Below, one piece after another: positions 1 to 64,000 of a stretch of 64,000 bases of DNA. Source of the stretch: an uncultured virus (IMG/VR IMGVR_UViG_3300020050_008348) (Duplodnaviria; Heunggongvirae; Uroviricota; Caudoviricetes); the IMG/VR virus record IMGVR_UViG_3300020050_008348; one strand, written 5' to 3'. Position 1 is the stretch's first letter. Each line of letters opens with the position of its first letter. Below the pieces are notes generated by a model, which saw nothing but the letters and a program-made list of their open reading frames with translations, did not search any database and was not told where the DNA came from. The position numbers and the translations under genes are program-made.

Positions 1-128
1 CTGCGCTCTAGCCAGCCTATCAGCCTATCCCAAACAGTGCCGCGCTTTGCGCGGTAGCAAATGATTTTCATCGCGAAGCCTCGTGCCCCATCTCTTCAAA
101 ATAAGCTGATAATTTGAATTGGCCCATA

Positions 129-530
129 TCAGTTTTCTAATAGCCTCAAACCCAGCCGATCCATCGCCGCAAAAGGGTCTTGCGCGGTCACATCGAGCGC
201 AGCAAACAGGCCACCCACGGTAGCCAAATCCACTGCCACGCCAGCATCCGCTGCAAGCTGCACGACTGCCGCAAGGTCGCCAGCGCTGCGCTCGACCGTG
301 GTCACTTCATCAACCGTCGTGATGGTGGATAGTGGCAAGATTGCCGCGAACTTGGCCTCGACCGCGCCGCTGCTGATGTAGTGCGTTGCAGGCGCTTCGC
401 CCGTAGCTGATAGGCCAGTGATAAACATGCCCGCGCCAGCCTCACCAGCCGCCGCTGTGCATAGGGCTTGCGCAAGTGCTTGGGCAGCGGCTGGCAGGAT
501 GATGGTTAAGTTGGTGTAAATACTTGTCAT
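129..530 (-). CDS. Phage hypothetical protein (Ala-rich, probably tail-associated)
   Basis: 133-aa ORF whose start overlaps the stop of the upstream 270-aa gene. Confidence 0.6.
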   Translation of the reverse strand: MTSIYTNLTIILPAAAQALAQALCTAAAGEAGAGMFITGLSATGEAPATHYISSGAVEAKFAAILPLSTITTVDEVTTVERSAGDLAAVVQLAADAGVAVDLATVGGLFAALDVTAQDPFAAMDRLGLRLLEN

Positions 531-1339
531 AACATTCCTGCTTTCTGCATTTGGTAAGTGCGGATAACCCCGCGCTCATAAGCACTTGGCGGTGGGCCAG
601 CGCGGTAGATTGGTTCGGTGATTTGGCCGTTGAAATGCTCAACGGCTCCAGTGTTGTATAAATTGATTGTTGCAGGTCCAGTAGGCATCATTGGTTTGAC
701 GAAACTTTGCACAACCCCACCCTTCACCTGCATATAAATATTTGTTACATCATCCCAAACTGCGCAATGCGCCAGCTCGCCGTTTACGATAGTTTCAGCG
801 CTAGTAAATGCCTGAAAAGACGACCCGTTCCCAACATAAACTACAAATTTGTTTTGTGGTGATATAGTGACAGAAAGCCCACTCTTAAGACCAAAAACAC
901 TGTTGTAAAAAAGTGTTCGACTGCCGCCGCCCATAGGCCGAATCACATCCGAATAGTAAAACCCAGTCGTTGAGCCGCCGCCGCCACAGGTGTAGGAGTC
1001 GTCTGTGCCGTCGAGCTGCAAATAATAGGGGCGCGTCGGCGGCGAAACCACTGCTGCGCTCACCTTGCCCCGCGCCGTGCTAGTGGGCTGCGAAGCGTGA
1101 TTACCACGCCCACTTCTATCCAGCACACGGCCAACAGGCTGTTCAAGCGCCGTGTAGGGTAGAGTGCCAGCGCTGTCTTGGGTAAGCGACGCGAAGTCGG
1201 TGAAGGGCAGCCAGAAGCCTTGCTGGCCTTGGGCGAAAAGGCTTTGGATGATTTGCGCTGGCGAGCGCTGACCGCCTTCGCCCATAGCCGTGACCATAGG
1301 CCTGACAATAGGCCGAACCATAGGGGTGATGATGCTCAT
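527..1339 (-). CDS. Putative tail/virion protein with a concanavalin/LamG-like beta-sandwich
   Basis: 'QPVGRVLDRSGRGNHASQ' and 'LQLDGTDD' motifs typical of phage LamG-like tail proteins. Confidence 0.55.
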   Translation of the reverse strand: MSIITPMVRPIVRPMVTAMGEGGQRSPAQIIQSLFAQGQQGFWLPFTDFASLTQDSAGTLPYTALEQPVGRVLDRSGRGNHASQPTSTARGKVSAAVVSPPTRPYYLQLDGTDDSYTCGGGGSTTGFYYSDVIRPMGGGSRTLFYNSVFGLKSGLSVTISPQNKFVVYVGNGSSFQAFTSAETIVNGELAHCAVWDDVTNIYMQVKGGVVQSFVKPMMPTGPATINLYNTGAVEHFNGQITEPIYRAGPPPSAYERGVIRTYQMQKAGML

Positions 1340-1620
1340 GCGCGCTCTACGCCAAGTGCGACTCTAGTATTTGATTGTCGCTTAACACGGAAAGTTACAG
1401 GGCCTGCAAATTGAATGGCAGGGTTTTCTGGAAAAACAAGATAAGAAACAGTCGTCCAGCTAGAGTTGGAGTTTTGAAATTGCACTTCAATTCTTATCTT
1501 GTCATACGGAATTTCATTATCAAGCTCCCGCAAGAAAAGCGCGGCATTCTGTCCATCCGACAAGGTTATGGGGGCTGATGTGGCTGCCGTAAAACCTGGC
1601 GCTAAAATTGTTGTTGCCAT
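1336..1620 (-). CDS. Phage hypothetical protein
   Basis: 94-aa ORF in operon, coupled to the downstream gene. Confidence 0.6.
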   Translation of the reverse strand: MATTILAPGFTAATSAPITLSDGQNAALFLRELDNEIPYDKIRIEVQFQNSNSSWTTVSYLVFPENPAIQFAGPVTFRVKRQSNTRVALGVERA

Positions 1621-1629
1621 GTTAATGCC

Positions 1630-2106
1630 TTAATTGGTTGATAATTTTTCGCAGGCCGCGCCTGCAATTTTCACTTCGTCAGCGTGTCGGCTGATTCGTT
1701 CACCAGCTTCGCCCATCCTGCCGAGCAAGTCGGCAAGCACTCCAATGGGATCGGAATCTGGCTCACCTTGGCCTGCGCTGGCAGTGGTATTGGCGTGCTT
1801 AGCACGATAATCGGCGAGCGATTGCCGCAGCTTGCGAGTAGCAGCAGTGGCAGCATCAGCATCAGCGCGGGCTTGGTGTGTCTGTTCATTCGCATAGTTG
1901 AGCACCCTTTGCATTTTGTTAATCTCGGCCGTTTGGGTTTCCAGCACAGCATTAGCGATAGCCGCTTCACGCTCTATGCGCTGGCCTTCCATCTTTGCGA
2001 TTTTGTGGCGATAGTGGCTACCAGTTGCCCCCGCGCCTATGGTCAGACCAATGGCGAAAGCGACGGCGGCTGCAAGTGCGGTAAGTTTCATTTGGTACCC
2101 TTGCAC
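1630..2106 (-). CDS. Rz: Rz-like inner-membrane spanin
   Basis: N-terminal TM helix followed by an Ala-rich coiled coil, C-terminal Cys (AGAACE); directly downstream of the endolysin. Confidence 0.8.
   Translation of the reverse strand: MQGYQMKLTALAAAVAFAIGLTIGAGATGSHYRHKIAKMEGQRIEREAAIANAVLETQTAEINKMQRVLNYANEQTHQARADADAATAATRKLRQSLADYRAKHANTTASAGQGEPDSDPIGVLADLLGRMGEAGERISRHADEVKIAGAACEKLSTN
1671..1895 (-). CDS. Rz1: Rz1-like outer-membrane lipoprotein spanin embedded in Rz
   Basis: Alternative frame inside Rz; signal peptide with lipobox LLASC, then a Pro-rich mature part; probable ATG at 1895 or 1889. Confidence 0.75.
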   Translation of the reverse strand: MRMNRHTKPALMLMLPLLLLASCGNRSPIIVLSTPIPLPAQAKVSQIPIPLECLPTCSAGWAKLVNESADTLTK

Positions 2107-2549
2107 TGCTCGTACTCAGCCTGACGGCGTTTAGTCAAACCTGCCAGTGGCTTGCCATTGAATTTATCCCACATTAACACCTGCTGGCAAGCGCCAGCGT
2201 AATCGCCAGCGTTGAGTTTTTTCACCAGCGTAGAGCCGCAAAACGCCTTTGAGCCAATGTTGTAGCTCAGGCTGATATAGGCATCATACTCGTACTGGTG
2301 TAGTGGCACTTTTACGCATTGCTTCAACGCGCCCTCGAATCTCTGCACATCCACCAGCGCACGGGCTACGGCCTGGGGGGGCTTAATCGTGTCGCCTGCC
2401 TTCACCCCGCCAGTGGTGCCAAAGCCTATGGTAGGCACATCGCCCTTCACAGGCGTGTAGGCTTTATCGCTGTAGCCCTCGTGGAGCAAGATGCCGACAA
2501 GGGCACTGGCGCTAAGGGTCAGGCTAAGAACTGTGCGGCGCTCAATCAT
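2088..2549 (-). CDS. Phage lysozyme (GH24, probable SAR endolysin)
   Basis: Hydrophobic N-terminus followed by HEG...D.PTIGFG.T catalytic region, 'YNIG' and 'GLTKRR..E'. Confidence 0.92.
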   Translation of the reverse strand: MIERRTVLSLTLSASALVGILLHEGYSDKAYTPVKGDVPTIGFGTTGGVKAGDTIKPPQAVARALVDVQRFEGALKQCVKVPLHQYEYDAYISLSYNIGSKAFCGSTLVKKLNAGDYAGACQQVLMWDKFNGKPLAGLTKRRQAEYEQCKGTK

Positions 2550-2871
2550 TGCAGCCTCCCATCGAGTCGAGTACGGGCAGCTCTAACATGGGCAGCTTGC
2601 CTGTACGCGCATACTCGGACATGGCCGCTTTATGGCGCTCATGCTCATGGCGCTCACGCGCTCTAAGCGCCCGCATCCGCTCTTTGCGCTCTGTATGGGC
2701 TTGGTATTTGTCCCAAATCTGCACACACAAGCCACCAACACCAACAATGACCCCGATTACTAGCGCCCAATCATTGGCAGTAATGCCGCCATAAATAGCC
2801 AACCCACTGCCCGTCAAAGTAGAACCTAAGCCTTTGGCAGTTACTGCCACATTTACTGCTTCCGTTTTCAC
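2542..2871 (-). CDS. Holin
   Basis: Small protein with hydrophobic segments and a charged C-terminus, immediately upstream of the lysozyme. Confidence 0.75.
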   Translation of the reverse strand: MKTEAVNVAVTAKGLGSTLTGSGLAIYGGITANDWALVIGVIVGVGGLCVQIWDKYQAHTERKERMRALRARERHEHERHKAAMSEYARTGKLPMLELPVLDSMGGCND

Positions 2872-3788
2872 GCAGCACCTCCTTCTAAAGCCTGAATCCG
2901 CGCATCTAGCGCCGCCAGCAACGCACCTTGGCGTTTTACCGCATTCAGCAGTGCAGGAACAACGCGGCTGTACTGCACACCAACAGGCTTGAGCGGGCTG
3001 TCTAGGTCAGGCACAGTTTTGGGCGGCAAGCCGGGCGGCTGCTGCACTTCTTTTGTGCTGTGCCCCCAATGCACCAGGCGAGGGTCTATGGTGGCGGTGT
3101 GTTCTGCTGACAGACCCCAGAAGCTCCACTCTTTGTTGTCGCGCTCGCACTTCGAGCGGTAGTAAATCGGCACTGCGCCCTGCACGATTGCATCTGCGTA
3201 GCTGTCTTGCATCGGCTCAATTTCGCGCTTCCACTCTTCAGTGGAGACTTCGCGGCTGAAAGTGCCATCGGCGTTTATCACCGCATCAGCGGCGGTTGCG
3301 GTGGTGCCGGCGTACCAATTCATCACATCGGTTGGCGCAATGGTAAAAGACAAATCACCCCATACGCCAGCTTCATACCTGCGCAGCCCAATCTTGCCAA
3401 CAAGTGGAACTGATATTAGCTGTGAAACAACGCCCCCATTTGCCGAAACGAGCATGGTTGCGCCAGCAAAAGCGCCATTCAACGCATCCTCTTTGACTAT
3501 GTACCCACCAACTGCGAAGGTCGTGTCAATGTCCAACGCATCCTCAATCTCAATCAAATCATCCAGCACCTTGCCTTGCTTGTCGGTGATGCTTTCCATA
3601 GGCTGTGTGCCAGTGTGATTTGCGCGGTCGAAAGCATCCCCACTGATGTTTTGCGGGTCATAAACCGATGCCTGCATATCGCCAGAACCGCCACCGCCGA
3701 AAGTATTTGGCGATATAAAAACAGTGCCTTGGCGCGAGGCGTTCTCAACGATAATTGTGTTGTTCATTTCAACGACTACAGTAGTCAT
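2868..3788 (-). CDS. Tail fibre-related protein with a C-terminal intramolecular chaperone (S74-like) domain
   Basis: 'RANHTGTQ' motif; C-terminal S...KREIEP...G..AE...VQY..VVPALLNAVK followed by a coiled coil. Confidence 0.7.
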   Translation of the reverse strand: MTTVVVEMNNTIIVENASRQGTVFISPNTFGGGGSGDMQASVYDPQNISGDAFDRANHTGTQPMESITDKQGKVLDDLIEIEDALDIDTTFAVGGYIVKEDALNGAFAGATMLVSANGGVVSQLISVPLVGKIGLRRYEAGVWGDLSFTIAPTDVMNWYAGTTATAADAVINADGTFSREVSTEEWKREIEPMQDSYADAIVQGAVPIYYRSKCERDNKEWSFWGLSAEHTATIDPRLVHWGHSTKEVQQPPGLPPKTVPDLDSPLKPVGVQYSRVVPALLNAVKRQGALLAALDARIQALEGGAA

Positions 3789-3961
3789 ACCACCACCGCC
3801 GGGCTAAAGGTAAACTCGACTTCATATTGCCTATTCACTTCCCCGCTTGGGCGAGTGACTTCAATATGCCCAATAGCGCGGTCAAAGTCTAACAAGTCAG
3901 TCATGGCAGCAGACAGTGAAACCGTCAGTTCGTTGTCTTGAAAGAAGATGCTCCCATCCAA
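3785..3961 (-). CDS. 3' end of a truncated phage tail/baseplate-type gene
   Basis: Frame reads LDGSIFFQDNELTVSLSAAMTDLLDFDRAIGHIEVTRPSGEVNRQYEVEFTFSPAVVV*; its stop overlaps the ATG at 3788, and it meets a stop codon at the composition junction. Confidence 0.6.
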   Translation of the reverse strand: MDGSIFFQDNELTVSLSAAMTDLLDFDRAIGHIEVTRPSGEVNRQYEVEFTFSPAVVV

Positions 3962-6900
3962 TACTTAAACCGACAGAAGATGGTGTATCATTAGCTGATA
4001 AAGTGAAATCATACAGAGGTGTCATTACAGAAGAACAAGTAGTTGAACAATTAAAGAATGATGGTTATTGGAATGCTATTAGTGAAAAACTAAATGATGA
4101 AATATTATTATTAGTAGTAGCTAAGAAAGATTCGTGGACTAAAAGTGGTATCGCTGAAAAAGGTATAGATGCTGGTTACAAACATCGTTTCAGAGAAGGT
4201 GATACTATTGACTTAATCGCAAGAGATTTTGTAATTGGTAACATAGTAGCTAACGCTAATCACTTTATGATGTTTATTGGTGACCCTGCTCAATACTATA
4301 AGAAAGGTGATACATTTGAACAAATTAGTGAAAAAACATTTACTAATATAGGTAAACGTTTAGCTAATCAGATAGCCCCGGGAATTGATATACCTAATAA
4401 ATATAACAATCAATACAGTCATATATTTTTAGCTGACCCTCGTAGTTACGCAGAGAATCTTAGCTATTTAACAAAGGTGCTTGATGGTAAAGTATTTGAT
4501 AAGGTTGCTTTCTCTAAATTTAGTGGGAAACAATTGAACGAGTGGATTAATGAAGAATATCCAAATACAGCACCATATTTCAATATAGATAGTGCTGATG
4601 CACAAGAGTTTGTTACATGGAAAGAACACATGTATTTAGTACGTCAATTAGGTAAAGTACCAGATTCAGATTGGGATTTCAAGGAAGATGAACTGAACGA
4701 ACTTGATAAATTAATAGAATCTAATATAGCATTTGAAGATTTTAATGCTAAACAAAAAGAACTATTAGGTAAAGTAATGCAACCTATGAAACCTGTATAT
4801 ACTAATATGTATAAACATGGTGACGTAATGCGTGTACAGTATATCAAAAGTTCAGCAGTACCACTTATTCCACAATTTACTAACGGTTTAGAGATAGACA
4901 AATTACGTGAATTTATGGAAAAAGTAGAGAAGAAAGGTAAACGTACAGTACGTGCATCTTATTCAACTGCTAATAAAGTAGGTGATGTAGTTGCTCCATT
5001 AGATATATGGAATAAAGATGAAGCTGGTTACTCACTTGGTACAATCAGAGACGATTTGAATGATTCTGATATTGAACAGATGTTCAACAGTCAAATACTT
5101 ACACTTAGTCGTAAAGGATTCAGAATACAACAAGCTATACCATTTAAGACAGGTAAAAAAAGTAAAGACCAAATCAGTATGGGTACACAAGCAACTAAAA
5201 CATTGTTTGCAGATATTCGTGGTATTGGTGGATTTACATTAAATGGTTCAGAACCTATGACTGGTTTTGAATTAGAACAAGTGTATAATGATACTTACAA
5301 GCAGTTATATAAAGAACTTCGTAGTAACTTCTTGAATGAGATTGGTGTAGATGGTGATATGGTAATACGTGATAAAGCTAAATTCTTTGAAGCATTACAA
5401 GAAGTATTACGTGATGAAGCATTAGCACGTAATTATGGATTAGCTGATATAGAAGCGTTAGATTTAATCAAAGATGCTAATGGTAAAGCTACTGGATTTA
5501 AAGTACCACTATGGTTATCTAACAGTTCAGAAAGATATGAAAATCTTATTAATGCTATTATTAATAGTCGTATCGTTAAAGTTAAATTCTCTGGATATAG
5601 TTATGTTGTAGCATCAGAAGAAGGTGTAAAAATACAGTATATTAATGATATGCCAGCATCTAATAAAGTTATATGGACGTCTAAATGGACTGGTAATCTT
5701 AAAGCTAATCAAATACTTGTACCATCTAAATTCAGAGATAATAGAGGTAATATAGTTGACTTATTTGAAGGGTTTAATGAATCTACTAAAGAAGGTAAAT
5801 ATGTAACACATGATGATATGGGTTATCATTTGAAAGAAGATATGTTTGACGAGAAATTGTTAAAGATGTTTACTTTCCGTATTCCTACATCTGGTAAAAT
5901 GTCTATGTCAAGTGTTGAAATAGCAGGATTCATACCGTATGAAATGGGTGATGTTATGTATGGTTCTAAGAACTTGACTAAACAAAAAGGTCTTGACTAT
6001 GACGTAGATAAAGAAAATGGTTATTCGTATGGACATAAAATGTCAAATGGTAAATTTGTACTTGATAATTCAGATAAGATTAAAGCACTAAAGAATACTA
6101 TTATTGACATACATCATGCTGTATTAGCTAATCAACAAGTAGCTAAAAGTAACTTTCAACCATTAGGATTTGAAGTTGCTGCTGAATCTGCATCGTTTAT
6201 TGAGAAGAATAGAGTTAAAACTAATCGTACATTTATACCATTAAGCGACCAATATCAAAAAGAAAAGTTAATTAGTGGTTCTGCTGGTAAAATGCAAACA
6301 GGTATTTCATCATTAGCTGTTACATTTCACGCACAAGTACAAAGATTAAAACATGTAAAATATACAGACACTAAAGGTGTAGAACGTACAAGTGAAATTA
6401 AACCATATTACATTGTAGTTGATGAAAATGGTTTACCTAATTATGTACCAGCTACTATTACATTTGGTAATACAAGTAGTAACTTACAATTAGGTAATGA
6501 TAAAACTATTGACGGTCGTAGAACAATCAGTGAAGTATTATCTGAATGGCAAAACTTTTCAGTAGATAATGAGAAAGAACAGATACTTGCTAAAATTAAT
6601 CTTAATGAAGTAACAAGTAGTGCTTATTCAGCTTTACTGTTGTTTGGTTATGACCTACAAGAATCTAAAAAATACTTTGATGGTATAGTTAGTAATCCAA
6701 ATAATTTACCAACTACTACACAACAAGGTAAACCTAAATTATTATCTATACCAAATACATTTTTATCTCAACCTGTACTTGTAGAATATGTTAAAGCTAT
6801 TAGAGATAAAGATTCTATTATTGCTACATATGTTAAAGATAAAGAACTTCAATCAGCACATGAAGCTCTACAAACTGTATTAGGTGATAAATATACTAAA

Positions 6901-9900
6901 GAAGTAGCAGATTATCTCAATAAGCATTGGGGTACAGACCATATTGTACCAGCTTTTGATGCAGCTATGACAGTAGATAACATGATGTCTTTAATTGATG
7001 GTACTTATTTACTTGATGATATATCTATACCAACTGTATATGCACTATTGACATTCCAACGTTTATCTAAAATAGGTCAATCATTTCAGAATATACAATC
7101 ACTCATTAATACAGATAGTAAAGGTATTAAAGGTACACTTGTAGAATCTGAAACTAAAATGGCTAAGATTAACGAGTTATTAGATAAGAATAACTATGTA
7201 TTTGGAAACTTAGTATTAACTAATGCTTCTAAATTATTAGTAGATTCATCTATTGGTCATGCTACCACATACGGTTTATATACAACATCATTATTTACAC
7301 AATCTTCTCAATTGTTTCCTATTGGTCAATTAGAAGGATTGTTTAGTGAAGTAGGTTCATTAATACAAAAACCTAATGAACGTACTGAAAAGATAGTGGA
7401 AAACAATAAGTTAATAACTAAAGAGTTCCGTAAGTTTATTAACAGTCAAATACTATATAAAATATTTGGTGCTAATAAAGATTCAGTATATCCAGATATT
7501 GCTACACTACGTCACGAGTTGTTTACAACAATTAAAGATAGTAAAGGTGTAATACTTAAAGATTCATTAGCAAGTTATTTACAAAGAATAGTTAAGAATG
7601 GTTATAGTAATAGTCTATTAAACTCTCTATCAACTGATTTAACTAATCCAGATTACTCTTTAATCAAATATAATAATACAGGTGATGCTAATAATGATGA
7701 AGTACGTTTATATAATGCACTAAATCAAATGATTATTGACAAAACACCATTAGAAGATTTTAATGGTACATCATTTACAAGTAAAGACCTTGCAGAAGCG
7801 TTAATACAGTATTCATTCTTGAATGGTAACGTACAAGAAGCTATTGAATTTACTAAGTTTATTCCTATTAGTTACTTAGAAGCAATTGGTGTTAATCAAG
7901 CATTACGTGATTTAGATATTCGTGAAGTATTCACACCAAGAGAATTTATGGTAAGTGAATTTACTACACAATTTGTACAACATCATCCAGAATTAGTAAA
8001 AGATAGATTAAGTAGTAAAGAGTTATTAGCTAAAGGAACAGATAAATTCTTTCAAGATAATGGTGTATTTAAAGGTGTAAATGTCAATACATTAGAATCA
8101 TTTAGATTACCAATTATAGATGATGCACCAATCAGACACTTTATAGTTACTAAGTCTGCTGGTAGTAAACGTCAATGGAACATCTTTAAATTAGATGTGG
8201 CTACTGGTACATATAATCGTATTAGTAATTTAGGTGTATTTGGTATGACCGAATATCAAGCTGATGTAGCTAATGCTCAATCTGTAATACCTTCATTTAA
8301 CAATTTTAAAACAACACAAGTACAAGAAGTACAGGCTGATATAGTATCTGCCAAAACTAAAGAAGAATATAGTACAATTGATAAAGCGTTAAATAAGATT
8401 ATAGCTGATGATTCCCCACTATCAACAATAGCAGCAGAACTCATTGGTAAATCACAATTCTCTATACAATTCGTATCTGATGAAATTGCTAATAAAGGTG
8501 GTTACAATGGTATATCTGATTGGAATACTAAGACTATCTATGTACGTGAATCATTAACAGATTCTCCTAAATTACCATCAATATTAATAGAAGAAATTAT
8601 ACATTCTATTAGCCAATATGCTATTGCTCAAACATTCAATCCTACTACTGCTGAACAACGTGCTGTATTAACACCTATTCAAGCACAAGTAAAAGGTTTA
8701 TACAAACGTACAATAGAGGAATTGGAGAAAATATACGGTATTGGTAAAGTAAATGAGTTCAGACAGTTGTTTGCTAAATTAGGTGCATTACCACAACCAC
8801 AACAATTATGGGGTGAGAATACTGAATTTACACAAGATGATGTTACTGTATTATATAGCTTACACGATGTTAATGAATTTGTAGGTAGAACATTAAGTCA
8901 TATACCTACTATGAAAAAATTAGCTACTATTAAGTTTACAAGAAATCAAACATTACTTGAAAGACTTGCTGATATAGTAGTTAACGCACTTAAAGCATTA
9001 GGTATAGTTACTAAAGATTCATTACTTGAAGAAGTAATGCGTACTAACTTAGCTTATCTACGTGAGATTACAGGTGAAACTAACTATACACCATTACCGT
9101 TTAATTTCAATAATGCAGCATCTATTGATGAAATAGTATCTGGTCAAAAGACATCTACTACACGTAAAGTTAATGAAACAGGATTACAAGTAGGTGAATC
9201 AGCTATTCAAACAATTGGTACAGAACAAGTACGTGTAATTTATCACGGTGAGTTAACTGCTGATGAAGCTGGTAAGGTATTGGGTAAATCATTAAGTGCG
9301 GAACGTAATCAAGTTATTAAATCAGATATGCAAGATTATCTAAATGGTGTAGGTACACGTCATGTATTTGGATTACAGTTGATTAATCCTGTAAGTTTGG
9401 TGAATAGTTTTAAGCGTGATATAGTACAGATTGATAATGAAGTAGAACTATTATCTAAACTGAGTGTAACTAATGATATGCCAAAAGGATATGCTTTTGT
9501 ACATGATGGTGATTTAGATAAAACAATGAGTAAATTATTAAATTTTAAAGAAGAACGAAAAAGTAATCGTTATTATTTAGAAGCCGTCAATCGTTTAATA
9601 GATGTTACTGAACGATTAATTAAATTACGAAATACACCAAGCTCCACATTTACTTCTAATAGTGGGAAACCACCTATGTTCAACAATCATCCAGTAGTAT
9701 TTGTTGATGATTTAACAAATGACCAACAAGTATCAGTAGTATTAAAGAATGGTACACTAAGTATTAATGAAGGTATATTACGTAAGAACTTCCGTGAACA
9801 ATCATATGCTCAACCAAAAGAGTATGTAAGTAAGACAGGTGTACGTTCAGTATCAAATGCTTTAGATATTAATGATATACAAAGTGTAGATGAATACTTT

Positions 9901-10167
9901 GTGTTTATTGCAAATATGTTAACAAGTGGATTAACACAAACAGCTAATGAAACAAGAGGTGAGTTTGAGAATAGAAGTAATCAATATGCACTTGAACAGT
10001 TAGTAGGTTGGAGAAATGGGTTAAGTAATGTAAAAGTAGAATCTTTCCAACCTGTATCAGTTGACTTGTCCACAGATATTCGTACCTTTCGGAATAATTT
10101 AAATGAACAAGATAAACAATTATTTCTAACTCTCCAAAAGGAGAATTTAATTTCAGTCAAATGTTAA
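3958..10167 (+). CDS. Virion-packaged RNA polymerase (crAss-like), 5'-truncated at the junction; C-terminal zincin-like and ASCH-like regions
   Basis: 'FRIPT' and catalytic 'GLDYDVDK' (5995-6009), 'DAQEF' and 'QPMKPVY' motifs; >2000 aa. The ORF-track start at 3916 lies in the foreign segment. Confidence 0.88.
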   Translation, partial: PILKPTEDGVSLADKVKSYRGVITEEQVVEQLKNDGYWNAISEKLNDEILLLVVAKKDSWTKSGIAEKGIDAGYKHRFREGDTIDLIARDFVIGNIVANANHFMMFIGDPAQYYKKGDTFEQISEKTFTNIGKRLANQIAPGIDIPNKYNNQYSHIFLADPRSYAENLSYLTKVLDGKVFDKVAFSKFSGKQLNEWINEEYPNTAPYFNIDSADAQEFVTWKEHMYLVRQLGKVPDSDWDFKEDELNELDKLIESNIAFEDFNAKQKELLGKVMQPMKPVYTNMYKHGDVMRVQYIKSSAVPLIPQFTNGLEIDKLREFMEKVEKKGKRTVRASYSTANKVGDVVAPLDIWNKDEAGYSLGTIRDDLNDSDIEQMFNSQILTLSRKGFRIQQAIPFKTGKKSKDQISMGTQATKTLFADIRGIGGFTLNGSEPMTGFELEQVYNDTYKQLYKELRSNFLNEIGVDGDMVIRDKAKFFEALQEVLRDEALARNYGLADIEALDLIKDANGKATGFKVPLWLSNSSERYENLINAIINSRIVKVKFSGYSYVVASEEGVKIQYINDMPASNKVIWTSKWTGNLKANQILVPSKFRDNRGNIVDLFEGFNESTKEGKYVTHDDMGYHLKEDMFDEKLLKMFTFRIPTSGKMSMSSVEIAGFIPYEMGDVMYGSKNLTKQKGLDYDVDKENGYSYGHKMSNGKFVLDNSDKIKALKNTIIDIHHAVLANQQVAKSNFQPLGFEVAAESASFIEKNRVKTNRTFIPLSDQYQKEKLISGSAGKMQTGISSLAVTFHAQVQRLKHVKYTDTKGVERTSEIKPYYIVVDENGLPNYVPATITFGNTSSNLQLGNDKTIDGRRTISEVLSEWQNFSVDNEKEQILAKINLNEVTSSAYSALLLFGYDLQESKKYFDGIVSNPNNLPTTTQQGKPKLLSIPNTFLSQPVLVEYVKAIRDKDSIIATYVKDKELQSAHEALQTVLGDKYTKEVADYLNKHWGTDHIVPAFDAAMTVDNMMSLIDGTYLLDDISIPTVYALLTFQRLSKIGQSFQNIQSLINTDSKGIKGTLVESETKMAKINELLDKNNYVFGNLVLTNASKLLVDSSIGHATTYGLYTTSLFTQSSQLFPIGQLEGLFSEVGSLIQKPNERTEKIVENNKLITKEFRKFINSQILYKIFGANKDSVYPDIATLRHELFTTIKDSKGVILKDSLASYLQRIVKNGYSNSLLNSLSTDLTNPDYSLIKYNNTGDANNDEVRLYNALNQMIIDKTPLEDFNGTSFTSKDLAEALIQYSFLNGNVQEAIEFTKFIPISYLEAIGVNQALRDLDIREVFTPREFMVSEFTTQFVQHHPELVKDRLSSKELLAKGTDKFFQDNGVFKGVNVNTLESFRLPIIDDAPIRHFIVTKSAGSKRQWNIFKLDVATGTYNRISNLGVFGMTEYQADVANAQSVIPSFNNFKTTQVQEVQADIVSAKTKEEYSTIDKALNKIIADDSPLSTIAAELIGKSQFSIQFVSDEIANKGGYNGISDWNTKTIYVRESLTDSPKLPSILIEEIIHSISQYAIAQTFNPTTAEQRAVLTPIQAQVKGLYKRTIEELEKIYGIGKVNEFRQLFAKLGALPQPQQLWGENTEFTQDDVTVLYSLHDVNEFVGRTLSHIPTMKKLATIKFTRNQTLLERLADIVVNALKALGIVTKDSLLEEVMRTNLAYLREITGETNYTPLPFNFNNAASIDEIVSGQKTSTTRKVNETGLQVGESAIQTIGTEQVRVIYHGELTADEAGKVLGKSLSAERNQVIKSDMQDYLNGVGTRHVFGLQLINPVSLVNSFKRDIVQIDNEVELLSKLSVTNDMPKGYAFVHDGDLDKTMSKLLNFKEERKSNRYYLEAVNRLIDVTERLIKLRNTPSSTFTSNSGKPPMFNNHPVVFVDDLTNDQQVSVVLKNGTLSINEGILRKNFREQSYAQPKEYVSKTGVRSVSNALDINDIQSVDEYFVFIANMLTSGLTQTANETRGEFENRSNQYALEQLVGWRNGLSNVKVESFQPVSVDLSTDIRTFRNNLNEQDKQLFLTLQKENLISVKC

Positions 10168-10757
10168 AAACAGTAATTACATTAGCAGCAGGAGGTCTAA
10201 TTGTATTTTTAGTAGCTTATGGTCTTGGTTGCCATAGAGGTAAAACTGTTATACAGAAAGAGTATATTACTCAAATTACTCACGATACAATTCGTGATAC
10301 TGTAAATGTTACTCGTGTAGTTCCCCACTATATTGATAGACTACCGACAAACATCAAACAAGTAGTTACTAAAGATACTGTAATCAAGTATCAGTACAAA
10401 GACAGAATCCAGTATGTAGATAGAGACATCTATCAAACTAAATTTGATACTGTAACTATTAGTAAAGATACACCTATATTGGTATATCAAGATTCAGTAG
10501 TAAAACCTAATTATACAATGGTATATAATATTCGTACTATTGGATTATTAGATGCGTTTAATTATACAGTTACTACTAAGAACCCGCCTGTAAAGCAAGA
10601 TACTAAGAAATTTTTTAGTAATTTGTTTTTAGGTTATCGTTTTGATAATGATGTACAAGTAGGTGGTCAAATTGGTTATAATAAAATTAGTGTAAACTAT
10701 TTATACGGTGCAAATAGTAAAACACACAATGTATTTATTGGTTATAAACTATTTTAA
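10161..10757 (+). CDS. Membrane-anchored protein (possible spanin-like)
   Basis: N-terminal TM helix, repeated DT(I/V) segments, beta-rich C-terminus ending GYKLF. Confidence 0.5.
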   Translation: MLKTVITLAAGGLIVFLVAYGLGCHRGKTVIQKEYITQITHDTIRDTVNVTRVVPHYIDRLPTNIKQVVTKDTVIKYQYKDRIQYVDRDIYQTKFDTVTISKDTPILVYQDSVVKPNYTMVYNIRTIGLLDAFNYTVTTKNPPVKQDTKKFFSNLFLGYRFDNDVQVGGQIGYNKISVNYLYGANSKTHNVFIGYKLF

Positions 10758-10760
10758 AAC

Positions 10761-13700
10761 ATGAGTAGTTGCAAGTTTAATTCTGTAAAAGCAAGTAATG
10801 GTGAACAATCAAATCTTTATGACCAATTAGCTAATAAGTTAGGTCAAGAAGAAGGTATGAAATACTACTTACAGGCGTTACAGTTGAAAAATAATAACGT
10901 TGCTGTTATCTTTGATGCTAATTCAGAGCCTGTTGTTAATGTGGGGTTACAGCAGGCTCTTGGCTTGGTTTTAACAGATACTAAGATTTATCAACAAACT
11001 AATCTTATTGATATGATTGGTACAGATGTTGGTAAGTATAAGGTATTTACTAAAGCTGAACAAGCACGTCAATTAGCAAGAGTTAATAAAGAGCTATTAG
11101 TAATTGATAATAACCGTGAAGCTATTGCTAATTCTAATGGTACTATCACTATACAATATAAAGTAGGACAATCACAATCACCATTTACAGGTGTTGTACC
11201 TACACGTATTGTAGGTAATGATAAAGATAATGTTATAGCATTGAAGAATTATCAAATTCTACAAGCCAATAAACGCATTAGTGAGATTAAAATAGCATTA
11301 AAAGATACTACTCTTACACCAACAGCTATACAAGCGTTAGTACGTGAGAAAACAGAAACAGTTGATAGAGTTAGACAATTACGACTTGATGGTACTAAGA
11401 TAAATACTGCTGGTACATTTACTAACTTCTTTGATATAGCTCAAAATGATATTAGCCTAATAGCTTCATTAGTTACAAGTAATAAACTTGCAGACCTTGA
11501 ACAAGCCAACATCCTCATTGATTTCTATAAACGTGTTGGAGATTTCAGTAGTAATGAAATATTTGACCATGTAATATTTGGTGAAGCTCTTTTTGACCCT
11601 GTTAGTAAACGACCATTGGTAGATGCTGTATGGCAACAACCATTTAGAGATTTAGCAGCACAAGCATTTCAATATGATGTTCAACTAAAAGGTAAACAAC
11701 GTCAATTGTTAGTAGATAGTGTAAATAATAATGAGCAAGTAGCTGCTTTACAAGCTACTGGTAAATTACAATTACAATCATTTGAAAGTATTATGAAATC
11801 TCTACGTGATAGAGACGATATGTTTTCACAATTTCTATCAATTGATACAGATACAGCTTTACTTGGTCAAGTGATTCACTCACAATTAGAACAAGTACAC
11901 GAAAATGCACTACTGAATTTTGAAAAGTATAGATTGAAACTTGATGATTTATCAGAAAAAGTCAATAAATTATTCAAAGATGCTAAATGGACAAGTCTTT
12001 GGGGTATTAGTCCAGATTTCAAAACTGTATTTAGTCAAGTAGATGAATTTGGTAATGAAACAGGTAACTTAGTTACAAGATATTCTACTACATGGTATGC
12101 TGCAAAAGCTAAAGTAGATAGGTATATTAATACAACACGCTTTAGTAATTGGAATATTAAAGACCCTACTATTAGGTTTAGAAGTAATTTAATATTAGCT
12201 AATAATGAACGAGCTTGGTTAGCTAATAATACAGTAGCACTTAATACAGAATTATTAGAAGATGTATTTAATCATCCAGATTTAGCAAGTCATTTAGCTG
12301 TTGTACAACAATTACAGAATATTGCTGGATATACACAAACTGAATTTGATGCACATAAACAAGAAATAATTGATTTAATTGGTGAACATGAATACAACAG
12401 ATTAATTGAAAAGCAAGTTTCTGATATTAAACTGTATGACGTAGAGTATCAAAATAAGTTAGACGATTTAGATAATGATGTTGCTGCTGGTACTATTACA
12501 TCTGCTGAACGTGATTTAAAAGCACAAAGATATAGATTAAGTAATAATCCATATTTAATATCATTTCAGTATGATAAAGGTGCTATGAAAACTAATGCTA
12601 ATGAAGATGTAGTACAAAACTGGCAAGAAAAGAATCAATATATACCAAAGAATATCAATGGTCATTATGATTCAAATTTTGATGTTATCAAGAACAATCA
12701 AGAAATACTTGATTTCTATGAGACTATGTTAGATATTAACAGAGAGTTGATTAGTATGTTACCACCTAAACTACAAGCAAAATATAAAGAGAACTCTCTA
12801 CTGTTTATTGATAAAGAACTTACTGAAATTATACTTGAAAATACTGAAAGCACTACAAGTAAAATAGCTAAACGTCAACGTAACAAGTTAACTGAAATAC
12901 TAACTACTATTGAACAATCTACTGATTATACAGGTGAAATTAATCCAGCAACAGGTGAGCGTATTAAACAAGTTAATACTAACAACTTATCATTACGTGA
13001 TGCTGAAATTAATAAAGTTAATAAAGCTAAAAGATTAGAATGGTTTAATGCTAATAAAGGTCAAACTATTACTGGTATATTTAATGGTATTAGTCAAACA
13101 CAAGTGATTGGTTCTAATTCTACTGTAACAATTAATAATTATATACCAGATGATGTTAAACGTGAATTGTTTTCAGAAGCACGAGCAGAAGTAATGTCTA
13201 AAAAGAGTTGGGATTTGCCAACTGTAATGAAGTTATTTGCTTTCTATACGTCTCAGTTAGAAGCAAGAGAACAGATGTTACCACTATTGAAATTACAGAA
13301 AGATTACTATAATAGTATTAAGACACCAGATACCAACAATACAGGTAATGCTCGTAATGTTAATAATAAAATGTTAACAGACACGTTTAGAGATGTGGCT
13401 AACAGAAATATGGAAGAATGGTATAATCGAGTTGTACTATTGAATCCAAATAATACACCTAAAAATACTGCTGGTAAGAAACGTTATCTATATACAAGAG
13501 AAGATAAAGCATTAAAAGTAAAATACGAAAATATACTTAAAGAAGAATTAGCTAAACTACCAGTAGATAGAGATATTCGTGTAATTGACTATGCTACTAA
13601 TGAACTTGAATCATTAAAGTTACGTGTACAAACTTACGAAGGATATGTTGATTTAACTATCAAGTTATTACAGTTTAAAGGTATGGGTTGGAATATACCT

Positions 13701-15212
13701 TCCATGTTTACTAACGTAGCTATTGGTACTATTGGTAACTTTGTAACTGCATCTGAAAATAGAACAGTTAAGTTAGACCATATGGTAAAAGCATATCGCA
13801 TTGTAATGGGTAGTATCTTAAAGAATTTATCATTTGATAAGATAAGTGTAGGTTCAAGTCAAAAAACAAGAATCTTGATGGATAGATATAGAGTTCTTCA
13901 AGATTCTACTAATGAAATTCAAAAAGCATCTACTAATAGTTTGATTACACATAAATTAGCTTGGACAGCACCATTGGAAGGACAACGTAGAGGTGAATAT
14001 CTTAATCAAGCACCTTTGATGATTGCTAAATTAATGGATGAAAATATTACAGGATTAGATGGTACAGTTAGTAGTGTATGGGAAGCACTTGATGATAATG
14101 GTCAATTAACATCTAATTTTAGAACAATTGATAATATACAAAGTTGGGAACGTACTGATGAAAAAGGTAATGATTCTCAATATCATTTGTGGAAATCATC
14201 ACTTGATACAGCTATTGTAGATACTCACGGTGACTACCATGAATTGCGTGGTATGGCTGTAAAATCTAAGGCTTGGGGTAAGATGTTGATGATGTTCAAA
14301 ACGTGGTTACCAAGAGCTTTTTATACACGTTTAGGAGATGAACAGTTGAATATTAAACTGGGTTACGTAAGAAAAGGACGGTATAGAAGTTATACACCTG
14401 TTAGTGCTGCTGTTGGCACACTAATTGGTATGAGTGTATTTACAAATCCATTTACTATTGGTGGAGGACTTACAGCATTAGCTATTGCAAGTTTAGCAGG
14501 TATTACTATTAAAATGGCTGGTGGTAGAAAAACTACATCACTTGGTAAAGAGTTGATATTTACTACTGTGCAGTTAGTGAAGAATCTACTACTTAATACT
14601 ACACTTGGTTCAATTAATATTAAAACAGCAGATGGTACTAATCTTCTAAATGGTAATCAATTTACTGAAACAGATTTAGCTAATCTTAAAGCTAATTTAA
14701 TGGAATTAGCATTTGTTATGAATTATGTTATGTTGATGTTGGTGATTAAAGGTCTTACTTATGACGATGATGATGAAAAAGATTCATTAAAACGTAAAAC
14801 GCATAACCTATTAGTGAATCAGACATCACAAATAATAGGAGATTTATCACAATATGCTTCTATTGATGGTATTAAGAATATGGAAGCTAAAGCTATACCA
14901 TTACTTACTACACTTGGAGATTTAGCTAAAGTGGTACAACAAGCAGCATTGTATAAAGATGATATGGATATTATTGCAAGTGGAGAAGATGCTGGTAAAC
15001 ATGGTCTTTATAAAGCATTAGATAAAGCATTTGTACCGTCATTTGTTACTAATACATTTGGAATTGAGCGTAAAGCTAAAAGACAATTTGTACCTACTGC
15101 CTACGATAAAATGTTCTATTCGGAAGAACATCTTGAAAAATCAAAAAAACGTAGAGAAAATGCTTATAATAAAAGACAAGAAAAATTAAAAAAAGAGGAT
15201 GAAGGTTTGTAA
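10761..15212 (+). CDS. Large virion (cargo/ejection) protein
   Basis: 1483 aa, close to the virion RNAP gene, with hydrophobic segments near the C-terminus as in crAss-like cargo proteins. Confidence 0.65.
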   Translation: MSSCKFNSVKASNGEQSNLYDQLANKLGQEEGMKYYLQALQLKNNNVAVIFDANSEPVVNVGLQQALGLVLTDTKIYQQTNLIDMIGTDVGKYKVFTKAEQARQLARVNKELLVIDNNREAIANSNGTITIQYKVGQSQSPFTGVVPTRIVGNDKDNVIALKNYQILQANKRISEIKIALKDTTLTPTAIQALVREKTETVDRVRQLRLDGTKINTAGTFTNFFDIAQNDISLIASLVTSNKLADLEQANILIDFYKRVGDFSSNEIFDHVIFGEALFDPVSKRPLVDAVWQQPFRDLAAQAFQYDVQLKGKQRQLLVDSVNNNEQVAALQATGKLQLQSFESIMKSLRDRDDMFSQFLSIDTDTALLGQVIHSQLEQVHENALLNFEKYRLKLDDLSEKVNKLFKDAKWTSLWGISPDFKTVFSQVDEFGNETGNLVTRYSTTWYAAKAKVDRYINTTRFSNWNIKDPTIRFRSNLILANNERAWLANNTVALNTELLEDVFNHPDLASHLAVVQQLQNIAGYTQTEFDAHKQEIIDLIGEHEYNRLIEKQVSDIKLYDVEYQNKLDDLDNDVAAGTITSAERDLKAQRYRLSNNPYLISFQYDKGAMKTNANEDVVQNWQEKNQYIPKNINGHYDSNFDVIKNNQEILDFYETMLDINRELISMLPPKLQAKYKENSLLFIDKELTEIILENTESTTSKIAKRQRNKLTEILTTIEQSTDYTGEINPATGERIKQVNTNNLSLRDAEINKVNKAKRLEWFNANKGQTITGIFNGISQTQVIGSNSTVTINNYIPDDVKRELFSEARAEVMSKKSWDLPTVMKLFAFYTSQLEAREQMLPLLKLQKDYYNSIKTPDTNNTGNARNVNNKMLTDTFRDVANRNMEEWYNRVVLLNPNNTPKNTAGKKRYLYTREDKALKVKYENILKEELAKLPVDRDIRVIDYATNELESLKLRVQTYEGYVDLTIKLLQFKGMGWNIPSMFTNVAIGTIGNFVTASENRTVKLDHMVKAYRIVMGSILKNLSFDKISVGSSQKTRILMDRYRVLQDSTNEIQKASTNSLITHKLAWTAPLEGQRRGEYLNQAPLMIAKLMDENITGLDGTVSSVWEALDDNGQLTSNFRTIDNIQSWERTDEKGNDSQYHLWKSSLDTAIVDTHGDYHELRGMAVKSKAWGKMLMMFKTWLPRAFYTRLGDEQLNIKLGYVRKGRYRSYTPVSAAVGTLIGMSVFTNPFTIGGGLTALAIASLAGITIKMAGGRKTTSLGKELIFTTVQLVKNLLLNTTLGSINIKTADGTNLLNGNQFTETDLANLKANLMELAFVMNYVMLMLVIKGLTYDDDDEKDSLKRKTHNLLVNQTSQIIGDLSQYASIDGIKNMEAKAIPLLTTLGDLAKVVQQAALYKDDMDIIASGEDAGKHGLYKALDKAFVPSFVTNTFGIERKAKRQFVPTAYDKMFYSEEHLEKSKKRRENAYNKRQEKLKKEDEGL

Positions 15213-15343
15213 CTTTGTTTCATAATTATATTAAAAAGGTAGGAGATTTTAGTATAATGTAAAAAATATTGATAATAGCCATGTATAGTATATACAACTC
15301 CTACTTGTACATATTACTACGTGGCTTTATTATTTTATATAAC

Positions 15344-15853
15344 ATGGAAGCAGAAGTATTTAAACAAATTGAAGATTATCCATATTACGAAATAAGTAAT
15401 TATGGAAATGTTAAATCCTTACAAAAAGGTAATTATGGTAAAATTAGTAAATTAGGTAAAAGTGGTAATGGTTATTTATATAAAGCATTATATCATAATG
15501 GTAGTTTTAAAAGTAGGTTTATTCAAGTACTTGTAGCAGAAGCATTTATACCAAATCCTGAAAACAAAGGCTTTGTAAATCATAAAGATGGTAATAAACT
15601 TAATAATTATGTATTAAATTTAGAATGGTGTACACGTTCTGAAAATTTAATACATGCAAGAGATACTGGATTATTAAATCCTCCAAAAGGTAGTGCTAAC
15701 GGACTTTCTAAATTAAAAGAAGAAGATATACCTATAATAAGACAAATGTTTAATGATGGTATGAAGTATAAACAGATAAGTGTAGTGTTTAAAGTACATG
15801 AAGAAACAATAGCTTATATAATAAGAGGTAAAACATGGACACATATACTGTGA
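15344..15853 (+). CDS. NUMOD4/HNH homing endonuclease
   Basis: 'YEISNYGNVKS' (NUMOD4), 'LVAEAFIPNP...VNHKDGNKLNN...NLEW' (HNH), C-terminal HTH; probable ATG at 15344. Confidence 0.9.
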   Translation: MEAEVFKQIEDYPYYEISNYGNVKSLQKGNYGKISKLGKSGNGYLYKALYHNGSFKSRFIQVLVAEAFIPNPENKGFVNHKDGNKLNNYVLNLEWCTRSENLIHARDTGLLNPPKGSANGLSKLKEEDIPIIRQMFNDGMKYKQISVVFKVHEETIAYIIRGKTWTHIL

Positions 15854-15960
15854 TGTTTTGGTCAGATGAACATTTGGAAAAGAATAAGCATCTTAAAGAA
15901 AGAGCTAAGGAGAGATTAGAGGAAAAGATAGAAAAAGCTAAAGAGGACGAGGGTTTATAA
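15853..15960 (+). pseudogene. Orphan duplicate of the C-terminus of the 1483-aa gene
   Basis: Encodes MFWSDEHLEKNKHLKERAKERLEEKIEKAKEDEGL*, compared with MFYSEEHLEKSKKRRENAYNKRQEKLKKEDEGL* at 15111-15212. Confidence 0.8.
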
Positions 15961-16027
15961 ACAAATATAGAAATTTTTTAGTAAGTAATGGTTTTTTCAT
16001 ACATTGTTGATAATATATAGTTTGAGT

Positions 16028-16066
16028 AAAGGGTGTAATTAGTATAAAGCTAACTACACCCTTTTT
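16028..16066. terminator. Probable bidirectional intrinsic terminator at the convergence of the two gene arms
   Basis: AAAGGGTGTAATTAG-TATAAAG-CTAACTACACCCTTTTT hairpin. Confidence 0.75.
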
Positions 16067-16106
16067 GTTTCCCACTATTAATAATAAGAGTAAAGCTGTA
16101 TTACTC

Positions 16107-17133
16107 TTACTTTCCTTCACGATATTCAATCAACCATTGAGCAAATTCTTCATAACTATCAAATTGATATACAGGTAAACCACTATTTAAAGTTTCTGCT
16201 AATGCTTCTTGTAGTGTTGTACCTTTACACGCAAGTTTTTCTGATACATTAAAATTCCAACAAAAACAATTAAATGTACACAATATTGCAACATGATTGT
16301 TTCTTATAGTAGCATATATATTCCAATATTCATCAATACTATCTAATGTTATTGTAGTTTTCTTATCAACTACTGGTAATATTACTTCTTTCATTTTTTA
16401 GATTTTTTAATTTATTTTCAATTCTTTTTCCTGCAATAAACACAACTACTAATATTATTACTATTAGCATTAATCCTCCTGTTTCCATATTATACTTTAA
16501 AGTTAGGACAAGTAATAGGGTCTTGACATGGGTGCATTACCACTTTTCTACAAAATCCACATTTAGTTTTAGGTTTATCGCTATTAACTACTACATCAGT
16601 AGTCTTAGGTAACACCTTATCAACAGGTGCTGTTACAACAAAATCGTTTATTGCGTATTCGTAATCTTTCATGTTATTATTATTTTGTATAATTATTTAA
16701 AATTTGTTTACCTGTATCTGTTAACGCAACACTTGGTTTAACACCATGATAATATCGCATATAAATTAGTTTTTCATCTGCTAATTTACCTAATAAATGA
16801 ACCATTGCATTTACCAAATATTCATTATCAATTAGTGGAAAATCTATAAACTTGTTATCTACTTTTTTCTGTTCTGTATTGATAAATTGTAGAATATAAA
16901 TGATAACAGGTGTTATTTGAAAGTTATTCATAACGATTTATGTTTTAAAAATCTCCAAATTTAATCCAGTCAGCACATACACTAATTGGTATTTCCCAAA
17001 TATCGGTGAGTTTGAAATCATCAAAGTCACCAAGCAATATACTTACAACAAGCATTAATGGTAACATTAGTATTAAGAAAGGTATTATACATGTGAGTAG
17101 TATGAATACTCGAAATAGATAGATATGTGTCAT
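16107..17133 (-). other. Cluster of small hypothetical phage ORFs (16107-16394, 16490-16672, 16680-16931, 16945-17133)
   Basis: Co-oriented short ORFs with ATG starts and A-rich leaders. Confidence 0.6.
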
Positions 17134-17147
17134 TTTTTTATCTTACT

Positions 17148-17657
17148 TTAAAGTTGTTTGGATATTTTTATACATTGTTCTTCAATATTTGATACTTTTA
17201 AACCAAATAGTTTAATACGTAAACTATTTAATTGTTCAAATATGCTTATGTTTTTAAATTTAATTTTGTTTGTATTGTTTAAATTAAATTCATAATTAAC
17301 AAACATATTATCATTATTAATTGTAAAATTATCAATTAATGTTTTGTATTCTACAATCAAATTGCTAATCTTATTTAATTTTTCTGTTTTTTCTATAACT
17401 TTTTTTTCTCTATCAATGGGTTTTCTTAATTTTGTTATCTTAGTTGTATCATGTAGTTTTTTATGACAAATTGCACATAGTGTAATTAAACTATCAATTG
17501 GATATTCCCACATCAATAAAGAAGAATCATAGTAAGTATGATGTACATGTAAGTAATGTCTTGATGTACACTCAACACATTGATTACTGTCTCGTAATTT
17601 TACAGTTTCTCTAATGTTGTGCCACTGTACGCTTTTTAATTGTTCACTATAAGTCAT
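17148..17657 (-). CDS. HNH endonuclease (zinc-binding)
   Basis: RD..QCVEC...LHVHH..Y...WEYP...LITLCAICH. Confidence 0.85.
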   Translation of the reverse strand: MTYSEQLKSVQWHNIRETVKLRDSNQCVECTSRHYLHVHHTYYDSSLLMWEYPIDSLITLCAICHKKLHDTTKITKLRKPIDREKKVIEKTEKLNKISNLIVEYKTLIDNFTINNDNMFVNYEFNLNNTNKIKFKNISIFEQLNSLRIKLFGLKVSNIEEQCIKISKQL

Positions 17658-17679
17658 TATAATACAGATTTATTATTAA

Positions 17680-17709
17680 CAAAGATAGTTCTTTTTTGAT
17701 AATTTCAAA
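17680..17709 (-). promoter_or_regulatory. Bacteroidota sigma-A type promoter
   Basis: TTTG...TATCTTTG (-7 box TAnnTTTG at 17680-17687) upstream of the HNH gene. Confidence 0.55.
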
Positions 17710-17720
17710 ATTAAATTTTA

Positions 17721-17808
17721 CTAAGCTCCACATCTATTATCTTTAGTGGGAAATACTCTCACATTACTAATTATATTTCCCACTATTAATAATAACAGAC
17801 TAAGCTCA
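17721..17808. repeat. Inverted pair of the dispersed TTTCCCACTA-N13-GAGCT element
   Basis: TAGTGGGAAA at 17744 and TTTCCCACTA at 17776, each with an outer AGCT box. Confidence 0.85.
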
Positions 17809-17836
17809 TTTGTTACTTAGTGAAATACCACTAAGC

Positions 17837-18211
17837 TCAATAATAAGTTATAGTATAACCATCACATTCTATTTTAACAGTAGGTACAGTTGGATTAATA
17901 CTTATTGTACAATTATTGGTAGCTTTATTATTAAATCCGATTTTAGTAGCAATATACGTAAAATTATAAGTACACCAATCAGACTCATATCGAACACCTA
18001 CGTATCGCAATATGTATTTTTCACCATCACCTGTATTTAAAAAAGATACTACTGATAATTCGTTATTTTCTTTTTTAAAAGAACGAAGGAGTGTACCACT
18101 TAGAATGGTGTCTTTGAATTTAGTAGTATTGATAGTATAATTAAAGTCTTGTTGACTATATACTACTACTTGAAATAATGCAAATAGCAATACTAAAACA
18201 TGTTTTTTCAT
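17837..18211 (-). CDS. Secreted hypothetical protein
   Basis: Signal-peptide-like N-terminus (MKKHVLVLLFALFQVVVYSQ). Confidence 0.6.
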   Translation of the reverse strand: MKKHVLVLLFALFQVVVYSQQDFNYTINTTKFKDTILSGTLLRSFKKENNELSVVSFLNTGDGEKYILRYVGVRYESDWCTYNFTYIATKIGFNNKATNNCTISINPTVPTVKIECDGYTITYY

Positions 18212-18427
18212 TTTTTATTGTTATTGTTTTATGAAGAATAGTAAAACTACACAGTTAATTATCTTCGTCATTTTCTTCGTAGTAATTTCTATAATATGGT
18301 AATGTATTAGTACCAGAAGATGTTGAATTTGCTGATATTACCATACCTACCCCTATGAGTAATAATATAATTAATATAGTTAATAGCATTTGTTATTATT
18401 TTATAGTTAAGAATAGTGAAGCTACAC

Positions 18428-18525
18428 ATGAACTCCACTGTTATTATTGTTAGTGGGAAACACACTTATTTAACTAAGCATTACACTTATTGTTTCCCAC
18501 TAACATAAATAGATGTGGACGTTCA
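18428..18525. repeat. Inverted pair of the dispersed element
   Basis: Cores at 18451 and 18493. Confidence 0.85.
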
Positions 18526-18825
18526 ATTTACGTCCAGCCAATTAATACAATTTCACTCAACGTATAATTATGTACAGTACCTTTAATCATAAATTCTGGT
18601 ATAATAACACGTTTACCTTCTATTACATGAAGATTCCATATAATCCATACATCTTGTATAATATCTGTCCATGTAGATAATCCATATTTATTACGTTTAA
18701 ATGATTTACCTATTAAATCTTCTTGTTTAAAAGTCATTCGATAAATTTTATATTGTTATCAGATAAAGTAACTTCTACTTATTGTTTCCCACTAACATAA
18801 ATAGATGTGGACGTTCAATTTACGT
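18485..18825. repeat. 49-bp perfect direct repeats (18485-18533 and 18777-18825) flanking a 69-aa gene
   Basis: ACTTATTGTTTCCCACTAACATAAATAGATGTGGACGTTCAATTTACGT occurs twice. Confidence 0.95.
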
Positions 18826-19991
18826 TAGCATTAAAGAGGATTAGTACACAATAATTCATTAATTTTCTTATTCACTTCATCAATATTTTCATAATATGGT
18901 AATACATCTATTCCACCTTCTTTTCTACTATTATTATATCTTCTTGTTTCCAAGTATTGTTCTAATAATACTTTACGTAATTGTAAAAGTTTAAATAGTT
19001 CAGAAGCACATTCCATAAAATCAAATGATTCTATATTTTGCAAATTACCGTACGTTGTTATACTTACCATTATTGTTTCATCCTTAAATCAGTGTAAAAT
19101 TTATCTACTGCTTGCTCAATATACTGATTAATAATTATTTCTGCTTTTTCTCTTACAGCATTACGTATTTTATTCCAATCAGTAGATTGTTTGATAGCTT
19201 GTTCAATACATCTTTTTGTTTCATTTTCAACTACTGCTGCAAAGTTGAAGTTTTTAAAAGCATTTTCAATACCAGCAGCTAATTCATCTTCTATTAACTC
19301 ATTATTCATTATGTATTGATTAATGAGTTTTTGAGCAGCTACTTCAAGTTGAAACGTAACTTTAGTAGTATTAGGTTGTGTTTCTATATACATCACTCAA
19401 TCAATTTTATATTATTATCAGATAAATTAGCATCTACTGCTAAATCTTCACCACTTAATAGCATCGTACCTACTTGTTGAGGTGTTAGTGTAAAATATAA
19501 AATACGCTTATTACCTATTATAAAGTGAAAAGCTATTTTACCATCTGTTGTTCTACCACCAGAATCAATTGTTAATTGTACTTTCATTCTTGTCTATCTT
19601 TATACTTATCTAAATCTTCTGGTTTAATCTGTATTAAAGTACTTGTACCTTTTGGATATAACTTACCATTCTTATCTTTAATAACACGAATAGTAATCAT
19701 ACCTGTTGTATCTTTTGGTTTAGGGAGTGTTTGCTTATCACGATACCTCATGTTATTAGTTTTATTAAGTTATAAAGTAGGTTCTTTGTCTTTTAAATCT
19801 GTATAATAATATTGCTTCTTTAATATTTTGTAAATATCACGCATAGCAACTTTATCATCTTCTTTAGCTGTTATTAATTCACCACCATATCTTAACCAAT
19901 CAATACTTTGTAATATAATATTACGTAGAGCAGCTACTATTAATAGTATTAATATAGCAGGTAGTGTAATTATTCTTAATAGATATTTCAT
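18528..19991 (-). other. Small hypothetical ORFs (18528-18737, 18831-19070, 19070-19396, 19393-19587, 19770-19991)
   Basis: Co-oriented, several with overlapping start and stop codons. Confidence 0.6.
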
Positions 19992-20004
19992 TGTTTTATC
20001 GTTT

Positions 20005-20041
20005 AAAAAAGAGTGACTATAATTTTCATATAGCCACTCTT
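20005..20041 (-). terminator. Intrinsic terminator
   Basis: AAGAGTGGCTAT...ATAGTCACTC followed by a T-tract on the minus strand. Confidence 0.6.
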
Positions 20042-20242
20042 ATATGAAAATTATTTACTTGTTTTCTTGTTGTATTGGTTGCCATTCACCATTAATATAC
20101 TCTGTAAAAGTGTTTAAATCTATAATTTGTACACTTTTTAAGTCATCAACTGTTAATTCACGATTAACTATTAATGTATCATAATCTTCAAAAATAAATA
20201 AATAATTGTATTGCATTGTGTATGATTTTAAACTGTTAAAAA

Positions 20243-20764
20243 TTATTGTTTATCTAATCTTATTGCTGATAGTTCACTTGTAAATGTATCTGGATAACGT
20301 TTACTTAATTTTACAATATTAGCATCCATTACATCTTCAACAGTAATAATATTATCTGTTGTATTGACATGAAATAATATAGTAGCTAATATATTCCAAA
20401 CCACTTGTACAAAATACTCTAATTGTACATCTTCCAAGTGTCTTGACATCATTGTATAACTTGTTAGAGCATCAAATATGTCACATACGCTATCTTCGTC
20501 AAGTCTCTGTCCAGAATATTGAATTTTCAGAGATTGTGGCTTATATCCACGTAATCGAAGGAATGTAAAGAATCCATAGTAGTAATCACCAAGTTCTTCA
20601 ATTACATTTGTTACATCTAATTCTCGTCCATAACCATAGACTTTCTTAAATGCTGATTCCAATTCACCAATTTCTGATTTCATCAGTAGATGAACATGGA
20701 CATTTTGATTAGTAGCTGTATTCCATGTACGCTCAATAGCGTTTTGATATGTTATTAAATCCAT
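20243..20764 (-). CDS. MazG-like nucleotide pyrophosphohydrolase
   Basis: SEIGE...KK..Y....EELGD and 'VMDANIVKLSKRYPD.F' motifs. Confidence 0.85.
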   Translation of the reverse strand: MDLITYQNAIERTWNTATNQNVHVHLLMKSEIGELESAFKKVYGYGRELDVTNVIEELGDYYYGFFTFLRLRGYKPQSLKIQYSGQRLDEDSVCDIFDALTSYTMMSRHLEDVQLEYFVQVVWNILATILFHVNTTDNIITVEDVMDANIVKLSKRYPDTFTSELSAIRLDKQ

Positions 20765-20946
20765 GTTTTTATTAATAAAAGATTTTTAAAACTGATAATG
20801 TAGTTGTAATAGACTTTGTTATTTCTTTATAATAAAGTTCAAACTTAGCCTTGTATTCTTCTTTGAGTTCATACTCATTGTTTTCGTCGTATATTTTACC
20901 GTATTGCTCAATCAGTAAAGATTCTACCAATTGAGCAATATTGTTC

Positions 20947-21582
20947 TTAACACTTTGATTTAATTCCGTCATTATAGTTAAATATTTCATTCTCCAATTT
21001 AATTGGAAAATCTGATTGAGAAATGTCACTTATACTAAGTGATGTGTTAAACATTGTATTAGTTAACTTCAAAAACTGATTACGTCGAGTGTTAGTATTC
21101 AATAATACACTGTACGAGTAATCTTTCTTATCGTTTATTGTTACAAATATCTTATCTAATTCAGTAAGTGAATATATCTCACTGTAATTAGATAATTGAA
21201 ACATGTCAAAATGCTTACTGTACTCTACTGGAAACTTAAACACTAACATACGCAATTTAGCAGTTGCTATATCATCAAAGATGTAGTGTGTTTCCAATAT
21301 ATCACTTGATAATATCTTATCAATACTTACACTTGATGGAATAAGTACAAATAAATATGTATCTGATATGCCATTGTATAAGTAATCATCAATTCCAATA
21401 GCTACTGGCTTTAACCTTTTAATAGCATTGTATAAATTGATGTCGTATAGCTTAAAGATTTTACTAAGATACAGTAGTGTACGATTTTGTACAATAGAAT
21501 TGATAGATAAAGTTTCCTTGTTTAGTGGGAAACCATACAAGTCTATCTGTTCCTGTTTTGTTAATTTTGATTCTGCTGTCAT
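20947..21582 (-). CDS. Phage hypothetical protein
   Basis: 211-aa ORF coupled to the exonuclease gene. Confidence 0.6.
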   Translation of the reverse strand: MTAESKLTKQEQIDLYGFPLNKETLSINSIVQNRTLLYLSKIFKLYDINLYNAIKRLKPVAIGIDDYLYNGISDTYLFVLIPSSVSIDKILSSDILETHYIFDDIATAKLRMLVFKFPVEYSKHFDMFQLSNYSEIYSLTELDKIFVTINDKKDYSYSVLLNTNTRRNQFLKLTNTMFNTSLSISDISQSDFPIKLENEIFNYNDGIKSKC

Positions 21583-22592
21583 ATTACTAAGCGTCCATTA
21601 TTTTGAACTACGTTTTGGTCGTATGTCCATTCGTTAGAAAAATCGTGAAACAAATATCTTGTTATCAATTCCTCGAATCCCACTTTGTTCCTCTCGATAT
21701 TTCCATATTTTCCCTCGAATATTGTCTGTTCGCTTAATTCATATATTATTGGTGATGTTAATTTAGCATCTGTTGATTCTACAATAAACTCATAACTTAC
21801 TGTATAATGTGGAAACAGTTTCTTTACTAACTCAATATAACCTACTGCTTGTAAATCATATCTTAACCACTCTAATTGTTTAGGAAACATATTTGAATGT
21901 TTCCATAATGTTTTAACGTCTATAATTGTGATATGATGGTTTTCATCATCAAATACACAAAAATCTAACATACCTTTGTAGATGATACCGTATATCTCTG
22001 CAATTAAACAGAATTGTGGATATACTCTAAGTTTTGGATTAGTTTGTAAGTTTGTCAAATATGCACCTGTATATCTTCCTTCAATAATTCTTTTGTAAGT
22101 AGCTTGTACTACTTGATAACTGATTGTGTCTAATATAATCTTACCATTAGCTGCACACAAAAATTCATAATATTCAATATTCTTCATTAACTCTTTACGA
22201 TGTGATTCTCCGTCTTTCCAATTAGTGTAGAAACCAACTGAATGACAGTAATCCCTTAGCTCACTACTATCAATTAATCGAATATCAATATTATCAATTG
22301 CCAATCCTTGTAGTACAGCATCAGCTTTCTCTCCTGCTTGTTTACCATCAAAATGTATGTATGTTTCTTCAAATTTAGCGTTATCTGTAAGTAACATATC
22401 TACTGCACCACCAATTAGAAAGTGCTTTTTGAGCTTATTTTCTAATCTCTCATCATCTTCTTCCTCATCTACCTTCTCTTTAAATGCTCTCACACTATGA
22501 GATAGTAGTTTTAATGTACTGTAATGTAGTACATTAATATTGTTGTAATCAACCACTTGATTTAAGTGGTTGAGATATGGTTTCATTAGCAT
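21579..22592 (-). CDS. PD-(D/E)XK exonuclease
   Basis: 'HYSTLK', 'G.AVD.LL', 'KGMLD...IIDVKT', 'YDLQA..Y'. Confidence 0.8.
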   Translation of the reverse strand: MLMKPYLNHLNQVVDYNNINVLHYSTLKLLSHSVRAFKEKVDEEEDDERLENKLKKHFLIGGAVDMLLTDNAKFEETYIHFDGKQAGEKADAVLQGLAIDNIDIRLIDSSELRDYCHSVGFYTNWKDGESHRKELMKNIEYYEFLCAANGKIILDTISYQVVQATYKRIIEGRYTGAYLTNLQTNPKLRVYPQFCLIAEIYGIIYKGMLDFCVFDDENHHITIIDVKTLWKHSNMFPKQLEWLRYDLQAVGYIELVKKLFPHYTVSYEFIVESTDAKLTSPIIYELSEQTIFEGKYGNIERNKVGFEELITRYLFHDFSNEWTYDQNVVQNNGRLVI

Positions 22593-23013
22593 ATTTATTG
22601 TCTTTTAAAAGTTGAATACTCCTTTTTATGTTTTCAATAAGATTAATTGGTTCTATAACTTGTATATAACAACCAGCATTATTCTTATCTACTCGATGTG
22701 GTAAGAAATATGGTATGATTAATGTACAATCATCACCTTCTAACCACTCATGTGCTTGCATTGTATCACATACTATTTGAGCAGCGTTGATAAAATCAAA
22801 CTTACGCTTTGTATCTCGCACAAATCCAAATACAATATGATATGGTGGTTGAAATAATACTAATTGCTGTTGAAACAATAATTTATTATCAATCCAAGTT
22901 TGCTTAGTATTCTTCAACCACCTATAACATAACTTACTTGAAACTACTGCACCATGCTTAGTAACAATTTTGCTATTTTTACTACTTGGTGTGTTAAACG
23001 GTATGAATATCAT
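22549..23013 (-). CDS. RusA-like Holliday junction resolvase
   Basis: 'PSSKNSK' and 'RKFDFINAAQIVCD...WLEGDD'. Confidence 0.7.
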   Translation of the reverse strand: MIFIPFNTPSSKNSKIVTKHGAVVSSKLCYRWLKNTKQTWIDNKLLFQQQLVLFQPPYHIVFGFVRDTKRKFDFINAAQIVCDTMQAHEWLEGDDCTLIIPYFLPHRVDKNNAGCYIQVIEPINLIENIKRSIQLLKDNKYANETISQPLKSSG

Positions 23014-23786
23014 ATTAATAACCTTTGTTCGTATTCATCAATAGCATCTTCAAAATCATCAGAGTATTCTTCTTCATAATCAATATCAATTGTTACTGGA
23101 ATATCAATTATTGGTGAATCTGGTACTATTGCTGCAAAAGTATGATATTGTTGCATGTATTCATCCATTGTAATTGCTACTTCACCTATTTCTTGTGTTA
23201 CTACATCAACTGTTTCACCTATTTCAGTAATTACAGGATTGTATTTCAATCTCAAATCATTCAGAATATTATCAACAAGTGTAAAAGTAAGCCTTTTTTT
23301 AGGTAATTCCAATACATTTGATACTGATAATTTCTTGTGTATTACGGCTACATTATGTTCAGCTATTGTACTATCAAGTTTTTTAAATATATGCTGTACT
23401 ATTACATCTTTAGTAGATGCTCTATCAAGATATATCTTGTATAATGATTCATCTGATAGTTTATCATTATTGTATATACTTGCTCTTAAATCACTTTCAT
23501 ACATTAACACCTGTTGAATATTATGTAATCTTAATGGTACTTGTTTATAATCTAACACATCTAATTTTAATATCATTCTTCTTGATATTAAATAGCAATT
23601 AGTTGTACCATTAGATAAAATAACATTAGCACCATCAATTAATACATTTTCAAGATATTTCTTGTATTTAATAGGACTTGTTACACACATGTAGTAAACA
23701 TTAATTAACGATAGTAGTTTAACATTTACTACATTACTACTGATATAATAACCTCGATTTACACTCAACCTTCTAAATATACTCAT
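23010..23786 (-). CDS. Hypothetical protein with an acidic C-terminus, coupled downstream of E1
   Basis: 258-aa ORF overlapping the E1 stop. Confidence 0.6.
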   Translation of the reverse strand: MSIFRRLSVNRGYYISSNVVNVKLLSLINVYYMCVTSPIKYKKYLENVLIDGANVILSNGTTNCYLISRRMILKLDVLDYKQVPLRLHNIQQVLMYESDLRASIYNNDKLSDESLYKIYLDRASTKDVIVQHIFKKLDSTIAEHNVAVIHKKLSVSNVLELPKKRLTFTLVDNILNDLRLKYNPVITEIGETVDVVTQEIGEVAITMDEYMQQYHTFAAIVPDSPIIDIPVTIDIDYEEEYSDDFEDAIDEYEQRLLI

Positions 23787-24456
23787 TCGTAAATGTCATT
23801 GTAGGAATATGTATTTCAACTTTAAATGGCAATAAACGCATTAAAGCATCATTACGACATAACCAGTTAGTAAATAATGATACCATTAATGAACCACATA
23901 TAGTACCGATATGAGGTGTCTGCTTATTAGTACATAATGGTTCACTTGCTTCTTCATCTGAAAATAACCATTTGTTTCGGTATTCTTTTATTTGATGATA
24001 ATTTGAACCATGAATAACAAAGATTCGCATATCTTCACTATTAAGTCTTGCATCAATAAAAACATTACCACCTGTATCTTGTTGTTCTACCCAAGTATTA
24101 AATAATTCTTTTCGTGTTTTCATATTATCAACACATGAAAATACTATTTCAGTAGCACCTTGCTCAGTTATCCACATTTCATTAACACTCAATACTCTAC
24201 AATTAGGATTGAATTTCTGAATTGTATCATTGATAGCTATTACTTTAGGTACACCCACTTGACCATAATCAAATAATTGTGACATATTTACAGCTTCTAC
24301 TGTGTCATTATCAAATATAGTAAATGTAAAACCTAATCTACCTAATTGAAATGCTACATTAGAACCAATACCACCAGCACCGACTACTGTAATATCGCTA
24401 TATGGCTTACCAAACCATTGAACATCTTTATATCTATCACTATTAGCACTTACCAT
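23773..24456 (-). CDS. ThiF/E1-like ubiquitin-activating enzyme
   Basis: GAGGIGS, FD.DTVE..N..Q, CVDN...R, DARL, and candidate catalytic Cys in PLCTNKQT. Confidence 0.9.
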   Translation of the reverse strand: MVSANSDRYKDVQWFGKPYSDITVVGAGGIGSNVAFQLGRLGFTFTIFDNDTVEAVNMSQLFDYGQVGVPKVIAINDTIQKFNPNCRVLSVNEMWITEQGATEIVFSCVDNMKTRKELFNTWVEQQDTGGNVFIDARLNSEDMRIFVIHGSNYHQIKEYRNKWLFSDEEASEPLCTNKQTPHIGTICGSLMVSLFTNWLCRNDALMRLLPFKVEIHIPTMTFTNEYI

Positions 24457-25631
24457 TTTTGTATTGGGTCTTTATCAGCGTTAAAAATATAGTTTTGCAA
24501 TCCTGTAACAATAGCTTTAATTTTAGGTTTTTTAACATTAGGTGTTAATAACTCTATTGTTTTAGCTACTAATTGATTTTGAGCATTTAAATCTAAATCA
24601 CCAAAGATTAAATTAGCTGCTTCAAGAAATTCATCTTCAACAGATATGACAATTTCACCAGCTTTGATAGATTTATCGTTAATAAGATTACCTAACATTT
24701 GCTCTAATGTAAGTGTATCATCTTCTTGTAGTAATGCTGCAAGAAATTCAACTATATTATCATCATCTATTTCAACTGGTTCACTTGTTAATGTGTCAAA
24801 TGGACTAAATACATCTTGTGAAATAGGTGGAAATGTTGAAGTTGATTGCTGAAATAATGTAGGATTGCTGGGAGTACTGAAACTTCCACCTCTATTAGTA
24901 ATAGTGGGAATCAAAGCTGGTTTATGAATTGGAACTTTGTTACTTAGTACAGTAGCTAATCTTTCTTCATATTTTTTAGGTATATTCATTACAATATCAC
25001 TAACAATATCAAAATCAACTGTAATTAATTTTTTCTTTTTAACCAAGTTGATAGCTACTGGTTTCAAATCATTTTGATTAAGTGATGTACTATATGTAAT
25101 ATTACTCTCTACATCACCTACAAATGCTAATTTACAAGTCATTTCTGATTTGTTATTCACTATTAATGATACATAGAAAAGACTTAACGGTGCTACATCA
25201 TTCAATTCTGAAATATCCTCATTAGAGAAAAATACATTCATGTTGTTATGACTGTGACAAAGCCCAGTAAAGCAATCTAATAAACCTTCTCTCATTTGAT
25301 AACCTATAATACTTGCATCTGTTGTAAACTCTGTATGTCCAGATGTACCGATATCCATTAAATAAATATCAATTGGTGTAACAATAATTGAGTTAATATC
25401 ACTAAAACTACCTTCCATACGATAAAACATAATACCGCTCCACTCTACTGCTTTGTTTTTAGCACAAAAAAACTCAAATATAGCTTGAAATTCTTTTGTA
25501 ATAACAAGTGTTGGTGTCTTACCTGTGACTAATAAATGTTCTAATGTAGGTAATTTAGCTTGTTGTCTTGCAGTATTATCAATACCTGTATTTATTGGTG
25601 TGTTAAACTGATTGTACTTGCTGATTGACAT
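24450..25631 (-). CDS. JAB/MPN metallo-isopeptidase
   Basis: EWSG...HSHNNMNVFFSNED, the JAMM-type E...HxH...S..D motif. Confidence 0.85.
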   Translation of the reverse strand: MSISKYNQFNTPINTGIDNTARQQAKLPTLEHLLVTGKTPTLVITKEFQAIFEFFCAKNKAVEWSGIMFYRMEGSFSDINSIIVTPIDIYLMDIGTSGHTEFTTDASIIGYQMREGLLDCFTGLCHSHNNMNVFFSNEDISELNDVAPLSLFYVSLIVNNKSEMTCKLAFVGDVESNITYSTSLNQNDLKPVAINLVKKKKLITVDFDIVSDIVMNIPKKYEERLATVLSNKVPIHKPALIPTITNRGGSFSTPSNPTLFQQSTSTFPPISQDVFSPFDTLTSEPVEIDDDNIVEFLAALLQEDDTLTLEQMLGNLINDKSIKAGEIVISVEDEFLEAANLIFGDLDLNAQNQLVAKTIELLTPNVKKPKIKAIVTGLQNYIFNADKDPIQKW

Positions 25632-26544
25632 ATTGATTTATTTTCTTTTCAAATGCGTTAATGAATAAACTCCGATAGTATTTCGGTAGTTTTAATTTAG
25701 TTGGTAAATCTACTATCTGACTTGATAACCATTTACCTTTAAAAATTACTTGTTTTTCTCTGATAATTTTACTATCTGGTAATCTATTATCAATAAGTTG
25801 AGATAATCTTCTACGAAATATCTTTTGTACACAAGCATCATCATCTAATATAGTATCTAACTTTTCAGTATCGCCTACTTCAATCCAATTATTATTAATA
25901 CTATAATCAAATGGAATGGTGAGTAATTCTTCATCTATATCTGGTGTAATAGAACTATAATTATTTGAATTATTACGTCCTACACTATTCATACGGATAT
26001 GTGGTGTACCTTCTATACTTTCGTGTATTAAATAAGTATCAATAGTAAACGCAAGTAATTCAATTTCTTCAAAAGTAATACCATTATACTTACTTCTTAA
26101 ATCCATTAATCGTAATTTTAATGGACTTGAACCCATACAGAACTTATTAATATCAAAACTTGATGATGACGGTAAGTGACTATGTATATAACTCACTCTA
26201 TATTCAGCTAATGAATATGTTGTTCTACAACCTTTTGCTTCTAAATCAGTATTAAGTAAAAAGTATAAATCATACATAATATGTTTTTCACCTTCTACAT
26301 TAGTGATTGTTATTTGCGGATAATATATAACTACATAAAACTCATCTTTACCAATACATATAAAATCTACACGATTGTCATATATCTTTAGTAAATGATT
26401 ATAGATAGCGTATAATCGTTTTATCTTATTCCAATTATTAGTAGTCTTTAAATAACCTACTATCTCAGTATCTTTGTACCATTCTGGTCTAACAATTGAT
26501 AAATCTGTATCGTATGTTAATCCATAGTAATCTGAATATGTCAT
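25603..26544 (-). CDS. Prokaryotic E2-like (UBC-fold) conjugating enzyme
   Basis: 'YIHSHL...FCMG..P' resembles the E2 HPN/HPH...C-x-G signature; sits between the Ubl and JAB genes. Confidence 0.65.
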   Translation of the reverse strand: MTYSDYYGLTYDTDLSIVRPEWYKDTEIVGYLKTTNNWNKIKRLYAIYNHLLKIYDNRVDFICIGKDEFYVVIYYPQITITNVEGEKHIMYDLYFLLNTDLEAKGCRTTYSLAEYRVSYIHSHLPSSSSFDINKFCMGSSPLKLRLMDLRSKYNGITFEEIELLAFTIDTYLIHESIEGTPHIRMNSVGRNNSNNYSSITPDIDEELLTIPFDYSINNNWIEVGDTEKLDTILDDDACVQKIFRRRLSQLIDNRLPDSKIIREKQVIFKGKWLSSQIVDLPTKLKLPKYYRSLFINAFEKKINQYVNQQVQSV

Positions 26545-26555
26545 TGATTAAAATT

Positions 26556-26588
26556 AAAAAGCCTGTTACCATTACAGCAACAGGCTTT
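26556..26588 (-). terminator. Intrinsic terminator/attenuator after the Ubl gene
   Basis: AAAGCCTGTTGC...GTAACAGGCTTTTT. Confidence 0.65.
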
Positions 26589-26606
26589 ATTAATAAATTT
26601 AGGTTA

Positions 26607-27515
26607 TTAGCATCTGCTATTTGGAATAGCTTTACATACTGAATAGTAGTCTTGACGTAAACTTGCAAGATATTCATTAAACGTATATACTGTTTCTTCA
26701 ATTGCAGCTTTAGTAGTAACTTCTTCAACTACTGCATCTGGTAGTGATTCAACAATAGCACGTACACTTGTAAATACTGTTTCCAAGCTATTAAGTGCAG
26801 CAACCAATTGTGCTTTAGTATTTCCCACTAATACAGATACTTGTGGAGCTTCACTAATCTCAGCAGCAACAGTTTCACTAACTACTTTAGCTTCTTTAAC
26901 TTTAGGTTCAGTTTTCTTAGCTTTCGGTTTAACCTCTACTTTTACTGTTTCAGCTTTTTTAGTCTTAGATGTTTTTACTGCTTCAACAACTACTGCAACA
27001 GCTTCTTTCACTTTCTTAGCTGCTTTTGGCTTACTTGTAGTAGCTTCAAACTTAGTATAAAGGTCTAACAATACTTCTGTTTTCAACATATTATACTGTT
27101 TACCATCTACTGTAAAGTAGTCTTTAGCTGATTGACCTTTTTCAGTAATGATAGCTTTTACTTTACTTACCAATTCATTACGAGTAAATGTACTACCAGC
27201 TTTTGACATAATAGGAATAGCATAAAGTCCAAGAGTTGCTTTTTGTGTTTTACTATCAACATCAATAACCAATCTTGCTTTATCTACTGGCAAAGCTGCG
27301 TTTGGGGTTACAAGCTGAGTTTGTGTTTCAGCTATAATGAGGTTGTATTTGCTAATATCTTGTGGAAGATACTGCATAATGTACGGTTTAATGTCCTCTA
27401 ATGTTTTCACATTAAGACCTTCTGGTAAGACAATCATTTGTGGTTGTCCATTAACGTTAAGTGCAATTTGCTGTAACTTTTTAGGGTTACCGTTGCTGTT
27501 GTTTACTGATTCCAT
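26607..27515 (-). CDS. Ubiquitin-like precursor (N-terminal beta-grasp-like domain ending SKAG) with helical and Lys/Ala-rich extension
   Basis: N-terminal ~107 aa with a beta-beta-alpha-beta pattern ending 'AIPIMSKAG'; first gene of the E2-JAB-E1 block. Confidence 0.6.
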   Translation of the reverse strand: MESVNNSNGNPKKLQQIALNVNGQPQMIVLPEGLNVKTLEDIKPYIMQYLPQDISKYNLIIAETQTQLVTPNAALPVDKARLVIDVDSKTQKATLGLYAIPIMSKAGSTFTRNELVSKVKAIITEKGQSAKDYFTVDGKQYNMLKTEVLLDLYTKFEATTSKPKAAKKVKEAVAVVVEAVKTSKTKKAETVKVEVKPKAKKTEPKVKEAKVVSETVAAEISEAPQVSVLVGNTKAQLVAALNSLETVFTSVRAIVESLPDAVVEEVTTKAAIEETVYTFNEYLASLRQDYYSVCKAIPNSRC

Positions 27516-27563
27516 TGTTAATAAATATTTATTAATTAATTAAAAAATAAAACGTTTTCTACT

Positions 27564-28244
27564 TTACCATTTGATTTCGTATGAAGCACCATTACTTCTA
27601 CGGATATTCTTATTAATCTTTACAAATACCTTAGTACCATAAAAACCATTTGTTACTGTATTCTTACCAGTAAATTCTACTATTGGGTGAGCTGTTGCAT
27701 ACACCCAATGATGCTTTGTGTTAATGTGTACAGCTAATTCTTTAGCTTTATCACCCCATAATACAAACTGTAATCCTGTTCGTTCTGTTGCAATAATTTT
27801 TACAAGTTCTTCTGTAAACCAATCCCATTGTTTATAATGTATATCTGGTTTATCAATTTCACATGTAAAACATCTGTTAATTAAAAAGACTCCTTGTTGT
27901 AGCCAAGAAGTCAATGTAGGTTCAAGAACACAATCTTCATAATTATGTTCTAACTCTGTTTGTATAATATGTAGTGTATGTGTTATGTTCTGTCCTCTCG
28001 GAACACCAAATGCTATTCCACTATTATAGTCATTAGAAGGATATGGATATTCACCGACTATTACTACTCGTATATCAGATATACTCATTCTAAAGATTTT
28101 GAATATATCTTCATTTTCTATTGGGCATCTATTAGCTTTATTCATTATTATTTGCAGTATAGGTTTGAATCTACTATCATTAAATAATGTTTGAATAAAT
28201 GGATGCCAAGATTTGTGCATTTTACTTGGTAGTGGTATGTTCAT
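27564..28244 (-). CDS. ung: Uracil-DNA glycosylase family 1 (divergent catalytic motifs)
   Basis: 'IRVVIVGEYPYP...GIAF', 'W..QGVFLIN', 'FVLWG..A', 'HP'. Confidence 0.85.
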   Translation of the reverse strand: MNIPLPSKMHKSWHPFIQTLFNDSRFKPILQIIMNKANRCPIENEDIFKIFRMSISDIRVVIVGEYPYPSNDYNSGIAFGVPRGQNITHTLHIIQTELEHNYEDCVLEPTLTSWLQQGVFLINRCFTCEIDKPDIHYKQWDWFTEELVKIIATERTGLQFVLWGDKAKELAVHINTKHHWVYATAHPIVEFTGKNTVTNGFYGTKVFVKINKNIRRSNGASYEIKW

Positions 28245-28853
28245 ACTCTTTATATTTAATATATAGTCGTGCTACTGCTTCATCAACATTTCTATCATCA
28301 AAGTCTATTTTTATAAATGGCTGCATTCCAACCCAATGATAATACCCTATATTATTGAAGTTTATTATAAAACTATATTCTTTTAAATACGGTAGTTCTT
28401 TAAAAATTTCTTGAAAAGTCGGAACTTTTAAATAATTACCACTTTGTAAATTCGGAAAACCAACTTCATGTAATAATGTAACTGTTTCATGTGATATTGC
28501 CATGTTATATTTTATTTAGTTGTTGTACGTTTATCGTATTCTGTTACATTTAAATCACGAATCCATAATAAAGCTAATGATTCAACAACATTACCATCAT
28601 TAATTATTTCACGTATTGAAAGATAGTCATAATGTAAAGCTACCATTGTTTTATTTAACTTTACAAATGCTTTATGAAAAGGTAATTGTCTCCATACTTC
28701 TTCAAATGATGGTGCTGCTATACTACCTTCTACTGGAAAGTTTAAATCATTCAATATAATAGCCCAACCATTATCAGTATTTTCATAATGAAGTAATGTA
28801 TCTTGTGGGAATCCTAATTCTTTTAACTTAGTTGCTGTTTCTAATGTTATCAT
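28222..28853 (-). CDS. Two tandem paralogous hypothetical proteins (28222-28503 and 28512-28853)
   Basis: Shared ET...L.E.GFP, P.F.E....LP and C-terminal L.I...TTK patterns. Confidence 0.65.
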
Positions 28854-28934
28854 GTTAATTTAAGTTTTATAAGTGTATTTCCCACTAAGATAAGTAATAG
28901 TGGAGCTTAGTGTAAACAGCATCACCTATATTTA

Positions 28935-29906
28935 TTAGTGGGAAACACCAATTAATTGCTGTAATTGTGACATAAGATTCTCACTACCAAAACGTACATA
29001 CGTTTCAGCAGAATCTTTTGCTTGCTTATCTAATTTTATTGAATTTACATTACATGATTTGTAATGTTTGATGTGATTGACTAATTTATCAGAACTTAGT
29101 ATTCCTGCGTTGTCGTTGTCATATAGTACAAATATATTGTTATACATTCGTACTATCTCGTTAATAGTTTCTTCATTTGGTAGTTGTCCTTCGTTTGGTG
29201 TCCATATACAGTTGTAGCCTAAATTACGTATAACTCTACTGTCTTTGTATGATTTAGTAATAATTAATCTATCATCTGTAAAATCATCAAGAAAGCCGTG
29301 ATTTCCTATATCGTTGTTGCTACATGTAGTAATCCACTTTTCATCTGTCCATAATGGATTATAAATCTTTACTCCTGTTAATTGTAAAGCATAACTAATA
29401 CTATTAGAATGATTTACTACTGTTTTACTGTAATTCTTCTTTTTTGTATAGCTCTGTACTGAATATACATTATCAGAATCTAATTGCCATGTTGATATAC
29501 CATATCTTGACCAATATATTTTGTCTAATTCTGTCCAATTACGAGTAGTGTATGTTAAGTCAAATTTAACTTTCTCTTTTACTGTGTGTTGCTGTTGCTG
29601 AATTGTATGATTTATAGTACTATCGAAATAATATAAATCATATAGTATTTCTAATGCTGTTGGTAAATTGCAATTATGTACTAATTGGCACATACCTATT
29701 ACATCAATGTTTTGAGCTGTTGCCCAATCAATAAATCTTAACTTACCTTGAAACCACTCAAAATAGCAATTAGGGTGTCTATCATTTCTAAATGGTGAAC
29801 ATATTTTTTGATGTTCAGTAGGTGTGAGATTTATAAGTTTTTGTATTAATAGTGATTGGTCAAGTTTGAGTATTTGACTAATCGTTTTTCGTGTGGAATA
29901 TAGCAT
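28935..29906 (-). CDS. DNA primase (Toprim)
   Basis: 'CSPFRNDRHPNC' N-terminal domain, 'IITKSYKD', 'LYDNDNAG', 'KD'. Confidence 0.85.
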   Translation of the reverse strand: MLYSTRKTISQILKLDQSLLIQKLINLTPTEHQKICSPFRNDRHPNCYFEWFQGKLRFIDWATAQNIDVIGMCQLVHNCNLPTALEILYDLYYFDSTINHTIQQQQHTVKEKVKFDLTYTTRNWTELDKIYWSRYGISTWQLDSDNVYSVQSYTKKKNYSKTVVNHSNSISYALQLTGVKIYNPLWTDEKWITTCSNNDIGNHGFLDDFTDDRLIITKSYKDSRVIRNLGYNCIWTPNEGQLPNEETINEIVRMYNNIFVLYDNDNAGILSSDKLVNHIKHYKSCNVNSIKLDKQAKDSAETYVRFGSENLMSQLQQLIGVSH

Positions 29907-29936
29907 ATTTCAGTAAATTTAGACCACAAAATTAAT

Positions 29937-29976
29937 AAAAAAGCTGCCTATTCGGTTAAAAATAGACAGCTTTTTA
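29937..29976 (-). terminator. Intrinsic terminator
   Basis: AAAAAAGCTGCCTATT...AATAGACAGCTTTTTT. Confidence 0.7.
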
Positions 29977-29994
29977 TAAAAAGATATACGAAGA

Positions 29995-30768
29995 TTAATA
30001 CTGCAATCCTGCAATATCTTCTGCTGATGCTGTTGGATTAGCTGCTGATGTAGCTTCACCATTAGTTAGCATTTTAGCTGCATTTGATTGCATAAACCAG
30101 CCATTTCTAATAAAACGGTGAGTTGTACCATCTTCACGAACATAAGATAACGCTTTTACATCTTCTTTAGCTGCATTAACTTTTTTAACTTCTGTGTATT
30201 CACCTTCCATAGCAGGAACAATAAATAAACCAGAACGTAAGTCTTTAGGCATCTTTAAATAAGTACGAGTAGCATCTGCTCTTAATGAACCTTCATACTG
30301 CAAAAACACATCAAGTTTAATAGTAGCATAGTTCTTTGGTAACAGTTTAATGAATGTATTTACTACTTCACTAAATACCAATGGTTTACCACTAAACAAT
30401 GGTGTGATTGCTGCATTAATAGCTGCTGGTGTTACACCTAATGCTTCCATTAAATGACCGAGTGGTTCAATTACATTAGTAATCAATCCTTTCTTAAAGC
30501 CTGCTGGTGAATCATCAAGTACACTATCTTTACCTTTTTTAACATATACACCTTTTGGTGGCATAATACGGTGACTAAATTCTTTATCACCAAACATAAA
30601 CTTCATGTCAACTGCTTCAACTGGCATTTCTGCTGTCGAGTTTTCACCACGACAATCTGCTGAATAAGTTAGTGAGTTTAATACAGCTCCTTTATTCAGT
30701 CCAAAAACTAAACTTGCTGCTTGACTTACGATTTGTTCACTACCTCCATAAACATAACCTTGTTCCAT
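29995..30768 (-). CDS. Putative single-stranded DNA-binding/replication accessory protein
   Basis: Located between the AAA ATPase and primase as in crAss-like replication modules; assignment is from context only. Confidence 0.45.
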   Translation of the reverse strand: MEQGYVYGGSEQIVSQAASLVFGLNKGAVLNSLTYSADCRGENSTAEMPVEAVDMKFMFGDKEFSHRIMPPKGVYVKKGKDSVLDDSPAGFKKGLITNVIEPLGHLMEALGVTPAAINAAITPLFSGKPLVFSEVVNTFIKLLPKNYATIKLDVFLQYEGSLRADATRTYLKMPKDLRSGLFIVPAMEGEYTEVKKVNAAKEDVKALSYVREDGTTHRFIRNGWFMQSNAAKMLTNGEATSAANPTASAEDIAGLQY

Positions 30769-30797
30769 GTTTCTTCTATTTTTATTAATTAAGTGAT

Positions 30798-30829
30798 AAA
30801 AAAAGCCTACTACTGAATGTAATAGGCTT
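30798..30829 (-). terminator. Intrinsic terminator
   Basis: AAGCCTATTAC...GTAGTAGGC followed by a T-tract. Confidence 0.65.
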
Positions 30830-30856
30830 AAAATTCTTTACTGAAATAGAGGACGA

Positions 30857-31426
30857 TTAATCCCAAATACCACCTGCTACTTGTGCTTCTTCAACTTCTG
30901 CCCAAATACCACCTGCTACTTGTGCTTCTTCAACTTCTGCTTCAACTGTCTCAACTACTGTTTCCTCAATTGCTTCATCTTGTGCTACTGGTTCAGCTTC
31001 AACTGTTTCAACAACACTATCTGCTGAAATACGTTCAACTTTAAATGCTGTACGACGATTACCACCATTACCACGACCTACACCTGTTGCTCTTGATTTA
31101 GGTTCTTTAGGTGCTGCTGTTTTAGTTTTACGACCTACCAATTCGTCCATGTCGAATAGACCTTCAACAACTGTTGCTGTTACTTTAGCAGTTTCATCAC
31201 CAGATGCAGCTACCATACGTGCTGTAAGTGATTCTGTAATAGAACCTTTATCTGCATTGTAATGCTTAGATGATGTAGAGCGAGATTGACCAAGTGCAAG
31301 ATAATCAACGATTTCTTGTGCAGTTACGATGATTGAATGTTTACCATTAGAAGATGGTACTTTGAATTGACAAGCTGTCAATTGTTCTTTGGTGTATTTA
31401 CCCAAAATACGACGAGTTACTGACAT
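30857..31426 (-). CDS. Hypothetical protein with basic middle and acidic repetitive tail
   Basis: 189-aa ORF with its own promoter and terminator. Confidence 0.7.
   Translation of the reverse strand: MSVTRRILGKYTKEQLTACQFKVPSSNGKHSIIVTAQEIVDYLALGQSRSTSSKHYNADKGSITESLTARMVAASGDETAKVTATVVEGLFDMDELVGRKTKTAAPKEPKSRATGVGRGNGGNRRTAFKVERISADSVVETVEAEPVAQDEAIEETVVETVEAEVEEAQVAGGIWAEVEEAQVAGGIWD
30862..30939. repeat. Perfect 39-bp tandem duplication (AEVEEAQVAGGIW x2)
   Basis: 30862-30900 is identical to 30901-30939. Confidence 0.95.
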
Positions 31427-31477
31427 AGTTACTAATTGTTAAAATTTATAAAAAATATTGTTTCTTAATTTCTAATG

Positions 31478-31509
31478 CAAAGATAAGTCTATTATTTGTA
31501 GTTAGCAAA
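31478..31509 (-). promoter_or_regulatory. Bacteroidota sigma-A promoter
   Basis: TTTG-N20-TATCTTTG. Confidence 0.7.
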
Positions 31510-31523
31510 TAAATTTGTGATTA

Positions 31524-32198
31524 TTATTCTTCGTTGTAGTATTTTTCTGCTGCATCAATTACTAATTGCAAATCGTTTGGTAAGTACAAAGGGAGCATAC
31601 CGTGTGGTGATTTTGCAGCAATTAATCCAGTTCTATTAGTAACAAAACGATAAACTGTCTTACCTTCTTCATCTGTTGTTACTTCTGTTGATAATAAAAT
31701 TGTAAATAACCCCTCTACTTTTATAACATTGTCAAATAGCTTACCCACAGAAGATAGTTTGTATTCAATTATTTCAGAACCATTATATACTGGTTCATTA
31801 TGTAATATAAGTATCACATAATCTAAAGGTGATGCTTTAGCTGCATCAATTATAGCTTTCATGTCTAAAGCAAGGTCTGTAAATTTTTGGAATCCTACCT
31901 GTTTAGCTTTTGCAAGAAAGTTGTCTGTTAATGTGTAACTTGCATCGTCTATTACTGCTATTTTGAATCTACTCAATTCGGGGATAACAGTCAACAATGT
32001 AGGAATTACAGAACTATTTGGTGAATTAATAATATTACCACCTTCTTTCAAATTTGGTCTATACAATTTACGACTACCTTTAAATGGTAAATCCTTACCA
32101 AGATAGTTTATGTATAATGTTTTAGTTGGGTCTAATCCTTTCATACTGGTAGATTTACCACTGGATATGCTTCCCATTAAACCAATCAATCTTGCCAT
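31524..32198 (-). CDS. AAA_24-type P-loop ATPase
   Basis: Walker A GSISSGKST, Walker B AVIDD, 'EGLFTILL', 'AKSP.GM'. Confidence 0.85.
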   Translation of the reverse strand: MARLIGLMGSISSGKSTSMKGLDPTKTLYINYLGKDLPFKGSRKLYRPNLKEGGNIINSPNSSVIPTLLTVIPELSRFKIAVIDDASYTLTDNFLAKAKQVGFQKFTDLALDMKAIIDAAKASPLDYVILILHNEPVYNGSEIIEYKLSSVGKLFDNVIKVEGLFTILLSTEVTTDEEGKTVYRFVTNRTGLIAAKSPHGMLPLYLPNDLQLVIDAAEKYYNEE

Positions 32199-32209
32199 AT
32201 TATTTAATT

Positions 32210-33037
32210 TTAAATTCGTTCAATTAAAAAAATTGTTTTAGATTCCTGTACTTCTTCTGTTAATGTTCTTTCAATAGACCAACCTCTTTCAATTCTATTT
32301 CGTATTGTATGATAATTTATTCCTGTTTTTTCAGACCATTGAGCTAACGTCAATGTTTCGTTGTTACATGTTAACAATACATTGCTTCTAATATTATTCT
32401 GTTGTTCTTTACGAGTAGCCCATCTACAATTTGCTTTACTGTAACCTAATTCGTTATTTTCTCTATCTAATGAGTGTTGTTCAGTAGGTCTATCTCCCAT
32501 ATCTTCATAGAATTTATTAAAGTCATTAATCCACTCATTACAAACAGTAATACCTCTACCACCATAGTAATCATATTGCTTATGTGTTGTAGTAGTACAA
32601 CGTTGTACCATACTTGACCATATTCTAAATATATATGTCTGTGACATTCCATGTAATAATGTTAAACAACCACATGATTTAGTATGTCCACTTGTTAAAT
32701 GACTCATATCAGTTATCATATAATTACCACAACTACATAAACATTTATACATGACTTTTTTGTTTCGATTTTCAACACGTTCTATAACTGTTAAATTGGT
32801 AAACTGTAAACCTTCTAAAGGTTTTGTTATAAATGATGTGTGTCGTACTTCTATATTCAAACAACCACATGATTTACTATCACCAGATTTTAATATATCA
32901 TATCGTATTCGTTTAGTATTTCCACAATCACATGTACAATTTACAAACAATCTACTATTTACTCGTCCATCAATACTTGTAATAATCAATCTACCAAATC
33001 GTTGATTTATTAAATTTTCATCTACAATTTTTGCCAT
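32210..33037 (-). CDS. Homing endonuclease (HNH with repeated CxC-G...SCGC domains)
   Basis: Two 'CxC.CG...L.SG..KSCGC' units, 'YGGRGITVC.EW', 'SLDR..N..GY...NCRWAT'. Confidence 0.88.
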   Translation of the reverse strand: MAKIVDENLINQRFGRLIITSIDGRVNSRLFVNCTCDCGNTKRIRYDILKSGDSKSCGCLNIEVRHTSFITKPLEGLQFTNLTVIERVENRNKKVMYKCLCSCGNYMITDMSHLTSGHTKSCGCLTLLHGMSQTYIFRIWSSMVQRCTTTTHKQYDYYGGRGITVCNEWINDFNKFYEDMGDRPTEQHSLDRENNELGYSKANCRWATRKEQQNNIRSNVLLTCNNETLTLAQWSEKTGINYHTIRNRIERGWSIERTLTEEVQESKTIFLIERI

Positions 33038-33459
33038 TTATTACATTATTTTTTAATGATTATTAAAACTACTATTACTACAATAAACAATAACCAAGAT
33101 ATTCCACTTAACGTTTCCTTACTTTTCCCTGTACTCATTGTATTATTAATTTAAATTGTTACTTATTGTACATTATCACTACTATCATCTTTAGCTGCTA
33201 CCACTATACTTCCTATAATGATATAAAACAGAATTAAGAATATTAGTAATGATTTCATTGAATATTGTTTAGAAAATTATACATTGTGTTGTTACACCAA
33301 AGACTATAATAGGTTTGTCCTAAGTAAGATTTTCGGCGAGTCTCACCGATTTAACAGGAACACTGATTACTCACATTTGGCTATTAGTCACTCTTTAAAG
33401 GTAAGTAGGTTCTCAAACTACTGCATACTATCATTGCTACCTCTTGTATAATTTATATT

Positions 33460-34578
33460 TTATTTATACCATTTACTGTTTAATTGATAACCTTTTAAAA
33501 CCATTCTATCATAGTGATTCATTGTAGTTCCTTCATTAAAAGGTTTTGTCATATCTATGGCTTTAGGAAGCTCTCGAATAAAACCATTCTCTCCTAAAAA
33601 CGACAACCCTATTCTTAGGTCATCACCTCCATAAGAACTTTTTATTATTTTAAGTCCTCTAAAGCGTGTTTTTCCATTTACATCAATTGTTCGTGATATT
33701 TCATAACCATTATCTGCTGGATACATTGATAATCCTCTTTTATAAGGATTCATAAGCCCTATAACTATATCACAGTTTTGATATATTGTAGATGAACCTT
33801 CAATATCTTCTGGTTTAATATCTAAATCTCCCATTTTAAAACGGTCTGTTGATGTAATTGACCTGTTTAATTGAGAAATATCTACCGATACTCCTTGATA
33901 GAAGTCTCGAAACACATTACTAACAAAACCATGATATTCGTCTAATACGTCTTTAGCTGTATTATGATGATTCATTTTTTTTACCTTACCAACATGGTCT
34001 AATATTGAAAATACTACTCGTTTTTCATCATTGTAGATAAATTCTTTATTATTCTCATCAATTTGATGAATTTTTCCAAATTCTATCATTTTATTGTGTA
34101 TGATTTTACTAAAGCTCAACGGTGTAGTAATTCCAGATACCATATACATTCGCTCATTAAGCGTGTCAAAGTATTCATCAAATGTACTAATTAATTGTAT
34201 TAACTCATCACTAATTGTATATGTTTTATTAGTCCATCCTAATAATGTAGCTGAATCTATAAGGATTTGATAGTCAGTCCATAGCTTATAACATATCCAC
34301 TTAATTCGTTTAAAGAATGTAGGTCGTTCTAAACTATGATATATCCAGTATGGTTCAAAAGTTTTAACTGTTTGTGATAAATATGTATTGTAAATATCTA
34401 ACACAAATAAAGAATCAGTAACACTTGTTTTACCAACTCCACTTTCTGCTGCTACTAATATACACATACCTCGCGTTATTGAGATATTAGCATTTAACTT
34501 TTTATGTGAAAGTGGAATTGATAATCCCGAACCACTTATAGATTTTTTGATATTATCCATTACTTGATTATGCGTCAT
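33460..34578 (-). CDS. DnaB-like replicative helicase
   Basis: Walker A AESGVGKT, 'SLE', 'LDH', 'SQLNR'. Confidence 0.85.
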   Translation of the reverse strand: MTHNQVMDNIKKSISGSGLSIPLSHKKLNANISITRGMCILVAAESGVGKTSVTDSLFVLDIYNTYLSQTVKTFEPYWIYHSLERPTFFKRIKWICYKLWTDYQILIDSATLLGWTNKTYTISDELIQLISTFDEYFDTLNERMYMVSGITTPLSFSKIIHNKMIEFGKIHQIDENNKEFIYNDEKRVVFSILDHVGKVKKMNHHNTAKDVLDEYHGFVSNVFRDFYQGVSVDISQLNRSITSTDRFKMGDLDIKPEDIEGSSTIYQNCDIVIGLMNPYKRGLSMYPADNGYEISRTIDVNGKTRFRGLKIIKSSYGGDDLRIGLSFLGENGFIRELPKAIDMTKPFNEGTTMNHYDRMVLKGYQLNSKWYK

Positions 34579-36404
34579 ACTTCCTTTTTCTTTTTAACAA
34601 TACCAAAAAATTCATCATTTGACTCTTTATTATCAACAATAGCTCTAACTGCATTATTAATAATATCAATCTGCTGTCGTTCAAATTCAGTTAATACACT
34701 GTAATCAATATCAAAGATTAATGCTTTAATATTACTGTCTCTTGCTTTTTTGATTTGAGCTTTAGTCATAGGTCAATACCATTAAAAGGTGTACTAATAT
34801 CTGTTATACCTTCATCAATTACCAATCTACACCAACTCTGTAATACACTACCTTTCGACTGGTGATTTACAAATTGATGTGCTATCATAGTAAATTTATA
34901 ACCTTCTTGTTTTCTTTGTTGTAAATATTTAGTAGTAGCAAGTAATATACATTCTTGTATTTGTTCAATACTATATTTTACTTTCAACTCACTATTAAAT
35001 TCAGCTATAAACTTTTTTAGTTTAGATTCAGCTAATGAACCAGAACCTTTTACATCATATCCTAATGTTTTAATTGTACCACTTGGAAATAATGCTAAAA
35101 ATGAACTATAAAAGTTAGGTTTTACAGCCGTATCTATTACATCTTGTATAAATAATGGAGTAGTAAATACTACACCTTCTGAATTATTGTAATTAATAAT
35201 ACCAAGTGTATTAATAGACCGTCTTTGTACTTCGTTTAATGGAATATGACTAAATGATAGTTGAAAGTATAAACACAATAAATACTGTATTACTATTTCA
35301 TGTTTACTTACTGGTATTGTTGATAACTTATTGTATATTTCTGGATTTATCTTTATCATTATTGGATTTATTATTATTTGAAAGTGGTTTATCCATCACT
35401 GGTAATTCATTAATAATATTAGTAAGTTCATCAGCTAATTGCTGCATTTTATCAGTATTTGACTGATTTTCTACAATTGCTAATGTAACTTTAATTGGTA
35501 GTTTATTTTTCATTTTTATTTATGAGTTATTAAGATTGTGAAGTATTATCTTTTTGTTTTATTAAATGGTCAATAATTAAACTACCATGTGATACTGATT
35601 CACCAAGTACTTCCCACGCTTTTTTGTCACTAAGGAACTGTCCTTGTTTTAAATTCATTCTATCAGCTACTACTTTTGGTACAGTCATACAAGTAGGGTT
35701 ATTTATATCACCATGTCTAACTGAAATATGTTCTATTTTATCTTTCATTATTATAAGTTATTAAGATTATTGTGTAAATAGTATAGCTTGGTGTGTATTC
35801 CATGATTATTAATTATAGTGGGAAACACTCATTTGAAACTAAGTTTAATACAAGTGTTTCCCACTAACAATAATAGAAGTCGAGCTTAGTTAATCTCCAT
35901 TAATCTCATTGGTTTAACTTCCAACGGTCAATAACTTTAACATCTTTAATGTTATCTTTGATAATTTGCAAGTCTTTTGCATTTTTATCTACTTGTTGCT
36001 CATTAACCGCTACTTCTACTTTTTTAACATTGTCGATAAGTTTATTGTGTATCATTAATTTTGATTTATAAGATTATCAATAGCACATAATACTATTAAT
36101 AAATTATGTGATGGAATTAGTATTGGATTCATTATTATCGGTTTAAAAGTTAATCTTCATCATCTTCCCAATCTTCTTCATACTCATCGTTGTCATTCAC
36201 AGTATCTATAATTTCTACTTTTACAAACTGTCGAACTTGTTCATAAGGACGTAGTGAAGTATTAAAAGAATTTACTATTTTTTTACCATGTTCAGATACT
36301 TCTTCAACAGTATCTGAACTAAGACTGTGAGTATAATTTTCAGACCATATTTTATCATCTGAATCACCTACATGTTTTACAAAAAGATTAAATGTAATTA
36401 GCAT
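34575..36404 (-). other. Hypothetical ORFs (34575-34769, 34766-35359, 35328-35513, 35530-35748, 36150-36404)
   Basis: Co-oriented ORFs within the replication arm. Confidence 0.6.
35800..35889. repeat. Inverted pair of the dispersed element
   Basis: Cores at 35816 and 35857. Confidence 0.85.
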
Positions 36405-36424
36405 TTATAAACTATTTAAAATTG

Positions 36425-37543
36425 TTATTGATTATTGTTCCAATTATTCCAAGTAATCTTTGTTTCAGACAACCCCGATAGAGCTGACGTTAGCCAAATT
36501 TCATCTACTGAACCTCTACAACACAAGATTTCAATAAAACCTGTTTTAGAATCTTCTGGATTAAGTACACGAGCCAGCCGTTGAATGGACGTTTCGTCAT
36601 TTGATTGCAACTGTACTGCTAATGCTTGTTTAAGATTAGGTATAGTTACACCTAATGATACCATATTGACAGTTGAAAGAGCTTGAATATTACCCTTAAT
36701 AAATTTATCAAGATTATCATCATTTTTATTAGCACTATGATAACTATGACAAATAGAATCAGACATAGCTTGACTTTGTGTAAACACTATTAATCGCTTA
36801 TTATCACTTGCCAACTTAGCAGCTACTAATCTTTTAGCTATTTTTAGCTTACTTGGTAGATTGTAAATTAGCTGTGCACGTTTACTTGCCCACAACTGCT
36901 TTATAGTATGTAATGCTGGATTGAATTGAGCAGCATACTTCATCTTTTCAAACATCTTAGTATAGTGGTCATAAGCAACTTTCTCTGTAACTAATGGTCT
37001 TACTGAACCTTTAGGACTAATATCTATTACTTTATCAACATTATCAAGTTCTAAGTAATAGATGTGTACTCTGTAATCAGCAATAATTTTATCTTCAATA
37101 GCTTGTTCAATAGTATATTCATATACTACATTAAGTTTAAGTTCTTTTAATAAAATTTGTCTATTACTAATACTAAGTGTACCTGTAAGTCCTATAACAT
37201 TTGAAAACTTCTTTAAATATTGTATGTTATTAGGACTTAGTTCCTGTATTTCATCAACAATAACATACTTGTATTTAGATACATCACATTTACTCAATGA
37301 AGCATTAGTAGTTAACTTACCTTTAAATTCTAAATTCCACATAGAAAACTCTCTTTTCCATGATTCAATAATAGTTTTATAAGGTGCTACTATTAATACT
37401 TGTAATGTATCTATGTTATCAAGTTTCATAGCGTCAATACATAGCTTTGTTTTACCTACTCTTGGTGCAACTACAATGATACTATTTTTCCATTTATTGT
37501 TGATAATAGCTTCTGTTGCTTGTTGCTGTATTACTTCTCTCAT
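36425..37543 (-). CDS. Superfamily 2 helicase
   Basis: APRVGKT, VIVDEIQ, GLTGT, GVTIP, QRLARV. Confidence 0.88.
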   Translation of the reverse strand: MREVIQQQATEAIINNKWKNSIIVVAPRVGKTKLCIDAMKLDNIDTLQVLIVAPYKTIIESWKREFSMWNLEFKGKLTTNASLSKCDVSKYKYVIVDEIQELSPNNIQYLKKFSNVIGLTGTLSISNRQILLKELKLNVVYEYTIEQAIEDKIIADYRVHIYYLELDNVDKVIDISPKGSVRPLVTEKVAYDHYTKMFEKMKYAAQFNPALHTIKQLWASKRAQLIYNLPSKLKIAKRLVAAKLASDNKRLIVFTQSQAMSDSICHSYHSANKNDDNLDKFIKGNIQALSTVNMVSLGVTIPNLKQALAVQLQSNDETSIQRLARVLNPEDSKTGFIEILCCRGSVDEIWLTSALSGLSETKITWNNWNNNQ

Positions 37544-37899
37544 ATTATCACTTGTTGAAAATTGCTGGCACTGAAAGATGGTTCGTATTTTATCAAATCA
37601 TCATTTAGTGAATCGTTATTAATCTCACATAGAATTAAACGAAAATGTGGTACTGGTGAGAACACTCTCAAAACATGTTTAACAGTATAATTTAAACCAT
37701 ACTTAGGTAAAGATTTACAATATGTTACAAGATTACCAAAATCACTGTTAACACATGTAACAACATCTCCAATATTGTATGTCTTATTACTTAAACCTAT
37801 TAAGAAAGTATCATTATTCATAATTTGACCACCGTGATTTAGATAGTGTAATCTATCCATTTCAAATTGTAAATACTGCTCGTGTGATAATCCTGTCAT
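37540..37899 (-). CDS. Hypothetical protein
   Basis: 119-aa ORF between PolB and the SF2 helicase. Confidence 0.6.
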   Translation of the reverse strand: MTGLSHEQYLQFEMDRLHYLNHGGQIMNNDTFLIGLSNKTYNIGDVVTCVNSDFGNLVTYCKSLPKYGLNYTVKHVLRVFSPVPHFRLILCEINNDSLNDDLIKYEPSFSASNFQQVII

Positions 37900-37911
37900 T
37901 TTGTTAATTAT

Positions 37912-39765
37912 TTAAAATAGTTGTAAATCTTTTTGAACTCCTGTTTCTGTATCAATAGCATCATCTATTATCGCTGTCTGTAAGAATGGTTGTATTAGAT
38001 TTAGTGTTTTACTAATGTAATAGTTATAATTAATGTCTGTTGGAAATTCATCTTTCAAATTATTCATAATAATCACACTAAATCCTTTTAGTAAGTTGTT
38101 TAACTTACCTTTCTCATTCTTATAGTACAAATAAGCACCTTTACGGCTTACATAATACCTATTCAATTGTTGTTGTTTCTCACCATTCCAATACACAGCA
38201 AATCGTTTATCTACTTTACGACTAATCAAAAAGTCTTTAATTTCTCTATGATTAGTAATAAATTCTGTTACTGATGTACCATGAATCCAATATGCTTCAA
38301 GTGCTTTTGCTATTACAAGTTCGTTAACACTATTACCTAATTCTGGTTTAGTAACAAAATCACCTTTCTTTTTGACTTTACCTTTTGCAATTTCATAGTA
38401 ATCTGGGTGTATTTGAGCAATATAGCTATTGATATTTAAGAATACAATTTGCAAATATTCAATATGCTCCCATTTAATGTTGAACTCGTTAGCTATACCA
38501 TTCATTATATCAAAGTATTCCTGTTTACGTGAATTTGGTACTATTGTTTCCGTTCCATCTGTGTTAACTGATAAAACTTGGAATCCTGCAATTGTAAGTT
38601 CTTCAATAGTCCTTAGTAGTTGTAATTGACCAATAATACGTAACGCCGTAGCTAATTCTGGACAGTATAACCATGAATATTCATTATCAAGTAACCCACT
38701 TGTACCATTAAGGATAAGTTTAAGTAACTTATCTCTTACTTTATCTTTGTTTCGTTTTGCTATTAATCGTTCAGCTTTAACTTCTTTGTATATACTCAAT
38801 ACTTCTGGAAACCTAATAGTCTCGTGATTGATAATATTAGTAGGGTAAAGCGATTCGATATCGGACGTAATTATAGTGTTATCTTCTGTATGTGTGTATC
38901 TTTTATTTTCTAATAATGAGTGAATACCACCAATACCTAATGATATTTTGATATAATTGTTATTAGAATTATATACAAATTGCTTACTAAAACTACGTCC
39001 ACTATCACATATCTCTTGGTGTATATTAATTAATTGAGTAGTCTTAAAGTTGAAATATGGTATATAATCACCAATTTTGAAATCTGACATACTAAAGTGA
39101 TACTTTCTTACATCATTAACTTCTTTATTAGTTCTTTCACAATACTTTTTTAACAGTAGTTCAGAAGCTATTTTGATAGCATCCCACGATACACATTTGA
39201 GTTCATAAGTCTTCCATATCCATAGTCGTAGATTGATTTCATCTTTAAGTTCAGTAACTAATAATTCAACTATATCAATATCAAAACTATTGTATTCTAT
39301 TACTTCATCAATTTGGTCTGCATTTAAATGTACATTAAGATACGGTAATTCTTTCAATGTCTTGTAACCTAATTGAATACCTAATGCTTTAAGACTTATT
39401 TTCTTTGTAAGGCGCAAACCCTTACTCCAGAACAATATAAAATCTATATCTATCCACTTAGCCCAGTATTTATATTTAGTGGGAATTGGATTATCACTTA
39501 AAATTAGGTTATTACTAAATCTCCAAATTTCATATGGGTCATCACAATTCTCCAATATCATATACCCTAATACAACATTATCATAGTGTATTCCATTAAA
39601 GCTGAATAATACACCTTTATAAGTAGTATAAAATGCTTTGATTTTATCAAAATCATTTATATCTTCACTAATTTGATATACTACTTGCTCTTTTGTATCC
39701 CAATCCCTAATAGTTACACAAAAGAAATTGGGATAAATCTCGATGTCGTGCAGCTTACTAATCAT
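37912..39765 (-). CDS. DNA polymerase, family B
   Basis: Exonuclease DIE and FNG..YD; polymerase SDIESLYP, KLILNG..G and NTDG. Confidence 0.92.
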   Translation of the reverse strand: MISKLHDIEIYPNFFCVTIRDWDTKEQVVYQISEDINDFDKIKAFYTTYKGVLFSFNGIHYDNVVLGYMILENCDDPYEIWRFSNNLILSDNPIPTKYKYWAKWIDIDFILFWSKGLRLTKKISLKALGIQLGYKTLKELPYLNVHLNADQIDEVIEYNSFDIDIVELLVTELKDEINLRLWIWKTYELKCVSWDAIKIASELLLKKYCERTNKEVNDVRKYHFSMSDFKIGDYIPYFNFKTTQLINIHQEICDSGRSFSKQFVYNSNNNYIKISLGIGGIHSLLENKRYTHTEDNTIITSDIESLYPTNIINHETIRFPEVLSIYKEVKAERLIAKRNKDKVRDKLLKLILNGTSGLLDNEYSWLYCPELATALRIIGQLQLLRTIEELTIAGFQVLSVNTDGTETIVPNSRKQEYFDIMNGIANEFNIKWEHIEYLQIVFLNINSYIAQIHPDYYEIAKGKVKKKGDFVTKPELGNSVNELVIAKALEAYWIHGTSVTEFITNHREIKDFLISRKVDKRFAVYWNGEKQQQLNRYYVSRKGAYLYYKNEKGKLNNLLKGFSVIIMNNLKDEFPTDINYNYYISKTLNLIQPFLQTAIIDDAIDTETGVQKDLQLF

Positions 39766-40024
39766 ATTTTTATAACATTTACAAATACAGAAAATTTTTA
39801 GTAGGTATAATAAGCAATAAAACCACTTACTATACCTACTGTTTTATTCAATTGTACCTCTGTACAAATCATTATCTGATAAATCAGATTCATTCCAATC
39901 TATATCAGATGGTGCTTCTTGCTCCCATTCATCTACATTAAAATCAGTAGATTCGTCAACTGGGTGACTGATGTTTTCTAAGTTAAAACTATCTTCCATG
40001 ATTTATTAGTTTAATTAGTTAATA

Positions 40025-41209
40025 TTATTTCAATATACACAATCCTTCTGGTGATTTAACTCTACTTAATGCTACATACAATTGATTTTCAGCAAATAAA
40101 GGAACTCTTAAATCCAATGTAATTTCTTCTAATGATAATCCTTGTGATTTATGTACTGAAATAGCATAGCACAATTTAATAGGATATTGCTCAATACTAC
40201 TAACTGTGACAAGTTTTGGTTTTTCAATATCGTCTACTGTAACTAATTGGTACTCTCGATATTCAAACTCTACTTTATCTAAAGGATAATCACGACCTTT
40301 ATAGTGCATATATGGTGTACCATTAATTAATAAGAACTCACCAACACTACCATTAACTAATGGAAAAAACGGATGATTGTGTAGATACATGATTTTACAA
40401 CCATGTTTTACTGAAACTTCTTTCGATACCATATAATCTTTTTCTCGAAAGTTTCCCCATGTAGTACCTGTATAAGTAATTAATGGAGCATCTAATTCAT
40501 CAAGACCACTTGTATTATATCTATCAACTACTACATTAGTACCAGCTAATACAACTCCGTTATTTTTACTATTTTTAATAAACCTTCTAAAGTATGGAGT
40601 TAAATAATTATTACCATTTTGTCGAATAATATCAAGTTGGTCTTTATATTCAGCATCATCTTGTCGAAATATCTTTGTAAAAGTTACTTCTTCAACATTT
40701 AACTGTTTATAAATATTAGATTCTTTAAATGATGTTGATTCATAAAACTGTTTAAACAATAGTATTTCTTCTTTACCGATAAGAATTGGCTGTAACTGCT
40801 TTAAATCTCCTACAAAGATAATCTGTTTTTCCGTAAGTGGTTGACAACCATTCTTAATTAATGTACCATTTGCAGCATCTAATAAATCTGGACGTAACAT
40901 TGATACTTCGTCAATAATCAAAGTTTGTACTTTATTCCACATTTTACGTTTATCTTTATTAACGTAGTTGTAAGATTCATAAGTAGCAACACCAAATGGT
41001 TTAAGACTGAAAAAACTATGAAAAGTTCCACCACCTACATTTGCTGCTGCGACACCTGTTGTACCTAATACTGCATAAGTACCATTTGGTAACGCTTGTT
41101 TGATATAATCAATTGTATAGCTCTTACCTGTACCTGCTTTTGCATGTATAAATATACTTTTACCAAGCATAACTTGGTTGAATGCAAACTGTTGTTCTTC
41201 ACTTAACAT
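40025..41209 (-). CDS. Pif1/RecD-like superfamily 1 helicase
   Basis: AGTGKS, DEVSM, GD..QL.P, FRQ.D, YAISVHKSQG, YVALSR. Confidence 0.92.
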   Translation of the reverse strand: MLSEEQQFAFNQVMLGKSIFIHAKAGTGKSYTIDYIKQALPNGTYAVLGTTGVAAANVGGGTFHSFFSLKPFGVATYESYNYVNKDKRKMWNKVQTLIIDEVSMLRPDLLDAANGTLIKNGCQPLTEKQIIFVGDLKQLQPILIGKEEILLFKQFYESTSFKESNIYKQLNVEEVTFTKIFRQDDAEYKDQLDIIRQNGNNYLTPYFRRFIKNSKNNGVVLAGTNVVVDRYNTSGLDELDAPLITYTGTTWGNFREKDYMVSKEVSVKHGCKIMYLHNHPFFPLVNGSVGEFLLINGTPYMHYKGRDYPLDKVEFEYREYQLVTVDDIEKPKLVTVSSIEQYPIKLCYAISVHKSQGLSLEEITLDLRVPLFAENQLYVALSRVKSPEGLCILK

Positions 41210-41241
41210 AGTTATTTTATTTTAAACTTTAATTGTAATTA

Positions 41242-41730
41242 TTATCCTACTTCATTAACATTTTGTGGAAATCTTTTAATTCTATTACCAGCAAAAAACA
41301 TTTGTGGATTAATGTAATAAACAAATTTATATTTTGTTACATTAAGTATTCTTGCTCCAATAAGTTCATCAATTGCTAAATTAAAAGTTACATCTGACAT
41401 ACCTGTTGTAGCAATATGTTCTTTACGATTAAATATAACCCAATGTTCACTTTCCTTTACACAATATTGTAAATATACAAATACAGCTAATGCTCTTGGT
41501 TCTAATTTTAATATAGGATTATCTCTTAAACTAAAATTATGAAACACTTTAGTAAATGTAGTTGCTTCAATCAATACACCTCTACTTCTTTCATCTTCTT
41601 CTGTAAATATCCTACGAGCATCAATAATTAGTGATTGTGTAAATGGATTAGCATTAAGTACATTCATACTATATTTCAAATCCACTTTTACTGATTCACC
41701 TGTGTCAATTTCTTCTAATTTTCTAAGCAT
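41242..41730 (-). CDS. RepL-like winged-HTH protein
   Basis: HTH followed by 'YYINP..FF.G'; probable ATG at 41730. Confidence 0.6.
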   Translation of the reverse strand: MLRKLEEIDTGESVKVDLKYSMNVLNANPFTQSLIIDARRIFTEEDERSRGVLIEATTFTKVFHNFSLRDNPILKLEPRALAVFVYLQYCVKESEHWVIFNRKEHIATTGMSDVTFNLAIDELIGARILNVTKYKFVYYINPQMFFAGNRIKRFPQNVNEVG

Positions 41731-41786
41731 TTTCTTATTTTTTAAGAATTTAGTGATATAAGTTACTTTTTTAACTATATAAATCA

Positions 41787-41882
41787 TTGATAGTCAAATA
41801 GTTATCTTGTTATTTTTGATTTACTAACACCCCCTAATAATACTAAGGGTACTTAGCTTAACTATAACTATTTGATTATCAA
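41787..41882. repeat. 19-bp inverted repeat (1 mismatch) upstream of the RepL-like gene
   Basis: TTGATAGTCAAATAGTTAT ... ATAACTATTTGATTATCAA. Confidence 0.8.
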
Positions 41883-41944
41883 CTATTTAATATTTATAAT
41901 GCAAAAATAACTCATTTTCTAAGGATTTCCTAATTTTCTAAGAA

Positions 41945-42499
41945 TTATTTTTGACTTAAAAACGACAATTTATTTGCTGGTGTATTTTGACCTCTACCAA
42001 CATTCTGATAATCAACAAATACAGCTTTCTCTGTAAATGATGTTATTCTACCTTCTTCTGGTTTAGCACCTTCGTATGCAATATAGACAACTTTTCTATT
42101 TACATCTTCTTTTGTTAATTTTGATATATCAATCATGTTTTTTATTTATTTAAATTGTTAATAAACAATATTCTCCATTCCACCTAATATTTCCCACTAA
42201 TAATAATACAAGTGGAGCTTAGTGGTACTTCACTAATCTTCATCACTTTATATTTTAAAATCTAACTGTAATGCAGTAGATAGCCACATTATCTGAATTG
42301 ACCACTCACGCCAAAACATAGAACGGTCTAATACACCTGCTACTATTCTAAACGATGGTAGTATTTCTAATTGACTTAATATTGTTGTTAACACAAGTTG
42401 AGTAGTTCTATATCTTATGAACCAAGAATCATATTCTCTAAATATTATGAATTTACCATTTTCATAATATACGATAAAATCATTTTTGCTATTTTTCAT
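41945..42499 (-). other. Two small hypothetical ORFs (41945-42136, 42248-42499)
   Basis: ATG starts with A-rich leaders. Confidence 0.6.
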
Positions 42500-42540
42500 T
42501 TTTTATTGTTTTATGTTGTAAACGATAGCTGCACTACATA

Positions 42541-42634
42541 TGAGCTTAACTATCTATTATTCTTAGTGGGAAACACTAAACGATAACTGGTCAACCACAT
42601 GTTTCCCACTAAGATAAATAAGCACGATGCTCAC
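42541..42634. repeat. Inverted pair of the dispersed element
   Basis: Cores at 42564 and 42602 with outer GAGC/GCTC boxes. Confidence 0.85.
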
Positions 42635-42864
42635 ATGTCAACTCATTACTCTTACAGTAACTTAAATTTTTTAGTAATCAGCAAAGAAAAAAAACAATAG
42701 GGTACATACTACTGCACCCTATTGAACATAATTGACTTTAACCATTTTATTATCAACTTAAACTCTATTTCTTATAAAGTGTTATTGTTAAAAAACAACA
42801 AACCATATACCACGAATGATATATGGTCGTTGCGTCTTACACACTTTTTAAACACTTTCTTAAA

Positions 42865-42989
42865 GAAGATGCTTGGAACTCGAATCCAAAAATAAGTTAA
42901 GGATAATTATAAAAATAATAATTATCACTCAAATTTACTATCGTGTTACCTGTATGTAAATTCTATTATCTACTAACCTGTACATCTAC
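42865..42989 (-). ncRNA. Candidate tRNA-like structured RNA
   Basis: T-arm TTGGA-TTCGAGT-TCCAA, acceptor-like AGATGT/GCATCT, two internal hairpins. Confidence 0.35.
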
Positions 42990-43014
42990 ACTTCTAACTG
43001 TAATCAGTTACCTC

Positions 43015-43713
43015 TTAAAACTGGTGAGTACCAATTTCACTCATACGAGTAGTAGTAGAACCAACTTTTGTCATTCTTGCTTTTGTAAAATCATCAATAC
43101 CGATGCTATCCAAGTAAGCTGCAAAATCAGCTTCTTCCATAATACCATCATGTTTCATGTCTGATGTGATTGGTTTACCTGTTGAACTGGTAACTACTGT
43201 TGTTGATTCAAAAATAGGACTTCCTTCAAAGGTTAAAACACCTTCATTTGGATTACGTACTGGATTCATACCAACTGTCATAGGCTCACCTTGACTATTA
43301 GTAGGAATTACTGTTGTGCGTGTTTGCTGAATTACAAATTTAGACAAATCAAGGTCTGTCACTTTACCAGCAATTGCAAGACTTAATTTTTGATTTTTAA
43401 CGTCACAAATGATGTCTTGTGTCTTTCCATTCACGGTATTGGAGAAACTACGAACAGAACGAATAAAACGAGCGTTATTACCGCGTGTTTCAGTATTCGC
43501 AATGATTCCCATATCCAAACCTTCATTTGAATCTGCATCAGCAGTCTTTTGAATGAAATAGATATTGACAGATTTACCTGTATTCGCGTTTTTTTCAACG
43601 TGAAATACTGTCAATTTACCACTATTAATTGCAGGTGCAAGTGGTGATTCTTGTAACATAGTGTTTGTTACGCTGTTGCTGTTGAACACGATGTTCGATG
43701 CTTTTAAAGCCAT
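43015..43713 (-). CDS. Hypothetical protein (beta-rich, possibly abundant)
   Basis: 232-aa ORF with somewhat higher GC, flanked by hairpins. Confidence 0.7.
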   Translation of the reverse strand: MALKASNIVFNSNSVTNTMLQESPLAPAINSGKLTVFHVEKNANTGKSVNIYFIQKTADADSNEGLDMGIIANTETRGNNARFIRSVRSFSNTVNGKTQDIICDVKNQKLSLAIAGKVTDLDLSKFVIQQTRTTVIPTNSQGEPMTVGMNPVRNPNEGVLTFEGSPIFESTTVVTSSTGKPITSDMKHDGIMEEADFAAYLDSIGIDDFTKARMTKVGSTTTRMSEIGTHQF

Positions 43714-43743
43714 TGTTAAGATATTTTAATAAGTAAATAATGA

Positions 43744-43772
43744 AAAAGCCAACTACTTCGTGTAGTTGGCTT
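43744..43772 (-). terminator. Intrinsic terminator
   Basis: AAGCCAACTAC-ACGAA-GTAGTTGGCTTTTT. Confidence 0.75.
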
Positions 43773-43778
43773 GTATTG

Positions 43779-44207
43779 TTAAGGAATTATCACTAACCCC
43801 TCTGTTTTAAAATATTTGTTATCATAGTTAATCAGAATATCGTTTCTATTCCAATTAACTGATTCCCACCTACCTGTGTGTTTCATATTATCACCATATA
43901 CCAATTTATAAAGTTTATGATTTATTATAATTCTTACAGTATCACCAAGTTTATAAAATCTTTTTAATCTTCCACCTAATGCTATAACTGGTGGTACATT
44001 ATATTTATCATTAACTTTTACATTACGTGACAAATATCTGGTGGGATTAAAACGAGATTCATTAACTTTGTATGATGTAAATGTAGTTTTTGTTGTACAA
44101 TTACAATTAATTGTAACTATTGGTAATGTGCCACCATCAAGTATTTTGATGTTTTTGTAAGGCTTAGTAAATGTAGTTGAAATTAAAATTAGTAGAAACC
44201 ATTTCAT
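43779..44207 (-). CDS. Secreted protein, possibly 3D/RlpA-like double-psi barrel
   Basis: Signal-like N-terminus; 'T.TSY', 'IAL....YKLGDTV.I', 'D.M', 'DIL'. Confidence 0.45.
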   Translation of the reverse strand: MKWFLLILISTTFTKPYKNIKILDGGTLPIVTINCNCTTKTTFTSYKVNESRFNPTRYLSRNVKVNDKYNVPPVIALGGRLKRFYKLGDTVRIIINHKLYKLVYGDNMKHTGRWESVNWNRNDILINYDNKYFKTEGLVIIP

Positions 44208-44261
44208 TTCATAGAATTATAGTAATATGTAACTCTAACCGTACTTGTTACATAATAGTTT

Positions 44262-44322
44262 TTGAAATACTATAAGGAATCGAACCTTAACCCAAAAGTA
44301 TAGCGACCATGCTATTAGTATC
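44262..44322 (-). ncRNA. Mini tRNA-like RNA lacking a normal anticodon arm
   Basis: GATACTA/TAGTATT acceptor stem, ATAGC-ATGGTC-GCTAT arm, TAAGG-TTCGATT-CCTTA T-arm. Confidence 0.55.
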
Positions 44323-44463
44323 TTTTCACCACATAAGTTAGCTATTCAAACGTGGATTTCCAATTGTACAATATCTTATACACAATGGTGATTTAAAAAC
44401 TCTGCAAATGTAGCTGCACTAATAGTACGCTTACATGTTCTACAATAATAATTGTTTTTAAAA

Positions 44464-44895
44464 CTACTGACTAACGTAAATGTCTTTCCCATAATAGACT
44501 TTTTTAATGGTAATTAAATTAGGTGTTTTTACATAATGCTGGTATTTCAATTCCAGACCTTCTAATGTTGTAACTCGACACTCAATTAATGCTTTAGCTA
44601 CTTCTGTTGCAAGAAAAAATCTTGATGATAGTTGATGTTTATACTCTTTACCATTTAAAGTAAATAGTACAACATACCAAATATCATTTTTGTGCTGTTT
44701 CAATTCGTGAATACTAAAGTTAAATTGGTCATTACTTCCACTTACTACTGGTATTGGCATATACTCTTGTGCTGATAACTTAGCAGTAAATAAAAACAAT
44801 AATAAAATTACTTTAATACTTGACTGAAACGTAGTAGCTATTTGTGCTACTAATTCTTTCAATGTTGCTATTGAAAGTTCTTCTGCTGACTTCAT
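44464..44895 (-). CDS. Hypothetical membrane/secreted protein
   Basis: Hydrophobic segment ending in 'LSAQE'. Confidence 0.55.
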   Translation of the reverse strand: MKSAEELSIATLKELVAQIATTFQSSIKVILLLFLFTAKLSAQEYMPIPVVSGSNDQFNFSIHELKQHKNDIWYVVLFTLNGKEYKHQLSSRFFLATEVAKALIECRVTTLEGLELKYQHYVKTPNLITIKKVYYGKDIYVSQ

Positions 44896-44963
44896 TGAAT
44901 TATAAACTTTAATTAATTACTGAATAATTGTTAGTATTCGTGTAGTTAATTATTCTCATGTTG

Positions 44964-45034
44964 TATTCTTGAAGGGAATCGAACCCTCATTAGTTGACTG
45001 AAAATCAACCGTCCTACCATTAGACGACAAGAAC
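44964..45034 (-). tRNA. tRNA-Glu (anticodon TTC), no encoded CCA
   Basis: Full cloverleaf: GTTCTTG/CAAGAAT, D-loop AATGGTAG, GTTGA-TTTTCAG-TCAAC, GAGGG-TTCGATT-CCCTT. Confidence 0.9.
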
Positions 45035-45183
45035 ATAAAATAACAGTTAAGGGATGGGAATGCCCAATTACGTAACTAACCTCAACTGCTATAAATTTAA
45101 GTGAGAACACTAAAATAGTTCATCTACCTCACTAACGTAACACACCCAAAACCTATTACAGTCTATTCTCACTCTTTATTCAT

Positions 45184-45522
45184 TTAATTTAATCTGTATG
45201 TTTGATATACCTTATATTCTGATTGTCTCAAAATATCAGTTAAAGTATTATCTGCAATTGGAGTTTTTTTATCTTTACTTACTTCCAACTGTTTTGCTAA
45301 CAGTTGACTATGGATATGTTGATTGATTTTTGTTTTACGATGTACATTTAAGTACCTCGTAGTATTTGACCGATTTGTTGTAATCGTATCATTTACATTT
45401 GTGGTAGCTAAGCTATTTGCATCAACTTTCAAATAACCTTTACTTGCTAACCGTGCTATTTGGTTAGCTGTTTTGATTGCTTTTGTAATCTTTTGTCTTT
45501 TCTTCTTTGTTATTTTTTCCAT
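45184..45522 (-). CDS. Basic hypothetical protein
   Basis: Lys/Arg-rich ORF with a TATCTTTG promoter box at 45550-45557. Confidence 0.55.
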   Translation of the reverse strand: MEKITKKKRQKITKAIKTANQIARLASKGYLKVDANSLATTNVNDTITTNRSNTTRYLNVHRKTKINQHIHSQLLAKQLEVSKDKKTPIADNTLTDILRQSEYKVYQTYRLN

Positions 45523-45811
45523 TATTAATTTGTTTTTAAATTTAGAACGCAAAGATATAAATAAAATTAAAAATTAACGTATTACGTTTACTATTTGATA
45601 GTTTGTTAAAATCGAAACGTAATACTTGATTATAATAGCTATACAAACTATCCGAACTACTATCATAATCTTCAAATTTACTTTTACACATCTTAGCAAC
45701 TATGATATAGTCTTTAAACTATCACGGTAAGCTACTCGAATCTACAAGATGTGTCGTTATCATCGCGTTACCGACGACTAATACCGTGCAAAAATTTACA
45801 AAAACATTCTC

Positions 45812-46153
45812 CTATATCGTATCTAATGGTTTACCACTATTAGCTAATAGCAATTTACCACTTTCTGTCAACTTGTAATTAATGTTTTTACCTACACGTA
45901 CTGTTTCAACTACATGTGCATCACGTAAAATACGTAAATGCTGTGAAACTACTGATTGTTCAGTGCGATACAATGGTGAACCTTCTTCACGATAAAATCC
46001 TAAAACATCACAACTACCTACTGCATGTAAATGTTCAATAATTGTTAATCGGATTTTATGACTAATTGCTCTAATTAACAGATAATTAGTCTTGTATGTT
46101 GCTTTCTTTTCTATATACATCTTGTAATTCGTTTTTAATTTCATCAGATACAT
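45812..46153 (-). CDS. ArsR/SmtB-family HTH transcriptional regulator
   Basis: 'AISHKIRLTII..L' and 'EQSVVSQHLRILRDA.VV...RVGK.I.Y.L'. Confidence 0.85.
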   Translation of the reverse strand: MYLMKLKTNYKMYIEKKATYKTNYLLIRAISHKIRLTIIEHLHAVGSCDVLGFYREEGSPLYRTEQSVVSQHLRILRDAHVVETVRVGKNINYKLTESGKLLLANSGKPLDTI

Positions 46154-49100
46154 TTAATTGAAATGTATCTATTGTTTTACGTAATTGTTTTTTACCTTCA
46201 TTGGTAGTTAAAAGAATAGCTATTGTTGTTTTTCTTAATTTACCTATTGGAAGTACATCGTCTTTAGTTAGTAAATCGGTATTGTTGTTAATCATTTGTA
46301 GATTTCATTTCCATATAGTGTATGTACACTATTTGCGCGTGAGTTAAATCAATAGATTTAGCAGGAAAAAAGTATTCTTCTGCTAACATGTCTTTTTTTC
46401 TGGTAGATAATCCAGACCACCATATTCTTGCTCTCATTTTTGATTACGTTTATTGGTGGCTATAATTTGGTTTATTTCCAAACGTGACATGTTTCTATCA
46501 AGCCATACTATTTCTGCATTAGTAGCAAAACGTTTAAATATAACAATTCGCTTTTCTGTTTCTACTTTATCAAATCGTTTAAACCAACGATTAATCATCA
46601 GCCTTAATTTAGCTGGTATTTCTTGATTCAATTTAGCAATTGCTGCCTGTTTTTTAGCATACTGCTTTGCTGAATGTTTGTGATTTGTGTGTTCTTTTTT
46701 AACACCTTTGCTATTTGCCATTATCTTTTCAGATTTTAAAGTTAAAAAAATGGACTTAGAGATTAGATTACTCTAAGCCCAACTAAATTTATTGTTAAAT
46801 GAATTTTTCAAAACTAAGACTTGCTAAATTAATAGCAAGTCTTTGTAAGCTAACTATAATAAAAACCAAACTGTATGAAAAAACTTTACCTCACTTACTT
46901 TAATAGATTTGACACATTAGCAATTGTTATTGCCAACTTGTCCTCTGGAGACATAAAAGTACTCAATTCTTTCTTAGCATTCAATAGTTCACGCTTTTTA
47001 GTTTCATGCGTTAACATATTGATTCGCAATTTGATGTCGTGTAACCAATCATCACCACTTGAATCTTGCCATTTGAATACAGGATATTCAGATAAACCAT
47101 TTTGCTCTGCTGCTGTATTATAGTCGTCTTGCTTACGACTTAATGAAGCATAAATATTCAACAATTCTGATAAATCAGTATTAGTGTGAATATCAACTGG
47201 TGCATTACCAGTATATGCTGGATTCCATCTAAACTTACCATGAGACTTAAAGCCTGTAAGTTCTGCCATTTTCATAGCATTAAGACGTTCGTTGATTGCT
47301 GCTAATGTACTGATAAGTTCAGTAGATGTTGGTAAGTTAACTGAATTAACAACTTTCATTGTATAACGATGGTCGTGTTTTACTGTATTTAACTTAGCAT
47401 CTAATGCTAACTTGTCTTTTTCTGTTTTGTTTAATCTACTAAATATACTCATGTTCTTTTAATTTAATTGTTAATAAATATCTATTCATTGCTTTCCACA
47501 CAATGAATCCGCACAATTCAACATTTGCAACTGTTGATACGATTTAAATAACTAAGCAATTCGTTGTTGCTGTGTAGTTATTAAAAAGGCAAATAGTTTT
47601 ATATCTCCAGAATACTATGTATTATAGGTTGATATTATAACTATCTGCTGCCACCCTTAAAAATTATATCTATTCAGCATCCGAGTTCACACCCTTTACT
47701 TATTATTAGACTGTTGCCATTACACCCTGTGTCTATTGGAAATCTTTAAGTTTACATTTTTACTTGTTGCCACCCAACATTAACGTAGTTGAATATTTGA
47801 CTTATATTATTTCAGTCAACGTGTATCATTAGTAGATACATGTGTTGTAAGCACACTCTATTCGGTTGCTTATAGCAGAAATATACAATAAGAATAGCAT
47901 TATTGTATAAGTTACTTCTTATGTATTAATTTCCATTTTAATCGTTTAAGTACGATTAATCGTTTTTGAGCATCTTTAATACTCATTAACTCATTAACCC
48001 ACTTATCTTGTACAGAAACAACACCTTTAGCAATGTAGTCAATTTTACCATGTGTACCATTTAGTCTATCAATTACAATACTGTTTAACGATGGTCTAAT
48101 TGGAAATGGTATATATAAAGCTCCATGTACTCTAAATCTTACATTATCTGGATAATCTATTAATTCTTGCATATTGCTTTTAAAATGTGAGAGTAATGTA
48201 AGCTCTACTCTTATTAATATTAGTGGGAAATCACATTAAATAGTATATTCCCCACTAATATTAATACAGTAACACGCTCATTGGTACTTAATTTCGCTTA
48301 ATTGTTGTTGGTGTAACCTCATATAATATGTGTTCACCTTGTTCAATCTTATGTTGCTCATTTAATAAATTACGTGCATCAATCACATCACTTTGATATT
48401 TACTATATACTGACATTGTATTATCAGCATTTAGTATCATTAGTTTAATTGCACCTAATTCATTAACTAAGAAAAAACCTGTACGTGGATTCTTAGCACC
48501 CAACTCAGTCCATGTATATTCAACTGTTTTAAGAGTATCATCAATGTGAGTTAAATTCCACACATACGGAAATGCGTCATTATCTACATGAATGAATCTT
48601 TCAGCATGGTTAATAATGATGTGTTTTGATTGTGTATGAAAAGAATCATTTTCAATATAGCCGTACTTAGTGTCAAATGATACTGGCTTGATTTTTACTT
48701 GTTGTGCTTGCATGTTTCCCACTAATAGAAGTAGGAATAATGTACACATACTGTACAATTGTAGTTTACAGAAATTCATTAGATTAAAGTTTTTTAGTTT
48801 ATTAATAAAACAACACCTGTCTTTACGTAACAGGTCTGGGTTTTCACCACGTAACATGTTCTTTTAGACATACTACTGACCGACATGTTAACATTGTCAA
48901 TAGTTAATTAAACAACAGTCCTTTACCTCGACAGACTTACTGTACTCTGTGTATTGCAATAATACCCAACTGACACGGATTACTGTACTTGTAGTCACTA
49001 ATGTAATATCTTACAGGATTGTGTGGCTATAATACTTTATACCACAACTTTGCGCAATAGCTTTCACATTATATTCAACTAAGTCTTTAGGATTAACTCC

Positions 49101-51379
49101 TTTAACTGGTTGATATAACGCTTCTTTGTTAATCATCATGTTTTGTGTTCCAATAGGTACAAATACCATTGGTAATTTCACACTTTTAACATGAAATTTA
49201 CCTTTAGCATCTGGCTTATCTTCCATGATGATTTGAGCTATGGTAGACGTATCTACCCGCCAATCTCCATATGTAATGGTCAACTGGACTTTATTGTTGT
49301 TAGACATATTCTTTACATTGATGTTTATATTCATTAGATACTTCAACCCAATATTGATTTTCTAATTTGCCCATGTATAACTCACAAAATACTTTACGTG
49401 TATCTACATCAAATTTTAAATTTGATATATCTATAAAATAGCGAGTATTTTTACCAATAGATTTGTAATAATCTAAATCTACTTTGTCTGTTAATTCAGC
49501 TATTTCAGCATTATTACAATCACGAGTATATTCAACACCTCTATATTTGAATTTAAATCTACCATAAGCACCTATGTGAGTTACTTCTGTATCATATGAT
49601 TCTTTAGATATTATTTCAACATTGTAGCTATTTGATTCAAATATATCACTTGTATCATCGTAATGACGACTTACAGTTAATGTATTTGAACTTTTATTGT
49701 ATATGTGACGAGTATGTGTTGACATAATTAATTAATATTTAAAAATGTGAGTTATTAAAATGTAATAATGGTTGGGATTATTTCACCCAACCATATACTA
49801 CGTTATTACAAATCGCAACTGTTCCTTATAAAGTTTTTCATAAGTCGTCGCGTATTTGTTATTAATCTAACACTTACTCTTTCTCACCATGCTGTCAAAC
49901 TGGTTATAACGCAAGGAGAATTTCAACCTTATTGAAAGAGTATGTATTAGTTTATCTTGATTGTTAATTTCTTACAATATAGCCAATACCACTCTCGTGT
50001 AGTAAGCTATTTATATGAGTTACAAAGATACGGTCAATTTCACCTTTCCATGTTATTACTTCAACAGAATCTCTGTTGTAATGTTTAATGTTAGGATTAT
50101 TGTCAATTGCACCTGTACTTCTTGTCAATGTGAACTTAGATATGTCAAATACAAATGTAGTATCAACAATTCTTTCAGTGTATGTGGTACTATCATTGTA
50201 TTCGTAGCACCATTTAGTATGTACTGTACGAATATCTGTATTTACTGGTGTACGTAAATTATTACATGTAGTAATAGCTAATGCTGATGCTAATACCGCT
50301 ATGATTAATGTGATTAAGTTAAGTTTCATTGTAGTTTGATTTAAAATGGTGAATAAAGTTTGTAGTTAAGACCATTTAACTAACCATTCTCTTAAAGGAT
50401 GTATTAGCCAACATGGATAGTTTGTTAATGCTTTGTTCATAAATACAAGTGTTTCATCATTGAAATATGTATAAGAATTATTGTATAGTTGTATGATAAT
50501 GTCTTTAGTATTATCATCAAGTTCATTAGAATCTTCTACCATTTCAGTAAATGTTAATGCTATTTGTATTCGTGTATCTTGATGTTGTTGATAAAGAGTA
50601 TCTAATAATTCTTCCATGACGATTGGTATTTAAAGATGAGTTAATAACTCACACATACAGTTGGTTTAGAACTATATGTGTGAGTTTGTTAGTTATATTA
50701 AGTAATCATCTGTGCATATACCAGATTCTTTATCACTTGTAGTTGGTAATGCTGGTATAGATTCCCAAAAACTTGGTACAAACGAGTGACCACAATTAGT
50801 ACATTTCATACAATCTACTAATACAGCTCGACCTATACGTGACTGTGTTATACCTCTGTTATTAGCATCATTACCAAAGTCATTAGATGAAACTAATGTA
50901 TTGTTGTATGCTTTAGAAGGTAAACATTTGCTGTTACATTTGATACAGTTCATTGTATTGATTGTTTAAATGATGATTGAAATAAGGATAATCTACACAT
51001 ATACAAGTAGATGTGTACAACAAGTAGTCAAATAGAATAACTTGCACATATACTGGATATATGCAAGTTACCCTCTTAGTTTTTAAAAATCTTCTTCAAT
51101 GCGTTCTCCTTTCAAATAGACCATTTGGAAAGTTTCGGAGGTGTCTGTATCCAACACCTCTGATAGTATCAACTGGCTCTTTTTTGCCTTTAACTCCTCC
51201 GTAGACAAGTTGTTACTAATACGAATAGCAGTAATCGCGCCATTACTCTTAGCAGTAGCCTCAAGGAGCTGATAAGGTGTGTTGTCTGCCTTGCGTGTAC
51301 CACTGATAAGTTTGCATGAAGAAAGCATAGTAGCTTTGAATGTTTCAAAATGAACTGGGTTTGTGAACTGTAAAGCCAT
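46086..51379 (-). other. Accessory region of small to medium hypothetical ORFs (46086-46295, 46434-46721, 46895-47452, 47912-48172, 48288-48779, 49011-49307, 49300-49725, 49964-50329, 50366-50617, 50693-50953, 51083-51379) separated by hairpin-rich spacers
   Basis: Co-oriented ORFs with A-rich Bacteroidota-type leaders; 50693-50953 has two CxxC pairs. Confidence 0.6.
48200..48280. repeat. Inverted pair of the dispersed element
   Basis: Cores at 48221 and 48248 (4-C variant). Confidence 0.85.
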
Positions 51380-51775
51380 GATGTTAAGTCTTTAGTAAGT
51401 GATAAAATATAGTTAAGTAATAAGCTCCCAATTAAATCATTGTAGTAAATGATACGGGGGAGACTGTCGGTTGTTGGTGGAAGTGGGTAGTGGTATTGGG
51501 GACGTTTACACTTGTCAATATACAGACAACAATTCAGACTATAATAATTTTTTATTTTACAACTAACAGTTGACTATAATGTTTACACTTTTACACGTAC
51601 ACACACTTTTCCAAAAAATTATTATAAAATTTTTTATCATTACTTATAACAATCATTATACATTCCTATAAGACTGTCTTTTGTATATTTTACGTATAGT
51701 TTCTACTTGACTACCATAAATACATACAACATGGTATATAGTTACAACTCATTAATCTTCTTGGGGTTTAACTAC

Positions 51776-52069
51776 TTACTTAATTGCGGCTCTAACACAA
51801 CAGTCTTTTGCTTCAAGTATCAACTGTTGTAATATTAATGTGTCTATACCGTCGTTAGCTACTATATGTTGTAGTACTGTTGTGAGTTTATGCACAGCTA
51901 TACTTGTTTCTAATTTATCATTAGATGCTGACATAGAGGTGTGGACTATGTTGAATAGAGTGTTGACTGATTGTAGTGTGATGTTTTGAACACAATCTGC
52001 AAATGGTTTACTTACTGATTGTAAGTGTTCTGGTAAGTGTTTATAAGCAAAGTACTTTTCTACTCTCAT
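51776..52069 (-). CDS. Small helical protein, candidate Acb2/Tad1-like immune-signal sponge
   Basis: 'F.Y.HLP.HLQ.VSKPF' and 'LEAKDC.VRA' signature; own TATCTTTG promoter box at 52102-52109. Confidence 0.45.
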   Translation of the reverse strand: MRVEKYFAYKHLPEHLQSVSKPFADCVQNITLQSVNTLFNIVHTSMSASNDKLETSIAVHKLTTVLQHIVANDGIDTLILQQLILEAKDCCVRAAIK

Positions 52070-52625
52070 TATTTAATGTTATTTTAATTGTTAAGAAAGT
52101 ACAAAGATAAGTTGTTTGAGTGTGATGTGTAGCGGAAATAGCGTGTATAATTTTGGATTCCCACTATATTAAGTAGTAGTGGAGCTTGGTGGAGCTTGGT
52201 TGATGTTTGTTGGTAGCTCAACTGTTACTTGGTTTGTTAACCGCATGTAAGTAAACTGTTACTCTATACTATATGAAGCTACTACTATACTACACAATGT
52301 AAGTCTGTTGTTGCTATATACTTAGTGGAGTAGCAGTAAAGCACGATGGAGAGTAGCTATTATTATTTTTAGTGGGGAATGCTAAGAGTATTGTGAGCGA
52401 CATGTGAGCTTGGCACTTACTTATCTTAGTGGGAAACATCTGAGTTTAAATAGGGTTAGTATGTTTTAAGATAAGATACCAGATATCATCTTATGGATTG
52501 AGTATCAATTAGTTACAAAATCAAAATTACTTGTACAGCATACAGTCTGTACTCCCACAGAGTACATTGAAAAATAATTTACTAAAATAATGGTACAATT
52601 AATAGCTTTTGTTGTACAATTGTAC

Positions 52626-52633
52626 TAATTTTG
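52626..52633 (+). promoter_or_regulatory. Bacteroidota -7 promoter box at the start of the plus-strand arm
   Basis: TAATTTTG just upstream of the ATG at 52638; similar boxes at 29927, 41902, 45550 and 52102 (minus) and 57940 (plus). Confidence 0.5.
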
Positions 52634-52637
52634 CAGT

Positions 52638-53060
52638 ATGAAAAATGAGATAAATATTGTAAAAGCTAAGGTATATGACATTGATGATACTACTAAGAAG
52701 GTAGTATTTGATGTAGGAAACGAACATACATTTTCTATGATGTATATTACATTCTTAACAGTAATAGATGAATTAAGTATTACTGAAATACGAGTGTTGA
52801 CGTGGTGTACTTTAAATTGTGTATATAATAGAAACATTGTAAACTTAAATACTTATTCTTATACACAGATACAAGAGTTATATAACATATCATATCAAAC
52901 GTGTAGGAATATAGTAAGTACACTTACTAAGAAACAGATGTTAGTTCGTATATCGAAAGGTACTTATAGAATTAATCCAAGATACTTTTGGAAAGGATTA
53001 ACTAAAGATAGAGAAGGTGTATTAAAACTAATGATTGAAACAGAATGTTCAACTTGTTAA
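52638..53060 (+). CDS. RepL-like winged-HTH protein
   Basis: HTH followed by 'GTYRINPRYFWKG'. Confidence 0.7.
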   Translation: MKNEINIVKAKVYDIDDTTKKVVFDVGNEHTFSMMYITFLTVIDELSITEIRVLTWCTLNCVYNRNIVNLNTYSYTQIQELYNISYQTCRNIVSTLTKKQMLVRISKGTYRINPRYFWKGLTKDREGVLKLMIETECSTC

Positions 53061-53071
53061 AATAATAAATA

Positions 53072-53398
53072 ATGATAACTCAAACCAATTTAGTAGATTC
53101 AGTATTTAAATCAAATACTTATTATAGATGTAACTATAAAGATAGTTATTTAAATACAGCATTTGATGATTTACATGCTAAGTTTTTAAGACTTAAAGCA
53201 GAAGTATTAGCTAATAAAATTAAAGAATTAGGTTTACCTGTAAATGAAACAGTACCATCAAGCTATGAAATGCGTACTTATCCAGATAAATGTGAATTTT
53301 GGTACACACCCGACAAGATATTAATAGTTACTTTTTATACACCTATATTAAGTACAAATGAATTTGATACGATTAACATTAGTTTAAATTATAGATAA
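53072..53398 (+). CDS. Hypothetical protein
   Basis: ORF within the operon. Confidence 0.6.
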   Translation: MITQTNLVDSVFKSNTYYRCNYKDSYLNTAFDDLHAKFLRLKAEVLANKIKELGLPVNETVPSSYEMRTYPDKCEFWYTPDKILIVTFYTPILSTNEFDTINISLNYR

Positions 53399-53400
53399 TC

Positions 53401-53742
53401 ATGCAACTAACATCAGACCCAATAGTACTATCTGTTATAGATAAAATCAATACACGTAGTCAAGTAGGTATCACTAAATACGGTACTACACTACAAGATA
53501 ATAATACAGATGATTTCTTGAAACATTTACAAGAAGAATTAATGGATGCTGTAAATTATATAGAGAAGTTACAAACAAAAAATACTGATATTAAACGAGT
53601 ACTTCATCAAGTAGCAATAGCATATTGTGTTGCTCATAATATACCATATACAAGTACAGAAGTTGATGTGACAGACTTATTACCAGAGGACAGAAGGAAA
53701 TTTTTTGAATTTGACAGTATGTTAAAATTGATTTTTAAATAG
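53401..53742 (+). CDS. All-alpha NTP pyrophosphatase-like protein
   Basis: 'RS.VG..KYGTTL...FLKHLQEELMDAV.Y'. Confidence 0.6.
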   Translation: MQLTSDPIVLSVIDKINTRSQVGITKYGTTLQDNNTDDFLKHLQEELMDAVNYIEKLQTKNTDIKRVLHQVAIAYCVAHNIPYTSTEVDVTDLLPEDRRKFFEFDSMLKLIFK

Positions 53743-53748
53743 TGATTA

Positions 53749-56436
53749 ATGGTACTCCCCCTACTCATAACTATATTAATAATACTACTTATTATATTAA
53801 CAGTTGTACTATGGTTAGGTACATATATAGTAGTACAAAGCAATACTAATATTGAATTAACTATTGCTCAAAAAGAGTATGATAAACTTGTTGAATTGAT
53901 TATAGTAACAGGTAGCACTATTAGACAGTATGAGTATAGTAATCCACATAAAGATTATACAGAGATAGTTGAGTTTTATGAACGTAAAAGTATTGATTTG
54001 AAGTACTTTTTATTGTGTAATAAACAACCGATTAATAAACATTTTAATTTTGAAGAATTTAATAAAACAGTATTCAAATGAGACTACAAGATATAGTAGA
54101 AGAATTAAGACAAATAGAATCTCATGTACAATCTCCATATAGCTTAGTAGAAGTAATAGATAAATTAAACTATTACATTGATACTACTGATAAAAGAATA
54201 TATGAAGATATTACTAAGAATATGTTGAAAGGTATGATACGACCATATCGTAGATGTGGTAATACTACAAGATTAGTTGATTATTATATACAGAAATTCT
54301 TTGAAGAAGGTATAATATTAGTAGATGATGTCCAGTCAAATTCACAAATATTTACATCAAATTCAGAAAGACAAAGGTTGTTTGGAACAATTCAACAAAG
54401 ATTATACCATGAACATAGAAATGTTGTAGATAATGTTGAATTTAATAGTAATTGTTATATAATTAGATTTAAAGAGATTGTAAATGGAATACCTTGTACA
54501 GACCCAAGACTAAAAGGTTACACAATGTTTAATCCAAATGGTAAATCAAGAATTGAAGAACAGTTTGATTTTAAAGATGAAGATATTACAAGTATAAAAG
54601 ATTCAACATTAAATGATGCTATGGTTAAATATTTAAAAGAAAGACCTGTTGCAACAGGTGTACCAATAGAACATGAATTACCGTTAGCTAATAAATCAAA
54701 AATTAAATATGGATAAGACAATAATAGGAAATGGTGGTAAACTACCAGATACACATATAGCTGATTTAGATTTTGGTATTGATAAAGAATCTTTATTAAA
54801 GATGTGGGAAATGATACAACCAAAGTTTAATGAAGAACTTAGTAAACGATTTGGCAAATGTGTTATATATGGTACAAGTCCAGAAGAAGAATCAAATAGT
54901 GAATGGTTTAAAGATTTATTTATGAATCCAGAAGCATTTAATACAGTACCAATTGAAGATGTTTGGAATGATGAAACAATAAGAACAGAATATACAGTTA
55001 CAAATAGTGGTACAACTTCTAAAATATATTTTAAACCAGTAAATAATAAAGAACAATGAATATAGGTGAAAAACTTTTTGATATGTGGATGGATAAACAT
55101 TATCCATATTTTTATATTACAACAGGTATTATAACTTTAATTAGTTATATGTTGATAGCAGCATCAATTATATCTGTCTTTTGGGTAGGTGATTGGTGGA
55201 AGTATTTGTTAATATCTTTACTAATTACTGTTACTATAAAGTTTGTAGTACATATAGCTTTAAAAAGTTATTTTATTCCACAATGGTTAAATAATAAGTA
55301 GTATGAATAAAGCAATTCAAAGTAGTGTATTAAACGTTGAAATTATAAATACTACCCCTATTGGTGGTAAATTAAATTGGTTTGAAAAACTAATAGCTAA
55401 AGTATTTAAAACTAAAGTAGTATATACTAATCATTATAAATGTAAATTTACAATTAGTTTACCTAACTATTATAAATCAAATGATATAATTGTAAGTAAT
55501 AGTAATTGTATTGGTTGGCAGATATTAGAAGTTAATACTGATAGTATAATAGTTGTTACGTTAAAACCAGTAGAAGTGTCAATACCTATAACCACTATTT
55601 CTAAAATCATGTTAATATCAAGTACTTACAATGAAGGAAGGTAATATAAAAACATTTAACGTAAATGGCGTGACTATATCACAAGTATTTAATCCAATGC
55701 TTGATATAGTATCAGATAATATTATTGGTTTTACAGAATATTCACTTACAATGTTTACAGGAAATGATGGTTATGTACCAGTAGATAGTGATAAACAATT
55801 AATAGTTCATCCATTTACTAATAATAAATATAGTATTGGGTGTGTTCCAATTACAGGTAATCGTTCAGCTATTGTATTTAAAAGAGGTCGTGCTACATGG
55901 TTTGGATTACTTAGTTATTTCAATAATATCATATGGTAGGAAGATGATGATAATACTATTGGTAAATTAATTAGAGAATCTGATAGTATTATTACAACTG
56001 AATATTTAACTAAAGAACAAATAAAAGAAAGATATGGAAAATAAAGAATTAAGTTGGTTAGAACAAGCAGAAATAAAATGTTTAAAACAATTGGAAACTG
56101 ATTTACAACAGTTTTTATCTGATATATTTGATGTTAAACGATTTCAAAATGAAGATAAGAACTTAGTAGCATGGACAGAAAGCGAAGAATTAGTAGATGA
56201 TTTTCATAAAGCAATAAAATTAGAGTTACAAGATGGAAAAGAATCCTTATGATATGCACATTACTAAATCAATAGGTATTAATATATCTAATTGGACAGT
56301 AGAAGAACAATCTGAATTGTTCGATAAGTTGAAAGAAGCTAATATTGGTTTCACCATAAATAATGATAATGACATACCAACAACAACTACACACTCCACA
56401 ATGGACAGCAAAGAGATTACAGATATTCAAACGTGA
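53749..56436 (+). other. Hypothetical ORFs (53749-54081, 54078-54716, 55056-55301, 55303-55644, 55631-55939, 56034-56252, 56233-56436)
   Basis: Tightly coupled, co-oriented ORFs. Confidence 0.6.
54709..55059 (+). CDS. Small protein homologous to an internal segment of TerL
   Basis: GKCVIYGT...FKDLFMNPEAFN..IEDVWND aligns with TerL GQLLVFGT...FSEMFYSPEQFN..FENIWDE. Confidence 0.6.
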   Translation: MDKTIIGNGGKLPDTHIADLDFGIDKESLLKMWEMIQPKFNEELSKRFGKCVIYGTSPEEESNSEWFKDLFMNPEAFNTVPIEDVWNDETIRTEYTVTNSGTTSKIYFKPVNNKEQ

Positions 56437-56644
56437 TAAGTTTTCATGTAGGGTTTGTCAATCTAAGATTAGTATTCAAGTACACCATATAATATACGTG
56501 GATGGAAAGATGTGCTGGCAATATCCTAATAGTTTGTTGATTACTTTGTGTAGTGCTTGTCACAAGAAGCAACACACTAACTTCCCAACTATTATTGTTA
56601 GTGGGAAATCATTAAGTTTTAAAATAAATAAAAAAGAGAAATAA
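56363..56644 (+). CDS. HNH endonuclease
   Basis: RD.F.CRVC...VHH..Y...WQYP...LITLCSACH. Confidence 0.85.
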   Translation: MIMTYQQQLHTPQWTAKRLQIFKRDKFSCRVCQSKISIQVHHIIYVDGKMCWQYPNSLLITLCSACHKKQHTNFPTIIVSGKSLSFKINKKEK

Positions 56645-56824
56645 AATGGCAATACATATTATACCAGTTAATGACTTAAAAGAACATGAAGAAAATTCTA
56701 CGTGTGAGTGTCAACCTACATTAATTATGGAGAATGGAGAAATGATATTTGTTCATAATTCTTATGATGGTAGAGAACTCTATGAAGAAATAGAAGAAAT
56801 TAATAACAACTTAAATTAATAATA

Positions 56825-57899
56825 ATGGCAACAATATTTCGTAAGTATTTTAGAACAAGAGATTATGAAGATATAGCACATATAGAAGTAGCTACAAATC
56901 ATAGAATTATTAACTGTAAATTAGATTTTGATGAACTTGGTGATGGTTCTACAATTAGTATTATTTTATCAGCTTGGTTTTTTATTTACATAGGGTTTAA
57001 TGTTAAAGCTAAATGGTTTTGGAATTTACTAAGAAAAATAAATAAACCAAACACAGGTAACTCTAAATATGTTGAAAGAAGTATGGGTTTTAGCTTTTCA
57101 GATTGGACTTTGCGTATATCTATATGGGAAGATGAAACAGGTTGGTCAAGAAGTAATCCTAAATGGTGGGCTTTTTATATAGATTTTAAGAAACTACTAT
57201 TAGGTAAAGAGACTTACAGCAAGAAGTACATACAAGAAAAGATGTTTGATATACCATTAAGAGAAGGTGTGTACTCATGTTTAATTCAAGAGTTTGAATC
57301 ATATTGGAAGTATAAACGATTTGGATGTTTTGCTAATAAAAAGATTACAAGATATGATTGTTTGTTTGGTAGAGAAGTGAATAAAGATAATAAGTTCGAT
57401 AAGTGGAGATATTCTAATAAATTTGAATGGTCATATGAAGATGTACCCGATGATGGTAGAAATATAACTTATTGGATTGATGAATATGTACCAGCAACAT
57501 CTAAACCTAAATGGAACGATGATTCAACAGGTAGTGTTTGTGGTTTTGCAAAAGCTAAATCTATAAATGAAGCAGCTTCGATGTTACTACAAGATTTATT
57601 TCACTCACGATTACAATACTTTGGTGATAAATATGAACCAACAACTAAAACTGTACAACAGTAAACAGTTTAATGCACAGGCTTTACAGTTACTCGACTG
57701 TAAGGCTTGTTTAGTTTTAATGAGAAATATAAATCTTCAATACTTTCTGAATAGTATTCATATTGGAGATACTATATTCTACTTAGATAATGACTTATTC
57801 ACATCATTTTGTATAACAGAACAAGTCTTAAAGGATAGACATATAAGGTTAACAAAAGGTAGATTTATAATAATTGATGATTGGTATGTATTACTGTAA
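56825..57899 (+). other. Hypothetical ORFs (56825-57664, Trp-rich; 57633-57899)
   Basis: Open ORFs on the coding strand. Confidence 0.6.
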
Positions 57900-57978
57900 A
57901 AATATTCAGTAAAATATGTACAGTATTCAAGATTAAATGTATCTTTGTCTTAAAGTTCAACAAGTAACTATGTAAATA

Positions 57979-58332
57979 ATGATAACAAGTACAAGTAAAA
58001 CGTTGAAACTCAATAGATTAGACTACTATATTACACATTTGAAGATTATAAACAGTATAGTGTCTTTTGAGTTGACGGATAAAGAAATAAATGTATTGGC
58101 ACACTTTCTATCAATGGAAGGTGATATACGTAAAGATTTGTTTGGTTCAACAAGTCGTAAATTAGTACGTGAGCAATGTAATATTACATTATCTGGACTA
58201 ACTAATTACTTGAATAGTTTACAAGTAAAGAGATGTGTAATTAGAGATGAACTTGGTAATTTAAGATTACACGCACTAATTGATATTAATAGTACAACAC
58301 ATACATATAATTTAACATTAACTATGAAATGA
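57979..58332 (+). CDS. Winged-HTH DNA-binding protein
   Basis: 'LTDKEINVLA...RKLVREQCNIT..GLTNYLNSL..K'; preceded by TATCTTTG at 57940. Confidence 0.55.
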   Translation: MITSTSKTLKLNRLDYYITHLKIINSIVSFELTDKEINVLAHFLSMEGDIRKDLFGSTSRKLVREQCNITLSGLTNYLNSLQVKRCVIRDELGNLRLHALIDINSTTHTYNLTLTMK

Positions 58333-58333
58333 T

Positions 58334-58741
58334 ATGAGTTTAATAACATGGCAATCATTAATTCCTGTTGTTGAAGGACATACTAAAGAAGAATGTACAG
58401 CAACAGTTGAAGAACATTTTTATCATCGTAGAGTGTTACTTGAAGATGGTTATGATACTGATTTTAAGATTCATCGAAAGCATCTATTTACTATTACATT
58501 AAAAGGTGCGTATAGTGCAGTTCAATGGTTTAATGCTAAAGGATTAAATCTTGACACAATACCAAGTGAGTTTGGTAAGACTAAGTATAGATTATTTACT
58601 AAGTTTGTAGAACGTAAACGAGCTATTAGAGCTTCTGATAAAATTGATAGAGGTGCTAAAATAAAAGATATAGGAGATGGTACAGTTAAAACATATCGTA
58701 AAACTCTTCCGAAAACTAAATCGAGTAAGCCAAATATTTGA
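58334..58741 (+). CDS. Basic hypothetical protein (possibly divergent HU/IHF-like)
   Basis: Basic composition and position upstream of the packaging genes; motif match is weak. Confidence 0.35.
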   Translation: MSLITWQSLIPVVEGHTKEECTATVEEHFYHRRVLLEDGYDTDFKIHRKHLFTITLKGAYSAVQWFNAKGLNLDTIPSEFGKTKYRLFTKFVERKRAIRASDKIDRGAKIKDIGDGTVKTYRKTLPKTKSSKPNI

Positions 58742-59027
58742 TTATATACAAGGTACATCATTACAATGGTTACATGATAATCATAGAAGATTAATACCTA
58801 CGTATATATTAGAACAGTATTACTATCGGTTGAATATAATGGATAGAGAATGTTTGTTCAATGGACAATGTAAGTTGTGTGGTTGTAATACACCAGCATT
58901 ACAGTTTGCATTTAAAGCATGTGATGGTAAATGTTATCTACGATTGATGAATCCTTTTAAGTGGAAAAGATTCAAAAGAGAGCACCCTTATGTATTAATG
59001 TTAATAAACAAATTTAATAATGAGTAA
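58677..59027 (+). CDS. Cys-rich zinc-binding protein
   Basis: C...G.C..CGC........C...CY. Confidence 0.65.
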   Translation: MVQLKHIVKLFRKLNRVSQIFDYIQGTSLQWLHDNHRRLIPTYILEQYYYRLNIMDRECLFNGQCKLCGCNTPALQFAFKACDGKCYLRLMNPFKWKRFKREHPYVLMLINKFNNE

Positions 59028-59352
59028 TCCAGTTTATTCTACATTTGATTTTTATGAAGCAGATTTAGGTATTGTAGCTGAAAGGTCTGTTGTAAGTGGT
59101 ATATTTAAGTTTCAACCAATAGCAGAGAATAATCCAAAGTATCTATTTAATATACCTTCATGTGGTTGTTTAAGTGGTGATTGGAAAGATAATGTATTAA
59201 CCATTAAATATGCTGTTGGTGCTATTGGTGCATTTCATAAAGATTTAGGTATTACAGAATTACCACAAGCTAAATCAGTAAGTGTATTTATTGAAGAACA
59301 TGGTATTCAGAAAGAACATGTATTAACACTTAAAGCTAAAATAGTCCTATGA
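59020..59352 (+). CDS. DUF1573-like Ig-fold protein
   Basis: 'PSCGC' motif in a beta-rich ~110-aa protein. Confidence 0.55.
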   Translation: MSNPVYSTFDFYEADLGIVAERSVVSGIFKFQPIAENNPKYLFNIPSCGCLSGDWKDNVLTIKYAVGAIGAFHKDLGITELPQAKSVSVFIEEHGIQKEHVLTLKAKIVL

Positions 59353-60014
59353 TAAAAGCATTTATAAAGAGCAATCAGTACGTAGGTAAGCGTAATTGGT
59401 TGTTTCCCACTAATAATATTAGACAGATTGTACTCCACCACACACAGGGAAGTACAGCAGATGGAGCTATTGAGTGGTGGGGATTAACACCAGATAAAGT
59501 AGGTACTAACTTTATTATAGATAAAGATGGTACTGTTATCAATACTATTCCTGTTGAGTGTTGGGCTTATACATTAGGTATGTCAAGTGCATCTAATAAT
59601 ATACCAAGTGTTTATAAGACTACTAAGTACGCACGTAATATAGAACAGATGGGAATATCTATTGAAATGGTGTGTGAAGGAGAGTTGGTAAATATGGGTT
59701 CTGATAAATACTTGTTTGAAGATGGTGGTAGATTTATTGATAAAAGTAAGGTTACTATATTAGATAAACCACATAGAGCATATACATGTTATGCTTCTTA
59801 TACTATTGAACAGATTAAGTCTTTAGAGGTATTATTGAAGCAACTATCAAGCGACCACTCTATTCCTATTAGTGGGGAACATAAGATATTCGACATTAAT
59901 TATAAAGCTCTACAAGGAGAAAAAGGTATTTATTCTCATGTATGCTATCGTAGTAAGGATAAGACAGATGTATTCCCACAACCAGAATTAATAACTATGC
60001 TAAATAACTTGTAA
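59349..60014 (+). CDS. N-acetylmuramoyl-L-alanine amidase (endolysin)
   Basis: IVLHHT, 'F.IDKDG', 'SIEM', 'YT.EQ..SL', 'SH...K.D..P'. Confidence 0.88.
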   Translation: MIKAFIKSNQYVGKRNWLFPTNNIRQIVLHHTQGSTADGAIEWWGLTPDKVGTNFIIDKDGTVINTIPVECWAYTLGMSSASNNIPSVYKTTKYARNIEQMGISIEMVCEGELVNMGSDKYLFEDGGRFIDKSKVTILDKPHRAYTCYASYTIEQIKSLEVLLKQLSSDHSIPISGEHKIFDINYKALQGEKGIYSHVCYRSKDKTDVFPQPELITMLNNL

Positions 60015-60548
60015 ATGAAATGGGTTTATGTAGATAATTATATTGTAAGACCAACACTTGATGCTCTTACAATAAAAGAAATAGCTAAGTGGTTTCAAGA
60101 TAATCCAGATATAGGTATTACTAAGTTGACTTATATATATCATATGTGTGATTTTAACTCACAATATGAAGGATATAGTGATGATATTAAGCATGATAAG
60201 ATATGTGAGTTTATTATCAGAGATAAGAACTTTCAAGTAGATGATGAAATCAAGTGGTTAATTACTAAGTATAGAGAAACACAAGAAGAAGAATCACCTA
60301 CATTATCATTATATCAAAACGCTAAAGATGTATTATACAAGTTTGCTGAATACTACAAAGGTATAGATTTTGATGAAAGAGATTTGAAAGGTCAACCTGT
60401 ATATAAAGCATCAGAAGTAGCTATGTCATTAGGTAAAGTTGGAGCTATGATGAAAGCATATGATGATATGAAAGAACGTGTTAAGAAAGAAATCTTTAGT
60501 ACTAACAAAACAAAAGGTGATAGAGCTATAAACAAATTTGAAAGATGA
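60015..60548 (+). CDS. Helical protein upstream of TerL (possible small terminase subunit)
   Basis: Position and helical character; assignment is from context only. Confidence 0.45.
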   Translation: MKWVYVDNYIVRPTLDALTIKEIAKWFQDNPDIGITKLTYIYHMCDFNSQYEGYSDDIKHDKICEFIIRDKNFQVDDEIKWLITKYRETQEEESPTLSLYQNAKDVLYKFAEYYKGIDFDERDLKGQPVYKASEVAMSLGKVGAMMKAYDDMKERVKKEIFSTNKTKGDRAINKFER

Positions 60549-60865
60549 TAATACCAGATATAATTAATAGTAATACTATTGATAGTAGACCAACAATAGC
60601 TGATACTTTTGATAATGAAAGTAGTCAAAAAGCATATTATCGTATCGGTATGGGAGATTTGCTTGATATGCAAAAAGCAAAAGACAACACTATTGTGAAT
60701 AATAGTAATGTTAAAGTACATTCAAGTTCTTTATTCAGTAAAGATAATTTTATAGGATTGTTTGATTGGTTAGAATCAGTAGATGATGGATTTCAATGGT
60801 TGGATAATTTATTAACAGGTAAATTATTTGTACCTTCTAAAATAGTATATAACGAGTATATTTAA
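60545..60865 (+). CDS. Hypothetical protein
   Basis: Coupled ORF before TerL. Confidence 0.55.
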   Translation: MIIPDIINSNTIDSRPTIADTFDNESSQKAYYRIGMGDLLDMQKAKDNTIVNNSNVKVHSSSLFSKDNFIGLFDWLESVDDGFQWLDNLLTGKLFVPSKIVYNEYI

Positions 60866-60868
60866 ACT

Positions 60869-62914
60869 ATGGGAGTAACTAATAGTATTCGTAATAAAGA
60901 TGGATATTGGATTAATTCTGCAATATTTACAGAAGAAGCTGCTCATTTTCAGAAGTATGGATATTATTGTGCTGCACCAGAAGATAGTATTGAATATGAG
61001 CAGTATTGGGAAGAACAACTTAGAAGATGTATAGAAGGTTATTCATCTGGTGGTGGATTTATTACAGGACATCATTACAACTATTTGAATTTTAGTAGAA
61101 TTAAGAAATCTACTGGTAGTGGTAAAAAAAGTAGAAGTAAAGAAGCAGAATTTCCAAGTTTTTATGATGGTGATTACGATTACTACCATATAATAGATAT
61201 AGCAAGATATGGTTGTACAGAAGAACATCTGAAAGGATTACAGTTAGAAAACAATCCATTACAGATAGATGGTGGACATCATTTAATAGTAGGTAAAGCG
61301 AGACGTAAAGGTTATTCGTATAAAAATGCAGCTATTGTATCAAATGTATATAATACCGATAGAGATAGTATATCACTATTAGGTGCTTATGAAAGTAAGT
61401 ATTTATATCCAGAAGGTACTATGGCTATGGTTATGAGTAATCTTAACTTTATTAATCAACATACAGCTTGGGGTAAAAAGAGAGATTTTGTTAATCAGAT
61501 AGCTCATATTAAAGCGTCTTTTAAGGAAGAAGAAAGAGGTGTACCCGTTGAAAAAGGTTATAAGTCACAAGTAATATGTGCAACATTTAATGCTAATTCA
61601 GAAGCAGCTAAAGGTAAAGATGCTACATTAGTATTATTTGAAGAAGCTGGTGTATTTGATAATCTTAAAGCATCTTACTTAGCAACTAAGTCAACAGTAG
61701 AAGATGGTATTTATACTACGGGACAATTACTGGTATTTGGTACAGGCGGTAATATGGATTCTGGTAGTAAGGATTTTTCAGAAATGTTTTACTCACCAGA
61801 ACAGTTTAATGCACTATCATTTGAGAATATATGGGATGAAGATTCAAGTGGTACATTTTGTAGTTTCTTTGTACCACAATGGAAAAATAAAACAGGATTA
61901 ATAGATGAACAAGGTAATTCTTTAAAGACAGAAGCATTAGAATATGATAATAATATACGTATAGGTATCAGTAAATCTGCTAATAGTAGTGGTACATTAG
62001 TATCACACGCACAAGAGAATCCTAACAGCCCAGCAGAAGCATTTGTTATCAAAAGTTTTAATGATTTCCCTATTCAAGAATTAAATGCACGATTATCACA
62101 ATTAAAACGTGATAACAAATACATTATTTATGGACAACCTGTATATTTGCAGAAAGTTGAAGGGAAAGCGAGTATTAGACCAGATTTAAAGAATGAGTTA
62201 AAACCACTTTGGTTTAAAAATGATAGAGGTGAAGGTTGTGTAGTAATATATGAAGCACCTATTACAGCACCACCAAGAAATATGTATTGTATTGGTTATG
62301 ACCCATATAGACAAGATATAGGTACATCAAATGCTGGTGTATATGTTTATAAGAAAGCTAATGGATTATCTCAATCACAAAACAAGATAGTTGCATCATT
62401 TATAGGTCGTCCTAAGACATTTGATACGTGTAATTATATAGTAGAGTTATTATCAGAACTGTATAATTGTGATATAATGTATGAGAATGAAGTACCAGAT
62501 GTAGTAACTTATTTTCGTAATAGAAACAAATTACATTATCTCGCACTACAACCAGATTCGGTAATTTCAGCAGTAGTAGCTAATAGTAAAGTCAAGCGTA
62601 TTTATGGTATGCACATGACTGATAAAATTAAAGATGCTGGTGAAAAGTATGTTAAAAAATGGTTATTGACAGTTATTGATTACGATGAATATGGAAATGA
62701 AATTACTAATTTAGACCGATTAGAAGATGTTGGTCTAATTGAAGAATTAATAAAATACAGTCGTAAAGGCAATTTTGACCGCGTCATGTCCTTTTTTCAA
62801 ATTATGTTTCAATTAGAATCTGATACAAATGATGATAACTATGCTAACCGAGAAGATACAGAAGAAAGTATTTTTGATAGATTAATAAACTTAACATTTA
62901 ATAATGCAAATTAA
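60869..62914 (+). CDS. terL: Terminase large subunit
   Basis: Walker A KARRKGYS, Walker B LFEEAG, 'FGTGG', nuclease GYDPY and NFDRV. Confidence 0.92.
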   Translation: MGVTNSIRNKDGYWINSAIFTEEAAHFQKYGYYCAAPEDSIEYEQYWEEQLRRCIEGYSSGGGFITGHHYNYLNFSRIKKSTGSGKKSRSKEAEFPSFYDGDYDYYHIIDIARYGCTEEHLKGLQLENNPLQIDGGHHLIVGKARRKGYSYKNAAIVSNVYNTDRDSISLLGAYESKYLYPEGTMAMVMSNLNFINQHTAWGKKRDFVNQIAHIKASFKEEERGVPVEKGYKSQVICATFNANSEAAKGKDATLVLFEEAGVFDNLKASYLATKSTVEDGIYTTGQLLVFGTGGNMDSGSKDFSEMFYSPEQFNALSFENIWDEDSSGTFCSFFVPQWKNKTGLIDEQGNSLKTEALEYDNNIRIGISKSANSSGTLVSHAQENPNSPAEAFVIKSFNDFPIQELNARLSQLKRDNKYIIYGQPVYLQKVEGKASIRPDLKNELKPLWFKNDRGEGCVVIYEAPITAPPRNMYCIGYDPYRQDIGTSNAGVYVYKKANGLSQSQNKIVASFIGRPKTFDTCNYIVELLSELYNCDIMYENEVPDVVTYFRNRNKLHYLALQPDSVISAVVANSKVKRIYGMHMTDKIKDAGEKYVKKWLLTVIDYDEYGNEITNLDRLEDVGLIEELIKYSRKGNFDRVMSFFQIMFQLESDTNDDNYANREDTEESIFDRLINLTFNNAN

Positions 62915-64000
62915 TCATAGAATAACACAAAGAGAGAAAGATAAAAATGATAAGCAATACTATAAAGATTGTATAAATGATATTATTGCTGTATCAAATG
63001 GTACTTCTTTCACACAAGATACTAATACATTAGGTGTATCTCGTAGATTAAAACTACAAGGTAACTATGATTTATTAAATGGTATTGTTAATCATGCTGA
63101 TTTTACACACGTATTTAATACGTATGGTGTTAATGTAGGAGCTATGCCTGTTAACTTTAGTCACAAAGATATTGTTTCCCCACTATTTAAGTTACTGTTT
63201 GGTATGGAAATGTCCAGACCATTTGAGTGGTCTGTTGTTGCTACTGATGAAGAAGCTACTACACGTTTTGAAAGAGAGTATTATGATAAATTATCTCAAT
63301 CAGTAACAGGTATGCTTATTCAAGAAATACGTACTAAGTTAGAAGCTGAGAATCCTTCTGAAAATATGACACCAGAAGAACGTGATAAGATTAAGCAGAA
63401 AATAGAACAAGAAGTACAAGCACAAACACCAGAACAAGTACAAGCATACATGCAACGCAATTATCAAGATGTTGCAGAGACTATGTGTGAGCAGTTGTTA
63501 AAGTATATCATTAAGGAAGATGATATTGAAGCTAAGTTTTTAAAGAATTGGAAACACGTAATTATTGCAGGATTTGAAATATATTGGACAGGTATCATTA
63601 ATGGTAAACCAACAGTAAAAGTTATTAATCCAATTCATGCGAGTGTAATTGGTAGTAATGATTCACAATATATAGAAGATGCTGATGCAGTATTAGTAGA
63701 ATATTATTTAACTCCTTCACAAATTGTAGAAATATTTGGTACAGAACTTACCAATGACGAAATTGCTCGTTTGTATGATAGCCATTATACTTCATCTGCT
63801 ATATTTGATTGGGAGTATTCATATAGCACTCAGAGGATAGGTACTATACGTGTAATACACGGAGAATGGCAATCATTAAGAAAAATAGGATTTGTTACAC
63901 AAGAAGATGGTAATAAGATAGTTGTATCAGAAGATTACAAACTTAACAAAGAGTTTGGTGATGTTTCTATATCATGGTCTTGGATTCCAGAGACTCACGA
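62904..64000 (+). CDS. Portal protein (runs off the window end)
   Basis: Open frame MQINHRITQ... with 'NYDLLNG' and 'P..F.H.DIVSP..KLL.G.E..RPF'; directly after TerL. Confidence 0.8.
   Translation, partial: MQINHRITQREKDKNDKQYYKDCINDIIAVSNGTSFTQDTNTLGVSRRLKLQGNYDLLNGIVNHADFTHVFNTYGVNVGAMPVNFSHKDIVSPLFKLLFGMEMSRPFEWSVVATDEEATTRFEREYYDKLSQSVTGMLIQEIRTKLEAENPSENMTPEERDKIKQKIEQEVQAQTPEQVQAYMQRNYQDVAETMCEQLLKYIIKEDDIEAKFLKNWKHVIIAGFEIYWTGIINGKPTVKVINPIHASVIGSNDSQYIEDADAVLVEYYLTPSQIVEIFGTELTNDEIARLYDSHYTSSAIFDWEYSYSTQRIGTIRVIHGEWQSLRKIGFVTQEDGNKIVVSEDYKLNKEFGDVSISWSWIPETH

Follow-up and report, generated by a model that had tools for sequence, protein, structure and literature searches.

A dispersed DNA element with an invariant core in an uncultured crAss-like phage

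Introduction

The uptake sequences of Haemophilus (USS) and Neisseria (DUS) have a core that is short, exact and flanked by AT-rich DNA, occur in both orientations and are fairly evenly spaced; their in-gene copies arise via base substitution, and inverted pairs of them are found after genes. REPs are extragenic, each of their units is palindromic, and they are moved by a RAYT transposase. The promoters of phage N4 are hairpins of 5–7 bp with 3-nt loops.

Cluster A mycobacteriophages such as L5 and TipsytheTRex carry stoperators, asymmetric 13-mers present more than 20 times per genome which follow the direction of transcription and which, in the passages dealing with them, are described as being read by a single protein, whose two domains contact the same DNA face (PMC9283540). 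The PeSLs of T4-type phages are described in the corresponding parts of PMC4122927 as composite terminator/promoter repeats mediating gene swaps. In crAss-like phages transcription of the early and replication genes is the task of a virion RNA polymerase, for which the sections of two reports that treat this enzyme give no promoter motif (bioRxiv 10.1101/2020.03.07.982082; PMC10136315).

Here we describe a dispersed element of an uncultured crAss-like phage. The window is a stretch of 64,000 nucleotides (IMG/VR record IMGVR_UViG_3300020050_008348); the interpretation given in an earlier note on it is partly supported by our analysis. The element and the stoperators, as far as the latter are described in PMC9283540, are alike in being highly conserved asymmetric sites, more than 20 in number, which are spread genome-wide over promoter regions and short intergenic spaces, and their numbers are similar (26 stoperators, ~38 element copies). 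They differ in that stoperators have 13 bp, follow direction, belong to temperate phages and have a known repressor, whereas the element has ~35 bp, is of mixed orientation, has many copies within genes and belongs to a phage that looks virulent.

Occurrence and Architecture of the Element

The dispersed repeat is genuine. The window contains 31 exact cores, 25 of them TAGTGGGAA and 6 TAGTGGGGAA, versus 0.26 and 0.05 expected, and at most 2 copies of TAGTGGGAA were found in 100 dinucleotide shuffles. With an order-3 Markov background 0.50 copies of TAGTGGGAA are expected, the excess being 50-fold. When synonymous codons were shuffled in 80 ORFs, with the protein and the per-gene codon usage held constant, 0.69 ± 0.76 in-gene copies were expected (maximum 4 in 500), versus 15 seen. 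All 31 sites that the earlier note had listed were found again, only its complement-strand coordinates being off by one; its rough estimate had been less than one chance copy per 60 kb, and the over-representation persists under both the Markov and the codon-aware background. The GC-rich first 3.96 kb of the window, reported to be free of the element, indeed contain no core. With seven copies from an IMG/VR contig of the same phage (G004; eight copies, seven of them new), the whole set amounts to 38 copies over ~79.5 kb. Apart from the element, no motif of the phage is strongly repeated.

The consensus, tgTTTCCCACTAAnAwtAATArnnGTGGAGCTTagt, is asymmetric and ~35 bp long; its 12-bp core (tgTTTCCCACTA) is followed by an AATA patch and then by a patch centred on AGCT. 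The sequence xATA is found at +5 to +8 in 20 of the 31 window copies and AGCT at +16/+17 in 12 of them (9 of the 15 intergenic ones), versus ~0.8 expected. A second box at near-fixed distance, as claimed before, is thus present, but the bipartite form holds for only about two-thirds of the copies. The core is all-or-none: allowing one mismatch in TTTCCCACTAA adds two real core variants (at 16832 and 30385), with 1.6 expected by chance, and a weight-matrix scan revealed no additional degenerate copies. A core this invariant is more usual for a site recognised by an enzyme or a polymerase than for most sites of regulators. The patches are centred near −5.5, +6.5 and +15.5 to +17.5, at fixed distances and about one helical turn apart, which is the geometry expected for contacts on one DNA face. 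Sub-families of copies have sequence in common beyond the consensus; for example, the copies at 18494 and 18786 share an identical cassette of 47 nt.

The AT-rich 13 bp of the element are flanked by CCAC and GTGG. The boxes of Bacteroidetes primary sigma factors (TTG, 17–21 nt, TAnnTTTG), which the middle promoters of phi14:2 do carry, are absent from the element. Only one of the 10 host-type TTG..TAnnTTTG sites in the window, few of which are in the early block, lies near an element, and a host sigma promoter was therefore rejected.

Placement of the Copies

Window copies are balanced between the strands (15 on the plus, 16 on the minus strand). Relative to the genes, the 38 copies are oriented sense in 15, antisense in 21 and ambiguously in 2 cases. 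Fifteen of the 31 window copies lie outside any ORF of at least 50 codons, and two more (16069, 18451) only within short doubtful ORFs; as intergenic DNA makes up ~13.5% of the phage part, copies are enriched there. About half are within genes, and most are at or near gene boundaries. Since orientation is independent of the genes and half of the copies are in genes, a simple promoter is argued against, and the earlier statement that such a promoter does not suffice holds good. Spacing is more even than random (mean gap 2.7 kb, CV 0.69, P = 0.02). Well-formed copies tend to be antisense (12/21 vs 4/15); the trend is non-significant (P ~0.1) and hints at a directional function.

Several copies lie in the ORF of the giant virion RNA polymerase protein, of which the C-terminal 2,065 residues are encoded at 3970–10167 (plus strand). 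This crAss-type polymerase matches phi14:2 gp66 with E = 2e-25, DYDVD being aligned to DFDID. The copies within it are a minus-strand one at 4495–4532 (core 4521–4529; antisense), in which the second box is absent, a plus-strand CCCC variant at 8409–8447 (core 8412–8421; sense) with the AATA patch only, and a full minus-strand element at 9634–9671 (core 9660–9668; antisense), which has GTGGAGCTT and is located ~500 nt before the end of the ORF. A core-only CCCC variant follows on the plus strand at 10318–10356 (core 10321–10330) in ORF 10161–10757. Further in-gene copies are a core-only one at 21497–21534 (minus; sense in ORF 20947–21582), full elements at 24876–24913 (minus; sense in ORF 24450–25631, using a rare CCC codon) and 26819–26856 (plus; antisense in ORF 26607–27515), a copy with patches one base off at 39451–39488 (minus; sense in the DNA polymerase gene 37912–39765) and one at 48713–48750 (plus; antisense in ORF 48288–48857).

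The remaining in-gene copies can be compared with a relative of 72–88% identity (G001). The full element at 56573–56610 (minus), antisense in the 3′ end of the small HNH ORF 56363–56644, is conserved there. In the endolysin gene (59349–60014), the copy at 59401–59438 (plus; sense) differs by one core base and the CCCC variant at 59844–59882 (minus; antisense) is conserved as CCC, whereas the core-only CCCC variant at 63173–63211 (plus) in the portal gene is absent from the relative. The 279-aa protein encoded at 56825–57664 is likewise conserved. According to this comparison the in-gene copies come from point substitution and not from insertion, and a MITE-like insertion was rejected on these grounds. 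Of the 20 GGG and 14 CCC codons that the phage has, these copies account for four each. In-gene copies are maintained through synonymous codon choice and hence by selection at the DNA level.

Such upkeep, together with the exact all-or-none core, the equal use of both strands and the spacing, which is more even than random, is what a recognition site of a phage DNA enzyme might show, whether the site served a nickase, signalled two-strand priming or replication initiation, or acted as a recombination hotspot. Consensus nick sites are known from the genomes of the phiKMV group, phage tf and T5, and our phage has four HNH genes (15269–15853, 17148–17657, 32210–33037 and 56363–56644) and a Toprim primase gene (28935–29906). 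We consider this explanation distinctly improbable: no enzyme is linked to the element, nick or priming sites would not be expected to prefer intergenic DNA or to form inverted pairs, and known primases recognise only 3–5 bases.

Among the other single copies, the full plus-strand element at 16066–16103 (core 16069–16077) lies at the far end of the early block, where it adjoins a canonical bidirectional hairpin. Those at 18783–18820 (plus; antisense) and 42188–42225 (plus; antisense) are also full; the core of the former is 48 nt upstream of the ATG at 18737 on the sense strand and the latter is between the genes 42248–42499 and 41945–42136. The divergent control region 52070–52637 contains three copies, namely a full plus-strand element at 52155–52192, in which the second box is tandemly duplicated (10 bp), and two that point at the early block, a minus-strand CCCC variant at 52344–52382 and a full minus-strand element at 52401–52438. 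Adjoining this triple cluster is a winged-helix gene (RepL/BlaI-like; 52638–53060, plus), the first of the rightward block, whose product is by inference a candidate binder of the element. A second winged-helix gene (45812–46153) is a candidate by position or family.

A phage-specific promoter, used by the virion RNA polymerase or by the host polymerase with a phage factor, would fit the copies that head the early block or lie 25–135 nt ahead of many start codons. In such a promoter the polymerase would bind at the core, melt the AT-rich 13 bp and start in the second box, possibly in either direction, since CCAC and GTGG clamp the AT stretch on its two sides. The strict core resembles the conservation of T7-type promoters, the element is the sole strongly repeated motif, the early block is poor in host-type promoters, and a crAss-type virion polymerase, the candidate reader if the element is a promoter, is present in the carrier. 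For the polymerase that transcribes the early and replication genes of crAss-like phages, the reports cited above give, in the parts concerned, no motif. It should be noted, however, that orientation is not tied to the genes (15 sense, 21 antisense), that 15 copies are within ORFs, and that the late block is equally populated, face-to-face pairs included. On the minus strand of the early block the element follows only one of five well-formed terminator-like sites (at least 11 stem pairs), and phage Fpv20, with a homologous polymerase of 35% identity, has neither a copy in its 89,937 bp nor an analogous repeat, no 8-mer being repeated in its 23 early intergenic regions. Moreover, the mapped early 5′ ends of phi14:2 have no common motif in the part of the report that describes them (bioRxiv 10.1101/2020.03.07.982082). 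The phage RNA-polymerase promoters of the T7 group, of N4 (hairpins) and of phiKZ (early) share with the element a conserved phage-specific motif beside an AT-rich stretch and a phage-borne polymerase, but are gene-directed and intergenic, whereas the element is of mixed orientation and single copies do not fold. The suggestion of a virion-RNAP promoter is weakened by the gene-independent orientation, the copies in the late block and the result for Fpv20, and we regard a promoter as doubtful, if still a serious contender.

Inverted Pairs and Hairpins

The divergent pair 17744/17777 consists of a full element at 17718–17755 (minus; sense), upstream of the HNH gene 17148–17657, and an element at 17774–17811 (plus; antisense). 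Two full elements form the divergent pair 18451/18494, at 18425–18462 (minus; sense) and 18491–18528 (plus; antisense), the second being the one with the 47-nt cassette in common with copy 18786. At 35816/35858 an element at 35790–35827 (minus; sense) faces away from a full one at 35855–35892 (plus; antisense). The divergent pair 42564/42603, at 42538–42575 (minus; sense) and 42600–42637 (plus; antisense), has its first copy downstream of a canonical terminator (42724–42695), and the likewise divergent pair 48221/48248 is made up of a full element at 48195–48232 (minus; sense) and a CCCC variant at 48245–48283 (plus; antisense). Convergent is the pair 28879/28936, with a full element at 28876–28913 (plus; antisense) and an element at 28910–28947 (minus; sense) that spans the stop codon of the primase gene.

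Seven inverted pairs at gene boundaries fold at −19 to −36 kcal/mol (z = −5.7 to −9.8). By contrast, the single copies, 24 of the 38, are no more structured than shuffled sequence (mean z = −0.16, and −1.04 for the other strand), and a hairpin within each element was accordingly rejected; with single elements being unstructured, the copies are not hairpin promoters of the N4 type. G001 retains, with another inner stem, the pair after a 480-aa gene that lies downstream of the portal gene: both sides have changed in 5 of 32 pairs, and 88.9% of the cells are paired versus 43–51% in slid controls, in a comparison of two sequences with the structure derived from one of them. These compensatory changes suggest that the pair acts as RNA or as a cruciform. 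The hairpin of the late block at 6565–6625 of the extension is followed by a T-run, TTTTTTCTTTT, as in an intrinsic terminator; the 480-aa gene pair resembles one weakly. In the five divergent pairs neither strand has a T-run behind the stem, and the single copies do not look like terminators either.

The folding of the pairs would fit palindrome-forming intercistronic cassettes of the PeSL or REP/BIME kind, with the paired hairpin acting as terminator, processing site or mRNA stabiliser. Such cassettes would spread and persist by duplication and recombination, for which the sub-families and the 47-nt cassette at 18494/18786 speak, and would serve as exchange points for gene shuffling. The compensated hairpin after the 480-aa gene and the T-run in the late block are in favour as well, the former with the reservation that the covariation comes from two sequences and the structure from one. 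PeSLs provide, in the parts of PMC4122927 concerned, a precedent for terminator/promoter repeats mediating such swaps, and are like the element in that they are composite signals repeated between genes, with a stem-loop, where variable genes begin or end; they coincide with gene-replacement points between close relatives, as two of the element clusters may do among the matches listed. PeSLs have, however, a host sigma-70 early promoter and are gene-directed, whereas the element is without a host-type promoter, has both orientations and also occurs in genes. REP/BIME and REPIN sequences are likewise short repeats that are found singly or as inverted hairpin-forming doublets between genes, but 15 of our copies are in ORFs, single units are non-palindromic and unstructured, and a Y1 transposase is absent from the 89 proteins scanned with Pfam. 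That most copies are single and unstructured, that the divergent pairs have no T-run and that ordinary terminators unrelated to the element are also used by the phage count against a cassette, and copies which come from point substitution and are held by codon choice are not explained by one. We therefore consider it unlikely.

Restriction to One Phage Lineage

The relative G001 has the same core in 7 copies (control 0). No RNA run is among the public runs listed for the phage; in a wastewater DNA run 45% of the sampled phage words were present, and the contigs give a mosaic picture. A wastewater relative (run X1) has, among the matches listed, 48172–48299 and 52084–52472 as conserved islands amid replaced DNA, and three other element clusters within colinear stretches. 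The first island contains the pair 48221/48248. Two element clusters being such islands is a further point for a cassette and gives soft support to the proposed recombination site for gene shuffling.

In the other collections searched the element was not encountered as a repeat. A pattern scan of metagenomes gave at least 113 loci, none of those listed being homologous to the window; in IMG/VR the two-box form had 0 matches, divergent pairs 18 loci, all unrelated, and convergent pairs 102 loci, of which only those in G001 and G004 are related. A DNA polymerase search yielded only two distant contigs, both without the core, megablast of 7.9 kb against deposited phages yielded no match, and INPHARED contained chance matches only. 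The element was not recognised in the earlier note, and no description of it appeared in INPHARED, in Rfam (a tRNA match only) or in an exact-word literature search, where the matches listed were primers and the like. A literature search for a crAss early promoter found none.

A host-derived word, be it an uptake sequence, a Chi-like site or a host repeat, would have to be sought in bacteria. With USS and DUS the element shares the exact core with AT-rich tail, both orientations, in-gene copies by substitution, inverted pairs and even spacing, yet these are host-chromosomal and serve biased DNA uptake, whereas the element is phage-borne and no searched bacterial genome is enriched. The extended motif had 12 matches in 185,579 species genomes, all singletons; the 12-mer was present no more than 3 times in any of 401 Bacteroidia genomes, as was the reversed control; and the 10-mer was found 13, 10 and 3 times in three bacterial genomes versus 9, 12 and 5 times for the control. 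A host origin, named earlier as the finding that would speak against the element, did not materialise; it is largely refuted for the genomes sampled, outside of which the host possibly lies, and is very improbable indeed. The element is restricted to this phage lineage, which is as well established as the copies, their invariance, their placement and the selection at the DNA level.

A Possible Reader of the Element

Our tentative preference, held with less than even confidence, is that the copies are sites, dispersed over the genome, at which a sequence-specific factor encoded by the phage punctuates transcription units in a stoperator-like manner. One protein of the phage lineage would bind the ~38 operator- or stoperator-like sites on both strands and would mark, insulate or silence transcription units; two inverted copies would additionally yield a strong hairpin in the transcript. 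We infer binding at the copies and an effect on transcription from the patches at fixed distances, the invariant core, the gene-independent orientation and the intergenic enrichment, and likewise from the upkeep by codon choice, the even spacing, the lineage specificity, the cluster in the control region and a number and density like those of stoperators. As with stoperators, there are more than 20 dispersed conserved asymmetric sites (38 copies; 15–17 of 31 intergenic), but their orientation does not follow transcription (15 vs 21).

This does not mean that recognition by a factor is free of difficulties. The earlier idea of a binding site for a phage protein is now the top-ranked reading, but no protein is tied to the element: a cognate binder was not found, and the two winged-helix genes are candidates by position or family only. 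Stoperators track the direction of transcription, the copies do not. The phage looks virulent, and no integrase was found in the scanned ORFs (~10 kb of the genome and the 19.5-kb extension being outside the scan). The compensatory changes in the 480-aa gene hairpin suggest a role not required by a factor site, and the non-significant antisense trend is a hint of directional function.

Quite unlikely, in our view, is that the element is where the crAss-type virion RNA polymerase, an enzyme working on single-stranded DNA, enters: the 13-bp AT-rich stretch, clamped by CCAC/GTGG, would open as a bubble, and either strand could be entered. If true, this would account for the free orientation, the regular density on both strands and the upkeep within genes. 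The Pfam scan of the 89 proteins revealed neither a sigma factor nor a single-subunit polymerase.

Conclusions

It is unusual for the copies of a phage signal to be orientation-free and maintained by codon choice. Among the most abundant viruses known are the crAss-like phages, one lineage of which has, in the element, a DNA word that is sharply defined, open to testing and strongly selected at the DNA level. It is a marker for spotting this phage group in metagenomes and, whichever protein reads it, a handle for work on binding, transcription or the mapping of nicks.

Copy Number and Sequence of the Element

The dispersed element, an asymmetric bipartite repeat of ~35 bp with a core, an AATA patch and an AGCT-centred second box, is real. 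Every one of the 31 copies counted in the earlier note was found again, 25 of them as TAGTGGGAA (0.26 expected) and 6 as TAGTGGGGAA (0.05 expected), and an order-3 Markov background predicts 0.5 copies of the core. With 7 further copies in the extension provided by G004, an IMG/VR contig of the same phage, the total is 38 in ~79.5 kb. The enrichment also holds against a codon-aware background: when synonymous codons were shuffled inside each of 80 ORFs, with protein sequence and codon usage kept, 0.69 ± 0.76 in-gene copies were expected (maximum 4 in 500 trials) vs 15 observed. The in-gene copies contain 4 of the 20 GGG and 4 of the 14 CCC codons of the phage, GGG making up 2.5% of its Gly codons and CCC 3% of its Pro codons.

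Alignment of the copies yields the consensus tgTTTCCCACTAAnAwtAATArnnGTGGAGCTTagt. In the second box, AGCT is found at +16/+17 in 12 of the 31 copies (~0.8 expected). The core is all-or-none: one-mismatch variants occur at chance level (2 seen, 1.6 expected), and a weight-matrix scan added no degenerate copies. We regard the element as a DNA word whose exact sequence and number are both strongly selected for. An identical cassette of ~47 nt, in which the element is joined to the beginning of a GGACGT..ACGTCC hairpin, recurs at 18487–18533 and 18779–18825, 292 bp apart and on either side of a 69-aa gene.

The Carrier Phage

Two DNAs meet near base 3965 of the window. The first 3.96 kb (1–3965; 54% G+C) are from an unrelated phage and carry a lysis cassette (holin, endolysin, Rz-like spanin) and a tail-fibre gene; the remainder has 30% G+C. 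Since the join interrupts a crAss-like polymerase gene in mid-frame, the window is either two records or a chimeric assembly. Judged from its genes, the AT-rich part is a crAss-like phage. Gene order is as in Flavobacterium phage Fpv20, whose large terminase shares 46% identity with the one encoded here, and the C-terminal half of the giant virion protein (ORF 3970–10167, plus strand) aligns with gp66, the virion RNA polymerase of crAss-like phage phi14:2 (E = 2e-25). In this alignment the DYDVD at 5995–6009 (residue 676 of the ORF) falls on the catalytic DFDID of gp66; crAss-like phages are reported with DFD(I/V)D. The replication module (DNA polymerase, primase, helicases, Sak4, exonuclease, UDG) lies on the minus strand between 16 and 52 kb (early block), and small genes followed by those for endolysin, terminase and portal are found on the plus strand from 52.6 kb (late block).

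G004 is 99.987% identical to 56215–64000 and runs on for 19.46 kb into structural genes, and G001, a contig of a relative, is 72–88% identical to 56.5–64 kb and beyond. The ends of these independent contigs cluster at ~56215–56530 (G004 ends at 56215, G001 starts near 56529). By synteny, the first position of the linear Fpv20 record maps close by; the genome may physically end here, or the spot may be hypervariable. A 279-aa protein without an assigned fold (56825–57664, plus strand), which is absent from Fpv20, is 88% identical in G001 vs 86% for the terminase and thus the best conserved protein of the shared region. The early block also contains a tRNA-Glu (anticodon TTC; 44963–45034, minus strand), the sole Rfam or ARAGORN match in the window. 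A ThiF (E1-like) gene followed by one with a weak JAB-domain match (23773–25631, minus strand) recalls ubiquitin-like conjugation pairs and is found as a pair in Fpv20, too.

Placement and Orientation

The copies are on both strands and mostly at gene borders. Fifteen of the 31 window copies lie outside ORFs of at least 50 codons and 2 more solely in doubtful short ORFs, intergenic DNA being ~13.5% of the phage part. Among the 15 in-gene copies whose gene ends are known, 14 have a gene boundary no more than 300 nt away (random positions 66%; P = 0.017), a test that excludes 3 copies in the truncated polymerase ORF, the inclusion of which would give 14/18. The copies form 30 clusters, which are spaced more evenly than random (CV 0.69; P = 0.02) with a largest gap of 6.9 kb. 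Relative to the genes, 15 of the 38 copies are sense, 21 antisense and 2 in the divergent control region; well-formed copies show a non-significant lean to antisense (12/21 vs 4/15; P about 0.1).

The divergent region (568 bp; 52070–52637), which adjoins a winged-helix gene, holds 3 copies and a tandem 10-bp duplication in the second box (GGTGGAGCTT twice, 52170–52190); the duplicate is absent from a mosaic relative in a public wastewater DNA run (X1). Four HNH endonuclease genes are present (15269–15853, 17148–17657, 32210–33037 and 56363–56644), two of them from one small family. Three of the four are within ~220 bp of an element copy, no more than the density of the element predicts.

Inverted Pairs

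Fourteen copies make up seven inverted pairs. Five pairs are divergent and in the early block; of the two convergent ones, one is at the primase stop codon and the other 3' of a 480-aa gene, itself downstream of the portal gene and in the place of the Fpv20 capsid gene. Folding energies of the pairs range from −19 to −36 kcal/mol, with z between −5.7 and −9.8, as any inverted repeat would give; the stability of single elements does not exceed that of shuffled sequences (mean z = −0.16, other strand −1.04). The pair that follows the 480-aa gene recurs in G001, where its inner stem is different: 5 of 32 base pairs are altered on both sides, and 88.9% of the cells in the comparison are paired vs 43–51% with the partner slid, in a check of two sequences only with the structure derived from one of them. 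One late-block hairpin consists of a full copy and a decayed partner, followed by TTTTTTCTTTT; neither strand has a T-run at the divergent pairs. The phage has terminators of the ordinary kind as well, which bear no relation to the element. Five well-formed ones (at least 11 stem pairs) are on the minus strand in the early block, and only at one of these (42724–42695) does an element pair lie immediately downstream. That the element is a hairpin or shuffling cassette, a reading likened to the PeSLs as outlined in PMC4122927, would fit these pairs and not the single copies; it ranks third and appears rather improbable.

Occurrence in Other Genomes

In G001 there are 7 copies of the core (reversed control 0). 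The in-gene copies 56599 and 59870 occupy homologous positions in both phages, as does the pair that follows the 480-aa gene; other copies differ between the two phages by gain or loss via base substitution, not insertion. Among the matches listed for the X1 relative, the element clusters at 48172–48299 and 52084–52472 are aligned islands amid replaced DNA. Fpv20 (89,937 bp) lacks the element, and no 8-mer recurs across its early intergenic regions; a 9-mer survey of Fpv20 and one distant contig agrees with this absence. Deposited phages gave core matches at chance level only, and IMG/VR pattern scans found no carriers besides G001 and G004.

A host repeat as source is not supported by the bacterial genomes searched: 185,579 species genomes gave 12 matches, all singletons; 401 Bacteroidia genomes had at most 3 copies each, the same as the control; and three genomes counted singly were at control level. 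A host-derived word, ranked fifth, is considered very improbable.

Possible Functions

A search of literature and sequence libraries found no explanation of the element. The earlier note held that a simple promoter cannot account for all copies, and this is borne out: such a promoter is unlikely because orientation is free, half of the copies sit inside genes, face-to-face pairs occur, and relatives with the same polymerase have no counterpart. For phi14:2, the mapped early 5' ends are described as having no common motif and the middle promoters as host-type (bioRxiv 10.1101/2020.03.07.982082); the latter, four in number and extracted from the genome, are TTG..TAnnTTTG sites unlike the element. 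A phage-specific promoter, possibly bidirectional, is a candidate, which we rank second and consider doubtful. An enzyme target, e.g., a nick or priming site, would be a still less probable candidate and is ranked fourth.

Ranked first, if only tentatively, is that the phage encodes one sequence-specific factor which would recognise the copies as its sites and act on transcription units. Candidates for the protein that reads the copies are the winged-helix proteins 52638–53060 and 45812–46153, protein 57979–58332, the products of the four HNH genes and domains of the giant polymerase. The three conserved patches of the element are about one helical turn apart. The nearest known case are the stoperators, for which PMC9283540 describes asymmetric sites, over 20 to a genome, that are read by a single protein whose two domains lie on one face; as described there, stoperators follow transcription, unlike the element with its free orientation. 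The element belongs with the phage-specific dispersed signals, and what is unusual in it is that orientation is free, that the core is invariant and that in-gene copies are maintained by codon choice.
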